Part shown: positions 1 to 64,000 of the stretch, piece by piece | How the letters are laid out: each line of letters begins with the position of its first letter | How positions within the stretch are numbered: the stretch's first letter is position 1 | From: Schmidtea nova | Lineage: Eukaryota | Length of the DNA: 64,000 bases | Assembly (NCBI GenBank): GCA_044892505.1 | Contig: CM097883.1 | Coordinates: forward strand, 114,142,001-114,206,000 | Reading direction: 5' to 3' | Notes under the pieces: model-generated | The model's input: the letters and a program-made list of their open reading frames with translations, nothing else | What the model was told of the DNA's origin: nothing | Database searches by the model: none | Made by a program: the position numbers and the translations under genes

Positions 1-960
1 AAGAAGATGTTGTTGCACTAAATAAAATTTTATTTAATATGAATAACAATTTAAGTTGCAAGGAAACTATATGAATCAACAACCAGAAAACTCGTTTCCA
101 TGATGCTTTCCAATCTATCGAATACAAGGATCAAGAAAATTGGTTTATTACCATAATTATTCAGGGATATAAAATCGATACAAAAGATGTTATAACTCCA
201 ATTTGGAGAATTGGCAGTGCGCGATTTGCGTAAATGTTATTCAATAAATTTTACTATTATAAATTTTNNNNNNNNNNNNNNNNNNNNNNNNNNNNNNNNN
301 NNNNNNNNNNNNNNNNNNNNNNNNNNNNNNNNNNNNNNNNNNNNNNNNNNNNNNNNNNNNNNNNNNNNNNNNNNNNNNNNNNNNNNNNNNNNNNNNNNNN
401 NNNNNNNNNNNNNNNNNNNNNNNNNNNNNNNNNNNNNNNNNNNNNNNNNNNNNNNNNNNNNNNNNNNNNNNNNNNNNNNNNNNNNNNGCACGGTCATTGA
501 AATATCTTTATTAATTTTAACGATGATTATGATTATTTTGCGTAATAAAAATGATTTTCAATTATAGTTTTTCAATTGTTAGTTTTTTTATTAGACTTTT
601 TCTATAGGAGTAATTTTATTTTAATAAATATTTTATTATTATAAGTTTTNNNNNNNNNNNNNNNNNNNNNNNNNNNNNNNNNNNNNNNNNNNNNNNNNNN
701 NNNNNNNNNNNNNNNNNNNNNNNNNNNNNNNNNNNNNNNNNNNNNNNNNNNNNNNNNNNNNNNNNNNNNNNNNNNNNNNNNNNCAACAAGAGAAGAAGAA
801 CGCGCGTTCAATGCGTACTGTTATTTGTCTTAAACAACAAGAGGAGAAGATCGCGCGTTCCACGCGCGTTCAATGCGTACTGTGATCCTTATTAAACACT
901 AAGATACGTGTGCAAAAATTATTATTACAAGTTATATTTCATTAGTCTTTGTTTCGTTGT

Positions 961-1110
961 ATTTACTTTACAAAGTCTTTGTTAATTTGCACGTGCATTG
1001 CAATGGCTTTGTTAAGTTGCATCGGGATTGCAATGTCTTTGTTAAGTTGAATCGGGATTGCAATGTCTTTGTTAAGTTTCATCTGCATTGCAATGTCCTT
1101 GTTTAAATTT
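961..1110. repeat. 30-bp tandem repeat (about 4-5 copies)
   Basis: Unit like ttgcaatgtctttgttaagttgaatcggga recurs; reads as repeated MQLNKDIAI in the minus-strand ORF 963-1178. Confidence 0.8.
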
Positions 1111-1199
1111 GGGTAGGAAATTTTTAAAAATAGTGATTGAAAATTTTTCCAGACACACATACCATACTCATCTGTCAATTACCTTTTGTTTGACATACA

Positions 1200-1790
1200 T
1201 ATTATAAGGTTTTAAAATTTTAATATTTTGGAACCTTGGACCCTTCAAGGGTATGACCTTCAAACTCACCATCAAAAGTCCTATTGAATGATATGTATAT
1301 TATAATGTTTGAAAAGATTTGAAGGTTTTGCACCCCTTGAAGGTTATCGACCCACCATAAACCTTCGAGGGTATGACCATCATACTTACCTCTTAATAGC
1401 CTTTCGAATGATATATAACTTGTAAGGTTTGAAAAAATTTGAAGGTTTTGTACTCATTGAGGGTTGAGCATCCACCGTAGACCTTAAGGGTATAACCATC
1501 ATACTCACCCTTCAATTACCTTTTGTTTAATATATAACTTGTAAGGATTAAAAAAGGTTAAAGGTTTCAGAACCCTTGAATGTTGAGCACACACCATACA
1601 CCTTCGAAGGTATGACCATTGTGTGTACATCTCATTTACCTTTTGTTTGATATATAATTTGTAAGGTTTAAATATTTTTGAAGGTTTTGCACCCTTTGAA
1701 GGTTCAGGACCCTCCATAAACCTTCGAGGGTATGACCATTGTATAGACCTCTCCAAGACCTTTCGAATGGTACCCTTGTTTGAAGGTTTG
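1200..1790. repeat. ~120-bp tandem repeat (about 5 diverged copies) with internal palindrome accttcgaaggt
   Basis: Recurring tgtaaggttt...gaaggttttg...accttcgagggtatgaccat blocks at roughly 120-bp spacing (1421, 1541, 1660). Confidence 0.8.
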
Positions 1791-1824
1791 ACCCTATTTG
1801 ACCTTTCAAAATTCAAATTTAAAA

Positions 1825-2030
1825 TTTGAATTTGAAATGAGTCATCGATGACGTCATAAAATTCAAATTTGAAATGAGTCATCGATGACGTCATAAAATT
1901 CAAATTTGAAATGAGTCATCGATGACGTCATAAAATTCAACATTGAAATGAGTCATCGATGACGTCATCTCGATGAGTCATAATGACGAGTCATCGGTGA
2001 GTCATAATGATGAGTCATCAATGAGTCATA
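1825..2030. promoter_or_regulatory. 37-bp repeat array dense in AP-1 (TGAGTCA) and CRE (TGACGTCA) motifs
   Basis: TGAGTCA at 1838, 1875, 1912, 1949, 1974, 1998, 2011, 2022; TGACGTCA at 1849, 1886, 1923, 1960; function inferred. Confidence 0.6.
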
Positions 2031-2099
2031 AAAGTTTTTTTACCCCCCCCCCGGGGGCGGGAGGTATGTCTTTGTTATGACTAATTTTCTTTGTCTCCA

Positions 2100-4892
2100 G
2101 TGCGCACACATCCTCCTACTGACAGAGGTAATTAAAGATAATAAGAATGTGATGTGGACAGTAAACAAATTCATAAAAAAGGATTTGGCTGAAAGAGGAA
2201 ATTCAAATACAAACACTCACATTAGATGAATCGAAAAATAATAGTATCAGTTATGATAAAATGTAAGGCTGACCAAGTGTAACTTCTATAATACAAGATC
2301 AGAAGATGGAATGCTTTCTTGATACGGGAGTTACGGTAAATGTCATGAATTGGAACAAAATCGAGAAACTTAAAGATATAGAACTAATAACAACAACAGA
2401 CACATTAAGATGTGCTAATAATAGTGTTTTAGCAAAACTAGAAGTGAAAATAAATGTGACACCTGAAGTAATTGGGGTATAAAGTTGCAAAAGCAATTTG
2501 GTATACAGCTCAAGTGGTCAATAAAAGATGCTGAAATAATGAATGAAGATCATTAATGCAATATTGAAGCAATTTTCCGGAAGACAAACATCATTAATAT
2601 ACCTTTAGAAGAAAGAAAAGCAAGATTTCAAATTATTCCTTGACTTCAGGCAATTAAACCTTGTAACAGAGAGACAGGCGTTTACTATGCCGAATATAGC
2701 AGAGATGCTAGATAAATTGGGTGGAGCAAAGTATTTCAGTTCAGTAGATTTTGGAAATGCATGTTATCAGGTGGAATTAGAAGACGAATCAAAGTTAAAT
2801 ACGGTATTTTTAACAAAGTCAGAGATAATACAGAAATAAAACAAATAAAAAAGGAAATAATACAAGGTTCAAGTTGGAAATTTATGTTGGTAAACAATGT
2901 GGTGAAAACTAGAAATGGTAAGATATGGATACCGAGAGATAAAAGACAAGAAATGATAAAGAGCATGCATGTTTTTCTATAACACACCGGATCAGAAAAA
3001 GTAACAAAATATATTTCGGACAATTACGATATGGGATATATAAAAGAATCAGTAAAAGAAATAATTGAACAATGCGAATCGTATCAAAAAAGAGGGTGAC
3101 GACAAAGATGAGGGAAGAGTCAATAAAACTGACAGCAGAGGAACCTTGAGAGAAAGTATACGTTGACATATGTGGTCCATTACAGGAAACATTCAAAAAA
3201 AAGATATATAATCGCAATTATTGATCAATTTAGCAGATATATCTCTTTGACGGGTGTCGCTAATTAAAATGAAGAAACTGCGAAGGAAACAATACTACAG
3301 AAATTGATTCTTAGGTTTTGAATACCAAAGGAGATTTACGTAGATTGTGGAAAGGTATTGAATCTAAGATTATGAAAGATTTTCCAAATTCAATGAGAAT
3401 TACACTATGCGTTTCAAGTCCGTATCACCACAATACAAATAGTGTGATAGAACGTCAATTCAGAACGATAAGAGATTATATAAATGCATCATTAAAAGAA
3501 AGAAGTAGAGCAGATTGGGTTGAGATCATACAGGAGATTGAATTTACCATGAATGCAACGTTTCATAAATAGATTGGACGAACTTTTGCAGACGTTATAT
3601 TTGGAAGGAAAATAGCTCACGAACAATTTCACTGTAGAACGAAAGTTTCACAAAAAGAAGATATTAGAGAAAAAACACAAGAAATAACTCAGTCAAAAAT
3701 AGCATTCAATATAGACGATGAGGTATTGGTAAAAGTAGAATCAAGAACAAAAGACAAAGAAAGATACGAAGGGTCATATAGGAAAGTTCAGAAAATTTAT
3801 AGATTATTTCTAACTAAAGGTTTGCGTACTGTGCTCACGGATGGTCGACATTTTTGTTGCTCAATGTTCTTCCATTAATTGAAAAATACTAAATTTGAAT
3901 GTTTTACCTCAATGATATAAATGTAACATTTAGAACCTCACATACTCAGTTTAGTTTTCGCGATTTTTTTGTTAAGGATACCTAATTAATAAAATTAAAT
4001 AATATTCTAAAATGAATAAAATTTTAAAATTATTGGGGAAAATAGTTAGAATAAATGGTGTAATATTTTGAAATTCTGAGAAGAAATAAGAGCGAAAAAT
4101 TCAAAAATTAAAGAAATCAAACAATAAAGCAAAACTAGGTTATTTTTAATTAACATGTACAAAAGGGAAAAGAGAAAATTGAAAACAAAAACAAGAGAAA
4201 AATTCATATCTCAACAGCTTGGCAGAGATAACGAATATGTAGCGGGGAAAATTGGAAAACACAAAAATGAAAATAATCAAAAATCATTATCTTGACAGTT
4301 GTCAAAGATAATAAGGGAACCATGAAGTAAAATGAAATGTGCTGTAGGAAAGAAACAACGATCATCTATAACTATAAAAGGGAGAAACAATTGCAGATGA
4401 ATCAGATATTAAAACTTAGAAAATTTTAAAGAGATTCTAGAGAATAAATTAATTAGAGAAGAAAATTAGTGTAGAGAAATTATAGAGAAATTAGTAAAGA
4501 CTGATTGTTAAATTGAATTGTGATTATTGAGTGAATTATTGGAAAACGTGAAATCAAAGGACAATTAAAGAGAATTTAAATTAGACTTAGCAAAACAAGA
4601 ATTAGTCTAATAAGAAAACAACAGAAGATTATCTGGTAAATTACCCAATTCAAAGTACGAAAACAATCAGATCGATTTGCCAATTATTGAATCAGTGGCA
4701 ACAGTGAGTTATAATAATTCCTTATGTAGTGTTGTAATAACCACAATAGCAACCAGTGGTGTCCTTGTAATTTGTGTAACCATCTTTGATAATCAATAAA
4801 GGTTTATATAGTCTGGAAATTGCTATTTTGTTGATCAAATAAAACACGCCTGGAGTCAGGTAATTAATTGGCAATTTTAAAATTTCCTAACA
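2100..4892 (+). mobile_element. Internally deleted Ty3/gypsy retrotransposon remnant (protease, RT fragment, integrase, 3' LTR)
   Basis: FLDTGVTVNV protease (~2310); LDFRQLN...YFSSVDFGNACYQVEL RT (~2640-2810); integrase Zn region and VYVDICGP...IIDQFSRY, VIERQFRTI; many stops and frameshifts. Confidence 0.85.
4343..4892 (+). repeat. Probable 3' LTR of the gypsy remnant (start uncertain; 3970 is an alternative)
   Basis: Ends tttcctaaca, near-inverse of tgtaggaaa at 4343; AATAAA signals near the 3' end. Confidence 0.5.
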
Positions 4893-5189
4893 TCTTTTAT
4901 TGGGTTATAACTTAAATTCTGCTGCACCAGCTGATGTGATTACTTTATTCCTCATTTTAAACGAAAGAATTTACTGAGATCGTGTTTATTCTTATTGACG
5001 TTTCGGATGAGTGAAACGGAAGATTTTCCGATTAATATGTTGTGTCGGCCTGACAGGGTTATTGCATTTTATAACTTTGTCACTTATATCAGGTGACTGT
5101 CTTCAAAGATTACAGCGAAAATATTTTCCTTATCAGAAAAGATTGGTTAATCATTCTACTGCCGTGAGATAATTTCAATTATTATTATC

Positions 5190-5580
5190 AATCTTTAATA
5201 CATAACACAACAAGCAAGGCACTAAAATAATTAAAAACAAACGCCAATCCAAATATATATTTTGCACAATATATTCCAAGAACTTAATTCTCTTCATCAG
5301 GTGCTACCCAATCTTATATTCAAATATAAATCAAATAAATCGATTATTCAAACGCATTAGTATTAATTTTTAAAATAAAATATATATTTTAAATTTTATA
5401 TTATAGTCAAAAAATTTAAATCGATTAAAATTTTTAATTTAAATAAATTAATCTTAAAAATATAATATTCTTTTATTTTTACACAAAAAAATATTTTTCC
5501 ATATTTATAAACAACAGAATGATTGAAAACGAAATCCATAATCCCCAATTGAAAATGCTCGAAAACTCGAGTACAATATT
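5190..5580 (-). pseudogene. Decayed paralogue of a small membrane-protein gene (copy 1)
   Basis: Clear nucleotide similarity to 8340-8710; minus strand reads GIYCAKYIFGLALFLIILVPCLLCYVLK (TM-like). Confidence 0.45.
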
Positions 5581-6596
5581 ATTTATCAATATTATTTATT
5601 TCTTGAAATATTTACTTATTTGTGTGTAAACAATATCCATAATTGAAATTTGTAATAATAGTGCCATAAAGAATGAAATAATTTATATTTCATAAGACAA
5701 AACACATTATTCATTCGATTTTTGAGTTCGCATGTTAATCAGTGACGACATTCGGCTGATTGTAGAAATTGTGTCAGTTCCGAAGAACAGCTTGCTAAAA
5801 TGTTAGACCCTAATACTGAGAATTCTCATATTATGTATATAAAAGATAGAAATTAAAATAACTTTTATTTAGCAAGTAATTTAATTTAAATTTATGTAAT
5901 AATTTTAAAATAGTTTATAATTTTTTTATTGTTTTGTGTAAAAATGCGTATTAAGTTGATTGGCAATTAAATGTTATATAACATCTTGCTTAAAAGATGT
6001 AATTATTATAATTGTGTACATATTGAACACATTTTTGAGATTATATCACAATCACGGAATCACAACGGATGAAGATTTGTCACCAAAATGACTTTAAAAT
6101 TGAAAAATTTAAATAATTTAATGCAACATTTTTCAATAATTAAAACAAAAATTACTTTATTTCATTTAAACAAAATAAAAAAATTGATATAAATATATAA
6201 TGTTTAATTATTTTTGTTAAACTACGAATGGATTCAGTATAGGAAGTATATAAACTTTAGTTTTTTATGGTGTATTTCTACAAAACAATAGAAAAAATCA
6301 CAAGTAAAAAAAATATGCGCATAAAAAATTATAAATGGAAATGATCAGAAAAAAGTTTTTCTTGCAGTGTTTCTATTTTTCTATTCATGATTTTCATCCA
6401 ATTTCTTCACTGGTTTTTATTTATAGCTTTATGCAATCAAATGTATATTTTTTGATGAAAATTATTATGAAAAAATTAATCTAAAATTAATTATTATTTA
6501 TTATTATTTATTATTATTAATTATTATTAATTATTTAATTCACAATCGGTAATTTGAAAAAAGATGACTATTAAAAAACGAATCGTTACACGGTCA

Positions 6597-7501
6597 TTCA
6601 CTGACGTTTCTCGCCTATAATACACGTGAGTGTGACGCGTCCAGGGTTATTATTATTCATCTTTTAAAAATTTTTGGCCTTAGTCATTTAAAAATGGCTT
6701 TCAGGTAATTTTATTTATTAGGATAACTTTTAAGGTTTTTATTTTGATCTCATAATTATATGAGATCAATATACAAGCTTTTAAAGGTTGTCTATTTTCA
6801 ACAAATTTATTTTTATTTAATTTCTAAACACTCAAAGGTAAGTAAAAATTCATTTTTAACTAAAATTTATATATTAATTACATTAATCTCCAAAGATTTC
6901 AGTTTTTTGAAAACATTTGTAAAAAAATCGACGAATACGTATGAAAATAATTTTTAAATCTTTAAAGTCATCCTTATTTAATTTGTCTTCAACAGTATTT
7001 TTCATAAAACAAAATCTGTCTTGAAAAGACATTGAGGAGAAGCCATTTGATCGGTCTTTCGTAAACTGCATTTGATTTTGCCAACTTCACTTTCAATTGG
7101 GTTAAGAAAAGGGTAATATTTTCTGAAATTCTGTGAAAATAAAAATTTATTATAACTTAAATTATATAACTTACGGTGATATTTCATCATTTTCACGAAA
7201 ACTCAAGTTAAATTCCTCAAATTCATTTAAAAGAATTTTATCGGTCATTAAAATTTTCAATATTTCTGATGATCAAAATTTTGTGTAAGACTATTGAATG
7301 AAATAATAACGCATTTGAAAGTTTACATCTGTTTTTTTTCTATGTTTTGTGTTTGCGTGTGATTATGTTGTTTTCTATCTCTTTTTAACGACATAATAAA
7401 TGAGACGATTGAGTAAAACAGAAATGAATAAGGTACATGTAGGTGTGTATTTTTCTATGGCATAAGCTTACTGATTATTATAGGTGAGACGTTTCAGTGA
7501 A
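6597..7501 (-). mobile_element. IS630/Tc1-family DNA transposon relic
   Basis: Imperfect ~20-bp inverted ends (ttcactgacgtttctcgccta / taggtgagacgtttcagtgaa); YYPFLNPIESEVGKIK resembles the YSPxLNPIE transposase motif. Confidence 0.45.
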
Positions 7502-8258
7502 ACATGATGTATCAGCTTTAGAACTACTAACAATTATGATTATGTATGCATGAAATAAATCCGACGCGCAATGTCAACAGTATTGACAAGCTGGATTAGC
7601 GCGCTCGCTTAACAAAAATCACAGATTAAAAACAACCAAAGATATCGGATTCATTAATGATACAAATACAGAATGCTACTATAAATTACTTTTTTTACAA
7701 GTTTTAAGTTTAGTTCTAATGGCCTACTTTTATATTTATAATTTTTCAAATTTCAATTTAACTTTTGAAGGGTTTCAATTAAACTACTAACATGACCTCG
7801 CGGTTCCCAAGATCTCCGGAATATTTTAAGCGACCCTTGCTCCGAGGGATCGTGACCCACATTTTAAAAACCATTGCGTTAATATATTTTGTATTCGTCA
7901 ACAAATAATCATACAATAACAACAATAATAATATTAATAATAGCATTCATTTTTAGTTGAATTTTGTTGCTGTCCTTTGAAATGCTTCATTGGTTTGTGC
8001 CAATTGTATTTTTAAATGTTAAAAGTCTAATATTTAAGTATCAAGTATAGTATATAAATATTTGTTTGCGGTTTCATAGATAATTCGTTGTGAATTAAAA
8101 AGTTGAAAATATTTATTTTATTATCGTTCTCAAAATTGAATATATTTCCCATGCGAGTCACCACAGATATATTAAACAGGAAATAACAACAAATCGAGAT
8201 AATGAATCTGCATGAAAAAATTTAACTCTGCAATAAGCTATAGATAAGACTCTATTAT

Positions 8259-8825
8259 TCATATACTGTCAATTAAATGAATTAAAATTATTTGAGATAT
8301 TAGAAAATATTTTGTAACAAAATATATTAATATTATTATTAATAATAACACCAAACGGCAATGCAAATATATATATTCTGCACAATATATTTCGAGAACT
8401 TCATTCTCATCATTGGGTGCTATTAATTCTTCCATACCAATATAAACCAAATAAATTAATTTCCAAACAAATTATTAATAATTCTTTTAAAAAATGTATA
8501 TTTAATTTTATAAAATAGCCAAAAAATTTAAAACGATAAAATTATTTTTAATTTAAATAAATTAATCTTAAAAATTTTATATTCCATTTTCTTAAAAAAA
8601 TATATATTTTTTAAGAATATTTTATAAATATTCTCATATTTTTAAACAATAGTATGACTGAAAACGAAGTTCATAATCATCAATTGAAAAGGCTCTAACA
8701 CTCGAGTACAGAGAAAACGGGCAGTCTTTTCCAGGGTATGTGGCATTTAACCCTATGACGTTTGAAAAAATAATAGAGAACATTACAAAGAGCAATACAG
8801 AAATTTTCGAATCGCCAACAATCAT
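8259..8825 (-). pseudogene. Small signal-peptide/TM protein gene, disrupted (copy 2)
   Basis: MIVGDSKISVLLFVMFSIIFSNVIG signal-like N-terminus (8634-8825) and hydrophobic C-terminal piece (8259-8450). Confidence 0.45.
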
Positions 8826-9012
8826 AAAAATTAATTCATAAACAATAGAATAATAAAAACAATGAGCACGAATGTCAACCTCGTCATTAAATCGAAATAC
8901 TGGTTTGACAGTATAATGGTTTTATATTGCGAAATCAGTATATAGATTTAATAACGAAGTTGACAATCGTGCTCATTATTTTTCTTATTCTTTTGTTTAT
9001 GAATAATTTGGT

Positions 9013-9201
9013 GTGATTTTTAGCGATTCGAAAATTTCTCTATTGCTCTTTGTACTGTTCTCGTTTTTTTCAAACATCATGGTGAAATGCCACATACCTT
9101 GTATTAGAGTTTTAGAGCACAGTCAATTAATACATTCATACATGTCTTTGTTGCACGTGTGTCTTTGTTACATGTTTCTGTCATATGTAAATTATACATG
9201 A
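9013..9201 (+). pseudogene. Head-to-head inverted duplicate of the 5' part of the same gene (copy 3)
   Basis: MIFSDSKISLLLFVLFSFFSNI parallels MIVGDSKISVLLFVMFSIIFSNV; upstream sequences form an inverted repeat. Confidence 0.5.
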
Positions 9202-10504
9202 ATGTTTATTTTGTTGAAATGAAACTGTTTATGTAATGCATGTTTTGTTGTAATTAATTGATGCATGCTTATTTATTATTGAAATTGTCTTTATTTATAA
9301 AAATTACTATTAAAGCTATTTCATTTCAAAAACTAAATAAAAATTGTTTAAAACTTATTTAAAACTTAAAAAATAACTCAATAACAAAATAAAAAACTAA
9401 ATGAGAAAACTAAAATAACAATGATAAAACATTTATTAAATTAAATGATAGCACATAAAATGAACATTAAATAAAAAAAATTATTATTATTATTGAAAAG
9501 TTTATTTTGTTGTTAAGGTTTACCAATAAGAATTTGTAAGAACCCAAAAGAGTCTCTCAAAACTTGTTGTGGGGACAGTTGGGATGCCTACTTATGTAGT
9601 GTTTACAAAAATATTAATAAAATTCAACAAGGAACGAATCACAAACAAACTTATATAAACTATTATATTATTATAAAAATTGTAACTAAAGTAATTTAAC
9701 GATCCAAAACCTCGAAAAGTTACTTTATTATTATTATCCAATCTGTTCAATAGCTTCTGTTAGAATTCAATCTGTTATAGTGAGAATAGCTTGATATAGT
9801 TGTAGATAAAATTTTCTGAAATTGTCTGTTCAATTCAATTTGTTCACTGTAGAAGATAATTGAATCTTTGTTAATATGCCCGAAATGTCTTCTTCAGTTG
9901 TAATATCTTAATATGGGTGGAAATTGGAAATTGGAAAAATATATAGAATTTGATTAATCTTCTGCGTAAATTAAATTGACTGGAATTTTCTTTAAGCTTG
10001 TAATTTCTAATTTCTAGTTATTTGATCAATTTTCTTTCTTTGTCTTGACAATTTCTTTTGGTTTTGGTTTCTTTGGGTAAAATTTCTAATCTTCTATTTG
10101 CTTAATTTGTAATTTGGCTTTAATCCTCCTTTAATTTCTCCACCAAATGTTTCCAACTATATTCAGTTTTTAATTTAACAAAACATCGATTTCCTTAATT
10201 TGTAATTTGGCTTACTATAGCATTTGCTATAGTAAGCCAAATTCAAATTTTAAATTCAAATTCAAATTAAAATAATACCCTCAATGCACACAAATAAAAG
10301 GGGGGGGGGTCTCCTGTGCCCGCAAGGACGTCCTTATTGATGAAGCAGCGGTCATGACAATAACAACGACAACAAAGGTGATAACCACAATAAAAGTAAC
10401 CGTAATAAAAATATACAGCATTAACAATTATCCTTCTACAATCTCTGAATCAACAAATTTTCTATGACAGTCATCACAATCTAGAGAATTAGGCGATTAA
10501 ATAG

Positions 10505-13191
10505 TGTTGGGTCCACCATTTGGTCAACATTTAATGTATAAATAATAATAATAAGAAAACAAATAGGAATGAAGAGAATATTAATGTAATTGAGAGAAAT
10601 TCCATTAAAAGGAGTTAAAAGTAATGAAAAGATATAAATGATATTGCGAAATCAAAAGAAATAAAATTGAAAATGTTAAAAAGTAATAAGAAAACGATAT
10701 TTAATTATAATAGAATAACAAGAAATTGAAATAAATAAGTAATCAAGAAAAAAGAATTAATAAAATTACAGTTAATTCAAACAAGAAAATGAAATTTATT
10801 ATGTTTAATAAAATCGATATTATTTTTAGAAAATTTATTATTTTGGAATTTCTGATGATCAGCTTCACGCTGATTGGTTAAGATACTGATCTGATCAGTA
10901 TAAATACTGATGCAGATTCAGATGATTTTAATGTTATGTTTTGATCTAGTTAGATTTTTTGCTAAAAATTTGCTATTTGAATTTTCATTTTTGAAAATCT
11001 TGTGCGATTCTAGAACTTTGTTGAAGGTATGGATTATTGAATTTTTATTGTTTATAACTTTTTAAGCTATCATGATTTTTCTGTTATCATTATTAATTAA
11101 ATAAACTTTTTATGAATATGTTTTGAATTATGATTTGTTTTGAGTTCCTTCCACTGTGTAATCGGTGGAAGGAGGCAACGTTATCAAATTGAGTTATATT
11201 ATTATTTATTTTGAGTTCCTTCCACTGTGTAAACGGTGAAAGGAGGCAAATTGAAGTTATTTATATAATGCATTTATGTAGTCATATATTATTCAAGTGG
11301 GCTCCTGTCCATCGTGAAATCGATGGAAGGAGGCAGACTGTGCCGAGTAGATAACTGCTCCGTACAGTTAGGCCGTCCGACTGGTATCAAGTGCCACTAG
11401 GAGAGTAGGATTATAGTAACCATATTCTTAACAACGTATCGCTGAGCAGTATAGCCAGTTCGATTTTATTATGATAATTGTTTTATTTTTGTGAATTAAA
11501 TTTCACCTTTGTCAGAAAAGTGTTATCCTGATATTCCGAGATCGTCACATCTGGGGTTGTTGCGTAAAGTGGCCAGCGTCACCCTCCAAATTTTGAATGC
11601 CATTTAAAATGTAAAATGAAATATTACAACTTAGAGTCATTAACCAAGAATTCATGTGGTCATTGATCTACCACACAAATAAAACACAATCAATAAGAAA
11701 GTTGATCTGATGCTCAACACAAACTAAATAACACTGAAATTAATCTACTAGACTGATCCCTGTATATAGGGCAGTAATTTCGTAAAATCTTTGAATTTAA
11801 ATTGATATCCTGATTGCTGTACATAGCACAGACATGAATTAATAAAGTTTCGAATGAATCTATCTGATCGCTGTACATAGCGACAGTGTTGAAATTATAG
11901 CATGTATATTATTTCACTTCCTGAGTTGTAACGTAATAATAAATTAAATCACAAAGAAATGGTCGTAGAAATCATGAAAGTTAACAGACTCATTCAAATC
12001 AAACCAAATTTATATTAATGAACCATATTGATTTATAGAAAATGTCAATCAGCTCAATAACTTTACAATCCGAATTAGACAAGGCTTGGCGAATTATTCG
12101 CAGCCTTGAGAAGAAAATCACTCGAAAATCAGAGAAAATGAAAGAAGCAGAGACAACAATCTCACAATTACGAACAAATTGGTTTAGTCCAGACCAAATG
12201 AAGGCTCAGCTCATAAAGAACCAACGCTCTCAGCGAGCGAATGATGAATTAAGAACCGAGCTCGACGCCACAAAGATAAAATTGAGGAAATGTTTGAAGG
12301 CCGTGACCACATCATTTATTGATCGAGAACTAAAACAACTCATACGACCGATCACTTACCAGCACTGGTCGGAAGAAAAGTCCAAATGTACCAAAGGAAC
12401 CAACACAGAAGAACCATCTCAGGTTCAGGAAATAAAGATGCAAATTGCACCAAAAAATGCAGCAATTTCCGAAAACAAGAAAAAGAAGAAGAATAAGATG
12501 GGCGCAAGGCAACGCCGCTGGAAGAAACAAGTAATGCAACAACTGATTCAGCATACGAAAGAGTTTCCAGAAATCGATTTAACTACGGATTTTGCAGTGG
12601 CTGATGAGGATTTTCTCAAATATTTTGAATAAGATTATCGAACTTAAATTTCGTGTTATTCAGTTGTGTACAAAATTTTAGTTTTATTATATTTTTGTTT
12701 TGTGATTATTTTATTATAAAGTATTTGAAATAACGTATTTATTAAAAATTTAAAATTAATCAAATGCAAATTATAAATTGACAAAAGTGTTAACACAATT
12801 CAATAAAGGATAAACATTAGGAATATATTAAAGTAAAGATATATTTGTAATTACTCAGATTATCTGTTGATATGGTGAAGAAGGGGGCAGAAGGAAAAAA
12901 CTAAAATGAAAGATAATGAATGCGGATAAATTAAAGTGAAAGTGAAGCGTAAGTCCTTCTATCGGCAGCAGACGAACCCGTGAACATAAATGGGGAGTAG
13001 TTTTAGCAATAGAGCTCACCTGCCCATCATTGTTCAAACACCTTGCATATTTCCAACTCGATTATTCCAGGGAAATAGTCGAGGGTGCTCGTGTGTCACG
13101 TAAACATTTTATGTTTGGTCTTGGATGGAGGCATCCCTAGAGCGTTTATTTATTTTCTACTTTTGTTTTAACCCATCCAATACGCCCAACA
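10505..13191 (+). mobile_element. Solo LTR A (2.7 kb) of a giant-retroelement-related family
   Basis: Starts TGTTGGG, ends CCCAACA, flanked by 4-bp TSD ATAG (10501-10504 and 13192-13195); TATA-like tataaata near 10897; 3' block homologous to LTR B and the giant element LTR. Confidence 0.9.
12042..12632 (+). CDS. 196-aa coiled-coil protein with basic (NLS-like) patch, encoded inside solo LTR A
   Basis: Uninterrupted ORF; heptad-rich N-half; KKKKKNKMGARQRRWKK; TAG acceptor 3 nt before ATG. Confidence 0.65.
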   Translation: MSISSITLQSELDKAWRIIRSLEKKITRKSEKMKEAETTISQLRTNWFSPDQMKAQLIKNQRSQRANDELRTELDATKIKLRKCLKAVTTSFIDRELKQLIRPITYQHWSEEKSKCTKGTNTEEPSQVQEIKMQIAPKNAAISENKKKKKNKMGARQRRWKKQVMQQLIQHTKEFPEIDLTTDFAVADEDFLKYFE

Positions 13192-13949
13192 ATAGATTGA
13201 TTTAAAAGAGCCGGACATTGTTCAAAATCGAGAAAGTTGTCACATTCGGCCGATTGCTCGAATTTGGACGATTGCTCGCGTCTGACAATCACATTCAATC
13301 CGAGATTGATTTAATGGACTATCATGCGATTGATCCAGATAATCGGGTGTTGAATTTGACCTTTGCTTTGGCTGATCAAACTTGTCAATTTTTCCAATTT
13401 TTTGAACTCCGATTCGAACTACTTAAGGGCGTTGACCGCATTGGTAGGCGCATAAGATGTGCTCCGCCATATAAGGAAGTTCTTTGTCCCGATTGGCCAG
13501 ATGATCGAGCAAGACCTGGTGAACATCGATCCCAGTCAGGCATTGAAATTTGAAGGGAAACAACTTTGGTGCTGTATAGGTCAGCTTCAGCTTCAGCTAG
13601 GGATATATTTCTTCAAGTTTGACGAAAAGTAAGGCCATCAATATCTCTAAAATTAAAAAATTATAAAAGTGAAAAATAGTAAATTTTAAACTTTACCATA
13701 TTTCATTGTATCGGACATTTTTGATTGTGAGTATAAATGATTGCAAAACATCCAGTGTATATACGATAGAAACACAAAGTATGTACAAAATATTACACAC
13801 TAAATCAATCAGATTCGAGTATGCATAACATCTCTTTATTCGTGAAATACACATTGAACAGATCAGAATCGTGCATTAATATTGCCGGTTTATTGCAATC
13901 ATGAGTCGCATGTTAATATGAAATTTAAAAACTCTTTATTTTCAATAAT

Positions 13950-14366
13950 TTATTTTATATCGGTAATAATATTATCAACTATATTATAATAGTCCATAGT
14001 TTTTAACCCTAATATAACTACTTTACGGCTTGAATATATATTAACACACATGGGATTATATTTTATATATCTTAGAGCTGGAAATATTTCTGGCTCGTAA
14101 ACACATTCTATTAATTTAGCCAAATCATTTAAATTACAACTAAATCCTAAGTCTCACGTTATAGTAATCAATAGGATTTTTAAATCATTAATCTTTACTT
14201 TTTCATCACAAATAAATTCCCTGTATCCCACAATTCTAAATTTCCCGGTCTTAAAATTTATTATCGGATATTAACCACTTCTATCAATAATTTGCTGTGG
14301 TTTTCCCTTTGGAAAATTCATGTGAGATACATCAGTCTTACTCTTATAATTTATGTTGCTTATCAT
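13950..14366 (-). pseudogene. TATA-binding-protein-like gene (2 in-frame stops)
   Basis: Manual translation: ...INFKTGKFRIVG...DLGFSCNLNDLAKLIECVYEPEIFPALRYIKYNPMCVNIYSSRKVVILGLKT, matching the TBP YEPELFPGLIY...IFVSGKVVLTG repeat. Confidence 0.75.
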
Positions 14367-14469
14367 TTGTGAAAATTTTTTAAATATGACAATAATAATG
14401 ACAGCTACTATTTAAAACAAATATAAACAATATTAAGAAAATAATAAAATTAGAAATATGAAATTAAGA

Positions 14470-14770
14470 AATGATGCAGTGTTTCAAATTGTTGGCCTGA
14501 GCAAGAGAGGAAAAACTTTATTTGTTTATAAATTATTACGATCAAAATTATTCAAATCAAAGTTTAATAAAATTTATTGACATAGGGGTGCGGATGATGA
14601 ACATGGAATGACTCAAGATCAATTTTCTAAAATATAAAAATGACAATCATAAAATGTTTCGATAAAAATTGGTCATCTAGATTAAGAGAAGGTGATGTGA
14701 TTATTATTGATAACTTGTATCAGGAATCAAATAAAGAAAAGCGTTTTAATAATTTATTTACAAATAAAAC
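14470..14770 (+). pseudogene. Packaging ATPase remnant (A32/FtsK-like)
   Basis: FQIVGLSKRGKT Walker A-like and DVIIIDNL Walker B-like across frameshifts. Confidence 0.55.
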
Positions 14771-14791
14771 ATGGATTAGTGTTTTACACAA

Positions 14792-15225
14792 ATGATTCAT
14801 AGTTATATTCATTCTACTCATCGAGGTATAAATGGAAAGAAACCTGCTGAAGTAGTTGAGACTGAAAATATTTTGAATGATACAAAAATAAAGAAACCAA
14901 AATATAAAATAGGTGATCATGTTCGAATTAGTAAAATTAGTGCATCGCCATTCATTAAAACTTTTCATGGTGATTGAAGCGATGAGATATTTAAAATATC
15001 GAAAGTCAACACAGTCCAGAATCCTGTCATGTATACTATTTCTGACTCTAATAACAATATATTCAGTGGGAAATTCTATGAACAAGAAATACAAGTTATT
15101 CCCCCTCCTACGATATTTAGAATTCAAAAAATATTGAAAACTAAAATGGTGGGTTAAGATAAATAATACTATATCAAGTGGCATGGATATAAAGAACCAT
15201 CATGGATATCATCAAAAACCTCGTA
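14792..15225 (+). pseudogene. Polinton-type integrase C-terminus with chromodomain-like tail
   Basis: HSTHRGINGKKPAEV...KYKIGDHVRISK...GKFYEQEIQ...YYIKWHGYKEPSWI. Confidence 0.75.
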
Positions 15226-15227
15226 AA

Positions 15228-16242
15228 ATGAATTTTTATACTATTTTACCAAGCAACGGTTGTCCCGCTATACATCCAGATAACAATGCAAGTAAATTCA
15301 TGATCAATCTACAAAATCCGATTTATTTAGACGGTATTTGGGAAGTCGTTCTCTTGTACTTTACGCTTGTGTATTTTCATTTTATAGTAAAGCCAAAATT
15401 GAATACAAGAAGAAAACTTTGCAATCAAAATATAAAATATTGTTATTGACAATGAACTGGATGACGTTGATATATCTAATCCTGCCGATGATATTGCTCA
15501 AATATATAGCGATAAGGAGTTTCTTTATTTCACCTGTGATTATTATTCCTTCACTGTGACATTTAATACTTTGGCCATGGCAAAAAGATTGGAATTACCG
15601 AAATATAGTTATCAAAGTACTACATAAACATACAAGATGCGGTTACTTGGATATACCAAAATTGAAGGAAACTTTTGAAAAAATTAGAATAAAGATGAGT
15701 ATAAGGTTTATACTACATTTACATTTACATCTACATTTAGCAATAATTTATACATAATGGAATTGGAGGAACTACAATAATATTTGATTAAAAAGTATTT
15801 TAAATCATTGGAATTGATAGATGATAATTACTTCAAATTCAGTTTGAATACTGATATTAGTGAAGTTACTTTTGACAGAAACCTCATAAAAACATTAAGA
15901 TTACCGAAAGAAAAATATGTTCAAGATGGAAAAATGAATGTAGGAGTAAATAAAACGAAAATAATTAAACTTCATCAACAAATGTTCATTTACAGTAATA
16001 TAGTCAATTCTATAATTGTTGGCAATTCATTAGTTCCCATGTTAAAATCGGTATGGATTGAAAAAGATGAGCATGATAAAGTTTTACAAATACAAGTAGA
16101 AAATCCAATGTATTTATCAGTATTTACGTCTTGTATAACCAATATAGAAATTAATATCAGAAATGATAGAGGTAATTTAATAAACTTTCCAAAAGATTCA
16201 AAAACTCATTTGACTCTACATTATCGAAAAAGCGATGAGTAA
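15228..16242 (+). pseudogene. Polinton minor capsid (penton, PX-like) gene, disrupted
   Basis: MNFYTILPSNGCPAIHPDNNASKF...LDGIWEV N-terminus; MFIYSNIV...IVGNSLVPML...IEINIRNDRG...HLTLHYR C-terminus. Confidence 0.7.
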
Positions 16243-16345
16243 TCCCGATATAGTTTCATTTTTACAGTAATAGCCAAACTGATGGCGAATTACTGTATTT
16301 TTTAGGTAAACAGTATGGATGTGGTTGGTTGAAAACTATTGGTAA

Positions 16346-16459
16346 AAGACTTTTTAAGATTCAAATTATATTTATTATACAATGATTAGATATTAAAACA
16401 AAATATTAAAACGATGATTAACACGATTATTGTTAATCATCATTGACAATATTATGATA
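16346..16459 (-). repeat. 3' LTR (17 bp truncated) of the gypsy element
   Basis: Identical to 20191-20304. Confidence 0.9.
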
Positions 16460-16479
16460 TCCTTTCATCAGCAGCACCC

Positions 16480-19400
16480 ACATCTATGTTTCGATCGATG
16501 TCTCCCTTTGCGTCTAATGTCGGATTCGGCTGGTATTTTCTCTTGTGTAAGTTGTGCGTCTTTGAATTCCTGGATCTGCCGGCGGTCTGAGATTTGGTTA
16601 TTGCTAACTAACGTCACATTGTCGTTCTGACTCTCGATGGTGATGTATGAACTGTTGTTGCCATTAGTCATGATAAATTCGCCCTCTTTTGGTTCCACGT
16701 CCTCACTGGCTTTGTACCAGATGTCCTGGCTTTGTTGAAATTTAGATATTATCGGAGCTCTAGGCTCTCGCCCGAAAATAATCTCTGCGGGTGATTTTCC
16801 CCTCGATGTCGATGAAATTCTGTGGTGGAATAGGATTTTCTGTAGGAAGGTATTGAAATCACAATGTGTCCGAAGCTCGTTCGATCCTTTGAGAGCTTTC
16901 TTGACAGTTTGTACAGCTCTTTCTGCTGATCCGTTTCATCTAGGGAAGTATGCTGGCGATTCTTGTTTCATTGCTCCTTGGCTGTTGATCCACGCGTTTA
17001 GCTCATGCGAAGTGAATTCCTGGGCATAATCCGAGACGAGGTATTCCGGGACTCCAAACCTGGCGAAAACAGTTAGTAAACACATGATCACTGACTTACT
17101 CGTTTTATCGGATGTCTTGAAGGCTTCAATCCATCCCGAACCAGCGTCTACAATAATGAGCACGTCGCCCACCTCTTTGATGTGGGCCCAATCCATATGT
17201 ACTCTTTGGAATGGTTTCGCTCCTGGCCATTTGTGAATGCTCTTCTCTGGGCGATGATGTAGTTTCTTGCAAATTGCGCATGACCTAATGAAGTTGTCGA
17301 TGTCTCCGTGGATTCCAGGCCACCAAGATGATGCATTTAGCCGGTAAAATGTTGATTGTAGACCAGAATGTGTCTCATTGTGTGCTACATCAATGCATTT
17401 CTTCCTTAGTTTTGGTGGAATGAATAGACGTGACCCGTGGTAAAGCAGTCCATCTTCAACTGTTAGTCAGTCTGATATTTTCTTGAATGACCAATTGCCT
17501 TTCTTGATGCGACGCATAATATCTCTGGCCAACTCGTTTAGCGATGTTTCCAATCTGACCTCTAAGGCATTTAATAAGCCCTCGTTAAACTGGACCGTGA
17601 AAACACTCAATGTCTTCTTGGTTTTGATTTCCTCGTTTACTTCCTTTTCATCGATGAATTTTAGTCTTGATAGTGCATCTGCATGCAGGATCTGCTTTCC
17701 CATAACATAGTATATTTCATAATCGTACTGCATCAACAGCATGGCCCACCTTGAGATTCGATTGGATGTTCGCCTTGGAATCGGTGATTCGCTACCGAAT
17801 AGGGATTGGAGTGGTTGGTGGTTGTATTCACCTTGAATTTCCTCCCTAATAAGAAGTGTTGTAGTCTAGATATAGACCATACTATGGCTAAAGCCTCTCT
17901 CTCTATGTTAGAGTAATTTATTTCGGCAGCCGAAAGTGTTCTGGAAATGTAGATCACAGGATGGCTATCTTGGGTTAGGACAGCTGCTACGGCGTGTTTA
18001 GATGCATCAGTCGTCAATGTGGCTTCCTTTTCGAGGCTGTAGTGTTGCACAACTGGATATGTTGAAATTTCTTGTTTTAGTGCTTTAAACTGATTCGAGC
18101 ATTCCTTGTTCCAATCGAACTTTAAATCTTTTTTTCTCAATTCGTTGATTACTTTTGTTTTGTCTGAAAAATTTGGAATTAACCTACCAAAGTAATTAAT
18201 TAACCCGATGAAAGATTCTACTTCCTCCTTACATGTTGGTTCTTTTATATTGTTTATTATGCTGACGAGACTTTTATCAGGTGTGATACCCTTTGACGAT
18301 ATTTCGAAACCCAAGAAGGAAACACTATCGGTAAGTTCAATAGTCTTTGCTTGGTTGATTGTAACTTTTTTCTCTTTAAGGCGCAATTTTACCGTTTGCA
18401 GTCTATTCCTTAGTGATTTTTCATTCTCGGCATATATCAGTACGTCGTCTTGGTAGATTATTATTCCTTTGATATCTTTAAGTATTTGCTCCATTGTCCT
18501 TTGAAAGATTGCAGAGGCGTTCTTCATACCCATCTGTAATCTATTTACAGTAAACATACCTTTTGTCGTATTTATGAACGATATCTCTTTTGCTTCATCG
18601 TCTAATTCTATCTGCCAATATGCCGATTTGAGATCGAGCTTTATGAATTTGTTGGCATTCTTTAGTTTTTAGAAAATTGTTTCGACGTTCGGAATGGGGT
18701 ATGCATCGGTCTTTATCTTTTTATTGATATGCACTTTGAAGTCAGCGCATAATCTGAGGTCGCCATTGCTCTTTTATACCCAAACCACGGGCGAAGAATT
18801 CAGTACGGGTTTGGTGCACGGAGAGATTACTCCTAATCGCTGTAACCTTATTAGTTCATCGTTGACCTTGTTTTCTAAAGCTAATGATATTGGCCTAGCC
18901 TTACAGAACACGGGCTTCGCATCGTCGATTAAATCCATAGAGGCTTTTATACCTTTGATTGCTAATAACACTTGAGATTCTGTTGTCTTCGTGATTTGAC
19001 ACTGTAAGATTCCGTGTCGTGTCTGCTGCAGTATATCCATTCCTATTAGTCCGAAGTCCTTCATAGATTGAATGACTGTGATTGTTACTGGAAGCACTTG
19101 CTTTTCCCATTCCACAGTTGTCAGAAACGAGCCGTAGCATTGCATGATATGCCCATCGTAGGCTTCAAGCTTTCTTATTGTTTTATCAAGCTTCGGTCTT
19201 CCCATGTCTTCCCACATCTTGGATGATATGATTGATACAGATGCGCCGGTATCTTTTTGCATTATCACTATCGTTGTACCTAGGAGGACAGAGTTAATGT
19301 CACTTGTAATATTATTTGAAGTGAACTGGTTGATGTATTGCGTGTCACTTTCATCGGCTGACGATGTCTGATCTGCGAATGTTCCAAGTTTCGACTTTGT

Positions 19401-20173
19401 CAAAGATCTGCAAGCTTTCGCAAAATGATTCATTCTGTCACAATTCGTACACTTCTTTCCATTTGCAGGGCATTTCTTTAGCTCGTGCATTCGGTCACAG
19501 TAATGACACCTTTGATTTCCTTTCTCTTCGAATTTCCTTGATGTTCCAAGGTTTGATCTCTTCTTTTTAGTGAAATTGATTTCATCGGTCGTAGAGGTGA
19601 TTGAAGGTTTTGTTCCATGCTGGAGGGATATGAACATCGATATCTCCTCATATGTTTGCATTTGTGCGAGGATCTCGTTGCATGTTGGAGTCCCAACACT
19701 CATTTGCAACAAAATCTTTTCCTTAGCATTGATGTCAGATATTCCTGATATCAATGCCATGAGGAGCATATCCTCATTTGGGTCAGTTGAGTCCTTCAAT
19801 TTCTTGAAGTCACAATATATAGCAGCCTTCTTAAGTCTGATATAGAAATATGCTAATTCCTCTTTCGGTTCCTGGTTAGCTGATAAAATCTTGCTCTCTC
19901 AGATATTACGACTTTGCTTTTCGGCTGTGTGTGGTTTAATAGCATGGCTTTGATCTCGCTGAACGTCATCTCCTCTAGCAATTTGGGAGAAGCCATATGT
20001 TGGATTTTCGTGAGTGCCTTCAGTCCACATACAGATAGGAAGTTGTCCATGACTTGTCTTGATTTGTCACTATCGACCCACTTATTGGCTCGACTCATCG
20101 CACCGAAAGCGGTTAACCATATTTCGACATTGATGTTGTCATCTAGGTTCAATTCTTGCAATTGTGACGCCAT
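16480..20173 (-). pseudogene. pol: gag-pol with stops and frameshifts
   Basis: Zn knuckles CHYCDRMH/CTNCDRMNH; protease KDTGASVS; RT YQDD; RNase H TDASKHAV, IEREALAI; integrase MDWAH, VSDYAQEF. Confidence 0.9.
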
Positions 20174-20304
20174 TGTTATAATGCACGCACAAGACTTTTT
20201 AAGATTCAAATTATATTTATTATACAATGATTAGATATTAAAACAAAATATTAAAACGATGATTAACACGATTATTGTTAATCATCATTGACAATATTAT
20301 GATA
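20174..20304 (-). repeat. 5' LTR (131 bp) of the gypsy element
   Basis: Minus strand tatcataat...cattataaca, directly followed by ATGGCGTCAC (PBS-like TGG overlapping the gag start). Confidence 0.85.
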
Positions 20305-20759
20305 ATACTAGTGCAATTTTTTATGTCACTGATGTTGATAAACTACAAGTCTTGAAGAAATATCTCCAAAAATTGAGATTAATTAAATATTAATTTAAGG
20401 AAATTGAAGATGTTTCAGATAATATATTATGTCCATATAGAGATCATAGTATGTGTGCTTATAAAGGAGGTTTGAGTGCAATTATTGATTATTTAAAACA
20501 ATAAATGTATTGTTATTTCAATAAATTTTATTNNNNNNNNNNNNNNNNNNNNNNNNNNNNNNNNNNNNNNNNNNNNNNNNNNNNNNNNNNNNNNNNNNNN
20601 NNNNNNNNNNNNNNNNNNNNNNNNNNNNNNNNNNNNNNNNNNNNNNNNNNNNNNNNNNNNNNNNNNNNNNNNNNNNNNNNNNNNNNNNNNNNNNNNNNNN
20701 NNNNNNNNNNNNNNNNNNNNNNNNNNNNNNNNNNNNNNATTTGATACATGAATTTGATA

Positions 20760-21367
20760 AAGCATGAAGACATCGTAAAAATAAATTAAACACCGATAAT
20801 GGTAAAGAATTTTACAACAAGATATTTCAAGAATTTTTACAAGAAAATGAAATACAAATTTATTCTACCTTTAATCAACCAGATTAAAGAAGTCAAGGAC
20901 CATCTCATAATCCTGTTATAGAAAGATTTAATAGAACTTTGAAAAATTTAATGTTTAAAAAATTTACAGAAAATGGAAATAGAATATGGATTACAATATT
21001 ACCAGAAATACTAAATTTTTATATTAATAAAAAACATAGAACAATTATTTCGACACCACAAGAAGCTTCAAACAATCCGGAATTAATTAGACAAGTAATA
21101 AACGAAAATAATAATGAATATCAAGATTTACAAGAAAAACAAAAGTTTGATATTGGTGATCGAGTTAGAATTTTCAAATGGAAAAATAAATTTGAACCTG
21201 GGTTCACTTATGGTTGGTCCAAAGAAGTTTTTATAATTTATAAAGTTTTGAATAGTAAACTAATAACATACAAAATAAAAGATTTAAACGGAGAAGAAAT
21301 ATTGGGAAGATTTTATCAAAATGAATTACAAAAGACTTCTTTTAAATTAATAATCATCTATATTTAA
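20760..21367 (+). pseudogene. Polinton-type rve integrase (5' part in gap, internal stop)
   Basis: TDNGKEF, VIERFNRTLK, KFDIGDRVRI, WSKEVF, GRFYQNELQ. Confidence 0.85.
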
Positions 21368-21432
21368 AGCTTTTTTTAAAATTTCTCTATGATGTACATA
21401 ACTATATTTTGATGAATCATTTTCTTTTACTT

Positions 21433-21774
21433 TTATATGTACGACTCTAGGGGGTGAATTTTCATCATCAAGTATATATAGAACAAAACCAGATTCATAA
21501 AAGTAGCCGGTGTTTTTAGAATAACATTCATCAAAATAGATATATTCTTGATCCAAAATAAGTTTTTCTTTACAAAAATTAGTTTTTCCAAAATTAGTTT
21601 TTCATCGTTGATTTCTTTTATATCATCTTTGATTTCTTTTATATCATCTTTGGTTTCTTTTATATCATCTTTGATTTCTTTTATATCATCTTTGATTTCT
21701 TGATTTATATTTATATTCTCAAGGATTAAAAATTCATCAGAGATGAAGCTTCGACGATCACACTCAAATTCCAT
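21433..21774 (-). CDS. Small ORF with a 21-bp (IKEIKDD) tandem repeat
   Basis: About 5 copies of the heptad in the ORF track; probably frameshifted into 21347-21556. Confidence 0.4.
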   Translation of the reverse strand: MEFECDRRSFISDEFLILENININQEIKDDIKEIKDDIKETKDDIKEIKDDIKEINDEKLILEKLIFVKKNLFWIKNISILMNVILKTPATFMNLVLFYIYLMMKIHPLESYI

Positions 21775-22102
21775 CGTTATTATTATTTTTTAGAATAAAC
21801 ATTATATTTTCTCAGCGGAGCTGCGCTCTACTTGTACAAAACCGCTACCACTTTTATTTCGCACTGTAAGAGGAGCATTTAATGCTTCTAAAAACATTTT
21901 TGTGTGATCTGCAGAGCTAGGATTCTGTCCATCAATACTATTACCAATATTTGGGTTATATGGATCTAAAAATATTCCATTACATATATCGTCGGAGACG
22001 TGACTTCGCCCATTTTCAGCGGAGCTGCGCTCAAACTTCTTCTTCTTTATATTTTCAAATTCAAATTCAATAACCATTTTATAGAAATATTTATATATAA
22101 AA

Positions 22103-22617
22103 ATGAGTGTTAAACGCAGTTCCACTGAATTGGAAAATAAAATTCAAGATATTGTAAAAAATAATAAACCTAGAGCAATTATAGTTGATGACAAGAAATT
22201 ATACATTTCAAAAGAAAAAATACAACAATTAAAAGAATTACAACGGCAGAGCCTTGACAAAGGAACAAAATAAGAACATAAGAACAAAAGGAAGGAGGAA
22301 TTCTTCCATTGGTGACATTGCTGCTTTTGTTTTTTGCTGGAATAAGTGCTGCAGGTGCAACAACTGCTTCTATTGTTTCTTCAATAAAAGATGGAAAACA
22401 AGCTGCTTTTTTAGATGCACAAAAGGAAAAACTGACAAAAGGAAAAGGAATTTATTTAGATCAGCAGAACCGCCACTTTGTGGACCCATATCAAGGAAAA
22501 GCTATTACAAAATATTTAAAAAGTATTATTCCCAATAATCCTACTATTAAAAAATTAAACAAGAAAAATATTGAAATTGAAATTGAAATAGATGGTGATG
22601 GTAATAACATTTTTTGA
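22103..22617 (+). pseudogene. Gly/Ala-rich hydrophobic virion-core-like protein, frameshifted
   Basis: LVTLLLLFFAGISAAGATTASIVSSI plus GKGIYL and QGKAI possible protease sites, as in Polinton core/membrane proteins. Confidence 0.45.
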
Positions 22618-22632
22618 AAAATAAGTAATAAA

Positions 22633-23436
22633 ATGGATGACTGTGATTCACATAGTGACAACTTCGCCGATTTTATGCCTGTTTGGAAACTAGATGTTGT
22701 CAAATTTAATCACAATCCAATAATTCCAGAAAGTTTTAGAATGTTGATTGTTGGTCCATCTGGTAGTGGTAAAACAATACTACTTAAAAAAATATTACTA
22801 ACACCAGATTATCTAGATTATGATAATTTGATTATATTTTCAAAAACTATAACACAACCAGAAATGCAAATAATATTTCATGGTTTTAATAATAGTCTAA
22901 CAAAACAAGATTTAATTTATATTTTTAAAAATCAAAATACATTTCAAGATACATCAACCCCTGTAGGCGTGACTTTGTCCACAAAAATAATTTGTGAATC
23001 TCTTGCAGAAATAAAAAACTCACCAAAACCAATAATTAATGTAACCATGTCAAACAAATATTATGAAATTCCTGCATGTGATACATTAAAAACAAATAAA
23101 AAGAATTTGATAGTTTTTGATGATTGTGTAAACGATAAAAATCAAGAAATAATGGAATCATATTTTACTCGTGGAATACATAATAAATGTAATTGTATAT
23201 ACTTGAGTCAAAATTATTATGATTTACCAAGTAGAAGTACACGAGGTAATTCTAAATTTTTTGTATTTTTTCAACTAAGTAAAAGAAATAAAGACAACAT
23301 TTATTCAGACTTGTTTTCAAACATTATTGAAAAGAATGATTTTAATTTATTAAATAGTCATCTTGCAACAAAACACAATTTTATAGCTTTGGATAAAGAG
23401 AAACATCAATTATTCAATAATTTTTATAAAATCTAA
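22633..23436 (+). CDS. Packaging ATPase (A32/FtsK-like)
   Basis: FRMLIVGPSGSGKT Walker A, LIVFDD Walker B, RG(I)H...IYLSQNY. Confidence 0.9.
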   Translation: MDDCDSHSDNFADFMPVWKLDVVKFNHNPIIPESFRMLIVGPSGSGKTILLKKILLTPDYLDYDNLIIFSKTITQPEMQIIFHGFNNSLTKQDLIYIFKNQNTFQDTSTPVGVTLSTKIICESLAEIKNSPKPIINVTMSNKYYEIPACDTLKTNKKNLIVFDDCVNDKNQEIMESYFTRGIHNKCNCIYLSQNYYDLPSRSTRGNSKFFVFFQLSKRNKDNIYSDLFSNIIEKNDFNLLNSHLATKHNFIALDKEKHQLFNNFYKI

Positions 23437-23748
23437 AATTGAAGAATACTTGAAACTCAACATGTTTACTAGAGATGAAAGTTGTTTATTGGTATAACCA
23501 GCACTTTGTGCATTTTCAAGTTGAACTTGAAAATGCACAAAGTGCTGGTTATACCAATAAACAACTTTCATCTCTAGTAAACATGTTGAGTTTCAAGTAT
23601 TCTTCAATTTTAGATTTTAGTTCTGAAAAGTCTGAATTCGAAGCAAGATTTCCAAAATATAACAGAAGAAAATAACAAACTTACACTTGGTATAGATTCT
23701 CTTTTACACAAGATTACAATTACTCCTGGTACATATGAATTACCTGCC

Positions 23749-24354
23749 TTGTTCAAAACAATTGAAAAAACAATAGAAAAAACAAAAACTCAACCAGTTC
23801 CATTACACTCTAAGGAACTGTGTGCGTCAGACCCGGGGCTTTACCCATCATTCGATAAATCTCCAGTAAAATTTGAATTTGATATTCCTACAGCAAAAGT
23901 AAAAATGAATATAATGGATAATTATAAAATTCAATTTGGAACAGCTGAAGAAAAACAACACCCACAAAGTGGAAGCACTCAGCGGAACTGCGCTCACCTC
24001 GGACAAGTACTTGGTTTTGATAATACTACAAGATACAGAGGAGAAGTTGTTGGTGAAAATTATGTAAATATAAGTAATATTACTTCAGTCAATTTATCTT
24101 GTGATATTGTAGAAGGTTCTTATTATAATGGAAAAAGAACCAATTATTTGTATATTTTTCCATATGGAACTGTTGGTCATGGTTACAGAATTGTTCAATA
24201 TAATACAACTCCAATATATTTACCAATCACCATCAAGACAATAAGTAGTATTACTTTTAGAATACAAGATCAAAATGAAAAGTTGATAAATTTTAATAAT
24301 GAAAATATTTTTTTTTCTTGTCATCTTAGGCAAGTTGTAAATGGGGGTAATTAA
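23749..24354 (+). CDS. Minor capsid/penton-like protein (C-terminal part; N-terminal fragments from ~23440)
   Basis: ITSVNLSCDIVEGSYYNGK...PIYLPI...ISSITFRIQDQNEKLINFNNE...CHLR pattern. Confidence 0.65.
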   Translation: MFKTIEKTIEKTKTQPVPLHSKELCASDPGLYPSFDKSPVKFEFDIPTAKVKMNIMDNYKIQFGTAEEKQHPQSGSTQRNCAHLGQVLGFDNTTRYRGEVVGENYVNISNITSVNLSCDIVEGSYYNGKRTNYLYIFPYGTVGHGYRIVQYNTTPIYLPITIKTISSITFRIQDQNEKLINFNNENIFFSCHLRQVVNGGN

Positions 24355-24773
24355 TAAATTTATAGAAAAATATGGAACAAGTACAACAACAAATTTTGAT
24401 TTGAAAAGAATTTGTAGAGATTTACAAGTGCAAGTTGCAATAATAATGTCTGATGAAATAAAATACTACTCGCAAAAACCAAATTTAATTATTAATTTAC
24501 AAAATACAAATCAAAAAGGAAGTCATTGGGTATTGTTTTCAAACAAACACAAGGTTTATTTTGATTCTTTTGGAATTGCTCCTATTAAAGGTATTGGAGA
24601 TTTTATTTCGGGCACATTTTTTATACAATACAATTCAAATACAACCAAATAATACAAAAATATGTGGGCAATTGTGTTGTTTTGTGCTTGATCAACTAGA
24701 ACGGCAGAGCCGCAGCTCCGCTGAACGGCAGAGCCTCCGATTTGAAGAAATAATACTAAAATTATTAAATTAA
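24341..24773 (+). pseudogene. Adenain-like cysteine maturation protease, frameshifted
   Basis: IINL...GSHWV, YFDSFG in one frame; QIQ...ICGQLC in the next. Confidence 0.85.
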
Positions 24774-24774
24774 A

Positions 24775-25780
24775 ATGAGTATTGTTATGGCTGTTGATCG
24801 TGGTGGATCAATTCCATCTATTAATACTGATGATGTAATGTTGAAATCTGAAAATAGATTTGTAAACGAAAGTGGTGATTTTAAGAAGGGGAATTTAAAC
24901 ATGAATGGTAACAAAATTATTGGTGTTGATGAACCAACAAATGATAATCAAGTTGTAAATAAAAAATATGTAGATTATTTTGTAAAATGTTAAAAAAAGA
25001 AATAAATGTTTTGTTGACAGATGTTCCTTTATTATTTACACAGAATAGAAAATTAGATGAAAAGATGCAACTATTAAAACAAGATTATAAAAAACAAAAA
25101 GAAGAATCCAACAAGAAAATAAATACACTAGAACAAGAAAATAAAAAACTAAATAATACAACCAAGATATGTAAGGAATTAACCGAAAGAGTTTCTCAAG
25201 AATTGGGATCATTACGCGATCAAGTAAAAATGTTGAAAGATGAGCGCAGCTCCACTGATAAGGAAAATTTAAAGTTGAAATTTATAACTCGAGAAGAATA
25301 CAAAAATGAAGAAAAAAGAAGTGTAAACATGAAAATTTTAAATGATTCTATAAATAAAAAATATATTAATAGTGAAATTTATAAATTTAAAGAAACAATG
25401 TATGCAATAACAAATGAAATGATAAAATCATTCAATACAAGATTTCTAAGAATAGAATCACATAGTACACACATTAGTAATAATCATGATATTAGAAAGA
25501 GAAGTGCAGAATTGAAAGAAAATCATAATTTATTACCTAGCACATTTACACACACATTAAATCTTTAGATCCAATATCTCTACGAGATGCGGGATGGTCA
25601 TTTCATGTTGTAGTAAAGATTATTCAACCACACTATATTGTATTTAATAATGATAATGGTGTTTTAACATTTTTTTCAAAAGATCCTTCTAAAGAAGCAA
25701 CAGGTGCCAAGATTGGTGATGTTATTATATGTGGGTTGGTATCAATAGGTGGCGATGTATATTTTGATGGGAAAAAATAG
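24775..25780 (+). pseudogene. Fibre-like/coiled-coil virion protein, fragmented
   Basis: SGD...GNLNMNGNKIIGVDEPTNDNQVVNKKYVD fibre-type repeat followed by coiled coil. Confidence 0.5.
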
Positions 25781-26329
25781 ATAAAAAGTTTCATTCTATT
25801 AATATTAGTAAGATTCGTTTTTCTACTGGTATAGTAGAATATATTGATTTTTTATTTTATGATAAAGTAGTTGATGATCAAGAAGTTCAAAATACTTTGA
25901 AAAATATATATGGTCACATGTTGACACCAAGAGATCATGTTTTGGCAGTAATAGAAAACAAAGTATATTATTATTAAATTATTATAAAAGATGGGTGCAG
26001 CTGTAAACAAAAAATATGGAATTATTAGAACAAGAAATTAAAAAAGGATGAATTTGATGATAAAACAAAAATAATGATTAAATCATTAAATTCACATGTT
26101 GAAACCTCGAGACCATGAATTTTTTCTACAAAAATGGAAGAGATAAAAGAAGATTTTATTCATCCAGAAGTCCACATGCGTTACCCAAATTTGGAAAAAA
26201 TATATCAACAGAGCTTTTTAGAAAATACAACCAAGTTTGAGCGCAGCTCCGCTGAAAATAATAACAACAAAAGGCAAAGCCCTGGTTACACAAACAAAAA
26301 AAAGTGCACCAGTGTTGGAAAATAATAAC

Positions 26330-26828
26330 CACAAATCTACCAACACCTTGTATGAAAAATATAAATAAAGTAAAATTAATGAATTCTTGGGTGAAAAGAA
26401 ACAACTTGAAGATTTGTTATCACACTATAAAAAATAATACATAGGTGGACTAGCGCAGATTCATCAATTAAAATGGCTGGTATTGGTTTAGGATTTCTTC
26501 TTACTTGTTGTTCTATTGTTATTGCTCCATTGAGTAGTGTTGGTTTAGAAACTGCGGCTTTTATTACAAGTTCTGTTAGTGGTGGATAAGTGCTCTTGAT
26601 TTGTTTTTGACAGAAGCAGTTTCTATTGGTTTGACTAGTAAAAAGAAACAGATCTATCGTGAAGTATGTCTGAAATTGGAACTTGGTATAAACAAATTAT
26701 ATCTATATAAAAACAAAGCCATAAGTGATGATAATTTGACAGATGGAGAAATTGAAACTAGTAAAATTATTATACAAGAAATTATTGCCGAGGTAAATAA
26801 AATAAAGTACTCGAAAGAAGTAAATTAA
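26330..26828 (+). pseudogene. Hydrophobic Polinton-type ORF, disrupted
   Basis: AGIGLGFLLTCCSIVIAPLSSVGLETAAFI followed by NKAISDDNLTDGEI. Confidence 0.4.
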
Positions 26829-26923
26829 GAAATAAAACTTGTTAGAAAACAATAAAACAAAATTTGAGTGACAAGATGAAACAAGATTTCAAATCAAAAT
26901 TGAAAAAATTAAATGAAATATAA

Positions 26924-29900
26924 TTATAAAATCAATGTCTGGGTTTTTTCATATGAAAAATTATAATAAATATCCAAATCAGTCAAGGTTGTATTTAATT
27001 TTTTATTTATTTCATTTAATTTTTTTATTACAACTATTTTATAATGTCCATGTTTTAATGTTGTTATACCATCAGACAAAATAAATCTTTTATCATCATA
27101 ATTTTCAAGAGCTTTTTTGTTTTGCTCAATCAAATATATATCATGTTCTTTGTTCTGAATCCCGTGGACAACAACATTGAATGGATCATTATTGAACACT
27201 TCTCCAAGAGGATTATTTGATATACATTTTTCATATTCATGGTAATATATTTGTTTTTCTAGAGTACTCTTTTGAATTCCCTTGTTCTTTTTTCTCTTTT
27301 CCTTCTTCTGTTTTGTAGGAATATTGTTTTGCTCTAACAAATATCGCTTCTTTTATAGGATCTTTGGGTGAATCATCCTTATATGAAAACAAGACTCCAC
27401 TAACATTAATTGTTGGAATTTTTTCCAATTATTGTTTTATATTATTTGAATGAATTACAAGAAAGTTGGAATCAGTATCCATATAAGGTAGTGATATCCT
27501 TTCTCCAAAATTTGGTAATAATTGTTGATAGTACATTTCATACATTTGAAGTTTTGACAACTCCAATATTGCAAAACCTAAATAAATTGGTTTATTATAC
27601 GTCTTTTGGTAATTTCCAATTTCAAGAGCCATTAATTCATCAGAAAATTGTTGTCCACCTTTAAATGTTGGTCTTGACATTATTTTTTGTGCTAGTTCCC
27701 AATTCTTTGAGTTGTATAATTTTATATTTCTACGCTTATCAAGATTTTTCATAGTCTTTCCAAATACTGCATTATTCAACAATTTGAAAATCTCGTATCC
27801 CAAATTTTCCCCTTTATTTTTTGCAATATTTCTTTTTAAAATATTATCTTTGATATAATTCATCATCCAAGGAGATTGTTTAAAAGAAATTATATTATGA
27901 ACATGTTTTAAGATCATTCCTTGTTGAATATAAAACTGTAAATTTCTATAATGAACCAGATATTTTCTTTTATCTGTTGATCACAAATTAGTTTTTCTGT
28001 AGGGGGTTTGTCTTGTTGTTTTATTTTTTGTTGAAATTCAGATAATTCATGATATTCTATTCTTCTTCTTGTTGGACAAAATGGAAAGTTTTTTGTCTTG
28101 TCGTGTAATTCTTGTGGATAATCAAGATCTACTTCTAAGTATTTCCTCTGTTGGTTCTTGCCATTTAAAATCTCCATATGGCATGTATTGTGTCATTATA
28201 CCAGAATATAATGCAGTTGCATCAATATAAAAGATGTGAGATTCCATATTCATGTGTTTAAATTCGGTATGTAAATTTAATAATATTTTACCACTTCTTT
28301 TTGCCTCTGCTTTTGCTTCTTCCAGAGTTTTTTTGTTAAAAGTATTAATTGTTCTTGATCCCATTACAGAAGATATACATGTTTAAATTATCTAATAAAT
28401 TTAGTGTTTGTTTCGATGTATATAGTAAAACTTGCCAAGCAAGTGATGGCCCAGAAACAAAATGAGCTGGATCAATTGAAAATGTTTTTCTAAATTTTTC
28501 AAAACAATCTGCTAAAATGTATACATCTGACCTGAGATACAAATCATTATAATCACCAAAAGTTTTACAATTAAACAAGTTCCACATTTTTAATGCTCTT
28601 TCATATTCTTGTTTTGATATATTACTTTGGTGTAAAATGGAAAAAAAGTCACCATGTGGTGGTAAATGTTTATTATTAAATTTTTCAAAAGAATCAACCC
28701 AATCATATGGAAATATTCCTTTTTCTCTACACAAGTCAAAATTTTCGGATTGTTTCCACTCAACAAGTTTTTGTTTTAAAATTACAAATTCATCATTTTG
28801 TAGGGCCTTTCCGGCATTATCTAAAGACATTCCTGGGGGAAAAAATCTTAATGAATCAATAAATTTTAAACATCCCCATTGAACAGAAATGTATCCTTCT
28901 TTTGTTTTTCCAATTATTTTGAAAGTATTTTTATCATTTTTGGCAAGTGCTTTAATATATACAAATGAACATAATTTGATCCATTTGAAATACTACTGGT
29001 ATTACTTTTGATCTTTGACATGACAAATTACAAGAATTGTGTACATAACCTCTAAACTTACCATTAAAATGATCATGATCAACAACTGGAGTTTCATCGT
29101 CTTTAATTTTTTCTTGACACATCCAACAAGTTGTTTCTGAATCAAGTGGTGGAACTGGATCAATTAATGGTTTATTTGTGTTATATCCCTGTGGTCCCTT
29201 TCCAACAATAGAATTGAATTTATTTTCCAAATCATTTACTGTTTTGACAAAATGTTACAAAGTATCCTCTGAAGATGTTCCTCTATAAAATGCCTCTGTT
29301 TCTATATTATTTTCTGAAATATATTGTGGATACAAATCTTTGCAATTGTTTGTAAACAATCCATAAACATTTATTCTAAGATTATTCAACTTTTCAAAAT
29401 CTGATACATGTCCTATTTTCATTGGAAATTCCAAATTACCAAAATTTAGTGTATTTAAAAATGGTTGATATTTTGAAATTCGGTTTGGATTCTTGTGGGG
29501 TGGGTGTAAATGTGCCAAAATAGAATATTCAAAACCTCTATTGTCCTCATTTTTAACATTTATCAAATAGTTTGATTTAAACCTTAGTGGAATATATGAT
29601 TTTCCATTTAATGGTTTTATTTTCCAACACTCGATTTGCAAATTTCCCATTGAATACAAAACTAAATCACTTGGATTTATTTCTTCTTGTAATCTTTCCA
29701 TATTATCTTCTAGTTGTGAAATTATTCTATCAACAACTACTCCTTTTTTTATTCTTTTATAAACATGTTGGTGGTTAGTTGTAATTTTTGATTTTAAACA
29801 ATTTTCTCCCGTATTATGTCTAGCATATCTAAGTTCAAGATTTACATTCCACTTCATAAATTTAAATCTTTTAACTGTTTTTGTAAGAAATCTTGTAATC

Positions 29901-30301
29901 TCTTTACGAAGTTCAAAAACGTATGATCTAATTGTTATGGGTACTTTTAATTGTCGCCCAATTTCTCCAGAAACATACAAATCACCAAAGTTTTTCTCTG
30001 GTTCTTGGTGATGATTTTCTAAATGTAAATCAAGTCCAATCTTTGTCGTAAATTTTTTACAAACATCACAATATATAAAAGTTGGAGTTTTTTTCTCTAC
30101 ACCTATACATATAGCCTCGTGTACTCTTATACCACTTTTTAAATATCTAACTTTACATTTTCTACAGATTGTTGAGTTGGTATTATCCAATTGTTCAAAA
30201 TTTCTCAAATGATTTTTTGATTTTTTATGAGAAATGAATGCAGAATTTCTTGTAAATCTTTTGTTGCAAATTTCACAATAAAAGTTTGGAGTACTCGACA
30301 T
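26924..30301 (-). pseudogene. polB: Protein-primed family B DNA polymerase, multiply frameshifted, with N-terminal Zn fingers and an endonuclease-VII-like Zn domain
   Basis: GKSYIPL, INVKNED, DHDHFNGKFRG...CNL, FPYDW, YLRSDV, YIDATALY, KLLNNAVFGK, YMDTDS. Confidence 0.92.
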
Positions 30302-31579
30302 TTATTTTTAAATGTATTTTTTTTATCATGTTTTTTATTTTATGAATTATTTTATTATTTTAGACTAACAGAGCTGCGTTCAACACGTATAGTATTGTCT
30401 AAACCACTCCGAAACCTCTTGACCCTCAAACATTTTCCACCACATTACATTCGTATAATAAAAACACACATATTATCAAATTTAATTTTTTGTCAAGCTG
30501 ATGAATTTTGATAATTTTTCATGTTTTTATTATTTTTATGTGTTCTGGCCTGTTGGGGTGGAGGTGTGCTGGTAGCGGGTGNNNNNNNNNNNNNNNNNNN
30601 NNNNNNNNNNNNNNNNNNNNNNNNNNNNNNNNNNNNNNNNNNNNNNNNNNNNNNNNNNNNNNNNNNNNNNNNNNNNNNNNNNNNNNNNNNNNNNNNNNNN
30701 NNNNNNNNNNNNNNNNNNNNNNNNNNNAAATTACTTTGACTTAAATTTACTTTTGAATCTTATAATAAATTTTAGTAAACATATCTAAATTTTTTCAATT
30801 AAAATTGATATTTTTCCAAATTGAATTTGTCGGGAAAATATAGTTAGTTACACAATCAATTTTATACTAATTAATTAAAACTTATTTAAAATGTATTTAT
30901 TTAAAATGTATTGAAGATTGACTACATTACTGAGTTCCAAAATCATTTAATATCATGTAATTATATAATATCAGTATTGATAAATTTTAAATAAAATAGC
31001 CGCAAACTTCTTAGTTCAATAAAACTTACTCAAATATGTCGTTAATTTTGAAATAACTCTTAAGAATATCTTAAAATCCCCAATTAAAACGTGAAAATTT
31101 AATCAATTCTCATTAATCTTGATATTATTAATATCTGTACTAAATTATCACATAATCCATCATTGAAAATTACATTATTATTCTGGTAAATTAAAAAAAT
31201 CAGTAAATTTATTAAATTGTTAATAAAAATATACGTTGTCATATATGTTTAAATTTAGTTAGAATAAATTGTATTTGATTTTAGCAAATATTTAGTTTAT
31301 TTCGGTAAAAAAATTATTTGAATTATTGCCAAAAAAAAGTCATGGTAACTAAATATAATTATAATATTATGATTTCAATTTTAATTTAGAATTAATTAAT
31401 TTGCATGATGATTACTGAATTTAATTTTAATGTAGAATTAAATACTGGTCATTTATATTTTGTGGAGACATTCCTATTACTAATTTAAAAAAAATCAAAA
31501 TTATTTAAAAAAATTTCAAATAATACCACATACCCATTAAAATCTAAATAATTTCTATTAAATATTAATGAATCAATAA

Positions 31580-31581
<2 letters not shown>

Positions 31582-31632
<51 letters not shown>
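31582..31632. repeat. (AT)n microsatellite
   Basis: About 25 uninterrupted AT units. Confidence 0.95.
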
Positions 31633-31637
<5 letters not shown>

Positions 31638-34600
31638 TTATTTATTTATATATTGAATATAGAATTAATTTACAAGAAATGCATTAAATATGATTGTACT
31701 GAAACATTCAAATAATTTATCAAACACTTCACTTGAGTGAAATCTATCTATAAGATAATGAGAAATATCATTATACAGTAATATCCAACTATGAAATTGA
31801 TGAATTGTCATGAAAATGCAAATTATGTCTGTATTATTTTTTGTAAATGGTATAAAAAACGGTTTGAATAAATCTTGGAAACAAAAGGTCTTTTAAAATC
31901 TTCAAACATTGGTCATGAAAAAGTCAATTAGAATTTACCTTACCTGAAGATAAAAATTTGATATTTCTTTAAAAATAATAACGTATCCATTTGTAGAGTT
32001 TAAGTAATTTTTATCAAAATAATGACACTCAAAGACTATTACCAATTTCTACTGAACGAATTTAAGATTTTCCTGGAAAATCATTATTTCTTCTTTTATT
32101 GGTAAAGAACGCGTATTGAAGAAAGTTGAGGATAAAACGATAAAATCTGTTTTCCATATTATATTGAAAGAGGTATTAAACCAATGAAATCACTTCCTAA
32201 ATTAATATTCTTTCAAAGTATTCAAAGATTATACACAAGAAAGGAAATTTCTATCATTTTACTGGAAATCATAGTGATTCTGCATGTTGCAAATGTAATT
32301 AATTGATAAAATAATAACGAAAAGTTAATTGAATAAGTAATTAAGGGAATAAGAAGTAATGAAATAAAAAAACGTAAAATAATGTACAAATATAAAAAAC
32401 CAAATATTTGAATATAGANNNNNNNNNNNNNNNNNNNNNNNNNNNNNNNNNNNNNNNNNNNNNNNNNNNNNNNNNNNNNNNNNNNNNNNNNNNNNNNNNN
32501 NNNNNNNNNNNNNNNNNNNNNNNNNNNNNNNNNNNNNNNNNNNNNNNNNNNNNNNNNNNNNNNNNNNNNNNNNNNNNNNNNNNNNNNNNNNNNNNNNNNN
32601 NNNNNNNNNNNNNNNNNNNNNNNNNNNNNNNNNNNNNNNNNNNNNNNNNNNNNNNNNNNNNNNNNNNNNNNNNNNNNNNNNNNNNNNNNNNNNNNNNNNN
32701 NNNNNNNNNNNNNNNNNNNNNNNNNNNNNNNNNNNNNNNNNNNNNNNNNNNNNNNNNNNNNNNNNNNNNNNNNNNNNNNNNNNNNNNNNNNNNNNNNNNN
32801 NNNNNNNNNNNNNNNNNNNNNNNNNNNNNNNNNNNNNNNNNNNNNNNNNNNNNNNNNNNNNNNNNNNNNNNNNNNNNNNNNNNNNNNNNNNNNNNNNNNA
32901 AGAGCACATACAACATACAAGTGTCAATGGAATTTACAATGAACATAAAGTAAACGAATAATTAACTTCATCGATCAAAAATAATGATAAATGAAAGATG
33001 ATATATGATTATTGAACCTATTACTCATTCTTGTTTGCCGATCAATCCAAAGCCGATCACAAAAATAGCGGCATACAGAAAACTGGCAACTCAAACGGTT
33101 TGAGAATGAATCGAAAAGAATCAAAATAGTTTTAACTTGTAACCTTATCATATGATCACATAAGGTCAAATTTGACAAGCGTCAAGTTAATGGAATTCGC
33201 TCAATTCAAACAAAATCTCAAATCCAAAATCAGTGTTTAGACCCTTTAATATCCAATTTATTTGACCTCAAAGAACAATTTCAAATGAAATTACCATTTC
33301 TCAGTTGATTTTAATGAACCACATTTTTTCAGTTAAATATATATTTTATATTTTTAAATTTAGAAGTTTATAATGTCAAAATAAATTTTATTTTCGAAAT
33401 TGTCCTTTAATATTTTTTGTAACATAATTTAAATATTCAAAACTCTAGTTTTCCAGTATTAACATAATTATCTTTTTGTTTCACTTTTGATCTTTTTTTA
33501 TATTAATATCAATAATTTCCATAAGACTATAGATCAAAATTTTTTTTAAACAAGTACACAATATTTCGGCACAGCCTTTATCAAATGTGTTATGGGTTTT
33601 AAAAAATGGTCATATAATTATTATTTCTCTTTGCTGTTGTTCAGCAAAGTCTTGAAACATTAATAATTCTACTGGGTTAGTCTTCATCAGGGGTTCTTAA
33701 CCGGTCTACACCATTGGTGAGTGAAGTTCTAATTTTACAAATTCAGTTTTAAATTCAAATGAAGCTAGTAAACTAAAATTTAAAAATTCATTTTTGTTAA
33801 CAAAAATTATTTTTTTCCACTAATACCCCGATTTTCAAGCATAAAGCAAGCATTGAGCAAAAGCAAGAACCGAAAAGTTGTTAACCATAAATTTATTTTT
33901 CAAATAAGAATTAATATTTACTATAAATAAATAATAAAACTAAGTATATTTGTTTTTTTTAAATTTATATAATTAATTAACTTTGGGTAGAGTGCGAAAA
34001 TACTTTAGGGGTACCGGTAGCGAAAAGCTTAGGAAGCATTCTATTAGATATTAACATTAGAACTAGTGAGGAATTTGGCTACCGCAAACTATCGAATGGA
34101 TAAATAGGCAGATGATTGATTCGGTCGCCCTTGTTAGTTCATTTGAAAATGTAGTCAATAATGCTGATAATAAAATATTCATTTATCCTTTATACGTACT
34201 TTCTTTAAATAGAATTAATATGCGTAAATGCTTATCCAATCAAAATGACTGATAGGTTAGTTCTAGTGTTAAAAAAACAATAAATGGACATTAGTTAATA
34301 TGCCATATTAATTTTACTATGATAAACTTTAAACTTCAGAAGATAAATATAAATAAATAATTCTTATTATAAATCTCAGTTGTTTCAAAAGATTTAACCA
34401 GTAAATTATATTTTGATATTTATAATTGTTTAAATTAAACGGATATTTTATGTTTTAAAGTTTAAATGTGTTTCTGATTATTATCAATGCAGTCAACCGT
34501 CCAATAAAACTGTACTTTGAGAACAAATTTATTATAAAAAACAGTGCAAAAAAAATTGAGATGAATAAAAATTTAAAGAACACTAATGACGATTTACTGA

Positions 34601-34932
34601 TAATTTTCATCCAACATGCATTCATGATATTTTATTTAAGTTTCTAAGACAAAAAAATGTTACGTTATAATTTTCGTCGTTTTTGTTAAATATATTTTTG
34701 AATTATTATAGCTTTAACCTAATCTAAATAAATGGGTTCTTGACTTTCCAAAGATAATTAGGTTTGAAATATTTGAATGATCATATCGTGGAGCTTGGCT
34801 TTGTAAAGAATAAAAAGATTTTTCTGTTTTTGAAGAAATATTTTAAAAATAAAAAATTAATCTTGGATAAAAAAGTAAAAAATTAAGAAAAAAACAAATT
34901 ATTTTACCACACACAAAAGACATCTTTATATA

Positions 34933-36186
34933 CAGGCCTGTAAAAAATAAATGTGGCCCTTGCATAGATTTCATCTTTTCATATTTACGCTGGTTACTTA
35001 TTATTCTTATGTTTCTAATTCCTGTTTAATAACTCGCTGATTATGACTGGTTAAACTTGTGCTGTACTATTCACACACTGACATACATATTATGCACATA
35101 CACTTGTAGCTGCAATAGGAATGAATGTCACGTTCTAAAAATAGTACATGTACTAAATATTTGCTTACAAAATGTATGTGCAACCCTGTCCTCATCATTA
35201 TTTCATTAGAGATGCTTCGATTATCACACGACAGAATTAAATTGATTACTCTGCAGATTGAGGGTTACAGTGTGCAAATTCTCATGTGCTGATTTCGCAT
35301 ATCGCATTCTAGTGTTAAACGTCTTGTGAAAAAATACCGAGGACATTGCACTGTGGATGATATGAAAAAGTGGTCGTACCAGAATATTTACAAAAAAAAG
35401 CTGTGTATGCAAGACTCCCTTCAGATATCTAGAAGATTTTAACAACGATGATCAACAAAGTATTGTGTCACACTACTGTTCGAAAGGTTAGAAACAGATT
35501 AATCAGCATATAATTTCATGGTATAATCGCTCAAAGAAAACCAATAAACAGTGCAGCAAACCAATACGAACGTGTAGCTTGGGCTAAAGCGAGAAATAAT
35601 TGAACATGAAGTCATTGGGAGCAGTGTTTCAGCGCAAAACTACCATTCATCTTTTTCCTAACAATTGACGTTAAATGTTTGCTTAAAAATTCGTCTTTTA
35701 AAACCTCAAAATGCCCAATCACGATTTCATTCAAGGCGACTCGTTCATTGTGTGGGGCGATTCACAGGAGTTGGTTAAACAGCTCTGGCTCATGTTGATG
35801 GAAACATAAATACTTCCATTTACATTGCCATCCTTCAGTCGCATTTGCTTCCACTACAGCTACCACAATTCACTATTACATTTATGCTACTGCTCAAAAG
35901 TCGAACAATGCGTTGACTCCACGAACATAATCTCAATCTAAACCCTATTGAAAATATTTGGGCTGATATTAAGCAAAAAATTGTAGAATTTCGAAACTCA
36001 CGGGAAACTTGACTTGTGGCTTGCTGCACAACAAATATGGAATGAATATCTTACTGACTGTTTTACAAAGTTTGCACACAACCCCATCACGAATTGCCAT
36101 TGTCATTGATACATATGACTCTAATACACAATTTTAGTTAATAAATACACTTTATGCAGGGACCGCGTTTCTTTTTTCCAGGTCTG
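34933..36186 (+). mobile_element. Tc1-like DNA transposon, decayed
   Basis: TA-flanked imperfect TIRs (caggcctgtaaaaaataaatgtggccc / gggaccgcgtttcttttttccaggtctg); RKVRNRL...AQRKP...RVAWAK, FIVWG, LNPIENIW remnants. Confidence 0.85.
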
Positions 36187-38008
36187 TATATTACAACTTG
36201 AAATCATTTATAGTTTTCCAAAAATTAATATTTAATTCCTAACCTAGTTTCAAAATATTTTTTTTAATGTTTGTCATTTTAAAGGCTACATTTATTTGGC
36301 TTGAAAAAGAGAAGATAAAATCGTTTGAAAAATATTAAAAAGTTATATAGATTAAAAATCCACGCGATTTTTAACAACTAAATGGAAATGTGAAATTTTA
36401 ACTACTTAATCCTGATATAATTGCATCTTTAAGGGAAAATGATTAGAAACACAGAAAAGGAAGGACAGAATTTTTAAAATCCAACTAGTTTGATTCTTTT
36501 AATTTGTATAAAGTGAGGACTGCTGGTTACTATACACAATGTGATGAATATGGAAAATAAATTATAATTGGGAAAAATGATTTTGATGAATGAATTTATT
36601 TTTCAGTAATAATGAATATCAATCTAGAATTTAATAGTTTCTGGTAAGATAGGCAACGAATGAATCCTGAAGATTCAAATCATCTCCTTAGAGGAGGATG
36701 AAGTTCAAAATCCCGAAGTATAAATCACTCGAATTCTTACGCTTACCCGACCGTAAAGTAAGTCGTCTACAAACGAGTTAATGTCAACAAGTAAAGCCTT
36801 AAAAATGATTCAAACATCCAAACTATTTTCAGACTATTTTTTAAAGAGAAACTAGGTGATAAAGAGAGTACAAGCTAATAACCGGGAATTATTCTCCCTT
36901 TTAGTTAACCGGCTCCCTCCGAAGAAGGATAACTCACATGTACTTCCTTACACAGGGATAGGAAAGATTTCTCAATTCGATGTCCAAAATTCACACTGGA
37001 TGTAAATGTATTTTTTATATATTTCAGATTAAGAATTAAGAGGGGTGATACTAATTTTTCCTAATATTCTAATAGACTTGCACAACATACGTCCCGCCAG
37101 CTTTTATCACGTGGCCCATGAACATATTCTAGAAAGCTTTTAAAAAATCAGAAGAAATTGATATATTTAAAAAATAAATCTAATCTATATTGTATATGAT
37201 ACAAATGTGAAATAGGATTATAACATATTCAATAATTTTGGGCATTCCGTTTTAACAGTAGCTATTAAGTATTCAATAACGAACAGAAATAAAATGTTCA
37301 GCCTTTTTGGCAGCACTTAGCTATGAGGACAAATTTTTTCAAAATAAATTTTATAATAAAAACAAGCATCGTTCAAGCATTTCGAAGACATTTTGAGAAC
37401 AGTGACATCAAATATGATGCCAGAATATTAAAAGCTTGTCAATGAAAAGCGGTGCAATATATCACATTTATTTCGAAATAATGTAAAAAACAGGAATTAA
37501 TATATGGATAAATGTTGTGAGGTGTTAATATAAATATTCACAAATTTGATTAAATAAGTTTAATAAATATTGATTTAAAAATAAGATTATAAAATTTTAA
37601 TTTCAAATTAAATTGAAAATATAAAATTTAATCAGTATTTTGAATAACAGAATGTTTGAATCATAGATCATAAAAATTATCGATGCTTCAGAAAAAATAT
37701 TCAAAAAGTATTATAGATTAATATTGTTTGAATAATATATAATTTTTTGGATTTAAATATTGTTATTAATAAAAATAATTATTAATAAAAATAATTATTA
37801 ATATATGATTTTTGAATTAAATCTTGTTATTAATACAAATAATTATTTCTAAAGAAGAAACCGAGTGCAATGTAATTGCAACTAACAAATGTTATTAATA
37901 AAAAATTATAAAACGTTTTATTTCTTTTACTTAAATCATATACAGTCTTCTTTTAACTATCCATTCGGCACTGAACTGTTTTTCTTGAAATCTTCGGACT
38001 CAACGTTT

Positions 38009-39578
38009 TGTTGGGCTGGGAGAATTGAAGTTTAAATTTTGTTTTAATACGCAAAATAAAATTAAAATAACACGGCAACACAAGAAAATTAAACTGGAAA
38101 ATTAAACTGGAAAATTGTATGAAAAATATAGGATAAACAGTAGTCATATGAACCGCTTTTCATAAGTCGGTCGAGTTAGGGAGAAACGATGAAAAGATGC
38201 ATATCAAAGGGGAGCACACAATTCGAGTGCAGGTCAAATTTACATACGAAAGACCGCATGAGAATTAAATGGGGGAAAATTATCAATAATAAAAAAACAT
38301 GATCAAAGAATAAAACTAGTATCGGAATAAAGATAATAATTTATTAAAATTATAGAAGAAATCCCCATTAAAATATCGTTTAAAATAACTGAGCTAGAAG
38401 GAAAAACCATAAAATAAATTAACTAATCAATAAATATACATAATTTAATAATATTAAAAAATAATAAATATTTTGAAATAAATAAAATAAATTATAAAAC
38501 AAATTTTACAAGAATAAATAAATTAAATTGAATTAAATTACCTTTGTTTTAACTAAATAATTTTATCATTAAACAAGGTTAACAATTAATGACTCCTACG
38601 TAAATTTTAGAAAAATGTTACTAAAAATAGTAACATAAAAAATTTGGAAAATATGTGCATACTGCCTCGCAGAAGTCAACGAGTGGGCGTACACGTATTG
38701 TCCGAGTGACTGGTGTTGGGGGTCGGTAAAGTGGTAGAAAATTCAACGCATACAAACACAAATTCTCTCACCTTAACAATTAGAGATAGGAAATTTGTGT
38801 TGCAATCCCGTATCGGCAGTAGACACACAGTCACTCAAAATAGTATAAATAGACGCTGAAAATGATAATTTTAACTCGTTTTACGCTGAATATTTTTTGA
38901 ACACGGAAGAATTTCAATTCTGCCAGCCAGCACCGGTCAGTAGTTTTTATATTCTATTGTGTGGTACATTAGTATCAAGTATGTTTTTATTTTATGTATT
39001 CTTTTAAAGTTTGTTGTAATTATTATGCTTTATTTGTTTTGCCTTGCCTTGCCTTGCCTTGCTCAATTTATTTGTCCCGATTAAACTGATTTTAAGAGAG
39101 GCTCGGTTGACTTACCAGTCCCGGTGACTCCGATGGTTAGGAGCTGTTTGGGCCGAATAATCGGTTCCTCCGGACCGTTGTATTAAACTAAATAGGACGG
39201 CGGTGGAAAGAGTACACTTTAGGAGTATTGATAAGATATTTTTGGAATAGATAGGTGTGGATCGTGGATGGCATAATGTGAGGATATCGTAGATCGAGAA
39301 TGGATAAATTTAAATGACCGTTGGAAATAGAGAGTAGCTAGATGCGTAAGACCTTCTATCGGCAGCAAGAACCCGAAAGAGAGAATACAGTGAGGAGTAG
39401 TTTCGGCAACGGAGCTCATCTGCTTACTGCATTCTCGCCACCCTGTACATTACAAACCTAGCTTACCGAGTAGTAATTATAGGTACATGGGTGTGGTAGA
39501 TAACATTTATGTTGCGGCATGGGTTGTGTCAATCCCTAAAATAATAAAAGTTTTTAACAACATCCATATTTCCCAACA
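38009..39578 (+). mobile_element. Solo LTR B (1.57 kb), same superfamily as LTR A
   Basis: TGTTGGG...CCCAACA with 4-bp TSD GTTT (38005-38008 and 39579-39582); shares the 3' conserved block with LTR A. Confidence 0.9.
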
Positions 39579-42081
39579 GTTTCTTAGTTGTGCAGGCCTG
39601 TTTTAATACATTATGAAATTTTAACTATTTTATCATAATAATATCGCTAGGTTTATAAACAAATTTTGATAAGAACTACTACTTGCACTTCAATTAATAT
39701 AAATATTCCTCAAAACAAATTATTCTCTATACGTAGATAATGGTAAATAATCTCAAAGGGAAAAATCTACAATACACTGATTTGTTTACTAACCAATGTT
39801 CTTAAACTTCATTTTTACTATTTTGCGAGCTTTCAATCTTTTAAGAATTCTTTCCAAAAATTACCAAAATTTTTAATTCGTTTCCCTTTTCCCCTTTATT
39901 AAAGAATGACATACTAGCTCGTGATATTTTAAAATAAATTTAATTCACTGACTTATTATTTTGATTAAATATATTAATCAGTTTATTTTGAAAGATTTTG
40001 AAGATTAGGTTTTAATTATTTTTTTATAGTTTTTGCATTTAACAAAGAAAAAAACAAAGAAAAATTCTAAATTAAAGATTTCATATATTTCTGATTTTTG
40101 AATAAAAAATTTGTGTTAAATAAAAAGTTCTAAATAAAATCAAAAGAAATTAAAAATGAAAATCAATCAATGGTATAAAGAACATTTAGGAATATTTTAG
40201 CATTTATTAATTTATTTTGTAAAATTAAAATTTTAATATTTAAAAATTAAATAAAAAGTAAAAATATTATAAAATTATAAAATTAATCACACTTTGTAAA
40301 GTTAACAATATAAATACAACTTTATACACATAATTTTAATTAAATAATTTTTTAATAAAAATATAGTTGTTTGATATTAATGTTGCTGAATCTTTGATGT
40401 GTAAAATAATAACTATTTATTACAACTTATTAAAAGTTTTGTTTAGACATTAAAATTGAAGTACAAATACAAATATTAATAAGCAAAATATTTTTAACAG
40501 TCATCAAATAATAAAAAAATATAATTTTCGATTAATAACGAGGAAAGCTAAAATTAAATATACTGATTAATAGTTAGATAAAAATGTATATTAAAGATAT
40601 GAAAAGTTAAACTTTTAATGCCTCAGTTTTAACGAATGAAAAATTAACGATAAATTATTTTTTTATATTTATCATGTTTATCATATTTATCATAATTGTC
40701 TTTTGGTTTCTGTTTTTTGATCTATTTCTTTTGATTCAATAATTTTTATATATAAATTTTTTAAAGTCTATAGATCAAAATTTCTTTCGGTTAGGTACGC
40801 GATATTTATTTCTTAAATTTAATTATTAAGTAAAATGAGCAAATTAAATTATATATATGTATAATACCATGAAAAAGAAATGTGTTATGTTTTAAATAAT
40901 TGTGAAAAAGTTATTTGAAATTTATTTGTGTGGGAGTAACTTAATATTTATTGCTTTTGACAAATTTAAATAGTTCACTGCGTAATGACAATTAAAATTT
41001 ATTAATAATAATTTATGTTCGGATATAGTTAGTTTGATGATGAGATATTTTTCTACATTTCTTTCGTGTGCATATTTTAGAAAGAAACAAATTTTTTATA
41101 AAACTATATACGTGTTATTTTTCCCGAGAAATCAGAATGTAACAATACATTGTATAAGAAAATTTTATTATTAATTTTAATAAGATATTAAAAATTGTCA
41201 TTATCTTTTTAATTTTTATAAAATTTGTTGTAGCGTAATAATTTAAATAATAATATTCAAAATAATATTAGTTAATATGACTGAAAGACGTTAATATTAA
41301 ATTTTTAAAAACTTTTCGAAAATTTTTTTAAAAATATAAAAACGTAAGAAAAATTTTTTAATTTAAATTATTTTATCAAGAAATAAAATACTTACATTTT
41401 ATTCCGTAATTTCTGAAATTACTAGTTCTTATGTGATTAATTTTAATTTCAATAATTCATAAAAAAATTAAAAGTAATATAATACGTAACAAATATAATA
41501 TAAAATAAAATGATGACGTTTCACAATTTTACCCTCATTACACTTCCGTCCAGTAGTGCTTACTTGACAGCAATATAATAAGGACATAATGTGATTGACT
41601 AAATAATATTTATTAATTGAGAAACTTATTTCAAATATTAAACGAAATACGAATAATAAATTGCAAGATGAAAATTAAAATAATGTATTTAAATATGCAA
41701 TTTAATAATAAAGGTCAAATATAATTTGATAAAACAAATTGTGAAAAATTATTTTAACTCATTTTAAAATATATAAGTATGTATGTGGGTAATTGAAAAT
41801 ATAATATAAAAATGTGTTTTCTTTATTCAAATTAAATTTTATTAGATTGGTTATTGTTAATTTCTCAATTCCTTAAATTTAATTAAAAAATTTATAAAAT
41901 TATCTCTTTTTATTGTCCTGGAAATAATTTAGATATAAATTTAAAATTATCAATTTGAATTATATTTATAAGAACTGATTTCATCATTAATACGAAGCAA
42001 AATTAAATTTTTGTTTTAATGCGTCGAAAAAAAGCAAAAACAAAAAGAGGTGAATTCAAAGCTCACGACAACACATAAACG

Positions 42082-45000
42082 TGTTGGGCCAAAACGCAAT
42101 TTGTTTTAATAAAGCGATAACCCCATAGGTAGAGAACGCGCAAGATTCCATTTTTAACCTTAGCTTCCATTAAAAAAATCCAACAATTAAGTGGAAAACA
42201 CCAAAAGGTGAAGATGAATCAAAACACAGCAACCGGTAGAATGCGCGCTAACTGCGAATTTATAAATATTTTCACTGAAATCTCGAGAAAAATTAAAAGC
42301 AGAATGTTTGGAAGTTAGAATAGGCAAAAAACCCATGGAAAGTGCCCATAAAGAACAGAAATTTGTCATAAAATCTTCAGTGCAGAAAAATTAACACAAT
42401 TCTAGAGGAAAATTGTGAATTTATCACAAAATTTCACATTTAACAATAGAAAGAATTAATATGGATCGAATATCATAAATTAAATCAAATCGAACAAATT
42501 TCGATTCAAACATAAAAATTTTTAATTAAAATAAATTATTTATAGTTTATAAAAAATTATTATACAAAAATATGGAATTAATTTTCGGAAAATCATTAGA
42601 ATTAATTTAGAAAAAATTAAGAGAAAATTCTAGAACAATTTGTTTTATTGCACTACCGGAGATAGAGAAAATTTGATGGTATATATACCGCCATCAAAAT
42701 GGCAGATTTCAGATTTTGTGGAAAAAATTTTTTTGTTTTGCTAGCTAAGAGAATTTGTGAGAAGTTTTCCGAAAATTTTTATTGCTAACCTAATTAAAGA
42801 GAATTTGTACCATTTGCCTCAGAAATTTAGAATTGAAGATATTGTGGAAAGGATTCAATTTATTGGAAAATCGGAATTGGTCAAAATTTAGTTCCCGGAG
42901 CACGAACCTTTTTAGTAGAAAACAAAATTTCTTCCTGGAGTTTGAAATGTTAGGTTTATTTTATTTTTGTTTTATTTTAAACTGATTCGAGGGGTATGGG
43001 ATCGTCGGTAATCATGCCTGTCGATCATCCCATTCCTCACGTTCGTATTATTTAAAAATGTATTATTTTTGTTATTTTATATAATGCAATTATTTTATTT
43101 TGATATTATTAAATATTAAAAATTTATTTTATTCAGTTTGATTTTGAAAATATTTTTGTTTATTATACTCACAAGTTCCCAAAACACCTAAAATTACTAT
43201 GAGAATTGTCGAAATAAACTTATGAAATTAAATAATTTTTTTTTTATCTCCCATATCTTCTGACGATCCGTCCAGCCTTGGTTGTGCGGATCTGTTAGTA
43301 GCCTGGGTGGATCGTTGTCTGATTGGTAATCGGCCAGCCCATATTTCCACTTTAAGGTGAGGCTCATACATCCAAATTCTCGTCATCCCAACTGGGGAAT
43401 CGTGGTTTGGCCAAGAGCAAGGATTTGTTATATTAATGATTTTTATTATAATAGAGTATCATATTTTCTATTATCTACATAAGCAATTTCGTAATACAAC
43501 ATAAAAATATTTCTAACTCATGTCTTGAAATCTAAAATAGGAAATATTATTGATTAAAAAATCGACTCGTACTCGCCTTCACCTTCGCACTCTCAATGAC
43601 AATCATCTTATGAGAAAATGCAAGAAAAATGGATACTAATGATGGAAAGAAAATCGCTCGAAATAATGCTCAAGTCTGGAATAATGCTCATGAAGTGAAA
43701 TGAATTGTGAAACAAGTATTGATTTGATCTGAATTAAAACTCATTATGGTCTAAATAAGTTTTCCTGTGAATCTTGTTTTTCGAGAGCCTGAAATTCCTG
43801 AGCGAAGTGTCCCGAAAAATTCGCGCGCACTTTGTTTAGGAAGCTCATGCTCAACAAAACCGAAATTTACTTCACTTGATGTTAAAAATATTCGTCGAAA
43901 AAGGTGTAACTTATTTTATTTTATTTTTTATTTTTATTTAGTATATAAATCTCTTTAGATTAAATGCATATTTAGATCTCGAAATTCATGGATAAAATAT
44001 TTTTATCAAGAATAAAAATTTGCTTTTTATTGTACTGCAAAACTTTTAAAATGAAAAATTTGCTTTTTATTGTACTGTAAAAATTTTAAAATGAAAAAAT
44101 TGTAAATCAAAAATTTTCCTAATATTGTTAATATATAAAAGATTTTATCAGTTCATAAAATTCCCGAGAATTTGAAAATCAAAAATTGTACTAAACTCCA
44201 TAAAAATTATAAATTGAAATTTTAGTATTAATAAATTTTTATCTTTTTGTAAAAATTTGGATTCGGAATTTTATAAAAAAGGAAAATTTAAGATTAATAT
44301 AGTTATCTCTTAAAATATAAAAATTTAATTTCACAAACCTATATTATCAAAATTATAAATTTTATCATCATTTAATAAAATTGGAACATTAGAAATCCAA
44401 AAAAGTAATATAAAAATTAGTATTATTATTTTAATGATTATTATTATTTTAATTTAAAAATATTTTATATAGTGTATTTAAATTATAATATAACCCCCCC
44501 CCACGATATCTTAAAAATATTAATACATCACTCATTGCAAGAAATCACACCCTTTTCACTCAATAGCATCACCCATACTAATATACAAGCAACATACATA
44601 TAAAATACAATATACACACATACACCGTATCGTTCAATAACATTCAACAATCACATGCATACAAGCAAACCATACAGAAAATCTACACCGTTAGGTTAGT
44701 TAGCATCATATATCCATAGCTCATTCAGGCACTCGCTCAATCACATCCACATCGTTTATTTTATCCAACCGACCAATGAACACACCAACACATGCATTTA
44801 TAACAATAGGAAGTCCACCACCGAACTATAAAAGAAAAAAAAACATAAACGTGATTCACCACAATAGGTATTTCCCACAAATCTATAACAAAATATAGCA
44901 GCCTCATTCACCTTCAGATCATCACCTTAGAAATTATTTTCATTCATCTGTGAACATACCTCGCTGACAATATAACTTCCAATACCACTACCCAACAGTT

Positions 45001-46399
45001 GACAATGATTTATATATACCCCACTTCATATTTTAAAAAAAATTTATAATAATAAAAAGACATTCAAGACAAAAAATTTATTGATAATAAACATCATTCA
45101 CAACAGTTCCAGAAAACAGTCTGGTAGGGATTTCCCATAAGGAAGTTGGTTCCGTTGAGGAGTAAAACAACATCCAATTTGGGTACGATTTCTCGAAAAT
45201 ATCCAATCGTACTATACGTCTGGCAGATATGAGAACGAAACAAAAAAATTAATTCCACAGAGCAACTGCCGCTTGCGACGATTGATAGATTTTATTTTTG
45301 TGGTTCCTCATCGGAAAGCTGCTGGAGAATTTTTATTTAAGCCCTCGAATTTAAAGGGAAAAGATATTGGTCTATCATAGACTTGGCATTGAACGACGAA
45401 CGTGGTGAATCTAGTGGCCTCTGAATCAAGTGATAATAAAGTAAAAATATATTGATAAATCTAAATTACCATTTTCGACGATGATAAATTTTCCAATTGA
45501 GTAGAATTTCATAATAGGAATTTGAGAGAAATTAAATAAATAAATGATAATTCAAATTGTTATCATTTACAATTGAGGGGAAATAAATTTTTCTTCTGGT
45601 TCAAACAAGAAGAATATTTCCGTTTGGTAAATTGCACCTAATTTTGTTCCAAATAAATTTAAAAATGCAAAAAATTTTTTAAATTAAATTCAAGAATTAA
45701 ATAATTTCAAAAGACCGAAATCTGATGGTTATAAATTATAAGCAAAAGTTTTACTAAATCAATTTCGTTACTAAGGCCTCAGCAAAATTTTAAAATCAAA
45801 ATATTGAAATTTTAATAAATATTTTATTATCAATTTAAAGCAAGATAGACAATAGGATTTGAATATAAATAAAGTTTACATAAATTTTAAATATAAAAAA
45901 CATAACAATTTAAGGAAATTGCGATAATGATAAAAATTTGGGTCTAAATAAGAGCAATTTGTATATTCCCAAATATATGCATTTTCTGAAGGAATAATTG
46001 ATCACCTAATTGAGTTGCGATAATATTTTCGAATGCATGCTTGCGAATAGAATAAAAGTGCTCAAATAAATTAATTGATTAATAAAGGAATCACGATTCA
46101 GCGAAAATATTCAAATAAAAATCTCGTAATAAACCTATACAGTGATAGAACAGATAAATTAAGGGGGACAAAAATGGGCAAGAAACCTTCTATCGGTAGC
46201 CCTTGGACCCAGGAGATATTCGGTCAATCATAGTTTCGTATTGACGACGCTCACTGATTGCGAATACCCACCCACTTGTTACAGTACCAACGTTACATAG
46301 TGACGGGTAACAAGGTGGTAATTTCAATGTTTTATGTGTTGAGTTGTTGATGAGAGCCATAGAAACGTCAAGGTCATATTGACGGTCAACAACCCACCA
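42082..46399 (+). repeat. Putative 5' LTR (~4.3 kb) of the giant element
   Basis: Starts TGTTGGG with similarity to the LTR B start; carries the A/B 3' block at 46150-46360; ends CCCACCA 10 nt before the PBS. Confidence 0.6.
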
Positions 46400-46409
46400 T
46401 ATAAAAATT

Positions 46410-46427
46410 TGGGGGCTCAGCCGGGAT
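46410..46427 (+). promoter_or_regulatory. Primer-binding site, tRNA-Pro type
   Basis: TGGGGGCTCAGCCGGGAT, 16/18 identical to the classical tRNA-Pro PBS TGGGGGCTCGTCCGGGAT. Confidence 0.85.
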
Positions 46428-47819
46428 ATCATCTCATCTAGTTTGTTTTGTTTGAAGCAAAAATCAATGAAAATGGCTTTACGTGGGAATTTATTAATGT
46501 TTTTGCGTTAGAAAGATAAAAGTATTTTAAAGAAAAACGAGATTTGGTGAAAGTTTTATAAAGATCGATAATCATTTGAGTATTTTCGACGAAAATGGAA
46601 AAAATTAGGTTTAATTATTAATATTATTTATATTGCTATTATTATTTTTACGTTTATACCGTTATAAGTATTATAATTATNNNNNNNNNNNNNNNNNNNN
46701 NNNNNNNNNNNNNNNNNNNNNNNNNNNNNNNNNNNNNNNNNNNNNNNNNNNNNNNNNNNNNNNNNNNNNNNNNNNNNNNNNNNNNNNNNNNNNNNNNNNN
46801 NNNNNNNNNNNNNNNNNNNNNNNNNNNNNNNNNNNNNNNNNNNNNNNNNNNNNNNNNNNNNNNNNNNNNNNNNNNNNNNNNNNNNNNNNNNNNNNNNNNN
46901 NNNNNNNNNNNNNNNNNNNNNNNNNNNNNNNNNNNNNNNNNNNNNNNNNNNNNNNNNNNNNNNNNNNNNNNNNNNNNNNNNNNNNNNNNNNNNNNNNNNN
47001 NNNNNNNNNNNNNNNNNNNNNNNNNNNNNNNNNNNNNNNNNNNNNNNNNNNNNNNNNNGATGTCATTATTATTACTAACGATATCGGTGTTATGTTATTT
47101 GATTGAAAATGACTGAGGTATGACCCCTGTAATTTTATTTTTGTTAGCAAAGAAGGACATGGAAAGTATCGGGTCTAAAAGAAATAACGGCGAAAATGGA
47201 GAAATACGTGAATTGTTTGTTTCAATTGATATAATCTAATGAGTTTGAAGTTTGAATGTTGAAAAAGATAGATTGTTGAAGTCAGAATGATGCATGGTGA
47301 TATTGGAATGTTGATCGCGACTCAATTCGGGAATCGAAATCGGGAATAACTCTAAAATCTTATGAAATCATAAAATAATATTTATCAACGACTTAAAAAC
47401 AAATATAATGATACAGAATCAAACAAGAAAACGTGAGACTTAACGCAAATATGAAAATTTTGAGATGCACAAAATTAGGACCCTAGTAAAAGGAGATGTT
47501 ATATGACCATAAGATATGGGATGGAGTTCACGCGAATCACTTAGAGAATAAATATTCGAATACGCAAAATTTGATTTCAGTAAGCGGAAAATTACCGAAA
47601 AATTGCGAGTACAGTAAATAAAAATATAATTATCTTAAAATTGATAAAAAGTGTAAAAATCATGAAAAAAAATTGTGTAAATAAATGTTTAATTATTTTT
47701 TATGTAGAAAATATTAGTATATTCAAAAAAATATAAAAATATAAGAAAAATCATAAAAATTATGTACATAATGGCTGATTATTTTAATATTTTATTCGAA
47801 AAATATCGAATATGGACGA

Positions 47820-48185
47820 ATGGAGAAAATTATAAAAATATAAAAATATAAAAAATATAAAAATACAAAAATATATGTATAAAAATGGCTGAATATTCTG
47901 TTAGTTAAAAATATAAAAATATAAAAATATAAAAATACAAAAATATATGTATAAAAATGGCTGAATATTCTGTTAGTTAAAAATATAAAAATATAAAAAT
48001 ACAAAAATATATGTATAAAAATGGCTGAATATTCTGTTAGTTAAAAATATAAAAATATAAAAATATAAAAATACAAAAATATATGTATAAAAATGGCTGA
48101 ATATTCTGTTAGTTAAAAATATAAAAATATAAAAATATAAAAATACAAAAATATATGTATAAAAATGGCTGAATATTCTGTTAGT
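47820..48185. repeat. 64-72-bp tandem repeat (5 copies) in the element leader
   Basis: tggctgaatattctgttagt at 47886, 47958, 48022, 48094, 48166. Confidence 0.9.
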
Positions 48186-48331
48186 AGTAGTTTTGAAAAA
48201 TACAAAATATATAAAAAATTATAAAAATTCGTGTACATAGATGTTGAAGTTTTTAATTTTTATTTTCGTTCAAATTATAATGAATGGTTAATTCAAAAAG
48301 TTGTAAACACCAGTCATCATGAATATTTTAG

Positions 48332-48814
48332 ATGGAATCGATTGAGCATATTTTACTACGAATCGAGTTGTTTTTCGATTTTAAAAATGACCCATTGCAG
48401 GTGTTGAGCGAGAAACTCGAACGAGTAAATGGAATAAAAGATGAATTATTGTTGAATCCTAGACCACAACCTGAGAATCTAATAGTGATTGCAGGAGTTG
48501 TAGGAACAACAAACGATATTTCGTTAGAAACAATTTACGAATTACAACGATTGCGACTGAATAATCCGAATTTTAATCTGAAAATACAAGAATGGATTGG
48601 TAAAATCGATAAAATCATGGACAAGCTAGAGAGATCGATAAATCAACAGATCGATTCGTTCGAAAGATGTTATATTTGTCGACAAAAAGAAGCGAACATT
48701 TTATTCATGCCATGTGGGCATTTGTGTTATTGCCAGCCGTGCTCTAGAGAAATAAAGAGGTGCGTAATCTGCAAACAGACAATTGATGACAAAATCATCG
48801 TATTTTGTTCGTAA
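48332..48814 (+). CDS. C-terminal RING finger protein (IAP/MDM2/LRSAM-type RING), probable E3 ligase
   Basis: CYICRQKEANILFMPCGHLCYCQPCSREIKRCVICKQTI. Confidence 0.85.
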   Translation: MESIEHILLRIELFFDFKNDPLQVLSEKLERVNGIKDELLLNPRPQPENLIVIAGVVGTTNDISLETIYELQRLRLNNPNFNLKIQEWIGKIDKIMDKLERSINQQIDSFERCYICRQKEANILFMPCGHLCYCQPCSREIKRCVICKQTIDDKIIVFCS

Positions 48815-49836
48815 AGAATGTCGATTCGAAATAAATGTTTTAGTCATGTTGAATATCGTCGATCATCCAGTACTCCAAATCGTCGTAAAAATTAAATAAA
48901 CACAGAACACTAGGTAATTAATGATTGAGAGTCGTGTAAAAACATAACAAGTAACGGCTAATGCCGAAAAATCAAACATTAGGAAAATGGGAATTTGTGA
49001 CAAAGTTACTTTTCTTTTCTTTTTGAATTTTCTTTAATATTATTATAAATCCTCCTCATCATTATTATATCGATACAAATTTCATTACTATAAATCTTCC
49101 TCATTACTGTTATTATATCGATTATCATTATTATATCGACCATTAGGACGAGCAATAAGTAGAGTAATAAAAATTGATTTTATAAGGAGAATCTTCTGAA
49201 ATAAGAGCGATAAATGAGTGTCTGAGTAGGAAATGGGAAAATAGTACACAAATTCATAACTGAGCTATCAAAAGATAGTACGACAAATTTTAATAGAGCT
49301 ATCAAAAGATAGTACGCCAATTTTTTTTGTGACAAAAGATAGTTTGTAATAAATGGGAAAAACTTGATTATCCTGAAGAGAAAAAGTAGAATAGGTTAAC
49401 CATCGCAAATGTCGATAAATTTCGTTTGTGACTGATCATCACAAATTGCGAAACAAGTTGACGCGATTATTTTACGATTTTGAATTAGGTGAAAGGGCTA
49501 AACCCGTAATGTTCGTCTTATACACCAGTTTGCCAAGGCATGATTGGTACACTGAGGTAGAAGGCAGTAACATGAGTAAAGAGAAAGTTGCTGAGAAAAT
49601 CAGATGCAGATTTTAGAAAGTCGAAAGAGTAAAAAGTGAATTTCGATGATTATAGTAGATGATAGTATAATAAGAAAAGATTCTACCATGGTAGTTAGGG
49701 AATTGATTCGTAATTGAGAAGTAGTAGAACAATTTGAGAAAAACAGTCAGCAACAGCGAATTTAGTTAAAAATTTGAGAATAGGGAAACGAGTGATTGAA
49801 TAGCATAAAGAGAATAATCGAAGACGGCCGAGAAAA

Positions 49837-50408
49837 ATTGAGAAACTTTGAGAGTTCATGTATGTGAGAGACTTTGAGAGTCCAGATAATTGAGAAACTT
49901 TGAGAGTTCATGTATGTGAGAGACTTTGAGAGTCCAGATAATTGAGAAACTTTGAGAGTTCATGTATGTGAGAGACTTTGAGAGTCCAGATAATTGAGAG
50001 ACTTTGAGAGTCCAGATAATTGAGAGACTTTGAGAGTCCAGATAATTGAGAGACTTTGAGAGTCCAGATAATTGAGAGACTTTGAGAGTCCAGGTAATTT
50101 AGAGACTTTGAGAGTCCAGATAATTGAGCGCTCTGGGAGAGACTTTGAGAGTCCAGATAATTGAGAGACTTTGAGAGTCCAGATAATTGAGAGACTTTGA
50201 GAGTCCAGATAATTGAGAAACTTTGAGAGTTCATGTATGAGAGACTTTGAGAGTCCAGATAATTGAGAAACTTTGAGAGTTCATGTATGAGAGACTTTGA
50301 GAGTCCAGATAATTGAGAAACTTTGAGAGTTCATGTATGAGAGACTTTGAGAGTCCAGATAATTGAGAAACTTTGAGAGTTCATGTATGTGAGAGACTTT
50401 GAGAGTCC
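49837..50408. repeat. ~26-bp minisatellite with two alternating variants
   Basis: gagagactttgagagtccagataatt and gagaaactttgagagttcatgtatgt repeated about 20 times. Confidence 0.92.
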
Positions 50409-51175
50409 AATGTTTGTGGATATTGTTGAGAAATTTAGGAAAAACGTTTGAGAGATAGAATTAAATAAAACTGCGCAGAAAAAATTTTGTTATGACAGAG
50501 AAAAACATTGAACGCGAATACTTAAGGTGTAGTAATACAAACCGTTAATAAGAGCAGATAAAAGACATCGAGAAATACTTAGGAAATAAAATAATGGCCA
50601 TGAATAGATAACGAACAAGACATTTTTTCCTCAAATGCCGAGATGAGTATGATCATACTGTTATTATAGTATTAGTAATATTATTATTATTGTTACTATT
50701 ATTATTATTATTATCAGGGTATAGATAACTGATACGACCATATAGATAATTATTACGAGATATAGATAATTTAAAATCTGAGCTCAGAGTAAAAGGGGGG
50801 TAAATGGCGTCGATGAAGAAGCGATATTTTTATTTAGATTGTCCAACAGATCAAAGCCAAGCCAAGAGATAGTCAAATCAATCAGTTATTGAAGAGGTAT
50901 ATATAGAAGAAAAGAAGAAAAAGAAGTCTAATTGAAAAGGAAAGAAGTAAAAGAAAATAAATCAAAGAAGATCCAATTGAAGATAAAAGAAAGATCAGCA
51001 ATCGATATTAAACACAAATTGACAATATTACCAAACCAACCAAGTTCGTAAAGTCGAAAGATAAAGAGTCAAATCTATTAAAAACGACGAAAGGAAATTA
51101 AAAAGAAATAAAGCTGATAAATAAAGAAGTAAAATCCACAATATTAGAAAGTTTGTAGCCGATTTTCAGAAAGAA

Positions 51176-54100
51176 ATGGAGGAGAATCAGAAAGTTACCA
51201 GTGCAAACTCAGAAGATAATTTATTAAAAGAAGAGCAGAAAATAACCAGTCCAAAGGTAGAAGATAATTTGCAGGAAGAAGAAAAAGAAGTAATAACAAT
51301 GAAAATGCAACTACAACAGAATATCGAAGGAAAAGTAAATGAAATGATAACCGAATTATCAGACGTTGAAATTGAAAGAAAGGGAAATGTATATGAATTT
51401 TCAGTAAAAGATATGGAGGGAGAAGAAAAGAAGAAGTTTGTGGAGAAATATAACCGAAAAAGAAGAGAAAGAAGAAGCAATGATGATACATGTAGCATGG
51501 ACGAGAAATGGGATGAATCTACGACAATCAAATTAGAAGAAGTGGCACAAAGATTGTTAACAATTACCATGGAAGAAATGACGAAAATGGATCAAAAATC
51601 AGAAGAAAAAAGAAAATCAGCAAAACTCGAAAGATCAAGACAAACGGAAACGTCAAAGACCGAACGATTAATCAGTAACCTAAGCAAGAGTGCAGGAAAT
51701 CAATGTGAAACAACAACTGAATTACTAAAATGGGTTATAAAAAATAGTGCAAATATATCAAATATGAGATTGATAGTGAAAGAAATCGAGAAATGCAGAC
51801 GTTTATGCCCTTGGTATTCAACACAATTTGATGACATCATGAGAAAATGGAAACAACTGGAACAAACAAACGATGATCCACAGATGTGCAGATTGAAAAT
51901 TCAGTTTCCGAGTCTAGAAGAAATAAAGATGAATGTATCATTAACAACAAAGATCAAAGAGATAAAAGAGAGATTACCATTCAATTTACCATTTCACTTG
52001 AAATATGATGGAGAATCGCTGGATGATGATATAGAAATCAGTGTAACCCCGATACAAATCGAAACAAGTAATAAATTAACTATTGATAAAATTGCAGGAA
52101 GCGAGTTGACCAGAAAAGCGAGAGGTGAAGATAATCCCGAAACAACGATAATTGCAATGATGAAAACTCCAGCTGGACCAACACTTACAATTAACATCGA
52201 GGTTAATGGTGTGAAAGTTGACGCGATGATAGATACTGGCGCAAATATATCAGCAATAGATATTGATATGATACCAGAAATGTTACGGTTATGCATCGAG
52301 AAAACATCAGTAGACGTAATAACATGCAGTAAAGAATCTGTCGATATCGTTGGAAAGATATGGACAGACATCGAATACAGAAATGTAAAAATATCAACTT
52401 ATTTGACAGTAATAAAACAACTGGGTGCATCATGCATTATTGGAACAGACTTAATACCAAAACTGTTAAAAGGATCTGTAATTGATTTGAATACGATGAA
52501 GTTGAAACACCAAATTGAAGAAAATTGCACAAGAGAAACAGCGACAGAACAATCAAATCAAGAAATGACCAGAAAAGGACAAGTATGTATGTTTCGAGAG
52601 AATAAAAATGACGATTGGCTACATCGTATATTAACTGCGAGCAGAAAAGTAAATCAGCCGACAACAATATCTGAACAACCTAAGATAGTTGACGATGTAA
52701 AAATGGAGCACCGCAAAAAGATGGAATTGATCATTGAGATTACCAAAGAAATTATGCCAGAATGGTCACAAAGTAAAAATCTATTTGAAATATTGGGAGG
52801 AGTAAGCTTAATGGTTGAGGAATATGCCAAAGGAAATGAAACGACAGAAGCGATGAATACCATAAAAGAAAGATTACCAATATTATTTACAATTGCCAGT
52901 TTTAAAGATGAGATACCGTTATATCACGCAATAAAAAGTGGGAATGAACAGAGAATGTTTGAAATCATAAAACTCATGGAAAAGTGCAAGCAACATACCA
53001 ACACGAAAAACTGGAAAGATCAAACACCCTTGATGGTAGCAATTGAAAAAGGAGGATCCAAGAAACTCATAGCAGAACTGATGAGAACCGGATCAAGTTT
53101 TAAAGAAAGAGATGATAAAAATGAAACGGTGTTATCTTATGCAGTGCAAGCAAATAACCATCAAATAATCAAATATATTATGTCAAATGCTACAGAAGAA
53201 GATATTGAAGTGCTCAGTTCAGATCCAAATCCATTAGTAAATGCAGTGAACAAAGATGCCGACGAAACAACAGCAAAAATGATTAAATGGTTACATCCAG
53301 TTACGCACGAAGGAGTGATAAATGTCAATGACAGATTTGAAGACGGTGAAAATATGATAATGAAAAGAGCCATGAAAAGAAAATGGAAAATGTATAAAAC
53401 GATTAAAGCATTGCTGCGAAGACCTGATTTCAGATTTACAAACAACAAAAAAGAAAAAGAAAGAATTGGATCTAAAAGACATGAATTATATCAGCAAGTT
53501 ATCATATGGAAAGAAAATATAAAAGAAAGCAGAATTCACCGAAGCTGGAACAACGCCAAAGATGAAATAACCAAGAGAGCAAATATAAAAGCCGAAGCAG
53601 ACGAAATAGCTAAAAGATATGAAGAAATAATAAAATTAATAAATGTCGAGGACGACATTTTAAACAGAACCGAGGGTGGTTCTGATGATCACAATGAGTC
53701 TGACGATGAAGGTGAAGAGAATAACAACAACAAAACAAAGAAAGATGACAATGAGAGTATCAACAGAAACAATGACAAAGACGAGAAAGATGATGGAAAA
53801 AGCAATAACGACGAAATTGGGAACAAAAGTGATGAACCCAAGCAAGAAACTTCAAACTATGAAAAACGAACAGCATGTCTACATAAAACTCGAATAAAAG
53901 ACATAATATTACTGATATTGATGCTGTCAGCATTGAAAGGAACGGAAGCTGATGACAAGAGAAAACCAGTACAAGTATTAACACAAGGAGCAGATAATGA
54001 AGAAGCATGTTGGAGTAGCATCAACTTGCAAAGTAAAGGAGATAACCCAGTCAAATGTCAACGAGCAGAAGGAGGAGAAATCCGAATAAATGGATTAAAA

Positions 54101-54286
54101 CGAGAAACAAAATATAAAATCTGTGTTTACAAAAAGAAAGCAGCACAAAGATTGTTTAGAACACTCGTACGCCAGATAGTAGCACATAATGGTTCAAAAG
54201 TCACCCAAGAAGACATAAAAGTCATATTAACCGACGAACTAGATGAGAACATCAGAGTGTCGTCGAAACGCAAGCTGCCGGAATAA
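51176..54286 (+). CDS. 1036-aa polyprotein: acidic N-terminus, ubiquitin-like domain, retroviral-type aspartic protease, ankyrin repeats, acidic linker, internal signal-like segment
   Basis: UBL-like RLKIQFPSLEEIKMNVSLTTKIKEIKERL...HLKYDGESLDDD; INIEVNG...IDTGA...IIGTDL; ANK-like PLYHAIKSG, TPLMVAIEKG, TVLSYAVQAN; IILLILMLSALKGTEA. Confidence 0.85.
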   Translation: MEENQKVTSANSEDNLLKEEQKITSPKVEDNLQEEEKEVITMKMQLQQNIEGKVNEMITELSDVEIERKGNVYEFSVKDMEGEEKKKFVEKYNRKRRERRSNDDTCSMDEKWDESTTIKLEEVAQRLLTITMEEMTKMDQKSEEKRKSAKLERSRQTETSKTERLISNLSKSAGNQCETTTELLKWVIKNSANISNMRLIVKEIEKCRRLCPWYSTQFDDIMRKWKQLEQTNDDPQMCRLKIQFPSLEEIKMNVSLTTKIKEIKERLPFNLPFHLKYDGESLDDDIEISVTPIQIETSNKLTIDKIAGSELTRKARGEDNPETTIIAMMKTPAGPTLTINIEVNGVKVDAMIDTGANISAIDIDMIPEMLRLCIEKTSVDVITCSKESVDIVGKIWTDIEYRNVKISTYLTVIKQLGASCIIGTDLIPKLLKGSVIDLNTMKLKHQIEENCTRETATEQSNQEMTRKGQVCMFRENKNDDWLHRILTASRKVNQPTTISEQPKIVDDVKMEHRKKMELIIEITKEIMPEWSQSKNLFEILGGVSLMVEEYAKGNETTEAMNTIKERLPILFTIASFKDEIPLYHAIKSGNEQRMFEIIKLMEKCKQHTNTKNWKDQTPLMVAIEKGGSKKLIAELMRTGSSFKERDDKNETVLSYAVQANNHQIIKYIMSNATEEDIEVLSSDPNPLVNAVNKDADETTAKMIKWLHPVTHEGVINVNDRFEDGENMIMKRAMKRKWKMYKTIKALLRRPDFRFTNNKKEKERIGSKRHELYQQVIIWKENIKESRIHRSWNNAKDEITKRANIKAEADEIAKRYEEIIKLINVEDDILNRTEGGSDDHNESDDEGEENNNNKTKKDDNESINRNNDKDEKDDGKSNNDEIGNKSDEPKQETSNYEKRTACLHKTRIKDIILLILMLSALKGTEADDKRKPVQVLTQGADNEEACWSSINLQSKGDNPVKCQRAEGGEIRINGLKRETKYKICVYKKKAAQRLFRTLVRQIVAHNGSKVTQEDIKVILTDELDENIRVSSKRKLPE

Positions 54287-54480
54287 CAAGGAAAAGGATC
54301 TGTGTAAATATTGTATAAAAGTATATTGTAATAAAAGTAGTATGAAAATTGTGTAAATACTGTACAAATAATATGTTAACGAAAAAAATGGTTTAAAACG
54401 TAAAATTAATTGATGATGAAAAAACAACAACTATACCCTGTCATAGAAATATTATTCCTTTCTAGAAGCTCTAATCAACA

Positions 54481-55929
54481 ATGAAAAAACTAGCCAGTAT
54501 AATTGTCCTATGCTCCGTATTCAACACCTTATCAAGAAACAATGCAGAAGAATACTTTTTCAGCACAACAACAGCTAATCAGATTGCCTATAAAACAATT
54601 GAAAAGAGACCTAAAAACTCCTATGAAAACATTCAATTACATGTCCTATTGACAAGCTTATCCGGAACATTGCTATATTTAACAAACGACGATGGTAATC
54701 AATTAATTTTAACCCTCTATAATGAAATCAGTGAAAGAATGAAGATAGAATACAAAGAGCTTGATTATGTTGTAGAACTTTGCGAGTTATGCCAAGATCA
54801 AAGCACCAGCGAATGTGAATTGTACAAATATCGATCAATCAAAGTAAATATCAAGATTGCAGATAAACTCGCTGTCAAATGTAACCAAGGCAAGGAAACA
54901 TTCTTTGAGTATGGAGAAAAACAAATTACTAAAACTGATTACCCAACGATAAAGGAAATTGACAAAACAACAACACTTATCTACGTCATGAACACACCTC
55001 AACATGACAAAGGATACCCCAATCCTGAACAATTACAAGGTTGTGTGTATAAAGTGGAATACAATAATAAAACGCTGAAAATGGAAAGGAGCAGTGAAGA
55101 GATAAAAAACGAATGTCGAAAAATATGTACAGACAATATCTGTAATGAAGGTAAATGTTATGAAACATTTTCCGAGAAACCTATCTGTAATTGTAAATTT
55201 ACCCCAAAAAACGGTCGGTACTGTAACACCAGCAGCATTAGCCGGAAATACCGAAGAATCAACGCACAAAAGCAAACACTTTGGATAGATTATGTAAAGT
55301 TATTAATAAATAACAACTCGAAGGAGCTAATTTTTGAAATGGAGAACAAAGAATCCAGATTGTACATACGGAGAGAAAGAGCATCAATTACAGTCAAATA
55401 TGAAAACAAGAAAGACTGGTATATAGAAGGCTTTTTGGCCAACCAGGTTGATGAAGTCAAACTGATAATAATAGGCATGAAGTTCACGGAGAAAGGAATC
55501 CATTTCCATATTATCAATCAGAAAACCGAAATCTCAAGAGAAATGCCTGTTTTAGAAAAGATGAATGAAATACCTTGGAAACTTATAACGATTGCAGATA
55601 GTGTAGAAATGATATATAAGATACACCATTCACGGTACGATTGGTGCAGTACTGACATGGACGAAATTAGGAATAATGACAGAACATGTGCGGAAATTGA
55701 AGTAGTTCCTCCAACGAACGAAGCGAGAAGCCTAACAATGAAAAAGTTACCAATGGAGACAAATTATAAGATCAGTCGTCAAACATTCGTCAGTACATTA
55801 GTAATAGAAATTATAATCCTAGTCACCGGAACTATTGGAATTTTTGTCCTCGTATACAAGAGAGCAAAACGGAAACTCGAACAACGAGTAAATATGATTT
55901 TGGAACAAGTTCATATGACCCCAGTATAA
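54481..55929 (+). CDS. Type I membrane protein with an EGF-like domain
   Basis: Signal peptide MKKLASIIVLCSVF; CTDNICNEGKCYE...CNCKFTPKNGRYC; TM LVIEIIILVTGTIGIFVLVY then KRAKRK; ends TPV. Confidence 0.8.
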   Translation: MKKLASIIVLCSVFNTLSRNNAEEYFFSTTTANQIAYKTIEKRPKNSYENIQLHVLLTSLSGTLLYLTNDDGNQLILTLYNEISERMKIEYKELDYVVELCELCQDQSTSECELYKYRSIKVNIKIADKLAVKCNQGKETFFEYGEKQITKTDYPTIKEIDKTTTLIYVMNTPQHDKGYPNPEQLQGCVYKVEYNNKTLKMERSSEEIKNECRKICTDNICNEGKCYETFSEKPICNCKFTPKNGRYCNTSSISRKYRRINAQKQTLWIDYVKLLINNNSKELIFEMENKESRLYIRRERASITVKYENKKDWYIEGFLANQVDEVKLIIIGMKFTEKGIHFHIINQKTEISREMPVLEKMNEIPWKLITIADSVEMIYKIHHSRYDWCSTDMDEIRNNDRTCAEIEVVPPTNEARSLTMKKLPMETNYKISRQTFVSTLVIEIIILVTGTIGIFVLVYKRAKRKLEQRVNMILEQVHMTPV

Positions 55930-56078
55930 ATAAAGAGGAACAGTGTATATAGTGTATAAAATTATATTGTATTATAAAAGTAGAATATATTTGTATAATA
56001 AAAATTTAAAAATCCAAAAAAATGAATACCTCAAAACTGGGAAAAACAAATGATAATATTGTGTAATTATTGACAGAA

Positions 56079-56714
56079 ATGAATCCGAACAACGAGAATC
56101 AAAGTTATCAAACATCAGTTCCAACGTTCAATGAACCATCAAATCAAACTCAGTTTCCAGAAGATACCAATATACGAGAAAGAGAAGGGTCACTGCAAAC
56201 CCCAGTAATCGAAAATGAAACGCAAAATCCAACAATTGACGATAGAAATCTGATATACCAAGTCGAAATTCCACTATTTGATGAAACCATGAACCCAATT
56301 CAAACGACATTCGTATTAAATCAACAACCAACAAATAGCCAGACTCAATCAATATCAGCTCCGATGGTTTATCAGCAGACAATGACGCAAGAGTTATCAT
56401 GGAAAACGCAATGTGAATTATTAAGCAGGATGTTGAATCAAGCCTATGCACAATGGAAAAACGAACAAGCTTTGTTAACAGAAAGTGTAAACAGAAATTT
56501 ATCATATCTTGCTAAAATGGAAGAACAACAACAAATGATAATCCAAAAGGACCAGAGAATTGAATGGTTAACAAGACATACGGAGTGGCAAACAAACGAA
56601 ATTAGAAGATTGAATGAGACGCGAGAAGAAGTCAGAGCATGGTATAACTGGTTAGACAATTTTCCAGAACCGGTTCGAGAACCTGACTCGACGGGAAGGG
56701 ATGAACTATTATAA
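56079..56714 (+). CDS. Q/N/T-rich disordered plus coiled-coil protein
   Basis: Open frame; first ATG 2 nt after a CAG acceptor (track starts at TTG 56070). Confidence 0.7.
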   Translation: MNPNNENQSYQTSVPTFNEPSNQTQFPEDTNIREREGSLQTPVIENETQNPTIDDRNLIYQVEIPLFDETMNPIQTTFVLNQQPTNSQTQSISAPMVYQQTMTQELSWKTQCELLSRMLNQAYAQWKNEQALLTESVNRNLSYLAKMEEQQQMIIQKDQRIEWLTRHTEWQTNEIRRLNETREEVRAWYNWLDNFPEPVREPDSTGRDELL

Positions 56715-56808
56715 AAATTTAAAACCAGTGTAAATAAAATGTAAAAATGTGAATATGAATAAAACTTGGTATAAAGAGCAAAACGAAAAAATTATAAATT
56801 TTTTTAGA

Positions 56809-58212
56809 ATGCAGACCGAGAATCAGCAGAAACAAGAAGAATTGATCGAACTATATCAGATACTACAGAGACAACGGATAGAACCAACAGAATTTCAAGA
56901 AAGATTTAAATGTAAAGTATGTAGAAATTTATTGATAGAACCCAGACAAACTGAATGTGGATGTCGAATATGCACTAATTGCGTGATGAAAATAATACGA
57001 ACTAAGCAGAAGCTATGTCCTGAATGTGGTGAAGCAATAATAGATCAATTTGACCAAACCAGACCAGATATCGCAATGAATCGGGAAATTATGAACGCAG
57101 CAACAACCTGTCCAAATAAACCATGTGTATGGAGTGGGCCAATAAAATGGATCGCCAAACACCTTTATAATTGTGATGGTACGAAAGCCAAATGCAAGTG
57201 GTGTGAAGAAGAAATGTTGAAGAAAGTCAAAGACAGTCATGAGGAAATGTGTGAACAACGACAGGAAATCTGTGAGTTTTGCAACGAAACAGACGCTTGG
57301 ATAGTGTTAAAAGATGAGCATTGGAATATAGAAGAAGGGCAAGTATGTGACGAGTATGAAGGTAATTGTAATCAATGTGGAATGGCAGAAAACGTGAAGC
57401 TAAAAGAACATTGGGAAATATGCGAAAAGAAGCCTACTGCATGTCCACTAAAATTATTCAATTGCAAAGTGAGATTACCAAAAGAGGAAATACAAAAGCA
57501 TGTAGATGAAAATAGTGTCAATCATTTGAGAACCGTTGTGGAAGCTATTGGAGCAACCGCACTGGTAATTGGAGAAGCCAACACAGAAATAAAATCTCAC
57601 AAAATCATGATACAAGAGATGTTGGATACGAGAGGAAACTTTGAAAGAATAAAAGAACAAATGATCCAAAAAATGATACTATTAGACCAGAAAATAGCAG
57701 AAATATCAACAATCCAACAAAGGTTGGAAAGCATATTGCCAGCAATGGAAGAACTACCCGTCACACCCTACTATTGGAAAATCACAGAATTTACAGAGAA
57801 ATTGAGACTAGCAAGAGAAGGAGGTCAACGTGTATGGACAAGTCCACCTTGTCACAGTTGGAAACATGGTTTCAAGCTTAGATTCAAAGTATATCTAACG
57901 GGAGACGGACTAGGAGCCGGAACTCATTTATCTGTATATTTTCAAATATGTAAAGGAGATTATGACGATTGGTTAGAATGGCCCTACGATTGCGATATAA
58001 CTATGATGATCGGAACAAAGGAAAACAACGTTCGGGAAGTATTCAGACCAAACTTGAAGAAGGTAGAAGCAGCTTATAGGAAGCCGATCGAAAACTACAA
58101 CGTAGCTGTAGGAAATCCACGTTTTATTGCATTACATTATTTAACCACAGAACAATCATTATATTTGGTAAATAATATCCTGTATCTGATTATCGAAGTG
58201 AGGAAGCCGTAG
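56809..58212 (+). CDS. TRAF: Full-architecture TRAF (RING, TRAF Zn fingers, coiled coil, MATH)
   Basis: CKVCRNLL...CGCRIC...CPEC RING; CPNKPC, CEFC, CPLKLFNC fingers; YYWKITEF...SPPC...YLTGDGLGAGTHLSVYF...DDWLEWP MATH domain; ATG 56809 preferred over GTG 56749. Confidence 0.95.
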   Translation: MQTENQQKQEELIELYQILQRQRIEPTEFQERFKCKVCRNLLIEPRQTECGCRICTNCVMKIIRTKQKLCPECGEAIIDQFDQTRPDIAMNREIMNAATTCPNKPCVWSGPIKWIAKHLYNCDGTKAKCKWCEEEMLKKVKDSHEEMCEQRQEICEFCNETDAWIVLKDEHWNIEEGQVCDEYEGNCNQCGMAENVKLKEHWEICEKKPTACPLKLFNCKVRLPKEEIQKHVDENSVNHLRTVVEAIGATALVIGEANTEIKSHKIMIQEMLDTRGNFERIKEQMIQKMILLDQKIAEISTIQQRLESILPAMEELPVTPYYWKITEFTEKLRLAREGGQRVWTSPPCHSWKHGFKLRFKVYLTGDGLGAGTHLSVYFQICKGDYDDWLEWPYDCDITMMIGTKENNVREVFRPNLKKVEAAYRKPIENYNVAVGNPRFIALHYLTTEQSLYLVNNILYLIIEVRKP

Positions 58213-58432
58213 TGAAGATGGAAAAAGTGTAAATATGTCTGTATTATAATGAAGTATCTGTATCATAATGTACAAAATAAAATTAAAAAATCACAAAAAA
58301 CATAAAAATTAAAAAGAAATATAAAAATGAGAAAAACCAAAAAATCAAATATAAAAATGAGAAAAATCAAAATTTTGTAAATATAGAAAACAAAAATTGT
58401 GAAAATATAACGGAGAAAATATTGTAGATACA

Positions 58433-59602
58433 ATGACTGAAAGGAAGATCGTGAAAATACGAGAAGATGACAGATCATTCAAAAGTTTATGCGAATTAAT
58501 GAAAAGAGGTAAAGAAAAGATGTCAAAACCAATTACCTCAGAATTGATTTATTGTCAATTTACACGAACAATATCGAATGTTCCCAAGGAAAGAAATTAT
58601 GGCAAATTCAAAACTATCGATGAAACGTTGAAAAATGAGAACCGAAGATATATAACCTTTTTACAACAAGACAATTTCTATGAGAAGCAATACAGAAAAT
58701 TCGCCAAAGATGGTTTGTATTTTGCAGGGACAATTGAGAAACCCGATAAAGTAACCTGTGTATTTTGCAGAATTGAAATAGAACCTTGGAGAATTAACGA
58801 TGATCCACTAACAGAACATAGAAAACTTTCACCCACATGCCAGTTTGTGTTAAAGGCATGCGAAAAACTAAGAAAACCAACATCAATGAACAACGACAAA
58901 GAAGAAAAACCCAAAATAGTAACGATAACTTCAACAGGTCCAGCAAAGATACGATTCATAGAAATTGATCCAAAATATACGATTAATGGGAGAACTGACA
59001 CCTTTGCAGATAAAAAGATGGGTATCAGATTAGCAATAGAAGGTTTTTATGCAATAAATGAATCAACAGCTGAATGTTCAGAGTGTGGAATACAATATCA
59101 ATTACCAAAAGAGGAAGGAGAATACCTGAAACACAACGAATATTGTAAATATGGAGAAGAATTATATGAAGACGAAGAACCGATCAATTATAAAAACCCA
59201 GAGATGCCTGTTAATGAATTATTAGTAGATAAGATATTAGACGAACCACGAACTCAAAAGGTAATGGAACGCACCGGCAAAAGCGAAATATTTGTGAAAG
59301 AAGTTGTCAGAGAGAGATTGAGAAGAAATGGAGAAACATTTGGATCAACCCTAGAATTTTTCAAAGCTATGATACAGTTCACCAGAAAATCCCAAGTTGT
59401 CAACCCAGAATCATGTATCAAGAAAGTTATATTAAATAAACACCCCTGTTCAATCTGTTGGATAAAGAAAGTGGAAGTTATTCATTTACCATGTGGACAT
59501 CTGTTGGCATGTGAAAATTGTAGCAATAAATTGAGATTGTGCTCAATGTGCAGGAAACCGGTCGACAAACGGATCAAGGGATTCCGTTATGCCGATCAAT
59601 AA
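58433..59602 (+). CDS. IAP: Inhibitor of apoptosis (one canonical BIR, one degenerate BIR, C-terminal RING)
   Basis: FAKDGLYF...DKVTCVFC...W...DDPLTEHRKLSPTCQF; RTDTF...EGFY...AECSEC...HNEYC; CSICW...LPCGHLLACENC...CSMCR. Confidence 0.95.
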   Translation: MTERKIVKIREDDRSFKSLCELMKRGKEKMSKPITSELIYCQFTRTISNVPKERNYGKFKTIDETLKNENRRYITFLQQDNFYEKQYRKFAKDGLYFAGTIEKPDKVTCVFCRIEIEPWRINDDPLTEHRKLSPTCQFVLKACEKLRKPTSMNNDKEEKPKIVTITSTGPAKIRFIEIDPKYTINGRTDTFADKKMGIRLAIEGFYAINESTAECSECGIQYQLPKEEGEYLKHNEYCKYGEELYEDEEPINYKNPEMPVNELLVDKILDEPRTQKVMERTGKSEIFVKEVVRERLRRNGETFGSTLEFFKAMIQFTRKSQVVNPESCIKKVILNKHPCSICWIKKVEVIHLPCGHLLACENCSNKLRLCSMCRKPVDKRIKGFRYADQ

Positions 59603-59736
59603 TCCAATCAAGCAACCTTGTAAATAAATTGTAAAGATTTTAACTATAATCGATGTATACAAGTATTATTTAATAAGCATGAGCAACAAAAAATGTATAA
59701 ACAAAAGGAAATTACCCATGTTATTATTATTTCAGG

Positions 59737-61284
59737 ATGAATATACAACAATTGATAGACATCCTAGATCAGGAGATGGCCAAAAGACAAGAACAACTAA
59801 ATCAAATGAGAAATTATGAACAAAGAATGGAAGCCATCCAAGAGAACGTTAAAATGATTGAGAAACGAACCCAAGAGATCAATAAAATAAAAGAGGAAAA
59901 TGAGGAACTACGAAAAATAATAATCGACAAGGCACATATCGAAGCTGAACTAGACAATTATAAACGAGAGTACAGGGAAATGGAGAGAAAACTCGAGCAC
60001 GAACAACGGAAGTCGGTACCGTTGAAAAATCAAGCGAGATTAAGAAAAGAGGAGCTCGAAACTTATAAAAGAGATACCGAAACAAGGTACGACAACACCA
60101 TAAGATTCTATCAGCAGCAACTCGAAAGTGAAAGAAACAGATATGAAGCCATGAAAAAGAAATGGGAAAAGTGTCGAGATGAAGCATTTGTTTTGAGAGG
60201 ACAACCTCAAAAGAAGCTTAAAGTCAGAACAAGAAACATTGAACCTGAAAGCGAACAAGAAAAGATCATTAGAAAGGTTAAAGCAGAGGCTAGGAAATGG
60301 AAACAAGAACACCAAGATTTATTGGAAATGGCTCGACACAGAAAAATGCTACACGAAGAATTACTAAGACGGAGAGACGTTCAAATCGAGGCTCTGAAAG
60401 AGGAATGTCATTGGTATGCAGACATACGTCATGAGGAAACGGAGAAACTCAGAAAAGAAATATTCCAGTTGAAAACGAGCGGACAGTTCAGAGAAAGAAG
60501 CATAAAGCATCAAATAAAGTGGCTAATAGAACAAGCCAGAACATGGAAAAAGACCTGGAAAAGAACTCGAGACGAACTACGAGAATTTCCAAAGAAGCTG
60601 ATGTCGATAAATGAAGCAGAATTGTGGGAAAATGCAGAAAAGCAAGAAATAGAAAACAAAGAATTAAAACGACAAATTCAATTAAAAACTGAATGGAATC
60701 AAAGGAGAATGAAATTTACCAGGAATCAAGAAGCTCGTATCAAATATCTGGAATTCGAAAATAGGCAATATGATCAACAAAAGAATATGGATGATAGAAG
60801 TATTGAAGAATTGACAATCGAATTGACTATTGCAAACCGTGAAGTCAACGGATATCGAGGAACAAATACTCATAAAGATATTGTCATTCAACACCAGCGA
60901 AGGCAGATAGAAGAGACAAAGGCCGAATGTGAGAAAGCGATCCAGCAATCGCAGTATGAGATTGAAATGGCTATCCAAAGTTTGGAAGAAAATCGCCAAA
61001 ACTATGAAAGAGAGATTGAAAGGTTGAAAAATATGGAAAATACGAGAGAGCTCGAGATAGAAAAGGAACAGCTGAGTGAAGAACTCGATTATATGACCTA
61101 TTTGCTAGATGAAGAGATAGAAATCTCAAGAACTTTGCGAGAGAGAGTTCAGAGCCTACAAAATCAACCTCCAATAATTCTATGGCCACTATATCCAACA
61201 CCAATACAACCTGTACATTTGGAGCAAGAAAATCCTCAAATCGAAGATGAAGGGTTCGGAGAAATTGAAGAGACGTTTGTATAA
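59737..61284 (+). CDS. 515-aa long coiled-coil protein
   Basis: Intact ORF, E/K/R/Q-rich heptads throughout, ends EETFV. Confidence 0.8.
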   Translation: MNIQQLIDILDQEMAKRQEQLNQMRNYEQRMEAIQENVKMIEKRTQEINKIKEENEELRKIIIDKAHIEAELDNYKREYREMERKLEHEQRKSVPLKNQARLRKEELETYKRDTETRYDNTIRFYQQQLESERNRYEAMKKKWEKCRDEAFVLRGQPQKKLKVRTRNIEPESEQEKIIRKVKAEARKWKQEHQDLLEMARHRKMLHEELLRRRDVQIEALKEECHWYADIRHEETEKLRKEIFQLKTSGQFRERSIKHQIKWLIEQARTWKKTWKRTRDELREFPKKLMSINEAELWENAEKQEIENKELKRQIQLKTEWNQRRMKFTRNQEARIKYLEFENRQYDQQKNMDDRSIEELTIELTIANREVNGYRGTNTHKDIVIQHQRRQIEETKAECEKAIQQSQYEIEMAIQSLEENRQNYEREIERLKNMENTRELEIEKEQLSEELDYMTYLLDEEIEISRTLRERVQSLQNQPPIILWPLYPTPIQPVHLEQENPQIEDEGFGEIEETFV

Positions 61285-61523
61285 ATAATAAAAGTGAATG
61301 TAAAGTGTAAAAAGAAATTGAAATGTAGTGTAAAAAGAAAAAGTTGTAAAATATATCCAAAAAACTAAATAAAAAGCAGAAAAATAAAAAATTCAATAAA
61401 AATTAGAAAAAATGAAAAACAAATAAAAATTAGAAAATGTTAAAAATGATAAAAATGATAAAAACAAAAACAAAATTAAAAAAAAACTGTAGAAAAGAGT
61501 TATGAAAATTCAAATTATAGAAA

Positions 61524-62099
61524 ATGAGATTATTGAAGCAAAGATCAGAACCAAAACAACAAACGATATCAAAAGAAAGATTCAAAAAATGGAAAAGAGC
61601 AACAGAGCAATATTATCAAGACCAAATAGACCAATTGAAGGAAGTAGTGAGCAAAGATAGAAAATATATCGCACAAATGGAGCAAGAGTGCGAGACGATG
61701 GAAATAATCAAGCGAGAAAATTATCTATTTCGCCAACAAAATGGTCTCACTCAAAAATATTGCGACAGACAGAAGCAAGAGATTGACAGACTCAAAAGGG
61801 AAATAAGCAGTGAACAGAACACTGATAATAAAAGGAGAATTACGATCGAGTCATTACAACGATCATTGAAGAACAAACAGAAAAAGATTATAAAAAGAGA
61901 GAAACAGATAATAAAGTTGAAAAGTGAAATCATCGAAGCAAAGTTTGATACGTTCAAAGCAAAGAAAGTTGTAGAAATCAAAACGGCAGAAAATTACGTC
62001 CTCAAAGAACAAAGGCGAAAAGAAGCAGACGAGATTGCAAAAATGGGAAACTGGAAGCCAGAAAGTCCGTTAAAGCTAAATGAAAAGATGAAAGAATAA
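61524..62099 (+). CDS. 191-aa basic coiled-coil protein
   Basis: Intact ORF after a TAG acceptor. Confidence 0.75.
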   Translation: MRLLKQRSEPKQQTISKERFKKWKRATEQYYQDQIDQLKEVVSKDRKYIAQMEQECETMEIIKRENYLFRQQNGLTQKYCDRQKQEIDRLKREISSEQNTDNKRRITIESLQRSLKNKQKKIIKREKQIIKLKSEIIEAKFDTFKAKKVVEIKTAENYVLKEQRRKEADEIAKMGNWKPESPLKLNEKMKE

Positions 62100-62192
62100 A
62101 ATATATCCAAACTCATGTAAATACCCCTGTAAATAAAAAAGAGAAAATTTGAAAAATCATTAAACAAAATTGAATCTATAAATCTATAGAAA

Positions 62193-63017
62193 ATGAGCAA
62201 TCTAATGAGGATCACAACAACCATCATGATATTTATAATTACAAACTGCCGAAGCGAAGAAGCATTGAGTCAATGTCAAGCAAGCCATCCATTTAGAAGA
62301 TACGATAGCATTTGTGTAAGCTATCAAGAAATTTGTAGCACCAGAAATGAGGAGTGTCAGCAAATCCAACTACAATGTCAACAATGTCCTAAATCCAGAG
62401 AAGATTCAATCACCATCCTTAAACAATTGAGAAATGAAACTCAACAATTAATCCAACTACAAATCTCCTTAACCAAAAGAAACAATCTTCAACTAAAGAA
62501 ACAGCTCGAAAACCAATCATCCTTCAAACAGTTAACGACCGAACTAAAGAAATTGAGCAAGTTAATAGAAAAATCTCTAAATAATAAAGATGAAGTTAAT
62601 GAGGAAAGATCAAGTTTCACAGAGGAGTTAAATCAAAAACTAAAAACTCAACTTCATCAGACCGAGAGAATTATAAAGCAATTAATATTACCCGAAAAGC
62701 AAAAGGAGATTATCCCTAAACAAGGATCAACCAATAAGGACGTCAGAGACCGAGAAGCAGCCATCACAGTCGTTCTACAAGGCATCAGTCTTTTCGCGGT
62801 CATAATGATCCTTAGCATTGCTGCATCAATCGGATTAGAAAAAATGAAATTAGAAAAAGCGAAAATCCAGCTGAATACCATCAAACGAATCACCCATGAA
62901 GACAACAACCCGTCAGAAAATTTTCTAAGATCAATATTTGAAGATCCAGTTCCAGAACAGCCTAATTCTGAGACATCTACAACCTCGGTGCAGATGAATT
63001 ACTTCTATAAACAATAA
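62193..63017 (+). CDS. Type I membrane protein with Cys-rich N-terminus and coiled-coil ectodomain
   Basis: Signal-like MRITTTIMIFIITNC; six Cys; heptads; TM AITVVLQGISLFAVIMILSIAASIGL. Confidence 0.75.
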   Translation: MSNLMRITTTIMIFIITNCRSEEALSQCQASHPFRRYDSICVSYQEICSTRNEECQQIQLQCQQCPKSREDSITILKQLRNETQQLIQLQISLTKRNNLQLKKQLENQSSFKQLTTELKKLSKLIEKSLNNKDEVNEERSSFTEELNQKLKTQLHQTERIIKQLILPEKQKEIIPKQGSTNKDVRDREAAITVVLQGISLFAVIMILSIAASIGLEKMKLEKAKIQLNTIKRITHEDNNPSENFLRSIFEDPVPEQPNSETSTTSVQMNYFYKQ

Positions 63018-63213
63018 TACGATTCGATACCCCTTTTGACAAGTCATGTATTTTCTTCCATTCATTTGATCTATCTATCTATTTGTATTCTCATCTTTAA
63101 CAATATCATCATTAAATCATAACCCTGTGTAAAGATCGTAACGCCTTTGTAAATAACAAAATTATTTATCGTCATTATTCAAATTCTTTCTATTAGAAAC
63201 ACAAAAATCAACA

Positions 63214-64000
63214 ATGAAATCGTACCGAGAAGTTTTCCTAATCGCCATGATCACAACAATTTATTGTCATCTCGAAGAAACCCAGAAATCAAGCCAATTA
63301 AGCCCAAATCAACAATGTAATAAAGAACCATTGGAAATCTCTAACAACAAACAACTATCCGAAAAGATTGAGCAAGCCAAAATCGAAATTCAAAATACCC
63401 TTTTCAATCAAAATGATGAAATTTCAGGTCTAAAAAGAATAGCAAGGATAATATTAGCCGATTTAGCGATCAGAGATACATTCGAGGATATCTTTGATAA
63501 TGATCGAGAAACCCGTGACGTAATAAAAAGTCTCACCAAAGAACTTAAAACGAATATAGGCAAGTTAATCGATCAGCTAACGATAAATTCATCAAGTCCG
63601 AAATGTCTGAAACAAATCCAGAAAATTCATCATAACCTGTCCCAGCAGATTTCCGAAGTAGGAAACCAAACGGCACAACAACTAAGAAAGGCTTATTTCG
63701 AAAGCCTGACATTTAAGAATAAAATCCACAATCACATAAACGAGATATCGAAACCGGATAACAATCAAGGCAGAGACAAGTGCAGAGCACCCCTCCTATC
63801 ATCCAAACGAATTCTCGATATCTGCCTGATCATCCTTAACTTTTTCCTAATAATCGGAATTTGTGGTATAATACGGTTAGGCTTGACCGCCAAAAGAATG
63901 ATGAACAACATGACCTCCGAACAATCCAGAAGAAAAGATGACAAGAAACAGTTGATCAATACCGAGTCATTCAAACTATTCCAGTCGAAGATCCAACCAA
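63214..64000 (+). CDS. Type I membrane protein, 3'-truncated by the window edge (not in the ORF track)
   Basis: Manual translation MKSYREVFLIAMITTIYC...; TM ILDICLIILNFFLIIGICGIIRLGL; no stop before 64000. Confidence 0.75.
   Translation, partial: MKSYREVFLIAMITTIYCHLEETQKSSQLSPNQQCNKEPLEISNNKQLSEKIEQAKIEIQNTLFNQNDEISGLKRIARIILADLAIRDTFEDIFDNDRETRDVIKSLTKELKTNIGKLIDQLTINSSSPKCLKQIQKIHHNLSQQISEVGNQTAQQLRKAYFESLTFKNKIHNHINEISKPDNNQGRDKCRAPLLSSKRILDICLIILNFFLIIGICGIIRLGLTAKRMMNNMTSEQSRRKDDKKQLINTESFKLFQSKIQP

Follow-up and report, generated by a model that had tools for sequence, protein, structure and literature searches.

The final 230–290 bases of the long terminal repeats (LTRs) of eight diverged families of giant retrotransposons in Schmidtea nova share a module with a common predicted fold, which we read as a U5 leader predicted to dock and activate the primer tRNA-Pro; we give this reading a probability of about 50%. 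The module lies at the 3′ end of the LTR, beside the primer-binding site (PBS), is conserved across all eight families, carries compensatory changes in two of its stem-loops, H2 and H3, and has a pairing bias that marks the + strand. We infer all of the tRNA contacts that this reading places beyond the PBS.

The module was studied from a window of 64,000 nucleotides (GCA_044892505.1, CM097883.1:114,142,001–114,206,000, forward strand). A sequence-only reading of the window had noted a structurally conserved, RNA-like element at three places. These stretches form the U5 (3′) ends of three LTRs, two of them solo and the third the 5′ LTR of a Burro-like element, and all of the motifs and stems quoted for them were found where that reading had placed them.

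Module copies and neighbouring features in the window

Each of the three copies forms the 3′ end of an LTR that has TG...CA termini and a target duplication. Solo LTR A (10505–13191, + strand) has TGTTGGG...CCCAACA ends and a 4-bp target duplication, and its module occupies 12943–13191 (+ strand). In this copy, the H1 hairpin with its T-loop-like loop lies at 12955–12965 and GAACCCG at 12974–12980. H2, which combines a UA/UCAC internal loop with a GNRA hairpin, spans about 12982–13036; H3 contains an 8x1 loop (13049–13056) and an apical AGGGA; and the terminal stem, H4, starts at 13108, with CCCUAG at 13135–13140. Solo LTR A also holds a 197-codon open frame (12039–12632) with no Pfam match. 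Solo LTR B (38009–39578, + strand) has TGTTGGG...CA ends and a 4-bp target duplication, and carries its module at 39340–39578 (+ strand). Copy B shows some decay, and the partner of CCCUA is missing from its H3 loop.

The third copy belongs to element C, whose 5′ LTR (42082–46399, + strand) is 4,318 bp long, with the target duplication AACG. The 3′ LTR lies just past the window end (L239:339–4656), and the two LTRs are 99.98% identical, with one difference in 4,318 bases. Copy C of the module (46174–46409, + strand) includes the 10-nt spacer after the LTR (46400–46409), which is predicted to pair with the 5′ arm of H4 at 46331–46336. Its H3 apical loop has only 3 nt, and this copy is without the loop-loop pairing. 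The PBS occupies 46410–46427 (+ strand), with 18 of 18 bases complementary to the 3′ end of tRNA-Pro(UGG), and the internal region runs from 46428 to 64000 (+ strand).

Element C measures approximately 26.6 kb (42082–64000 of the window plus L239:1–4656), and 378 of its internal bases are N. The ORFs of the element include RING, aspartyl protease with ankyrin, TRAF/MATH, and BIR with RING, plus further, unassigned ORFs; reverse transcriptase (RT) and integrase were looked for in the part of the interior that falls in the window, and none was found. Based on its near-identical LTRs and intact target duplication, together with the lack of RT and integrase, element C is likely a non-autonomous, recently mobilised element with protease, TRAF, BIR, RING, and ankyrin ORFs as cargo.

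The window holds several other features. At 16346–20304 (− strand) lies an ordinary small Ty3/gypsy element whose repeats measure 114 bp and which carries protease, RT, RNase H, and integrase; it was examined for the module, which was absent. A hairpin at 6718–6790 scored 58.8 bits against mir-753 (cut-off 62) and matched bantam weakly. ORFs at 20888–30301 resemble, by eye, a Polinton-type integrase and packaging ATPase as well as pieces of a protein-primed DNA polymerase, and this stretch includes a perfect 96-bp inverted repeat at 23427–23619.

Abundance and families

A core 15-mer of the module, CCTTCTATCGGYAGC, matched the window three times at up to two mismatches, against a chance mean of 0.03, and none of 100 shuffles reached this count. 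In the 1.25-Gb genome, the 15-mer had 12,027 exact matches and its reversed control had none; a variant pattern gave a further 1,753 matches, with 4 for its control. This single word is a practical marker for about 12,000 LTR ends. Two further words, which the sequence-only reading had included in the shared order, proved not to be general: only 14 of 146 distinct copies had GATAAATT within 70 nt upstream, and the AT-rich window contains it 11 times on its + strand; the donor-like GYAAG was found in 54 of the 146.

Pattern searches, PBS-anchored loci, and one DNA search yielded eight groups, labelled A–H; more distant families may be missed by this combination. Family C was the most abundant among the families sampled, and paired modules 11–27 kb apart were seen in families other than C. 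The PBS pattern occurs 3,020 times in the genome. For a part of this set, sampled from the start of contig C1, the module preceded the PBS at all of the first 30 matches and then at 58 of 61 further ones; the three exceptions were LTRs truncated by other sequence. Pattern searches outside the genome gave 55 matches in metagenome contigs and one in a viral contig. None of these was accompanied by the rest of the module, and their best model score was 18.8 bits, compared with at least 60 in true copies; the 56 matches are chance occurrences. Some modules (L054/L148 and L145, by eye) are mosaics whose 5′ part belongs to one subfamily and whose terminal stem belongs to a second, a pattern that suggests template switching between co-packaged families.

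Predicted fold and covariation

Four predicted stem-loops, H1–H4, are common to the eight families. Three single copies folded better than their shuffles, with z values of −3.4, −1.9, and −2.4. The covariation reported in the sequence-only reading held in larger alignments. Using 28 copies and no guide structure, RNAalifold predicted 16 pairs, 13 of which showed two-sided change, a count that includes kinship between copies. For the hand-drawn structure, whose paired-cell and two-sided-pair counts also include kinship and lean towards structure because it was drawn from the same sequences, two-sided change was present at 27 of 39 pairs and paired cells amounted to 83%, against 68% in column shuffles and 34–41% when the structure was slid; in a model-fitted alignment of 55 distinct rows, to which the same lean and the same kinship apply, paired cells amounted to 86.5%.

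In a strand-swap test on 26 representatives, the own partner of each strand was compared with all partners from other families. The own partner was best in 20 representatives for the outer stem of H2, in 21 for the lower stem of H3, and in 20 for its upper stem; these are the three stems with strong compensatory change. The inner stem of H2 followed with 15. For the outer H1 stem (10 of 26), H4 (5), and the loop-loop pairing (4), the test was weak, as their strands are alike between families or loosely cut. The loop-loop pairing was present in 22 of the 26, being missing from both C copies and two B copies, and it includes individual two-sided changes (AAGG/CCUU, AGAG/CUCU, and GGGU/ACCC). CCCUAG covaries with its internal partner in the H3 loop. 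Paired columns held 114 G-U combinations and 52 A-C combinations, an excess that favours the + strand as the RNA.

At the 3′ end of the module, an arm of H4 is predicted to pair over the LTR end into the spacer in all 11 of the 5′ LTR copies. In family C the spacer is longer, and the match between H4 and spacer is longer too. Since this pairing spans the LTR end, the complete fold would be found only in the leader of the genomic RNA. The sequence-only reading had proposed a functional RNA module in the LTRs, which the covariation backs; it had overlooked the PBS, the terminal stem, the loop-loop pairing, and a conserved 8-nt loop ending in CCAA.

Invariant bases and complementarity to the primer tRNA

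The invariant unpaired bases comprise UUCUANC in the loop of H1; GRACCCG, which forms a linker; the UA/UCAC internal loop, beside an invariant U-G pair; and the 8x1 loop with CCAA at its end. In the H1 loop, U1 and A5 were present in 146 of 146 copies, a figure biased by a copy search that allowed only two mismatches, and variation was found mainly at position 6, which one family-G copy lacks. In family E, A5 was kept in 98 of the 100 copies listed. At the level of sequence, this loop fits the U1–A5 T-loop pattern as given in PMC4810234.

Seven conserved blocks, from 42 representatives of the eight families, were compared with tRNA-Pro outside the PBS, using 1,000 dinucleotide shuffles of the tRNA. 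The complementarity of GRACCCG to the 5′ strand of the T-arm was matched or beaten by none of the 1,000. This word fell at one T-arm stretch in all seven families listed, with 7 bp in six of them and 6 bp in family C; position 7 is a mismatched A in 60 of 146 copies, mainly of family C. For CCCUAG, 19 of 1,000 shuffles did as well, and its pairing was mostly with the D-loop of tRNA-Pro. Two blocks ranked together in the top 2% in 9 of 1,000 shuffles. The remaining five blocks had no excess complementarity to tRNA-Pro (328 to 940 of 1,000 shuffles), and the score summed over blocks was not significant (86 of 300 shuffles). Specifically, CCAA paired with the tRNA-Pro anticodon no better than in 328 of 1,000 shuffles, a comparison of low power at 4 bp, and UCAC(C)UG matched the 5′ end of tRNA-Pro no better than shuffles.

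Specificity was evaluated with Pro(UGG), Pro(CGG), Arg(CCU), Arg(UCG), and Lys(UUU); a Pro(AGG) gene was absent among the 100 of 211 tRNA matches listed. The T-arm word is near-universal, so that GRACCCG scored −11.5 with Pro, −11.3 with Arg(CCU), and −10.9 with Lys(UUU), and the T-arm match was common to two of the three non-Pro tRNAs. The D-loop match of CCCUAG was Pro-specific among the five.

No contiguous internal partner of GRACCCG was found at one recurring place across 11 leaders. In families C, D, and E, its CCC could pair internally with a GGG word that lies upstream; in 26 of 26 representatives, the T-arm duplex exceeded even the strongest of the upstream internal duplexes. In the old family H, GAACCCG was kept in 11 of 16 copies, mostly without an upstream GGG (by eye).

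Primer-binding site and LTR-adjacent stretches

The PBS matches the 3′ end of a genomic tRNA-Pro(UGG) at 18 of 18 positions. All of the module families share this primer, so a joint switch of primer and motif could not show up. Among about 3,020 PBS in total, 66 otherwise exact copies were without T at position 18, of which 63 had A, 3 had C, and none had G. The tRNA-Pro(CGG) gene bears the base that matches the position-18 variant. The A at this position would fit occasional priming by tRNA-Pro(CGG), and junction indels may explain some of the cases. The genomic tRNA genes lie in long tandem arrays of one or two types (L031–L042, L242–L249, and L280–L309), with units of 308 bp for Pro-UGG and of 713 bp for Pro-CGG with Arg-CCU.

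The stretches before the 3′ LTR were examined in four families (L239:300–338, L234, L236, and L238). None had a polypurine tract upstream of the 3′ LTR, the longest purine run being 3–6 nt. Instead, this region holds a perfect hairpin that is conserved, together with a GGG(N)CCCC word 6–10 nt before the LTR. It is also complementary to the spacer plus PBS, a match that 0, 42, 2, and 3 of 1,000 shuffles equalled, and the two ends of the element mirror each other in spacer length. Genome cyclisation, a dimer palindrome, or unusual plus-strand priming is each a possible role for this stretch. Downstream of the PBS, its 3′ part is partly repeated at a distance of 60–140 nt in families A and E (L154, L260, and others), and a conserved GTCGGGACGACA word lies 200–700 nt downstream in 6 of 11 leaders.

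Proposed mechanism and alternative explanations

According to the docking and activation reading, the leader would fold into H1–H4, with H4 closing across the LTR end and spacer so that the PBS begins at the foot of the helix. Pairing at the PBS would open the acceptor and T stems of the tRNA, and the T-arm's 5′ strand (about nt 50–56), once released, would then pair with GRACCCG in the manner of a retroviral primer activation signal. CCCUAG may trade its partner in the H3 loop, a sequence that resembles the D-loop of tRNA-Pro, for the D-loop itself. Finally, the invariant loops of H1, H2, and H3 would likely dock mutually or bind Gag or RT, holding the complex. Copies in solo and 3′ LTRs would be passive carriers of the sequence. 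The adjacency of the PBS, the H4–spacer pairing, the covariation, and the T-arm match support this reading. The position of GRACCCG about 200 nt upstream of the PBS counts against it, the distance predicted in HTLV-1 being 10 nt. Also against it are the near-universal T-arm word, the five blocks without excess complementarity to the tRNA, the mismatch at position 7 of GRACCCG, the upstream GGG words of families C, D, and E, the covarying internal partner of CCCUAG, and the use of one primer by all families.

A bolder version of the same idea is unlikely. In it, the module would be a tRNA-capturing RNA, the retrotransposon counterpart of the T-box: GRACCCG would rebuild the T-stem, the H1 loop would serve as a surrogate T-loop that forms the elbow with the D-loop, the CCA-A of H3 would read the UGG anticodon, and the D-loop mimic in H3 would act as a switch, such that RNA alone selects the isoacceptor. 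The unpaired CCA-A does recall the specifier codon of a T-box. However, the match of CCAA to the anticodon was no better than chance, and Rfam gave no T-box match.

Among the alternatives to docking and activation, a packaging or dimerisation signal survives best and is possible, if doubtful. The invariant loops would be sites at which Gag or nucleocapsid selects genomic RNA, and the tRNA matches would be incidental. Internal loops and bulges with invariant bases are typical protein sites, and the invariant bases of the module lie in such places; moreover, most of the conserved blocks are without a tRNA match. The module is also intact in element C, which has no RT or integrase yet has near-identical LTRs and thus depends on cis signals. 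Against this, the core packaging signals of retroviruses lie mostly downstream of the PBS, a U5 signal would sit on spliced RNAs as well, and both the T-arm match and the end of H4 beside the PBS are left unexplained. The packaging and tRNA-docking readings are compatible, and of the functions listed in the sequence-only reading, packaging or initiation is the one that survives, whereas splicing and an SL-RNA role do not.

The invariance of the inner CC/GG pairs of H1, which show no variation and thus provide no covariation evidence, would also suit an element that acts through host factors in the export, stability, translation, or 3′-end control of a very long RNA, or a word, CCTTCTATCGG, that acts partly at the DNA level as a promoter. 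In families C and D, conservation declines steeply some 25 nt upstream of the core, as it might near a start site. We nevertheless consider this explanation improbable, since the outer H1 stem has two-sided changes between families (GGGC/GCCC and CCAC/GTGG) and the inner stem is extended in families E and H, both of which fit an RNA hairpin, and there is no conserved poly(A) word.

It is very unlikely that the LTR contains a ribozyme of a new kind, whether self-cleaving or capping, comparable to those of retrozymes or Penelope elements. T-loop-like loops and loop-loop pairings are common in ribozymes; the module has both, and its invariant unpaired bases are distributed among three stem-loops with the potential to dock. 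However, the module matched no Rfam family at any meaningful level, the loop-loop pairing is missing in family C, the most abundant sampled, and a cut in U5 would be expected to sever the template of strong-stop DNA and remove the cap. The Rfam 15 search, which covered the window and seven further loci, gave no module match above chance level. Hammerhead-like words near 46340–46385 in copy C were rejected as they lie inside stem H4 and are missing in other families. Group I introns, pistol, twister, and the IGR-IRES, compared by eye with consensus words, misfit in order or key words and had no tool match.

A splice donor or enhancer, or an SL-RNA-like module, is the least credible explanation and can be set aside: the donor-like GURAG word is present in 13 of 26 representatives but missing in families C, D, E, and H, neither AUG|GU nor, in the first 120 nt, the Sm word RAU4–6G was found in any of the 26, the UAGUU proposed as an Sm-like stretch is mostly predicted to be paired in H2, and flatworm SL RNAs require an AUG|GU donor and an Sm-like site, as stated in PMC12582326.

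Comparison with known systems

In retroviruses, the primer activation signal (PAS) pairs with the T-arm of the primer tRNA (PMC11181671 and PMC11251516), and in HTLV-1 its predicted distance from the PBS is that of 10 nt noted above (PMC11251516). The retroviral U5/PBS region, with the PAS, A-rich loop, and tRNA-like element of HIV-1, resembles the predicted module in three respects covered by passages of PMC11181671: U5 is structured and precedes a PBS of 18 nt, a short unpaired word complements the 5′ strand of the primer's T-arm, and the PBS stands at the foot of a stem. The module differs in that it is about 250 nt long, has four domains, and carries its PAS-like word about 200 nt from the PBS. 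In those passages, no counterpart is stated for its T-loop-like hairpin, its 8x1 loop, or its loop-loop pairing. In addition, anticodon pairing is unsupported in the module.

The leaders of other LTR retrotransposons offer a second comparison. From the portions available, Ty1 and Ty3 have extended contacts with the tRNA's T and D regions, a pseudoknot, and cyclisation (PMC3592414 and PMC5371799), with boxes 0, 1, and 2.1, a pseudoknot, and CYC5/CYC3 in Ty1 and a bipartite PBS in Ty3; Drosophila gypsy has 5′ and 3′ PBS, that is, a second PBS (PMC1635307). The module resembles these systems in its predicted extra T and D contacts, a pseudoknot near the PBS, and complementarity between 5′ and 3′ ends. 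In contrast to them, it is combined with a full 18-nt PBS for tRNA-Pro and has its extra sites upstream, within the LTR; the likeness is architectural.

Element C shares multi-kb LTRs and a cargo of protease, ankyrin, TRAF/MATH, and BIR with Burro/GYPSM1, as described in the Burro passages of PMC6431247. It differs in being without RT and integrase, and the likeness rests on LTRs and cargo. No account of a U5 structure, a PBS, or the 3′ junction is given there, and neither those passages nor the Burro passages of PMC8532177 mention the fold. With respect to the T-loop motif and T-box, as covered in PMC4810234, the 7-nt H1 loop has a sequence that would fit a U1–A5 closure, with a position 6 that is variable or deleted; it differs in having a pyrimidine at position 4, and no second, interdigitating T-loop was identified.

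A match to a described U5 element, which the sequence-only reading had named as grounds for refutation, holds by half, for the kind of element, known from retroviruses and Ty; the fold itself is absent from Rfam and undescribed in the literature searched, a point to which Repbase entries, or supplements to the primary Burro genome paper, may be relevant. Its architecture, depth of conservation, and specific tRNA predictions appear to be new. The fast divergence of LTRs usually precludes comparative work on their structure, but eight families in one genome provided a covariation-backed, multi-domain leader and a short list of invariant bases. The reading makes a clear prediction, pairing with the T-arm, that is testable with a 300-nt RNA and the tRNA. 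If true, giant planarian-type elements would gain, within the literature searched, their first defined cis-acting replication element, and primer activation signals would extend to this branch of Ty3/gypsy, as tRNA mimicry might.

Follow-up and report, generated by a model that had tools for sequence, protein, structure and literature searches.

A pol-less, gene-rich Burro-type retroelement of Schmidtea nova, probably copied in trans by a rarer partner

The window analysed here comprises 64,000 nucleotides of the planarian Schmidtea nova (GenBank assembly GCA_044892505.1, contig CM097883.1, forward strand, positions 114,142,001 to 114,206,000). Its last third is occupied by an LTR retroelement of 26,575 bp, which extends from position 42082 to 4.7 kb beyond the window end. 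The element holds exactly ten plus-strand ATG ORFs of at least 160 aa, which fill 12,051 of the 17,939 interior bases. In window numbering, its features are the following:

42078..42081, plus strand: target-site duplication (TSD) AACG, the same 4 bp following the 3' LTR
42082..46399, plus strand: 5' LTR, 4,318 bp, with conserved ends
46410..46427, plus strand: primer binding site (PBS) for tRNA-Pro(TGG), 18 nt, starting 10 nt after the LTR
47833..48185, plus strand: leader tandem repeat, 72 bp x 5
48332..48814, plus strand: ORF1, 160 aa, IAP-type RING without BIR
49836..50409, plus strand: leader tandem repeat of 26/52-bp units
51176..54286, plus strand: ORF2, 1,036 aa, in-frame remnant of a Burro polyprotein
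54481..55929, plus strand: ORF3, 482 aa, signal-like N-end, likely LamG-EGF-LamG, TM
56079..56714, plus strand: ORF4, 211 aa
56755..58212, plus strand: ORF5, 485 aa, full TRAF (RING, zinc fingers, MATH)
58433..59602, plus strand: ORF6, 389 aa, IAP (BIR ... RING)
59631..59735, plus strand: GT...AG segment that runs up to the acceptor ahead of ORF7
59737..61284, plus strand: ORF7, 515 aa, coiled-coil-like, ending E-T-F-V
61524..62099, plus strand: ORF8, 191 aa, coiled-coil-like
62193..63017, plus strand: ORF9, 274 aa, signal-like N-end, six cysteines, coil, TM, tail
63214..64000 plus 8 bases beyond the window, plus strand: ORF10, 264 aa, signal-like N-end, coil, TM
64339-68656 (G000:C2:114206339-114210656): 3' LTR, matching 42082-46399

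Much of this organisation had been proposed in an earlier note on the window, and its LTR of about 4.3 kb, its PBS, both sets of leader repeats and its count of at least ten intact same-strand ORFs all stand. The search that it suggested for a 3' LTR and a TSD located both: the 3' LTR begins 339 bases past the window and 330 bp after the ORF10 stop, the two LTRs have TG...CA ends and differ by one mismatch, and AACG lies on either side. TSDs of 4 bp also flank all five other copies examined. Host tRNA-Pro(TGG) genes, with CCA added, have a 3' end complementary to the PBS, and the interior of the 5' LTR is of a type also present in a pol-bearing copy. No polypurine tract precedes the 3' LTR, the longest purine run in the last 60 bases being 6 nt; since a pol-bearing partner has the identical pre-LTR sequence, this absence is a family trait. 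The remaining long ORFs of the window (1-42000) are fragments of at most 374 aa, judged by eye to be decayed elements, in line with the note's description. A scan of 41000-64000 against Rfam gave no match.

The element does not encode the means to copy itself. A DTG protease in ORF2 is indeed the sole retro-type enzyme, as had been claimed. Pfam detects no RT, RNase H, integrase, Gag or Env in the ten ORFs, and the Gag, BCL2-like region, Env and RT-RH-IN of the partner find no match in the whole interior (tblastn, E 0.01); the stretch of N in the leader (<400 bases) is too short for pol. The note had left the choice between gag-pol further downstream and a non-autonomous element. Since the 3' LTR begins so close to the window end, there is no gag-pol downstream, and the second option holds. 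ORF2 consists of a post-Gag piece, a SUMO-like piece, the protease, ankyrins and an FN3-like start, and by Pfam and tblastn lacks the Gag core, MATH, the BCL2-like part, Env, RT, RH and IN. The class of LARDs, defined by a large non-coding interior, is ruled out by the ten coding ORFs. The element is a complete, recently inserted, non-autonomous Burro-type Ty3/gypsy LTR retroelement.

A candidate source of the missing functions is present elsewhere on the same contig:

G000:C2:437567364-437597578: pol/env-bearing partner, 30.2 kb

Its single frame of about 4,890 aa comprises Gag, CCHC, MATH, a fusion glycoprotein, PR, RT, RH, IN, ankyrin and FN3. The LTR common to the element and this partner is 98 % identical (mismatch 2.0 %), in an alignment of a kind that is unreliable across different LTR types. 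The coding regions are far more distant: ORF2 is merely 41–64 % identical to the partner polyprotein, and while only 1 of 40 4-fold sites has changed in ORF1, the ORF2 segments show 17/36, 9/20 and 19/40 (45–47 %). By shared 15-mers, the nearest among 23 other LTRs is a pol-bearing one for five of ten pol-less LTRs. We conclude that an old split of the coding regions has been accompanied by continued LTR exchange, as judged from these comparisons of sequence. None of the 17 pol-bearing copies examined has homologues of the cargo array downstream of its polyprotein, and no pol is found in the cargo copies examined. LTR ends and PBS are shared with a pol-bearing element and the two are amplified independently, as in a non-autonomous partner pair.

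The copy count suggested in the note was carried out with single exact 22-mers as markers, which match the genome 1,617 times for ORF9, 1,141 times for TRAF, 248 times for the partner RT and 2,195 times for the LTR-PBS junction. Since the ORF9 and TRAF markers were picked for conservation and the RT marker comes from one lineage, the resulting cargo to partner ratio of 6.5:1 is rough; a sample of 100 junctions gave 69:11. A further class, partner-derived deletion copies, accounts for 7 of these 100. Pol and the array occur together in none of the 97 junction copies that were paired by marker distance or fetched.

Several cargo proteins point towards cell signalling. ORF5 unites RING, zinc fingers and MATH in one protein, as TRAFs do, and ORF6 has the BIR and C-terminal RING of an IAP, although its best relatives are merely 27–42 % identical over the matched stretches. 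ORF1 is 96 % identical to the leader ORF of the partner and 27 % to the C-terminal part of ORF6. ORF3, an optional cassette flanked by two similar spacers, is likely a neurexin/Crumbs-like LamG-EGF-LamG membrane protein: all ten of its ten best family matches agree on this assignment (Atlas 0.95, recognition 2792) and hydropathy gives the TM. Pfam and PDB sequence searches with ORF3 returned no match, and its single-sequence model (pLDDT 35) is too poor for use. ORF9 weakly resembles single-CRD TNF receptors, Grindelwald being the top Atlas match (0.84, recognition 1732, below the reliable range). Neither Pfam nor PDB supports a TNF receptor, none appears among the fold matches of the cysteine region (from a poor single-sequence model, pLDDT 56), and the spacing of the six cysteines differs from the Grindelwald pattern (PMC8024323). 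The ORF9 tail has by eye no exact match to TRAF-binding motifs. A two-sequence profile of ORF7 gave a single weak coil-type match in PDB; an intermediate-filament-like tail motif spotted in it by eye was not confirmed. No Pfam family exceeds the cut-off for ORF8. No relatives of ORF5, ORF3 or ORF9 came up in a database search, whose low sensitivity is shown by the blank for a TRAF.

These genes are old and selected, while the insertion is young, so that both halves of the note's "young or under selection" apply, to different things. Among cargo copies, omega is 0.21–0.43 for ORF1-9 (p 0.03 or less, kappa 4.3), purifying selection being strongest in ORF7; ORF10 (omega 0.84) shows no purifying selection. 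Under a stricter count, restricted to variants found in at least two loci, ORF3 and ORF4 lose significance. A second, pol-bearing family has the order polyprotein, ORF4-like, TRAF, ORF7-like, signal-coil-TM, its 116-aa ORF at the ORF4 position being 38 % identical to ORF4 and its ORF7-like product 30 % identical to ORF7. Since three ORFs keep the same order there, the array is old Burro cargo. The three element MATH domains cluster apart from 19 that are presumed to be the host's (support 87/95, a node that is not starred and has long branches), which, together with the TRAF homologue in the same order in the second family, does not favour a fresh capture of TRAF from the host.

Taken as a whole, we consider it probable that this is a pol-less Burro-type element copied in trans by a rarer partner, with spliced genes and a pro-survival IAP and TRAF. 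Mobilisation by the partner is itself likely, judging from the near-identical LTRs and the TSDs. The ancestor would have carried a polyprotein and a downstream array, a layout kept in the second family. One lineage may then have kept the polyprotein and lost the array, while in the other the polyprotein would have been cut down in frame and the array kept and extended. Co-packaging and template switching could account for ongoing exchange of LTRs and leaders. IAP and TRAF, both predicted ubiquitin ligases, would keep the expressing cell alive, and selection on the cargo proteins would stem from the advantage that they give to cells where copying of the element goes on.

Dependence might also run in both directions. 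A possible, if tentative, reading is a division of labour resembling a segmented virus, in which the partner gives Gag, Pol and Env and needs the IAP, TRAF and membrane proteins of the cargo element. The complementary contents of the two elements argue for it, as do the LTR types common to both, the second family that unites both halves in one element and the finding that 18 of the 20 best BIR loci retrieved are cargo ORF6. However, host-modulating parts are not missing from the partner, which carries a MATH domain, a leader RING gene and ankyrins itself, and the deletion copies derived from it show that plain parasites arise easily. A fuller version is conceivable but doubtful: a two-part virus-like system with capsid, enzymes and fusion protein in one element and, in the other, which is several times as numerous, a spliced array with a self-contained receptor-TRAF-IAP survival module and with proteins for adhesion and polarity binding, the two bound by LTR swapping and mutual need, with host stem cells as a possible third beneficiary.

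The ten genes are likely expressed from spliced RNAs. The spacers between ORFs measure 40–239 nt and have an acceptor-like site immediately ahead of the ATG; YAG lies within 6 nt of 7 of 10 ORF ATGs as against 101 of 750 in the flank. One genomic copy cleanly lacks the GT...AG segment 59631..59735, and another lacks a shorter GT...AG stretch of it (2 of 28 ORF7 starts), the same joint being seen in sequencing run X1; this evidence for splicing thus covers one small segment at a single acceptor. No leader-to-acceptor join was found among 20 further copies chosen from unassigned PBS junctions. Four sequencing runs of unrecorded kind cover the spacers as well as the ORFs (50420-64000) and are therefore read as DNA. 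It is rather unlikely that the array is instead an operon resolved by spliced-leader trans-splicing and internal polyadenylation, not by cis-splicing from one leader. The short spacers and the acceptor-like sites would suit this reading, as would the clustering of TGTA behind each stop (41, with 16.5 in shuffles; TGTAnATA 11, with 0.9), and trans-splicing of this kind occurs in flatworms. However, the spacers show no enrichment of AATAAA (12, with 14.0 in shuffles), the two GT-AG losses point to cis-splicing, as they demonstrate it at the ORF7 acceptor, and internal cleavage would compete with production of full-length RNA. Moreover, since planarian poly(A) sites are described in PMC5068929 as having no upstream UGUA, the TGTA motif may be a PUF-type site.

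The element could in principle be a recent deletion derivative of an autonomous pol plus array element, with cargo selection inherited from its parent. From the second family, full elements of this kind are known to exist, but ORF2 and its 4-fold sites are far diverged from the LTR-matched partner, selection was measured among the cargo copies themselves, shortened ORF2 included, and no typed junction copy combines pol and array; we hold this to be very unlikely. That a captured or domesticated host gene cluster lies by chance between LTRs can hardly be entertained: TRAF, IAP and neurexin-like proteins do have host-type folds, and planarians have many TRAF genes (PMC6109357), but the marker matches are dispersed and exceed 1,000, scored copies are intron-free and 97–100 % identical in protein, the element MATH domains form their own cluster, and copy number, LTR pair and TSD refute a host cluster at the present locus, disposing also of the note's own counter-case of single-copy host genes with no downstream LTR.

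The kinship with Burro, likewise foreseen in the note, is supported by the layout of the LTR-matched partner and by the types of cargo. The published description of Burro/GYPSM1 (PMC6431247, section 7) includes giant size, long LTRs, tandem repeats and accessory ORFs, and cargo of MATH/TRAF, BIR, RING, ankyrin, SUMO-like and coiled-coil types. At 26,575 bp the element falls within the Burro size of about 25–30 kb or more and carries MATH/TRAF, BIR, RING and ankyrin; the Burro polyprotein of about 4,900–5,100 aa is reduced in it to the ORF2 remnant with PR, and the partner has it in full, its frame resembling the published Gag-...-Env-PR-RT-RH-IN frame of 4,873 aa (PMC6431247). Set against that description, the element is filed as a non-autonomous Burro derivative, lacking Gag, Env, RT, RH and IN and bearing its cargo in ten separate ORFs. 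The note's "much richer cargo" holds in part: MATH/TRAF, BIR, ankyrin, RING and Smc-like coils were already listed, whereas section 7 of that account mentions neither a non-autonomous class nor membrane ORFs of the neurexin-like and receptor-like kinds. Burro1 has a BIR-RING gene (B-IAP) that reportedly shields planarian stem cells against apoptosis mediated by caspases (Lee et al. 2026, second-hand via PMC13465017). ORF6 resembles it as a BIR plus RING gene on a Burro element; the difference is that the BIR-bearing IAP here sits in a pol-less element, with a RING-only leader ORF in the LTR-matched partner. A literature search returned no description of a non-autonomous Burro or of a split between enzymes and accessory genes, although Grohme 2018, Jurka 2007, Du 2010 and Lee 2026 may cover part of this. 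What may be new is that two co-evolving elements divide enzymes and accessory genes between them; cargo of the TRAF, BIR and ankyrin types is already published.

More distant parallels exist. Transducing retroviruses are replication-defective and helper-dependent, with cell-acting cargo replacing gag-pol-env, and complex retroviruses keep accessory ORFs behind splice acceptors. In comparison, the present element is no one-off transduction but a long-lived genomic lineage that numbers about 1,600 copies and in which nine genes are under selection, and differs from vertebrate retroviruses in its Ty3/gypsy-type layout. Autonomous and non-autonomous LTR partners of soybean are said to swap LTRs, as Du et al. 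reportedly found in 2010; we know of no ten-gene host-signalling array in the dependent partner of such plant systems. Non-autonomous pararetroviruses share homogenised regulatory sequence, according to PMC5491270. Common to these pairs and ours are divergent interiors with shared terminal or regulatory sequence kept by recombination, and for the soybean and pararetrovirus pairs a commensal or mutualistic partnership has been proposed.

The usual view of non-autonomous LTR elements is that they are non-coding parasites; in the present pair, by contrast, it is the dependent partner that is rich in genes. Selection acts at the protein level on nine of them, even though roughly a thousand or more further copies could supply their products in trans. 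Selection might be linked to the copy either by few active copies per cell or by cell-to-cell passage in Env-bearing particles. Since most BIR-domain copies found in the genome belong to an element unable to copy itself, the reported mutualism between host and Burro1 would be separable from transposition. Two smaller observations concern TRAF: presumed host TRAF genes cluster on distal C2, and some copies can dispense with both TRAF and IAP, which one recurrent deletion takes out.

The element is real. It lies on contig C2 of the S. nova genome (G000), where the window occupies G000:C2:114142001-114206000, and the LTR that the earlier note placed at 42082-46399 has a second copy 339 bases beyond the window end. 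Both LTRs measure 4,318 bp, differ at a single base and have TG...CA termini; the pair is bordered on either side by AACG, the target site duplication (TSD) that the note had proposed looking for, and the full element length is 26,575 bp. The note had also described a PBS and at least ten same-strand ORFs. The interior carries ten plus-strand ORFs, covering 12,051 of 17,939 bases; the 18-nt PBS begins 10 nt past the LTR and pairs with host tRNA-Pro(TGG). Where the note saw no RT or integrase in the first 22 kb, Pfam likewise detects none of RT, RNase H, integrase, Gag and Env in the ten ORFs. TSDs of 4 bp were found in five further copies and 0–1 LTR mismatches in three of these five that were compared, all of them top matches to the window LTR and hence a sample biased to young copies. 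The tRNA-Pro(TGG) pattern has 899 matches genome-wide, and genes of this type form a tandem array of 308-bp period at G000:C1:459.6 Mb (L067-L070; L-numbers label individual genomic stretches compared). A sister copy at G000:C1:380.82-380.86 Mb (L012-L015) has grown by internal tandem duplication of the leader, ORF1, ORF2, ORF4, ORF5 and part of ORF6.

A match to the window LTR located a 30.2-kb partner (G000:C2:437567364-437597578), whose own LTR pair differs by one gap. PBS, leader and ORF1 are common to both elements, and the LTR mismatch is 2.0 % ungapped. The partner interior differs: a single frame of about 4,890 aa, counted from the ATG, encodes Gag, CCHC, MATH, viral fusion glycoprotein, protease, RT, RNase H, integrase, ankyrin and FN3 domains, the same layout as that described for Burro/GYPSM1 (PMC6431247, section 7). 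When its Gag, Env and RT-RNase H-integrase parts were compared by tblastn with the whole interior of the window element, no match was obtained. Four pieces of partner-type polyprotein, joined in frame, make up ORF2 (identity 44, 46, 64 and 41 %). In three ORF2 segments, 17/36, 9/20 and 19/40 of the 4-fold sites are changed relative to the partner (saturation being 0.62), against 1/40 in ORF1. Because ORF2 contrasts in this way with ORF1 and the LTR, the split of the coding regions is old, and exchange of LTR and leader between pol-less and pol-bearing elements apparently continues.

LTR interior types are many and cut across the pol-less and pol-bearing classes: by shared 15-mers, the nearest LTR among 23 others is pol-bearing for 5 of the 10 pol-less LTRs. 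The window LTR has 0.81 of its 15-mers in common with the partner, a selected value since the partner was located via this LTR (the other four of the five cases are unselected). For nine pol-less copies the shared fraction does not exceed 0.48; these copies were drawn in genome order from a plus-strand marker list where 9/12 entries gave an LTR. Across the family LTR ends are conserved and interiors varied, the 2.7 kb at 43582-46281 being common to only 1–3 of 23 other LTRs.

Since an autonomous Burro has one Gag-to-IN polyprotein, which the window element does not, and a LARD has no coding capacity, which it does, we class it as a non-autonomous Burro derivative, in agreement with the Burro kinship and the non-autonomous option put forward earlier. 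It would work like a helper-dependent LTR element with accessory genes in the style of complex retroviruses. In plants, partner pairs kept together by recombination are described (PMC5491270; PMC6894440). No description of a non-autonomous Burro was found in the literature searched; Grohme 2018 with its supplements or Lee 2026 could contain one.

Exact sequence patterns gave 2,195 matches in the genome for the LTR-PBS junction, 1,617 for ORF9, 1,141 for TRAF and 248 for the partner RT, with 0 for reversed-pattern controls. On C1, the ORF9 marker accompanies 59 of the first 100 junctions and the RT marker 11; 27 of the 30 unpaired junctions were inspected and comprise 10 of cargo type, 7 of a partner-derived deletion class and 10 interrupted in the leader. 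No copy paired by marker or inspected in this sample has pol and array together. Window-ORF homologues were likewise found within 7 kb after the polyprotein in 0/16 further pol-bearing copies, 13 of which have an LTR start within about 1.0–1.5 kb past it. The partner-derived class (L156, L161, L163-L166, L124; 7/100 junctions sampled) shares PBS and leader and skips the stretch between a point shortly 5' of the polyprotein and the integrase core; the three members read have an open frame of >1,200 aa (ankyrin, FN3-like, TM).

Purifying selection is seen on ORF1-9, where omega among distinct variants, corrected for transition bias (kappa 4.3), is 0.21–0.43 (p between 0.03 and 2e-25), against 0.84 for ORF10, on 7–33 aligned, non-independent pieces per ORF, some from loci picked by similarity; with only variants present in at least two loci, ORF3, ORF4 and ORF10 are non-significant. 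A second, distant family of Burro type, represented by two pol- and env-bearing copies with broken polyprotein frames (G000:C1:364838442-364862629, L105-L107; G000:C1:552091156-552115674, L101-L103), carries after the polyprotein, in window-array order, an ORF4 homologue (38 %), a TRAF (35 % to ORF5 over 453 aa), an ORF7 homologue (30 %) and a signal-coil-TM ORF. In a MATH tree, three element domains fall on one side of a branch from 19 presumed host domains (87/95, long branches). Since the second family keeps homologues in order and the element MATH domains group, the core array is, judged by homology, old Burro cargo. Second-family LTRs are 3.3 kb long and each contains two ORFs of ~200–230 aa. 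A polypurine tract before the 3' LTR is absent in both families (L011:2295-2338; L107 just 5' of the LTR), and a perfect short hairpin and a GC-rich word precede this LTR in both.

Element RNA would be co-packaged with partner RNA, tRNA-Pro would prime its reverse transcription, partner enzymes would copy and integrate it, and template switching would swap LTRs and cassettes between the elements. Plant partner pairs are reportedly held together by recombination (a finding ascribed to Du 2010). The array would be expressed from spliced messages. As Burro1 B-IAP suggests by analogy (second-hand account in PMC13465017), ubiquitin-ligase activity of IAP and TRAF may let cells that express the array survive. 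The partner may or may not gain from the cargo: it owns MATH, RING and ankyrin parts itself, and a recurrent deletion class is missing TRAF and IAP at once. A two-part system, in which element and partner are mutually dependent, seems rather unlikely.

For expression of the array of the window element, a YAG lies within 6 nt of the ATG in 7/10 ORFs versus 101/750 flank ATGs (p 7e-5), and an acceptor-like YAG is kept in 98/100 ORF starts compared. Two of 28 ORF7 starts are without a GT-initial segment, from two different donors, whose end coincides with the AG before ORF7, and the first of these joints is also present in sequencing run X1. Reverse transcription of spliced RNA would leave such GT-AG losses; at the level of genomic sequence, one acceptor, that before ORF7, is demonstrably in use. 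Spliced copies joining leader to acceptor numbered 0 in 20 further loci. At 50795-50806, 5' of ORF2, a run of G precedes a GT word resembling a donor, which makes this a candidate splice donor; of 18 matches, 12 have GT and 6 have GC. The spacers are enriched in TGTA (41 vs 16.5 expected) and TGTAnATA (11 vs 0.9) and not in AATAAA (12 vs 14.0). UGUA is reported to be missing from planarian poly(A) sites (PMC5068929). For the TGTA words we therefore take a PUF-type site to be as likely as a poly(A) signal.

As to the cargo, ORF5 is a full TRAF and ORF6 a BIR-RING IAP. No close ORF6 relative was found among 1.84 billion representatives (best rows 27–42 % identity, over matched stretches only), and 18 of the best 20 BIR loci are ORF6 copies, the remaining two resembling exons of other genes. 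By Atlas features only, ORF3 resembles LamG-EGF proteins; it is optional, being missing in 4/4 sister copies, has a read depth about 1/20 that of its neighbours and is flanked by two similar spacers. ORF9 is predicted to be a type I membrane protein, and the Atlas clusters closest to it are for the most part single-CRD TNF receptors (scores ≤0.84), a likeness that sequence searches did not back and that serves as a lead. ORF4, ORF7, ORF8 and ORF10 were assigned to no family. A T-x-V C-terminus, a class I PDZ-binding pattern, occurs in ORF7 of both families (window 61273-61284), ORF3 (55918-55929) and the partner polyprotein (L018:5829-5843). Diverged TRAF/MATH genes, presumed to belong to the host, form dense clusters at G000:C2:405-455 Mb (L071-L100).

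Other sequences in the window are:
1242-1739 and 1820-2031, a 120-bp tandem repeat and 37/24-bp repeats with many TGAGTCA/TGACGTCA words
15781-16242, 20888-21367, 22618-24354 and 26924-30301, fragments resembling Maverick/Polinton by eye, which we take to be penton-like, integrase-like, packaging-ATPase-like and protein-primed polymerase pieces
16468-20230, minus strand, a decayed ordinary Ty3/gypsy in several frames, with Gag, zinc knuckle, PR, RT, RH and IN by eye
In this last element, RT-IN similarity was also detected by search.

Follow-up and report, generated by a model that had tools for sequence, protein, structure and literature searches.

A young LTR element lacking pol, 26.6 kb long and present in about 2,000 copies, occupied the last part of the window (the whole 64,000-nt stretch that was analysed) and ran past its end. 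Its 5' LTR (42082..46399, + strand, 4,318 bp) had TG..CA ends, its 3' LTR lay just past the window end (L001:339-4656) with 1 difference from the 5' copy, and a 5-bp target duplication (AAACG) flanked the whole. The primer-binding site (46410..46427, + strand), presumably tRNA-Pro-like, was identical in two diverged families. A block of 26-nt tandem repeats with AGATAA in every unit (49784..50445, + strand) was located 5' of the polyprotein region. An Rfam search of positions 42000-64000 gave zero matches.

The element carried ten co-oriented ORFs (A-J), all on the + strand. ORF A (48332..48814, 160 aa) encoded a RING finger protein common to a pol-bearing sister type. ORF B (51176..54286, 1,036 aa) was an in-frame patchwork of polyprotein remnants with an aspartyl protease and ankyrin repeats; reverse transcriptase (RT), RNase H and integrase were absent from it. 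ORF C (54481..55929, 482 aa) had one transmembrane (TM) helix near residue 440 and zero Pfam or PDB matches, and was an optional module, present in one of seven fetched multi-ORF copies. ORF D (56079..56714, 211 aa) belonged to no family but had homologs in two diverged lineages; ORF E (56809..58212, 467 aa) was a TRAF protein (RING, zinc finger, MATH) whose relatives, sought in metagenome contigs, were not found there; and ORF F (58433..59602, 389 aa) combined BIR and RING domains (IAP-like). ORFs G (59737..61284, 515 aa, pN/pS 0.07) and H (61524..62099, 191 aa) were coiled-coil-like; ORF I (62193..63017, 274 aa) had a Cys-rich N-terminal part and a TM helix near 191, and might offer a faint lead to a TNF-receptor-like protein; ORF J (63214..64000, 264 aa), the last one, ended 8 nt past the window and had a TM helix near 202. 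Nine ORFs (A-I) showed pN/pS below 0.5, i.e. purifying selection, and because of this their individual expression appears to be needed; for ORF J the ratio was 0.97. An LTR-borne ORF of another family (12042..12632, + strand, acceptor 12038) shared 67% identity with its LTR counterpart in lineage L010-L014. Read depth in four DNA-like sequencing runs (kind unrecorded), which came from one study, were possibly the window's own source and are thus not independent, peaked near 46000-46535 and dipped at 44667-45734 and in ORF C.

Judged by architecture and domains against published descriptions, the element is a Burro-like giant Ty3/gypsy relative, non-autonomous and distinct from an autonomous Burro; on the same architectural grounds its host is probably a planarian flatworm. 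Burro and GYPSM1 are described as giant Ty3/gypsy elements of dugesiid planarians (PMC6431247); shared with them, as far as that description goes, were multi-kb LTRs, thousands of copies, tandem repeats and accessory ORFs, and a cargo of TRAF/MATH, BIR, ankyrin and coiled-coil proteins. Paired multi-kb TG..CA LTRs, a target duplication and a primer-binding site were all present, as were MATH/TRAF, BIR, RING and ankyrin domains (Pfam). Unlike Burro, the copy studied had no gag core, env, RT, RNase H or integrase and its cargo was arranged as ten separate ORFs; in place of a giant single Gag-Env-PR-RT-RH-IN polyprotein, ORF B held remnants with protease and ankyrin repeats. In a sister type sharing the LTR end and the leader, one ORF of 4,893 codons encoded the whole series (in order: Gag, CCHC, MATH, fusion protein, protease, RT, RNase H, integrase, ankyrin). 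The section on Burro in PMC6431247 is silent on splicing and on the expression of accessory ORFs.

An earlier note on this DNA had proposed that every cargo ORF starts just behind a splice acceptor, and all eleven YAG-to-ATG distances that it gave were reproduced (0, 6, 15, 2, 1, 5, 1, 3, 3 and 17 nt for ORFs A-J, and 3 nt for the ORF at 12042). The acceptors were at 48331 (A), 51169 (B), 54465 (C), 56076 (D), 56807 (E), 58427 (F), 59735 (G), 61520 (H), 62189 (I) and 63196 (J). A YAG was found no more than 6 nt ahead of 8 of the 10 ORF starts. Of the internal in-frame ATGs, 20 of 105 had one so close (binomial P 5.4e-5), as did 65 of the 420 other ATGs and 14 of the 135 in non-coding DNA; the proximity was also above background in composition shuffles (p 5e-6 to 1.5e-5). 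The ATG at 56809 is the second of its frame and thus a free choice, the first (56755) having its YAG 26 nt away; with a strict first-ATG rule, 7 of 10 starts still qualified (P 6.3e-4; shuffles 1e-4 to 2.7e-4). ATG 56755 falls inside the predicted D-E intron, and upstream ATGs in lineage L010-L014 were placed likewise. The T-rich tracts noted earlier also stood out: T occupied 47 of 90 positions at -12..-4, versus 26 of 108 at 12 other spacer YAGs (Fisher 6e-5), and was present at -6 in nine and at -5 in eight of the ten acceptors.

The same arrangement was seen in sister lineages, whose accessory genes had no blastn match to the studied element: among their accessory or LTR ORFs, 13 of 15 had a YAG within 6 nt (12 of 15 if the first ATG is taken), versus 61 of 345 internal ATGs and none of the 5 broken pieces of the polyprotein. 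Acceptors were kept across lineages at 20-40% protein identity, and variants retained the signal (T/C swaps at -3 in acceptors A, B and J). One conserved T-rich acceptor (50826..50837, + strand) had been overlooked; in three other lineages its homologs lay 450-516 nt upstream of the ATG of the polyprotein, and the interval contained no ATG.

The spacers were short, as claimed, at 93-239 nt from 51176 onward (measured to the ATGs of the earlier note), and contained donors of the T/GTAAAT type that the note had overlooked, about 16-31 nt past internal stops. In 15 of 16 spacers from three diverged lineages, TGTA started at +15..+22 relative to the stop (background 0.24), a pattern found post hoc and then tested by searches for spliced genomic copies. 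This donor was missing after ORF A and after last ORFs; it was strand-specific in the spacers (10 sense, 0 antisense), and a GTAAAT to GTGAAT variant kept the signal. Spacers B-C and C-D were homologous over their first 60 nt. From the working acceptors (below) and the stop-linked donors it follows, at the level of sequence, that short introns make up the spacers and that every ORF is a whole-gene exon. Predicted introns on the + strand were B-C (54304..54465, 162 nt), D-E (56730..56807, 78 nt), E-F (58229..58427, 199 nt) and G-H (61300..61520, 221 nt). Their removal, with that of the remaining spacer introns, would leave stop-to-ATG gaps of 32, 17, 16, 21, 18, 18, 20 and 47 nt, i.e. 16-21 nt at six of eight junctions and 32 and 47 nt at two. 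The intron sizes of the element (41-221 nt) fit the planarian short introns described in the available part of PMC13594981. A Pumilio-element or CFIm reading of TGTAAATA was dropped as the main one, the same GT being a proven donor; in PMC5068929, planarian poly(A) signals are reported to lack an upstream UGUA.

Genomic copies that had lost introns provided the functional evidence. Exact GT..AG losses ended at 51169, 56076, 59735, 62189 and 63196, five of the nine acceptors tested, which supports the YAGs ahead of the ORFs as working 3' splice sites; in all, five acceptors and four spacer introns were evidenced as spliced. A 41-nt GT..AG intron at the ORF B acceptor (51129..51169, + strand) was missing from all 30 loci that were fetched from among 155 pattern matches. 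The loss left both flanking repeats intact, and is thus not a microhomology deletion; the 41-nt segment was alignable in the sister type. The 155 copies may descend from one founder, as they share an upstream haplotype, and copy counts are therefore not events; a tree of the loss needed 5 changes, a number in which recurrence and recombination among copies are inseparable.

The other losses concerned spacers (+ strand): the one before ORF D (55945..56076), where a second donor, 55954, was used in one copy without ORF C; F-G (59620..59735), where acceptor 59735 was joined to donor 59620 in 4 copies and to 59631 in 16; H-I (62117..62189, 73 nt), lost in 7 copies; and I-J (63048..63196), where 18 copies used donor 63048 and 16 used 63149 exactly, a further 10 being off by one or two nt. 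The donors used were at +18/+29 past the stop of F, +18 (H), +31/+132 (I) and +25 (before D). Eight of nine deletion classes ending at an acceptor began with GT (P ~1e-9), or 8 of 11 if the off-by-one/two joins at J are counted as classes. Almost all joins linked neighbours, the donor being internal to the element and usually just past the preceding stop; none of 46 joins at acceptor J and none of 20 at G came from a distant donor. Acceptor 62189 was joined once from 58108, skipping 4,082 nt and passing two other acceptors, so that distant cis-joins, to judge from this one copy, do occur. Neighbouring spacers in 27 intron-less loci were full length in all 34 cases in view, and no locus among the 27 had lost two introns; such copies are unlike those of a fully spliced polycistron. 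Searches for spliced copies at acceptors A, E, F, H and 50837 found none, nor did one pattern search in a sister lineage. ORFs behind lost introns were intact in 21 of 38 cases versus 44 of 53 in the comparison set, a difference confounded by copy age and duplicates. Cryptic GT..AG mini-deletions were also seen inside ORFs A and J. Two large deletions in the family (54055>59599 and 56509>59583), considered as splicing, had overlaps and lacked GT..AG ends, and were assigned to template switching.

The earlier note had further assumed a single LTR block with a donor consensus. Its three donor hexamers all exist and align in one column, but the blocks are three different LTR families (no mutual blastn match) and the hexamer of this element (46178..46183, + strand, GCAAGA) starts with GC. 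The aligned column read GTAAGT or GTAAGA in four other LTRs and GCATTA in one sister LTR, and the GC was kept in nearly all copies (3 non-C matches). Position 46178, the one conserved candidate in the LTR, is a putative and weak GC donor, and the sister LTR is non-donor-like there. As to the proposed alternative cis-splicing of a common leader, its acceptors work but its joins were not seen: pattern searches of genomic copies found neither leader nor spliced-leader (SL) joins at nine acceptors of the earlier note or at 50837, and leader joins were absent among the joints listed for the DNA-like runs (15 of 42 and 15 of 79). The screen for SL joins had partial sensitivity, one pattern catching an A-run variant in 81 of 82 matches, and the absence of both kinds of join counts for little, because RNAs so joined would lack the primer-binding site and would not be copied back.

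With a probability of about one half, we favour a reading in which cis-splicing joins a putative 5' leader to a single acceptor per RNA, each gene being expressed in this way. The intron-less copies would be reverse transcripts of genomic RNA from which one intron had been removed. Despite the one-way nature of intron loss, the acceptors may persist for the reason that a distant donor needs them to place each ORF first, and if this donor is upstream of the primer-binding site or packaging region, leader-spliced RNAs would never be copied back. An acceptor close to the ATG would keep stray ATGs out; a donor close to the stop would close the exon, and would likely avoid nonsense-mediated decay or let U1 mask the A-rich spacer. 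Against this reading, short introns would favour the local donor, which the leader must outcompete, and post-splice gaps of 16-21 nt would also suit translational coupling.

It is improbable, though worth weighing, that a host spliced leader cuts one long RNA into single-gene messages at each acceptor, the local donors being U1 sites that restrain 3'-end cleavage and spare genomic RNA, with cis-splicing as a side reaction. Planarians possess SL trans-splicing (PMC10899757), and in the parts available, flatworm operon gaps are described as peaking near 100 nt (PMC8629364, PMC12582326), resembling the 93-239-nt spacers, and partial SL sequences are reported beside LTR elements (PMC12582326). A convincing GT leader donor is absent from the element and AATAAA occurs in 7 of 8 spacers, but the signal is unenriched (12 occurrences, with 14.3 expected from shuffling; one sister lineage had 1 in 4 spacers). 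Conserved and used cis donors lie inside the would-be outrons, whereas cis-splicing is described as very rare or strongly prevented at parasitic flatworm operon acceptors (PMC12582326, in part); moreover, 5 of the 10 ORFs would not be in frame with an AUG at the SL terminus, and SL-joined genomic copies were absent from the pattern screen of partial sensitivity.

Removal of all spacer introns would place each stop about 16-23 nt from the next ATG, where ribosomes might restart, and splicing would separate translated from packaged RNA. All observed joins but one linked neighbours, the reading explains at once both fixed distances (acceptor to ATG and stop to donor), and the post-splice gaps and the missing +15..+22 donor after ORF A and last ORFs accord with it. 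It is nevertheless unlikely: two-intron losses occurred in 0 of 27 loci; introns were retained over old lineages though their loss would yield the same product free; an out-of-frame ATG remains in the spliced E-F junction; reinitiation after long ORFs needs, according to the part of PMC5972666 concerned, TURBS with overlapping or near stop-start sites or a viral transactivator; and yield would presumably drop steeply over nine steps. Least probable of all are internal promoters (in the AGATAA block or the spacers) or passive signals, with the splice sites as 5'-UTR introns or by-products of copied AT-rich spacers, a reading that draws on a GT 38 nt upstream of acceptor 50837 in the element's family, on GTAAATA, which can also be read as a forkhead site, on the homologous spacers and on the mini-deletions inside ORFs A and J, but is opposed by a donor motif that is strand-specific, fixed to the stops of unrelated ORFs and used as a donor, and by acceptors that persist in lineages without alignable DNA.

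More tentatively, the element may follow a retroelement gene-array grammar undescribed for mobile elements: each gene that is captured would turn into a plug-in whole-gene exon (acceptor, ATG, ORF, stop and donor about 17 nt later), with new cargo added together with a copied spacer intron. In the boldest form, spacer introns would be a switch, splicing giving a stop-start coupling of ribosomes over about 20 nt, or gating SL access, in a ten-gene operon.

In HIV-1, foamy viruses and the adenovirus major late unit, one transcription unit has many acceptors before downstream ORFs, and complex retroviruses keep unspliced RNA as genome. The element resembles complex retroviruses and the adenovirus unit in its acceptors just upstream of downstream ORFs; it differs in that its ORFs are non-overlapping and closed by their own post-stop donors and that its common leader is putative. 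LTR retrotransposons also make spliced subgenomic RNAs (gypsy env, copia short gag, the Ogre gag-pro/pol intron); here too the host spliceosome would separate ORFs, but at as many as nine or ten successive sites instead of one intron each. Flatworm and nematode SL operons, as described in parts of PMC8629364 and PMC12582326, share co-oriented genes about 100-240 nt apart and an acceptor before the downstream ATG; the element differs by its working cis donors in the gaps, unenriched poly(A) signal and retroelement setting. Caliciviruses, influenza B and CaMV reinitiate over short stop-to-start gaps (PMC5972666, in part), which in the element would arise after local splicing and in those viruses are not made by splicing.

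According to Lee et al. 2026 (as cited in PMC13465017), one Burro element protects the stem cells of planarians. The cargo of Burro elements includes apoptosis and ubiquitin genes, yet expression of their downstream ORFs is unaddressed in the literature surveyed; the family described here provides exact, testable splice junctions. Where an element is high in copy number, retro-copied intron losses can map its splice sites with no recourse to RNA. The family also suggests how a passenger lacking pol, with TRAF, IAP and possibly TNF-receptor-like genes, may gain and drop genes as modules.

The LTR element extended from 42082 to 4,656 bases past the window end, as delimited by its paired LTRs (4,318 bp, one difference between them, TG..CA ends, AAACG on either flank), with the primer-binding site (PBS) at 46410, behind the 5' LTR. 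Exact LTR-PBS and 3' junction motifs were counted 2,230 and 1,682 times, respectively, in the genome searched for other copies. The interior (17.9 kb) consisted of ten ORFs, A to J, all in the same orientation. Four carried Pfam domains: RING (A), protease and ankyrin (B), TRAF (E) and BIR-RING (F); the other six matched no Pfam family at the cut-off, and neither RT nor integrase was found by Pfam in this interior. Ten other copies were fetched: seven belonged to the multi-ORF type and lacked modules, and three matched in the leader and 3' end only, one of which had a single 4,893-codon ORF (Gag, MATH, fusion protein, protease, RT, RNase H, integrase and ankyrin, the domain order given for Burro in PMC6431247). 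ORF B was a patchwork of this type of polyprotein (32-62% identity). This architecture points to a planarian as the probable host. The multi-ORF and pol-bearing types had the LTR end, leader, ORF A and tandem repeats in common, diverged near 50778 and rejoined in the 3' UTR, just past the window end; in the multi-ORF type, a passenger interior would thus sit between the ends of a helper. pN/pS was 0.07-0.49 for ORFs A to I and 0.97 for J (1-10 fetched copies per ORF); ORF J (63214-64000), near 1 vs. less than 0.5 elsewhere, is neutral or diversifying.

The YAG-to-ATG distances listed in the earlier note were all reproduced, and the proximity exceeded that of internal ATGs: 8 of the 10 starts had a YAG within 6 nt vs. 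20 of 105 internal in-frame ATGs (P 5.4e-5), or 7 of 10 under a strict first-ATG rule (P 6.3e-4). These acceptors were T-rich at -5 and -6, within A-rich spacers. The same pattern held elsewhere: in two full lineages that have diverged, and in a pair of LTR-borne genes, the YAG was within 6 nt for 13/15 of the accessory or LTR ORFs, vs. none of five broken polyprotein pieces in sister sequences. A T-rich acceptor also lay 338-516 nt 5' of the polyprotein-region ATG, across an ATG-free interval, in all four lineages (50837 in the element itself). In two sister lineages (L011:4968-5482 and L006:5396-5913) a stop at codon 18-19, counted from the acceptor, was followed by a frame that stayed open, and lacked Met, for about 150 codons ahead of this ATG; a non-AUG start is possible there.

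The same genome was searched for exon starts lacking the preceding intron end (A, B, D-J and 50837), the counts being of copies, not events. ORF B gave 155 matches, and all 30 fetched lacked 51129-51169 (exactly in 29), with the flanking repeats retained on both sides. ORF D gave one match (a GT..AG segment of 123-124 nt lost), ORF G 20 (donor 59631 in 16 and 59620 in 4), and ORF I nine: seven from donor 62117, one unrelated, and one joined from 58108 within ORF E, skipping 4,082 nt. An additional search at I returned 81 length variants, in which the acceptor was intact, together with a single deletion that did not start at GT. All 46 matches at J were fetched: 18 were from 63048, 16 exactly from 63149, 10 were one or two letters off and 2 were acceptor changes. 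In this genome, A, E and F showed no spliced copies, only damaged acceptors (3, 2 and 1 matches), and H and 50837 gave no match. Deletion classes ending at an acceptor started with GT in 8 of 9 cases (P about 1e-9), or 8 of 11 if off-register joins are counted as classes. The B and G joins also appeared in sequencing runs, which are DNA-like and not independent. Where neighbours of intron-less loci were in view (27 loci), neighbouring spacers were full length in 34 of 34 cases. The spacers are spliceosomal introns, and the ORFs are bracketed as exons. Small GT..AG deletions of 34 and 39 nt, each in single runs, were seen within ORF A (48367-48400) and ORF J (about 63426-63466), and probably reflect cryptic splicing of element RNA.

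The donors were tied to stop codons, a feature overlooked in the earlier layout, of which the acceptors stood. TGTA was enriched in spacers (34 vs. 14.7 in dinucleotide shuffles; 0 of 1,500 shuffles as high) and began +15 to +22 past the stop in 15 of 16 spacers from three lineages (background 0.24), including 7 of 8 in the element itself; its position followed the stop, not the acceptor, and it was absent from this interval after ORF A and after the last ORFs. A role as Pumilio or 3'-end motif was dropped, genomic copies revealing its GT as the splice donor. As to why the donor lies about 17 nt past the stop, two candidate ideas are the 50-55-nt decay rule and the masking of poly(A) signals by U1. 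EJC deposition is possibly weak at short planarian introns (PMC13594981). The optional ORF C (54481-55929), whose stop lies 15 nt before TGTA, seems to have arrived together with a copied spacer, because a diverged duplicate of the C-D spacer forms the start of the B-C spacer. Within the texts available to a full-text literature search, neither splicing of Burro accessory ORFs nor intercistronic introns in an LTR element were found, though Grohme 2018, Lee 2026 or supplements may bear on novelty; "spliced" and "splicing" are absent from the main text of PMC8532177.

Where the proposed LTR donor lies (46178), four other LTRs had GTAAG(T/A) in the alignment, but the element itself has GC, and the site is not donor-like in a sister LTR; only three matches genome-wide had a non-C at this position. 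A G at -1 could compensate for a GC donor, and 46178 therefore remains a candidate. The acceptors of the earlier interpretation work, as the intron-less copies demonstrate, but its common leader found no counterpart: none of the searches of genomic copies showed a join to a leader or to an SL. RNA spliced from 5' of the PBS would not be copyable, so DNA copies would not record such a join. Otherwise unalignable LTR families had about 230 nt in common at the LTR end (46171-46399; 62 invariant columns in six sequences), a block with no Rfam match. Strong T-rich YAGs at 43135 and 43941 in U3, with no ORF behind, could in the 3' LTR serve as message-closing acceptors past the polypurine tract.

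We favour, at a probability of about 0.5, a 5' leader that would be cis-spliced to the acceptors, because the gaps hold working donors, unlike flatworm SL operons (PMC12582326), because a distant cis-join exists, and because intron losses occur singly. Intron loss is one-way and does occur, yet acceptors are retained in old lineages, which makes it likely that they are needed by a distant partner. Trans-splicing of an SL and a spliced polycistron translated by reinitiation are two less likely readings, at about equal odds; the post-splice stop-to-ATG gap, 16-21 nt at 6 of 8 junctions, fits the polycistron.

Upstream, a small element on the minus strand (16346-20304; identical 114-bp ends, broken gag-pol frames) is presumably gypsy-like, and 20951-30301 is presumably a decayed Polinton, in which a 96-nt perfect inverted repeat (23427-23619) is surrounded by pieces we take to be integrase-like, P-loop ATPase-like and PolB-like. 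Within the LTR element, AGATAA recurred in a 26-nt repeat (49784-50445) and again at 50720-50780, a block also conserved in sister lineages; these may be GATA-like sites or an RNA signal. Burro1 is termed intestinally enriched in PMC8532177. ORF I (62193-63017) combined a Cys-rich part with a TM helix and resembled the TNF-receptor clusters Grindelwald, BAFF-R and TWEAK-R (up to 0.84, Atlas), a TNF-receptor-like identity that is a lead only; if true, ORF I would form, with the TRAF and IAP (56809-59602), a receptor-adaptor-ligase set.

Follow-up and report, generated by a model that had tools for sequence, protein, structure and literature searches.

The window analysed here (the whole 64,000-nucleotide stretch of Schmidtea nova DNA) contains a long open reading frame (ORF) in which a ubiquitin-like (UBL) pattern stands directly before a retroviral-type protease and ankyrin-like repeats follow, and the locus raises the question of where such a combination comes from and what it is kept for. 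The original prediction took it for a polyprotein in place of gag-pol, either self-processing and releasing signalling modulators or working as a DDI-like ubiquitin-directed protease. The reading held here with good confidence is that the ORF descends, cut short but still in one frame, from the giant gypsy polyprotein of a Burro1/GYPSM1-type element, and that the family of about 1,500 copies which carries it, having no gene for capsid, envelope, reverse transcriptase (RT) or integrase, probably depends on a helper for its copying; the conserved protease is predicted to cut the ORF product into host-facing modules. Below, the element family of this window is called the satellite, and the intact Burro1/GYPSM1-type family of the same genome the helper.

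Domain architecture of the ORF

The ORF and its parts are the following:
51176..54286, + strand: polyprotein ORF, 1,036 aa, apparent in-frame four-segment remnant of a Burro1-type polyprotein
51308..51598, + strand: coiled region, aa 45-141, 46% identity to the helper segment after Gag and zinc knuckles, not capsid
51638..51871, + strand: four-helix domain, aa 155-232, following MATH in the helper, pLDDT 76-90, 42% identity to the helper
51884..52105, + strand: SUMO/ubiquitin-like domain, aa 237-310, 65% identity to the helper, C-terminal di-glycine absent
52160..52513, + strand: retropepsin, aa 329-446, DTG at 52232, G-x-D motif intact
52676..53455, + strand: ankyrin module, aa 501-760, helical cap and 4-5 repeats (repeats from 52907), 53% identity to the helper
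53666..53860, + strand: acidic low-complexity linker, aa 831-895, D/E at 22 of 65 residues
53951..54283, + strand: FN3-like repeat, aa 926-1036, the one repeat remaining from the FN3-array membrane protein of the helper

The domains proposed from the bare sequence were largely recovered. The protease matches Pfam RVP at aa 339-430 above the cut-off (24.5 bits against 20.7), its DTGA starting at aa 353 (52232) as proposed, and the three to four expected ankyrin-like repeats became four, delimited by eye and beginning at aa 578, 614, 649 and 683, with a doubtful fifth at 722 (Pfam Ank_2 at aa 582-672, E 7e-10). DSG is the motif of the IkB degron; it is absent from the 1,036-aa protein, and the satellite array of 4-5 repeats stands without this degron, as in viral IkB mimics. 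The acidic linker and the internal signal-like stretch were likewise found, the latter as the one hydrophobic stretch of the protein (aa 907-921), and the small Cys-containing C-terminal domain proved FN3-like, with a weak Fn3_ELFN match (E 0.16) and an alignment to the first repeat of the helper tail, which has a Pfam fn3 match (E 0.0025). No transmembrane anchor was found in this FN3-like tail, which is probably vestigial in the satellite.

The ubiquitin-like pattern at about 51885-52090 has moderate support as a beta-grasp fold. Pfam Rad60-SLD matches aa 239-285 below the cut-off both in the whole protein (E 0.03) and in the isolated domain (E 7e-4), an AlphaFold model from four sequences gives beta-beta-alpha-beta-beta at aa ~237-305 (pLDDT 34-67), and the top Foldseek rows for this model are nearly all SUMO, ubiquitin, NEDD8 or LC3 (best E 4.4e-3, none at 0.001); there is no GG near the UBL end in the ORF sequence. 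The helical domain at aa 155-232 gave generic helical matches only, and the VIA-align alignment of the helical-plus-UBL model was limited to the helical part, with generic bundles (best Z 9.5). Single-sequence folding of the whole 1,036-aa ORF reached a pLDDT of 38, too low for use, and public protein searches with the ORF returned generic ankyrin proteins or no matches (in one listing, the best 150 of 2,662).

Probable descent from a Burro1-type polyprotein

The helper polyprotein has about 4,900 aa and the domain order Gag-ZnK-MATH-Env-PR-RT-RH-IN-Ank-fn3, and the ORF blocks at aa 45-141, 105-314, 311-455 and 451-986 are colinear with it (46, 46, 64 and 40% identity, respectively). Compared with the helper, the satellite has lost Gag with the zinc knuckles, further UBLs with MATH, BCL2 with Env, the dUTPase-like, RT, RNase H and integrase parts, and most of the FN3 membrane tail. 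The description of the ORF as standing in place of gag-pol agrees with the searches: Gag, zinc knuckle, BCL2, Env, RT, RNase H and integrase had no match at E<=0.1 in stretches covering four satellite copies, and helper Gag, Env, RT, RNase H and integrase had none in any of 40 further 10-kb satellite stretches. Nor is the N-terminus a capsid-like Gag, being homologous to the helper segment that follows Gag and the zinc knuckles. About 1,150 helper residues are missing between UBL and protease, and the two adjoin in the satellite because BCL2 and Env were deleted; the UBL-protease and protease-linker junctions are continuous in 40/40 satellite copies. The coding divergence between satellite and helper is old (dS 1.0-2.2).

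The satellite DTG motif has 1,536 genome matches and the helper-type motif 316, with the helper spelling, judged by eye, in 78 of the first 100 listed; the copies number about 1,540 and 250, about 6 to 1. The putative Burro1/GYPSM1-type assignment goes by domain order and length and was set against the published Burro1 by description, the protein searches having brought up no published Burro1/GYPSM1 sequence among the matches listed.

The LTR element and its cargo

The ORF lies in a long terminal repeat (LTR) element with these features:
42082..46399, + strand: 5' LTR, 4,318 bp, TG...CA
beyond the window (L011:2339-6656), + strand: 3' LTR, pairing with the 5' LTR
46410..46427, + strand: primer-binding-site-like sequence (PBS), 10 nt after the LTR, identical in the helper family
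48332..48814, + strand: leader RING-finger ORF, 160 aa, zf-C3HC4_3 (E 9e-14), common to the helper
51129..51169, + strand: intron GT...AG, 41 nt, ending 6 nt upstream of the ORF start codon
54481..55929, + strand: cargo, 482-aa signal/EGF-like/transmembrane protein (EGF by eye), 3/40 copies, rare in the family
56079..56714, + strand: cargo, 211-aa protein, homologue in a sister autonomous family, omega 0.27
56755..58212, + strand: cargo, whole TRAF (RING, zinc fingers, MATH), 28/40 copies, omega 0.15
58433..59602, + strand: cargo, BIR-RING inhibitor-of-apoptosis (IAP) gene, 28/40 copies, omega 0.35
59737..61284, + strand: cargo, 515-aa charged protein, probably coiled-coil, 39/40 copies, omega 0.12
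61524..64000, + strand: three cargo ORFs of 191 aa, 274 aa and 264 aa, the last ending just past the window

The whole element measures 26,575 bp between target-site duplications (TSD) of 4 bp, AACG; its two LTRs are 99.977% identical, and it inserted recently. The PBS at 46410..46427, which we take to be of the tRNA-Pro type, has together with the LTR end 2,129 genome matches (control 0). A masked stretch at 46681-47058 (378 nt) is too short for RT and integrase. The 41-nt intron is precisely missing in 8 of the 60 genomic copies having both anchors, and its joint was found in three of four sequencing runs (run kind unrecorded; DNA-like): the 5' intron has been spliced and then reverse-transcribed. 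Microhomology deletion was rejected as the cause of the 41-nt loss, both 6-nt repeats being still present. The leader RING ORF has a dS of 0.13 to one helper copy, and 95.6% identity to one of four further helper copies and 64-70% to the other three; from these values it was apparently exchanged recently between satellite and helper.

Cargo content differs among satellite copies. The most conserved cargo is the 515-aa protein, for which there was no Pfam match; the 274-aa and 264-aa ORFs each have a signal-like N-terminus and a transmembrane helix. The TRAF and IAP genes are absent from 5/5 helper copies, and BIR had no match in those five.

Probable mobilisation in trans

Satellite and helper agree at 95-97% at the LTR start, at 97% at the LTR end and at 94% over the 3' flank plus the first 160 LTR bases, with the same spacer and PBS; LTR pairs are 99.9-100% identical in the satellite and 99.7-99.9% in the single helper copy measured. 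What marks a non-autonomous LTR family is found in the satellite: RT and integrase are absent, LTRs, PBS and TSD are present, young copies are many and dispersed, and a helper family having its PBS and LTR termini was active over the same period. Because the LTR ends and primer site are common to both, the intact family is the likely helper, and, capsid, envelope and copying enzymes being lost, satellite copies likely ride on it, so that helper Gag and Pol would package and integrate satellite RNA. The sister autonomous family, which also has the LTR 3' end (89% over 237 nt), may act as a further helper, and a rare, closer autonomous parent may lie outside the best 150 matches listed in the genome search for satellite relatives. 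Two env-bearing families (about 3,070 and 3,400 aa) do not qualify as helpers, with LTRs of 0.9-1.1 kb, other primer sites and a protease identity of 26-30%.

Selection among copies and predicted self-processing

Selection was assessed in 40 copies selected by a 24-nt portion of the protease motif, with variants counted against the window copy and divided into those shared among copies and singletons; an earlier 30-copy dN/dS sample, picked by protease identity and long frames, was left out as biased. Shared-variant omega is 0.26 for the protease (p 4e-5) and 0.13 for the ankyrin module (p 3e-13), the p-values being optimistic because the variants are not independent and are counted against the window copy, and because copies recombine; for the whole ORF it is 0.41 against 0.72 for singletons. 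These counts place the protease and the ankyrin module under purifying selection among copies. Constraint is not significant for the UBL (omega 0.69) or the helical part, the acidic linker is unconstrained (omega 0.88), and the FN3 tail (omega 0.67, p 0.06) is truncated at aa 960 in 3/40 copies. A stop or frameshift-size indel is present in 16/40 copies. Against the helper, the protease is the best conserved part of the ORF (71% identity, omega 0.12).

Three probable protease sites were located:
52151..52165, + strand: site 1, aa 326-330, inherited Env-protease border, five residues unchanged in 39-40/40 copies
52583..52597, + strand: site 2, aa 470-474, inherited integrase-ankyrin border, unchanged in 38-40/40, Cys in 26/40
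53873..53950, + strand: site 3, aa 900-904, looser match, then the signal-like hydrophobic stretch

The border motif, which was tuned after being seen, was counted six times in one copy of the helper, where 0.35 occurrences are expected; its strict form matches site 1 alone in the satellite ORF (P 0.07) and has no enrichment in three other families. Since probable sites flank the protease, the ORF product is likely self-processing, and the proposal of a self-processing polyprotein is probably right, given a protease under purifying selection that is still flanked on either side by the recurring border motif. The protease would dimerise and cut at the three inherited sites, yielding a coil-helix-UBL product, the protease, the ankyrin module with its acidic tail, and a signal-FN3 product. 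The ankyrin module, which may target NF-kB or something else, would be the product kept by selection, the protease being kept mainly for its release and possibly also aiding helper particle maturation, and together with the TRAF and IAP cargo the module would favour survival of the host cell where the element copies.

Alternative explanations

The ORF might instead be a non-functional leftover in a purely parasitic deletion derivative, its low omega stemming from the constraint of the autonomous ancestor, mutation bias or RNA-level constraint. The 16 broken copies, the UBL, helical, linker and FN3 parts free of significant constraint, and the cargo varying between copies would fit this. However, shared variants of Gag/Pol-less copies are strongly depleted of amino-acid changes in protease and ankyrin module while singletons are near neutral, the four fused segments still form one frame despite their dS from the helper, and a splice acceptor of the ORF's own precedes the start codon; we consider a mere leftover quite improbable. 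Somewhat less improbable, yet still unlikely, is that the main use of the protease lies in processing helper Gag-Pol within particles common to both, the satellite being a semi-autonomous partner comparable to wheat Sabrina Gag-Pro, with ankyrin release secondary. The conservation of the protease relative to the helper speaks for this, and cross-cleavage is plausible because border motifs are shared with the helper. However, the protein lacks Gag and so any evident way into particles, the helper carries its own protease, and among copies the constraint on the ankyrin module is no weaker than that on the protease (0.13 against 0.26).

The least probable reading, and a very unlikely one, is a Ddi1/DDI2-like protease, either by descent or by convergence once the deletion had occurred, whose attached UBL would guide it to host substrates bearing ubiquitin or SUMO; the DDI-like half of the original prediction did not hold up. 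The UBL does lie directly upstream of the retropepsin, the isolated protease scores above the PF09668 cut-off (29.6 bits against 26), the best PDB sequence matches are Ddi1 proteases (E 0.034), a clade of the ORF with host Ddi1, on a long branch, is unrejected by the AU test (p 0.24), and the clade of ORF, helper and sister family has a support of 86/79 only. Nevertheless, the protease is 71% identical to the helper, 56% to the sister family and 24% to host Ddi1, and in PF09668 score host Ddi1 reaches 148 bits and other retroelement proteases of the genome 32-45. The adjacency stems from the BCL2-Env deletion; the gap of about 18 residues includes a near invariant probable cleavage site and no HDD, the helical domain lying upstream of the UBL instead of between UBL and protease, and the UBL is not significantly constrained. 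UBL plus retropepsin is not diagnostic of Ddi1.

Going beyond the Burro1-type remnant copied by a helper, one may tentatively picture a two-component, virus-like partnership in one animal genome, in which the helper would give capsid, envelope and copying enzymes, and the Gag-less satellite would be the host-control component, its protease releasing an ankyrin effector, its TRAF, IAP and secreted or membrane cargo coming from spliced messages, its leader swapping with the helper, and its anti-apoptotic function being as reported for Burro1.

Significance and comparison with known systems

The satellite dropped every structural and copying gene, while protease and host-signalling domains are still under selection across about 1,500 copies; were every copy full length, these would account for up to about 3% of the genome (copy number times length). 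Read as a natural deletion experiment on the Burro polyprotein, the satellite points to the ankyrin module, TRAF, IAP and the 515-aa protein as functions that repay their retention, and to the UBL and FN3 tail as parts that can be spared. If host stem cells gain from the IAP cargo, as has been reported for Burro1, a benefit coming from the satellite rather than the helper would be a division of labour.

Burro1 and GYPSM1 are giant gypsy-like planarian elements, the Burro1 polyprotein having 4,873 aa; the Burro section of PMC6431247 lists UBL (PF11976), protease, ankyrin, Smc-like coil, MATH/TRAF and BIR, and has no mention of the FN3 repeats of helper and satellite, so that by this section every satellite ORF domain except FN3 is already known from Burro. 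The helper resembles Burro1 in its length, Gag, zinc knuckles, MATH, Env in frame before the protease, RT, RNase H and integrase, and the satellite in being a giant LTR element (~25-30 kb, multi-kb LTRs; here 26,575 bp with 4,318-bp LTRs) with accessory UBL, ankyrin, MATH/TRAF, BIR and Smc-like domains. Unlike Burro1, the satellite has neither Gag nor Env, and of Pol only the protease; it holds four remnants in one 1,036-aa frame, and has TRAF and IAP as separate genes. The literature search found no account of a non-autonomous Burro family, although other Burro papers or their supplements may already contain pol-less derivatives. B-IAP of Burro1 (Lee et al. 2026, as summarised in PMC13465017) is reported to keep the stem cells of planarians from undergoing apoptosis; both are BIR-RING IAPs on a Burro element, but the gene here, known from its sequence, sits in a non-autonomous family (28/40) and not in five helper copies.

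Ddi1/DDI2 likewise have a UBL upstream of a retropepsin fold, and for Ddi proteases the relevant sections of PMC7072860 report no self-cleavage; the satellite differs in gypsy polyprotein origin, domain order, probable self-cleavage and its 24% identity to host Ddi1. The planarian nidovirus PSCNV has an ankyrin domain and planarians have RHD-ANK proteins (passages in PMC6211748); like the satellite, this virus is a genetic parasite of planarians with a short run of ankyrin repeats in a polyprotein that a protease processes, the processing being predicted in the satellite. Wheat RLG_Sabrina and RLG_WHAM, semi-autonomous with RLG_Wilma as helper (as outlined in PMC9744471), and TR-GAG (as outlined in PMC4350172) are likewise high-copy, RT-less elements of long persistence, with an intact ORF and the same PBS and LTR ends as a helper. 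However, they keep Gag, with or without the protease, whereas the satellite dropped Gag and kept the protease, accessory domains and nine further genes.

Domain composition and descent of the window ORF

The open reading frame in question (window ORF) is:

51176-54286, + strand, window ORF of 1,036 aa

Its retropepsin (PR) at aa 339-430 scores over the Pfam RVP cut-off, with the DTGA starting at 52232, and the ankyrin repeats lie at aa 582-672 (Pfam, E 7e-10); both had been predicted originally and were confirmed, as were the acidic linker and the internal hydrophobic stretch, the only one present. The ubiquitin-like domain (UBL), called by eye, was upheld at moderate strength by a weak Pfam Rad60/SUMO-like match at aa 239-285 (E 7e-4 for the isolated domain), by a predicted model from a 4-sequence alignment with a confident four-helix domain and then a beta-grasp pattern at lower confidence, and by the Foldseek neighbours of the latter region, namely SUMO, ubiquitin, NEDD8 and LC3, where the best E is 4.4e-3 and no match reaches 0.001.

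An intact family of the same genome (the helper), first recognised by a MATH search as one frame of 4,706 codons, encodes a polyprotein in the order Gag, zinc knuckles, MATH, Env, PR, RT, RNase H, integrase, ankyrin and FN3. It fits in domain order and size the 4,873-aa Burro1/GYPSM1 protein, given in PMC6431247 as Gag, three knuckles, Smc, MATH, PF11976 UBL, BCL2, in-frame Env, PR, dUTPase-like, RT, RH, IN and ankyrins; a planarian is hence the probable host. All 150 of the 150 scored matches listed for the helper RT stretch are 100% identical, many in frames of 4,992-5,018 codons, and four more copies of ~30 kb each contain one polyprotein apiece and neither a separate TRAF nor a BIR match. 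Four non-adjacent regions of this polyprotein align, in the same order, with the window ORF:

aa 45-141, coil following Gag
aa 105-314, helical domain and UBL following MATH
aa 311-455, PR
aa 451-986, integrase tail, ankyrin module, acidic linker, signal and first FN3

Deletions thus brought the UBL next to the protease and the protease next to the ankyrin module. The alternative, a DDI-like ubiquitin-directed protease, is favoured by the best PDB sequence matches to PR being Ddi1 chains (E 0.034), by support of no more than 86/79 for the retroelement PR clade in the tree, and by the AU test, which does not reject a grouping with Ddi1 (p 0.24), itself on a very long branch. However, PR is 71% identical to the helper PR, 56% to that of a second autonomous (sister) family and 24% to host Ddi1, the PF09668 scores are 148 bits for host Ddi1 vs 29.6 for PR, and the colinearity with a retroelement polyprotein settles the descent of the window ORF from it rather than from Ddi1; the DDI-like reading was therefore not borne out.

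Predicted proteolytic processing

The domain borders of the helper (after Gag, Env/PR, PR end, RH/IN, IN/ankyrin and before the signal) share a short hydrophobic word; its strict form, a motif tuned after the fact, was counted 6 times in a single helper copy vs 0.35 expected, and was not enriched in the other retroelement families compared. The window ORF has kept homologous counterparts at aa 326-330 and 470-474, plus a looser one at aa 900-904, mostly unchanged across copies, so that the deletions left a probable cut site on either side of PR. The predicted products are coil-helix-UBL, PR, the ankyrin module carrying the acidic tail, and one FN3 repeat led by the signal but without the membrane anchor of the helper. 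The C-terminal end of the helper polyprotein itself is a type I membrane protein with signal, FN3 repeats, transmembrane helix and short tail (L072:3238-5184; L156-L157; L-numbers denote other stretches of this genome), of which the section on Burro in PMC6431247 makes no mention.

Satellite element

The window ORF sits within an LTR element (the satellite) with an LTR pair identity of 99.977%:

42082-46399, 5' LTR (partner 3' LTR just beyond the window)

The satellite has TG...CA ends and is flanked by a 4-bp target duplication; a PBS-like sequence lies 10 nt in from the 5' LTR. The ten ORFs of the inner region include genes for a RING protein, a complete TRAF and a BIR-RING IAP. The stretches that span the window copy and three further copies, the 5' LTR starts of these copies falling partly outside, contain no match at E 0.1 to the Gag, zinc knuckle, BCL2, Env, dUTPase-like, RT, RNase H or integrase of the helper. 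The satellite spelling of the protease motif has 1,536 genome matches (control 0), giving ~1,540 copies vs ~250 of the helper, the latter from 316 motif matches with the helper spelling in 78 of the first 100 listed, counted by eye. The LTR ends of the two are 95-97% identical, the spacer, PBS, leader and 3' flank are the same, and the near-identical LTR pairs in both indicate recent movement. Leader tandem repeat arrays common to both (47779-48299 and 49784-50445; 72-nt and 26-nt units) are candidate packaging or promoter elements. No polypurine tract was found before the 3' LTR (satellite L011:2290-2338, helper L072:6380-6458); a short GC-rich hairpin-like stretch, identical in the two, stands there instead, and plus-strand priming, with the PBS 10 nt from the 5' LTR, may be unusual.

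A 41-nt GT-AG intron ends 6 nt before the start codon of the window ORF and is precisely missing in 8 of the 60 genomic copies having both anchors (76 loci given), the joint being seen in 3/4 sequencing runs (of unrecorded kind, DNA-like); spliced RNA was thus reverse-transcribed, perhaps only once. Within 48332-64000, an acceptor-like YAG lies ≤6 nt upstream of 7/10 start codons vs 66/408 other ATGs (p 3e-4), and TGTA density is 3.1 in the 100 nt after each stop vs 0.43 per 100 nt in ORFs. The genes form an operon-like row, which splicing and polyadenylation probably resolve.

Divergence and selection

Between satellite and helper, dS is 1.0-2.2 for the coding blocks (Nei-Gojobori, close to saturation) and 0.13 for the leader RING gene (95.6% identical in one helper copy), which indicates an old split with a recent exchange of leader sequence. 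Constraint was assessed in 40 of the first 47 satellite copies by genome position, 7 being skipped as close neighbours of another copy. Both protease junctions are continuous in 40/40, the helper replication genes are absent from the 10-kb stretch of each, and 16/40 carry a stop or frameshift-size indel. Private variants of the window ORF are near neutral (omega 0.72), and those common to several copies, which have passed through replication, give 0.41 across the whole ORF; these variants are non-independent, the copies recombine and the sample is conditioned on 24 nt of PR. Shared-variant omega is 0.26 for PR (p 4e-5), 0.13 for the ankyrin module (p 3e-13), 0.40 for the N-terminal coil, and non-significant for the UBL (0.69), helical domain (0.58), acidic linker (0.88) and signal with FN3 (0.67). 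Among the cargo genes it is 0.15 (TRAF), 0.35 (IAP), 0.12 (515-aa protein) and 0.27 (211-aa protein).

Related families and neighbouring sequence

The sister family (L076-L084) has two ankyrin blocks after integrase, the LTR 3' end of the satellite, and downstream TRAF, 211-aa-like and 515-aa-like genes at 30-38% to the satellite cargo; the satellite may combine parts of the helper and sister lineages. In a further repeated family (L086:2153-8279, L087:3669-9998; the same LTR end and PBS in L086), the ORF fuses a start that is calmodulin-like by eye, pieces of HSP70 and ubiquitin, and in L087 also HECT, to a BEL/Pao polyprotein, with >100 ubiquitin-like matches in long frames of varied length. 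Small cargo related to the satellite 274-aa protein occurs in two other elements (L049:605-6534; L066:7931-L067:2213), in one of which Gag-PR is degraded and no frame for RT was seen. In the autonomous env-bearing families examined (L032, L051, L070), the interval from Gag to Env contains one to three UBL-like segments. Window 14720-30301 holds fragments that resemble, by eye, the Polinton/Maverick genes for integrase, packaging ATPase and DNA polymerase B; nested among them, at 16346-20304, is an ordinary gypsy element with identical 114-bp terminal repeats.

Proposed mechanism and comparison with known systems

The satellite would be transcribed from its own LTR, and the Burro1-type helper would likely package the full-length RNA, copy it and integrate the product, as the cis signals common to both suggest. 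Spliced messages would yield the 1,036-aa protein, whose protease would release the ankyrin module; this module with the TRAF and IAP cargo probably holds the host cell permissive or alive. An IAP from Burro1 is reported to protect planarian stem cells (PMC13465017, citing Lee 2026), and an IkB-mimic role was put forward for the ankyrins of a planarian nidovirus (PMC6211748). In Ddi proteases the HDD stays attached and self-cleavage is not reported (PMC7072860), a layout different from that of the window ORF. No description of a Gag-less Burro satellite was found in the literature searched, two key papers lying outside it. The domains of the window ORF as Burro cargo and coding non-autonomous partners in plants are already known; the latter retain Gag (PMC9744471), unlike the satellite. 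New is a cargo-rich satellite without Gag but with a protease, more numerous than its helper and carrying the IAP gene that is absent from the 5 helper copies examined.

Follow-up and report, generated by a model that had tools for sequence, protein, structure and literature searches.

TRAF and IAP genes as cargo of a non-autonomous Burro1-derived LTR element in Schmidtea nova

The element and its genes

The window analyzed here is a stretch of 64,000 nucleotides of Schmidtea nova DNA. Its part from 42082 to 64000 belongs to an LTR element of 26,575 bp, which extends past the window edge to position 68656 in window coordinates and, like all features described below, lies on the forward strand. 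The 5' LTR (42082..46399, TG...CA) and the 3' LTR (64339-68656, beyond the window) measure 4,318 bp each with 1 mismatch between them, and the insertion is flanked by the 4-bp target-site duplication AACG. The primer-binding site (PBS; 46410..46427), presumably of the tRNA-Pro type, is identical in the helper element discussed below and in a second Burro family. Besides the copy in the window, six further full copies were found, making seven in total.

The element has eight or nine separate ORFs, arranged one after another. The most upstream one (48332..48814; pairwise dN/dS 0.17) encodes a 160-aa protein with an IAP-type RING and no BIR; its homologues are 65-92% identical in the helper and 25% in the second Burro family. 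It is followed by an internally deleted Burro polyprotein of 1,036 aa (51176..54286; pairwise dN/dS 0.27), which retains a linker, a weakly matching SUMO-like part, an aspartic protease with intact DTG and an ankyrin region, and from which the Gag core, MATH, Env, RT, RNase H and integrase are missing. The RING, UBL and ankyrin matches named in a first-pass annotation of this DNA were confirmed, but the latter two belong to the shortened polyprotein and do not represent captured genes of their own. Next come an optional 482-aa ORF with a signal peptide/transmembrane segment (54481..55929), present in only some copies and without Pfam matches above the cut-off, and a constrained 211-aa ORF (56079..56714; corrected dN/dS 0.25). 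Downstream of the TRAF and IAP genes lie a 515-aa coiled-coil ORF (59737..61284; pairwise dN/dS 0.06 in 7 copies), a 191-aa coiled-coil-like ORF (61524..62099) and a 274-aa ORF with a hydrophobic N-terminus and a likely transmembrane segment (62193..63017), the latter two also constrained, and finally an unconstrained 264-aa ORF with a likely signal peptide and transmembrane segment (63214..64000, stop at 64008; dN/dS about 0.8).

The TRAF ORF (56755-58212) encodes 485 aa from its first in-frame ATG at 56755 and 467 aa from the ATG at 56809. Its product has all the parts of a TRAF protein, i.e., matches to RING, zf-TRAF and MATH (E 8e-22 for MATH) with every RING and zinc-finger ligand present, and a short coiled coil; the description of a full intronless TRAF is thereby confirmed. 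The gene likely starts at 56809 (56809..58212), as was proposed before, because codons 1-18 vary freely (14 amino-acid changing vs. 3 silent variants), codons 19-485 are constrained, and an acceptor-like site precedes this ATG, reading TTTTAG in 48 of 49 copies and TTTCAG in the remaining one.

The IAP gene (58433..59602) encodes 389 aa with a BIR (E 4e-16, aa 80-139) of the pattern CX2CX16HX6C, designated BIR1 (about 58616-58858), and a C-terminal RING (E 9e-11; about 59438-59578), which identify the product as an IAP protein. The zinc ligands of BIR1 and RING are invariant in all 49 copies compared, except for one RING Cys, which is conserved in 48 of these. The annotation as an intronless BIR-BIR-RING protein holds for the first BIR and the RING; by its sequence, the second BIR (about 58973-59161) is degenerate. 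Searched alone, it gave no BIR match in Pfam and no BIR chain in the PDB, it scored 4.2 bits against a three-sequence BIR profile, a score reached by 9 of 1000 shuffles, and its Cys/His spacing as read from the sequence is shortened to CX2CX15HX3C. Between this domain and the RING, a helical segment (aa 260-317; about 59210-59383) may be UBA-like, as suggested by a sub-threshold alignment to cIAP1 and a single-sequence AlphaFold model, which is usable at these residues only (mean pLDDT 34.8 over the protein). BIR1 aligns with DIAP1 BIR1 over its full length and retains acidic residues at the positions of the peptide groove. Since it carries a Leu at the site of the Trp of type II BIRs, its binding of caspases or IBMs is uncertain.

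An acceptor-like site precedes 9 of the 10 cargo ATGs vs. 19 of 420 other ATGs, by a rule that was set after inspection of the sequence and is satisfied by just one of five ORFs in the second Burro family. In the three cassette ORFs of that family, a YAG stands 1-2 nt ahead of the ATG, and the stops are followed by TGTA clusters. No RNA data set containing the stretch was among the sequencing runs listed. Four runs of one study, of a kind not stated, contain it as contigs and cannot show expression. In contigs of these runs, GT..AG joints were seen at 51128-51170 and near 59630-59737; among the matches listed, there was no joint by which a leader donor is connected with the acceptor of TRAF or IAP.

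Copies, selection and the helper element

The gap of 220 nt between TRAF and IAP was confirmed. The TRAF is located upstream in 28 of 28 BIR loci of the family, and the two genes are also linked in 40 of 40 copies; this linkage, for which the first-pass annotation had proposed a check, was tested mainly from the IAP side. Both genes are intact in 42 of 52 copies and broken in the other 10, a proportion inflated by the choice of copies from BIR or DNA top matches. A first look at the genome gave 1,249 candidates for the TRAF-IAP junction and 1,295 for the BIR, vs. 1,040 for the helper RT; thus, the pair is present in roughly 1,250 candidate copies against about 1,040 for the helper.

Both genes are under purifying selection. 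On shared variants in 49 copies, the spectrum-corrected dN/dS was 0.21 for TRAF (34:59) and 0.31 for IAP (54:65). Within the IAP, it was 0.23 for BIR1, 0.26 for the second BIR-like domain, 0.06 for the RING and 0.70 for the linker. The TRAF coiled coil is constrained as well (0.32, p 0.013), with p values being nominal, since variants among copies are not independent. TRAF codons 1-18, the IAP linker (0.70) and the last ORF (0.8) served as internal controls, and singleton variants of the IAP were nearer neutral (0.60). Purifying selection is not confined to TRAF and IAP but spans nearly all cargo ORFs. The two genes thus lie between the LTRs, are multi-copy and do not evolve neutrally, on each testable point the opposite of what had been named as evidence against their capture by an element.

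RT, RNase H, integrase, the Gag core and Env are absent from all seven full copies. In 40 further 10-kb stretches, RT, RNase H and integrase were found in none, and in 34 of these, 95% or more of the shortened polyprotein is present. A stretch of 378 N at 46681-47058 in the window is too short to hide pol, which is absent in the six unmasked copies too. The non-autonomy of the element had been overlooked in the first-pass annotation.

The element is a non-autonomous deleted derivative of a Burro1-type element. Its 1,036-aa ORF matches four separate blocks (41-64% identity) of a 4,606-aa Gag-MATH-Env-PR-RT-RH-IN-ankyrin polyprotein. With 4.3-kb LTRs, a length of 26.6 kb within the 25-35 kb range and a 4-bp target-site duplication, it has the features of a Burro element, and its polyprotein and cis-sequences are homologous to Burro by the published domain order rather than by direct comparison with a named Burro1 sequence; of Gag, Env, PR, RT, RH and IN, however, it retains PR alone and is, therefore, not a typical member.

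A complete Burro1-type element is the likely helper, an assignment that is based on shared sequence, although the same PBS is found in the second Burro family. The two have LTR ends, primer site and leader in common: their LTRs are 95% identical over the first 651 bp, 97% over the last 235 bp and 76-84% in the middle, and the PBS and the sequence preceding the 3' LTR are each exact in 8 of 10 helper copies. Target-site duplications of 4 bp were found in all five readable cargo copies and in the helper. One cargo copy has a helper-like leader (90% identical to the helper, 80% to the window copy), and another retains more gag, which would be expected if the two elements are co-packaged and deletions occurred step by step. 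LTR pairs of full copies are 99.9-100% identical, which points to recent movement without enzymes of their own. Screened with the three-sequence profile, 10 of 10 helper copies showed no BIR in either flank, 5' or 3', and one further copy showed none over its entire length; the Burro1-type copies examined have just a RING gene upstream.

An autonomous carrier of the cassette was sought among seven atypical copies, and none contained RT, RNase H or integrase. Their gag/env matches represent retained gag in one copy and unrelated flanking sequence (32-38%) in another.

Assembly and possible roles of the TRAF-IAP cassette

The first-pass annotation proposed co-capture of a TRAF2-cIAP pair, which is not what the sequences suggest. 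In quick trees with long branches, the window TRAF clusters with other element TRAFs, apart from TRAF2/3/5-like rows (SH-aLRT 92 and 97). The smaller tree contained 37 hand-picked rows; the larger one contained 147 of 149 rows with a MATH no shorter than 105 aa, drawn from proteins of 350-650 aa among 150 representatives and from 32 host loci, as counted before identical rows were discarded. In the alignment, which is uncertain in the coiled coil, the segment FENIVCVLNRE of a fish TRAF2-like row, which we take to be the cIAP-binding region, is a gap in all planarian-type rows. The cIAP-interacting motif of TRAF2 has been placed at positions 283-293 (PMC3172091, in excerpt). Judged from these comparisons, the element TRAF is of the planarian type, not TRAF2, and has no recognizable cIAP-binding motif. 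Host TRAF/MATH proteins were sampled with 25 rows in the larger tree, and none of these is nested within the clade of element TRAFs; the idea of the element as a vehicle for expansion of the host TRAF family is thus not supported. A protein homologue search with the TRAF, IAP and BIR1 queries gave no match, which says little in view of the matches in the PDB and among representative proteins.

The second Burro family contains a related TRAF followed directly by a homologous coiled-coil gene (30-31% identical to the 515-aa ORF), with no IAP between them. Thus, TRAF and IAP most likely arrived separately, and stepwise recombination among Burro families is the most likely origin of the cassette, with the IAP inserted into an old block of TRAF and coiled-coil gene. 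A single host neighborhood as donor of both genes was considered as well: a host BIR lies inside the region of a host TRAF cluster, but the 40 kb around it contain no match to a TRAF or element protein, and a genome search with this BIR found only itself.

Even if assembled stepwise, the two proteins might form a physical E3 complex like TRAF2-cIAP, their joint function being the reason for their union. In mammals, a single cIAP BIR1 binds the coiled coil of a TRAF trimer (PMC6262405, PMC3172091, both in excerpt). Against the PDB, the element BIR1 matches the BIR1 chains of cIAP1/2 (E 2-4e-8) slightly better than the cIAP BIR3 chains, the TRAF coiled coil is constrained, and the genes are adjacent in all copies examined. 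The C-terminal end of BIR1, RKLSP, presumably resembles that of type I BIR1s. However, the BIRs of DIAP1, NAIP and survivin score equal to or above cIAP BIR1, and the adjacency is weak evidence, because all cargo genes are adjacent and constrained. Together with a TRAF that is not TRAF2-like, the missing motif region and a second Burro family that keeps its TRAF without an IAP, this makes such a complex unlikely. An exon-wise search of the genome for TNFR, TNF and Rel-domain proteins gave 0 matches each and lends no support to the TNFR/NF-kB link proposed in the first-pass annotation; it found caspases, and no animal control was available for these three families.

The cargo might also serve replication of the element rather than cell survival, e.g., in ubiquitin-dependent particle assembly, in RNA handling or in blocking antiviral or piRNA responses. 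Such a role would suit an element that encodes three RING proteins along with a SUMO-like domain, ankyrins and an intact protease, each of them under constraint. The RING is the most constrained part of the IAP, and selection acting through replication would leave the pattern that is seen on shared variants. Nevertheless, BIR1 and the second BIR-like domain are constrained too, the genome contains caspases (19 exon matches), and the IAP of a related element was reported to be anti-apoptotic (PMC13465017, in excerpt); a pure replication role is therefore rather improbable. Hardly credible is that the genes are inert passengers, with a low dN/dS inherited from an autonomous ancestor and a spread due to good cis-sequences only. 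The 10 broken copies and the nearly neutral singleton variants of the IAP, as expected after insertion, would fit, but constraint was measured among pol-less copies that are 92-100% identical and include neutral internal controls, and none of the copies examined was an autonomous carrier of the cassette.

On balance, we favor the view that TRAF and IAP are cargo of a 26.6-kb Burro1-derived element without RT, RNase H, integrase and Env, which is probably copied in trans by the complete Burro1-type helper and probably keeps both genes for survival of the host cell. Predicted targets of the IAP are caspases or their antagonists; the TRAF likely acts on stress signaling on its own, not in a TRAF2-cIAP complex. 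A single LTR-driven transcript would be resolved into single-gene mRNAs by means of splice acceptors preceding the ATGs and TGTA/AATAAA clusters following the stops, and full-length element RNA would be packaged in helper particles. A stressed cell expressing the retroelements and kept alive by the proteins of a given copy would yield more new insertions of that copy, and such survival-driven success may be the selection seen on shared variants. RNAi of a host TRAF was reported to increase cell death (PMC7586133, in excerpt). The survival role proposed in the first-pass annotation would agree, by analogy, with the published protection of stem cells from caspase-mediated apoptosis by B-IAP of Burro1 (Lee et al. 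2026 Dev Cell, as cited in PMC13465017, in excerpt).

More tentatively, the two elements can be imagined as one two-part retroelement. The complete Burro1-type element would provide Gag, Env and Pol without a BIR-bearing IAP, whilst an equally abundant defective partner would have traded pol for a spliced host-control cassette of IAP, TRAF and other genes that keeps the shared host cell alive. The two would then depend on each other, and perhaps the worm's stem cells on both, as mutualists and a germline analogue of a helper virus paired with a defective genome that transduces genes.

Relation to known systems

Non-autonomous LTR elements are usually viewed as purely parasitic on their helpers, their own coding sequence being in decay. 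The present element, 26 kb in size, retains eight protein genes under purifying selection and is no less abundant than its helper; if all candidates were full length, it would amount to up to about 30 Mb, or 2.5% of the genome. When TRAFs and IAPs are counted in planarian genomes and transcriptomes, element copies may be among them. The element also bears the kind of anti-apoptotic gene through which Burro1, according to a recent report, acts as a mutualist in planarian regeneration (PMC13465017, in excerpt), so that the pair allows one to test directly if a mutualism of this sort can be divided between two elements.

To our knowledge, full TRAFs are rare in mobile DNA generally, as the first-pass annotation stated; this does not extend to Burro elements. 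Burro1 and GYPSM1 were reportedly described by Jurka in 2007 and Grohme in 2018. They are giant gypsy-like elements of Schmidtea mediterranea for which MATH and BIR cargo has been described, the published Burro elements being autonomous, with a single polyprotein of about 4,900 aa (PMC6431247, in excerpt). The window element resembles them in its multi-kb LTRs, leader tandem repeats, SUMO-like, protease and ankyrin parts and MATH/BIR cargo, and the helper has the published domain order Gag-MATH-Env-PR-RT-RH-IN-ankyrin (PMC6431247, in excerpt). In contrast to Burro1 and GYPSM1, the window element no longer has the Gag core, Env or pol, and it carries a complete TRAF and a complete IAP, each in an ORF of its own. 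Like B-IAP, its IAP is a BIR and RING protein on a Burro element (PMC13465017, in excerpt); as far as the citing passages describe it, B-IAP resides on Burro1 itself, whereas the window IAP resides on a defective partner beside a TRAF. Thus, MATH/BIR cargo and an anti-apoptotic Burro1 IAP were already published, and what is new is a very large, abundant non-autonomous partner with an IAP that its helper lacks. A literature search brought up no description of a non-autonomous Burro element or of a Burro TRAF-IAP pair; Grohme 2018 and Lee 2026 may bear on this novelty.

With the TRAF2/TRAF1-cIAP1/2 system, the cassette shares a TRAF with RING, zinc fingers, coiled coil and MATH and an IAP with an N-terminal BIR and a C-terminal RING (PMC6262405, PMC3172091, both in excerpt). 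Unlike in that system, the TRAF is of the planarian type, with a short coiled coil that lacks the TRAF2 motif region, and the IAP, with one clear and one degenerate BIR, has at most two BIRs and no CARD, compared with the three BIRs, UBA, CARD and RING of cIAP1/2.

Replication-defective retroviruses that depend on helpers carry captured host genes, and plants harbor non-autonomous LTR elements such as LARD, TR-GAG and Bs1. The window element resembles both in the loss of replication genes, the retention of cis-signals, the host-derived cargo and, probably, the dependence on a helper. It differs from them in its size of 26 kb, its many constrained cargo genes and a germline abundance that equals or exceeds that of its helper.

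The cargo element and its probable helper

The TRAF and IAP genes lie in a non-autonomous, Burro1-derived LTR element of 26,575 bp, here called the cargo element. When neighbouring genome stretches are included, its LTRs are a 4,318-bp direct repeat with one mismatch (42082-46399 and 64339-68656), accompanied by a TSD of 4 bp; the primer site is at 46410. Between the LTRs of the window's copy, there are ten ORFs, all on the same strand, whereas RT, RNase H and integrase were not found there. Six more full copies share this layout and likewise lack pol, and their LTR pairs are 99.9-100% identical. TRAF and IAP were both present in all 40 additional 10-kb stretches chosen from BIR matches, and none of the 40 matched RT, RNase H or integrase. 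In the genome, the gene pair gave 1,375 first-look candidates, the junction 1,249 and BIR 1,295; these counts do not equal copy numbers.

The primer site is located 10 nt from the LTR. By eye, the sequences at 46400-46427 and 64310-64338 (L011:310-338, in the stretch next to the window) are alike in reverse complement, and no plain polypurine tract is seen just 5' of the 3' LTR; plus-strand priming may be unusual. The leader contains two tandem arrays, 47779-48299 (64/72-bp units) and 49784-50445 (26-bp units), the second of which is common to the cargo element and the helper. A transmembrane gene at 54481-55929 is optional cargo: it is absent from all six other full copies, is at least partly there in 6 of the 40 stretches, and its depth in sequencing run X4 is about a tenth or less of that of the neighbouring contig.

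The putative helper, a complete Burro1-type LTR element of 29 kb found from a MATH search, encodes a 4,606-aa polyprotein (Gag-MATH-Env-PR-RT-RH-IN-ankyrin), and its RT gave 1,040 first-look candidates. The window's 1,036-aa ORF aligns with four separate blocks of this polyprotein, and the two elements have in common the LTR ends, the primer site, the sequence preceding the 3' LTR, the leader and the upstream RING gene. The leader of one cargo copy (L126) resembles that of the helper, and a further cargo copy (L117) has kept more gag than the window's copy; both are regarded as intermediates of deletion and recombination. Neither BIR nor an accessory TRAF was detected in the 5' or 3' flanks of ten helper copies or in the one helper copy scanned whole, and of 30 BIR loci retrieved, 28 are part of the cargo element, the remaining two resembling host exons. 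Thus, as far as sampled, the BIR-bearing IAP of this genome resides on the defective partner and not on the helper.

On its minus strand, the window also holds a small gypsy-like element (16346-20304), which has direct repeats of 114 bp, identical to each other, and pieces of gag-knuckle, protease, RT and RNase H. A further find is Polinton/Maverick-like remains (22633-30301) with fragments of an A32-type ATPase and a protein-primed polymerase B and a perfect 96-bp inverted repeat (23427-23619).

Domains, constraint and predicted expression of the cargo genes

The TRAF and IAP ORFs are positioned as in the first-pass annotation (56809-59602). Its TRAF domains were borne out by RING, zf-TRAF and MATH matches, with which PDB sequence searches concur. 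Of the BIR-BIR-RING layout proposed for the IAP, one BIR (BIR1) and the RING were matched, in agreement with PDB sequence searches and in line with ESM Atlas clusters matching at 0.94, whereas the second BIR is only degenerate. The TRAF start at 56809, past an upstream in-frame ATG, is likely right, since codons 1-18 vary freely (14 amino-acid changing versus 3 silent variants, compared with 130 versus 144 in the remaining codons) and an acceptor-like TTTTAG precedes the ATG.

Pairwise dN/dS was 0.13 for TRAF and 0.21 for IAP. Corrected values, for which the mutation spectrum at four-fold sites supplied the expectations and variants in at least two of 49 copies were counted, were 0.21 and 0.31, respectively, and by part 0.23 for BIR1, 0.26 for the second BIR, 0.06 for the IAP RING and 0.32 for the TRAF coiled coil; two parts of the IAP, its linker (0.70) and its N-terminus (0.51), showed no significant constraint. 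Of 52 copies, 42 have TRAF and IAP both intact, a figure inflated by the choice of copies. The remaining cargo ORFs tested are constrained, except the last one (63214-64008), which, unlike all others, has a dN/dS of ~0.8 on 7 copies and is considered relaxed or diversifying. As the variants counted arose in copies that lack pol, how well a copy spreads is likely influenced by the TRAF and IAP proteins that it makes itself.

An acceptor-like site precedes nine of the ten cargo ATGs, versus 19 of 420 background ATGs, and downstream of nine of ten cargo stops there are AATAAA-like signals together with two to five TGTA words, by a rule that was set after viewing the data and that 1 of 5 satisfied on a second, autonomous Burro family. 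In contigs from runs of unspecified kind, GT..AG joints end just 5' of two cargo ATGs. Together, these signals and joints suggest that cis- or trans-splicing may divide a single transcription unit into mRNAs of one gene each.

Origin of the cassette and the host TRAFs

The proposal that TRAF and IAP were co-captured is not supported by the second Burro family, which carries a full TRAF, 35% identical to that of the window, and directly after it a gene homologous to the 515-aa coiled-coil gene, without an IAP. As the order in the window is TRAF, IAP, coiled coil, the simplest reading is stepwise, with the IAP inserted later into an old TRAF-coiled-coil block. Possibly, the IAP was instead lost from the second family; later insertion of the IAP is nevertheless the simpler account of the two gene orders. 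The second family was seen in L068-L079, stretches of this genome (G000 C1:552.09 Mb, C3:83.17 Mb, C1:352.33 Mb). It has 3.3-kb LTRs with two ORFs inside (229 and 209 aa), the same primer site as the cargo element, and a cassette of TRAF, coiled coil and secreted protein 3' of the polyprotein.

A TRAF expansion in planarian hosts is described in PMC6109357, and the element had been suggested as its vehicle. In quick trees with long branches, the element sequences form one group (SH-aLRT 92 for MATH, 97 for full-length proteins), within which none of 25 and none of 9 host sequences fall, respectively; tree neighbours include proteins named Dugesia and Dendrocoelum, which, with the Burro1 domain order of the helper, point to a planarian host. 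Since most high-scoring host MATH matches are in tandem clusters between 405 and 455 Mb of C2, the host expansion looks like tandem duplication and not delivery by the element. This dense host TRAF/MATH region includes some intronless genes, and a host BIR exon lies within it at 446.67 Mb (L089).

Comparison with TRAF2-cIAP and Burro1

The TRAF had been taken for the TRAF2-type half of a survival complex. The mammalian contact is between a single cIAP BIR1 and a motif within the coiled coil of TRAF2 (PMC6262405, PMC3172091). The window's TRAF is not TRAF2-like, and this cIAP-binding region is absent from it in the alignment; planarian TRAFs are also placed as an outgroup to vertebrate TRAFs in PMC7586133. 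Genome searches gave no match for TNF, TNFR or Rel domains, which may still be present; caspases were found. BIR1 scores similarly against DIAP1, NAIP, survivin and cIAP BIR1 and mixes type I and type II features. Direct binding between the predicted TRAF and IAP proteins is unlikely.

MATH and BIR have already been described in Burro (PMC6431247). For a Burro1 IAP, protection of stem cells has been reported (Lee 2026, as cited in PMC13465017), and loss of piRNAs leads to Burro1 transcription (PMC8532177). A literature survey, with two key papers outside its range, found no account of non-autonomous or helper-dependent Burro elements. Tentatively, labour may be divided between the helper and a defective partner carrying the IAP. 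The helper itself is like Burro1, as its polyprotein has the published Burro1 domain order (PMC6431247).
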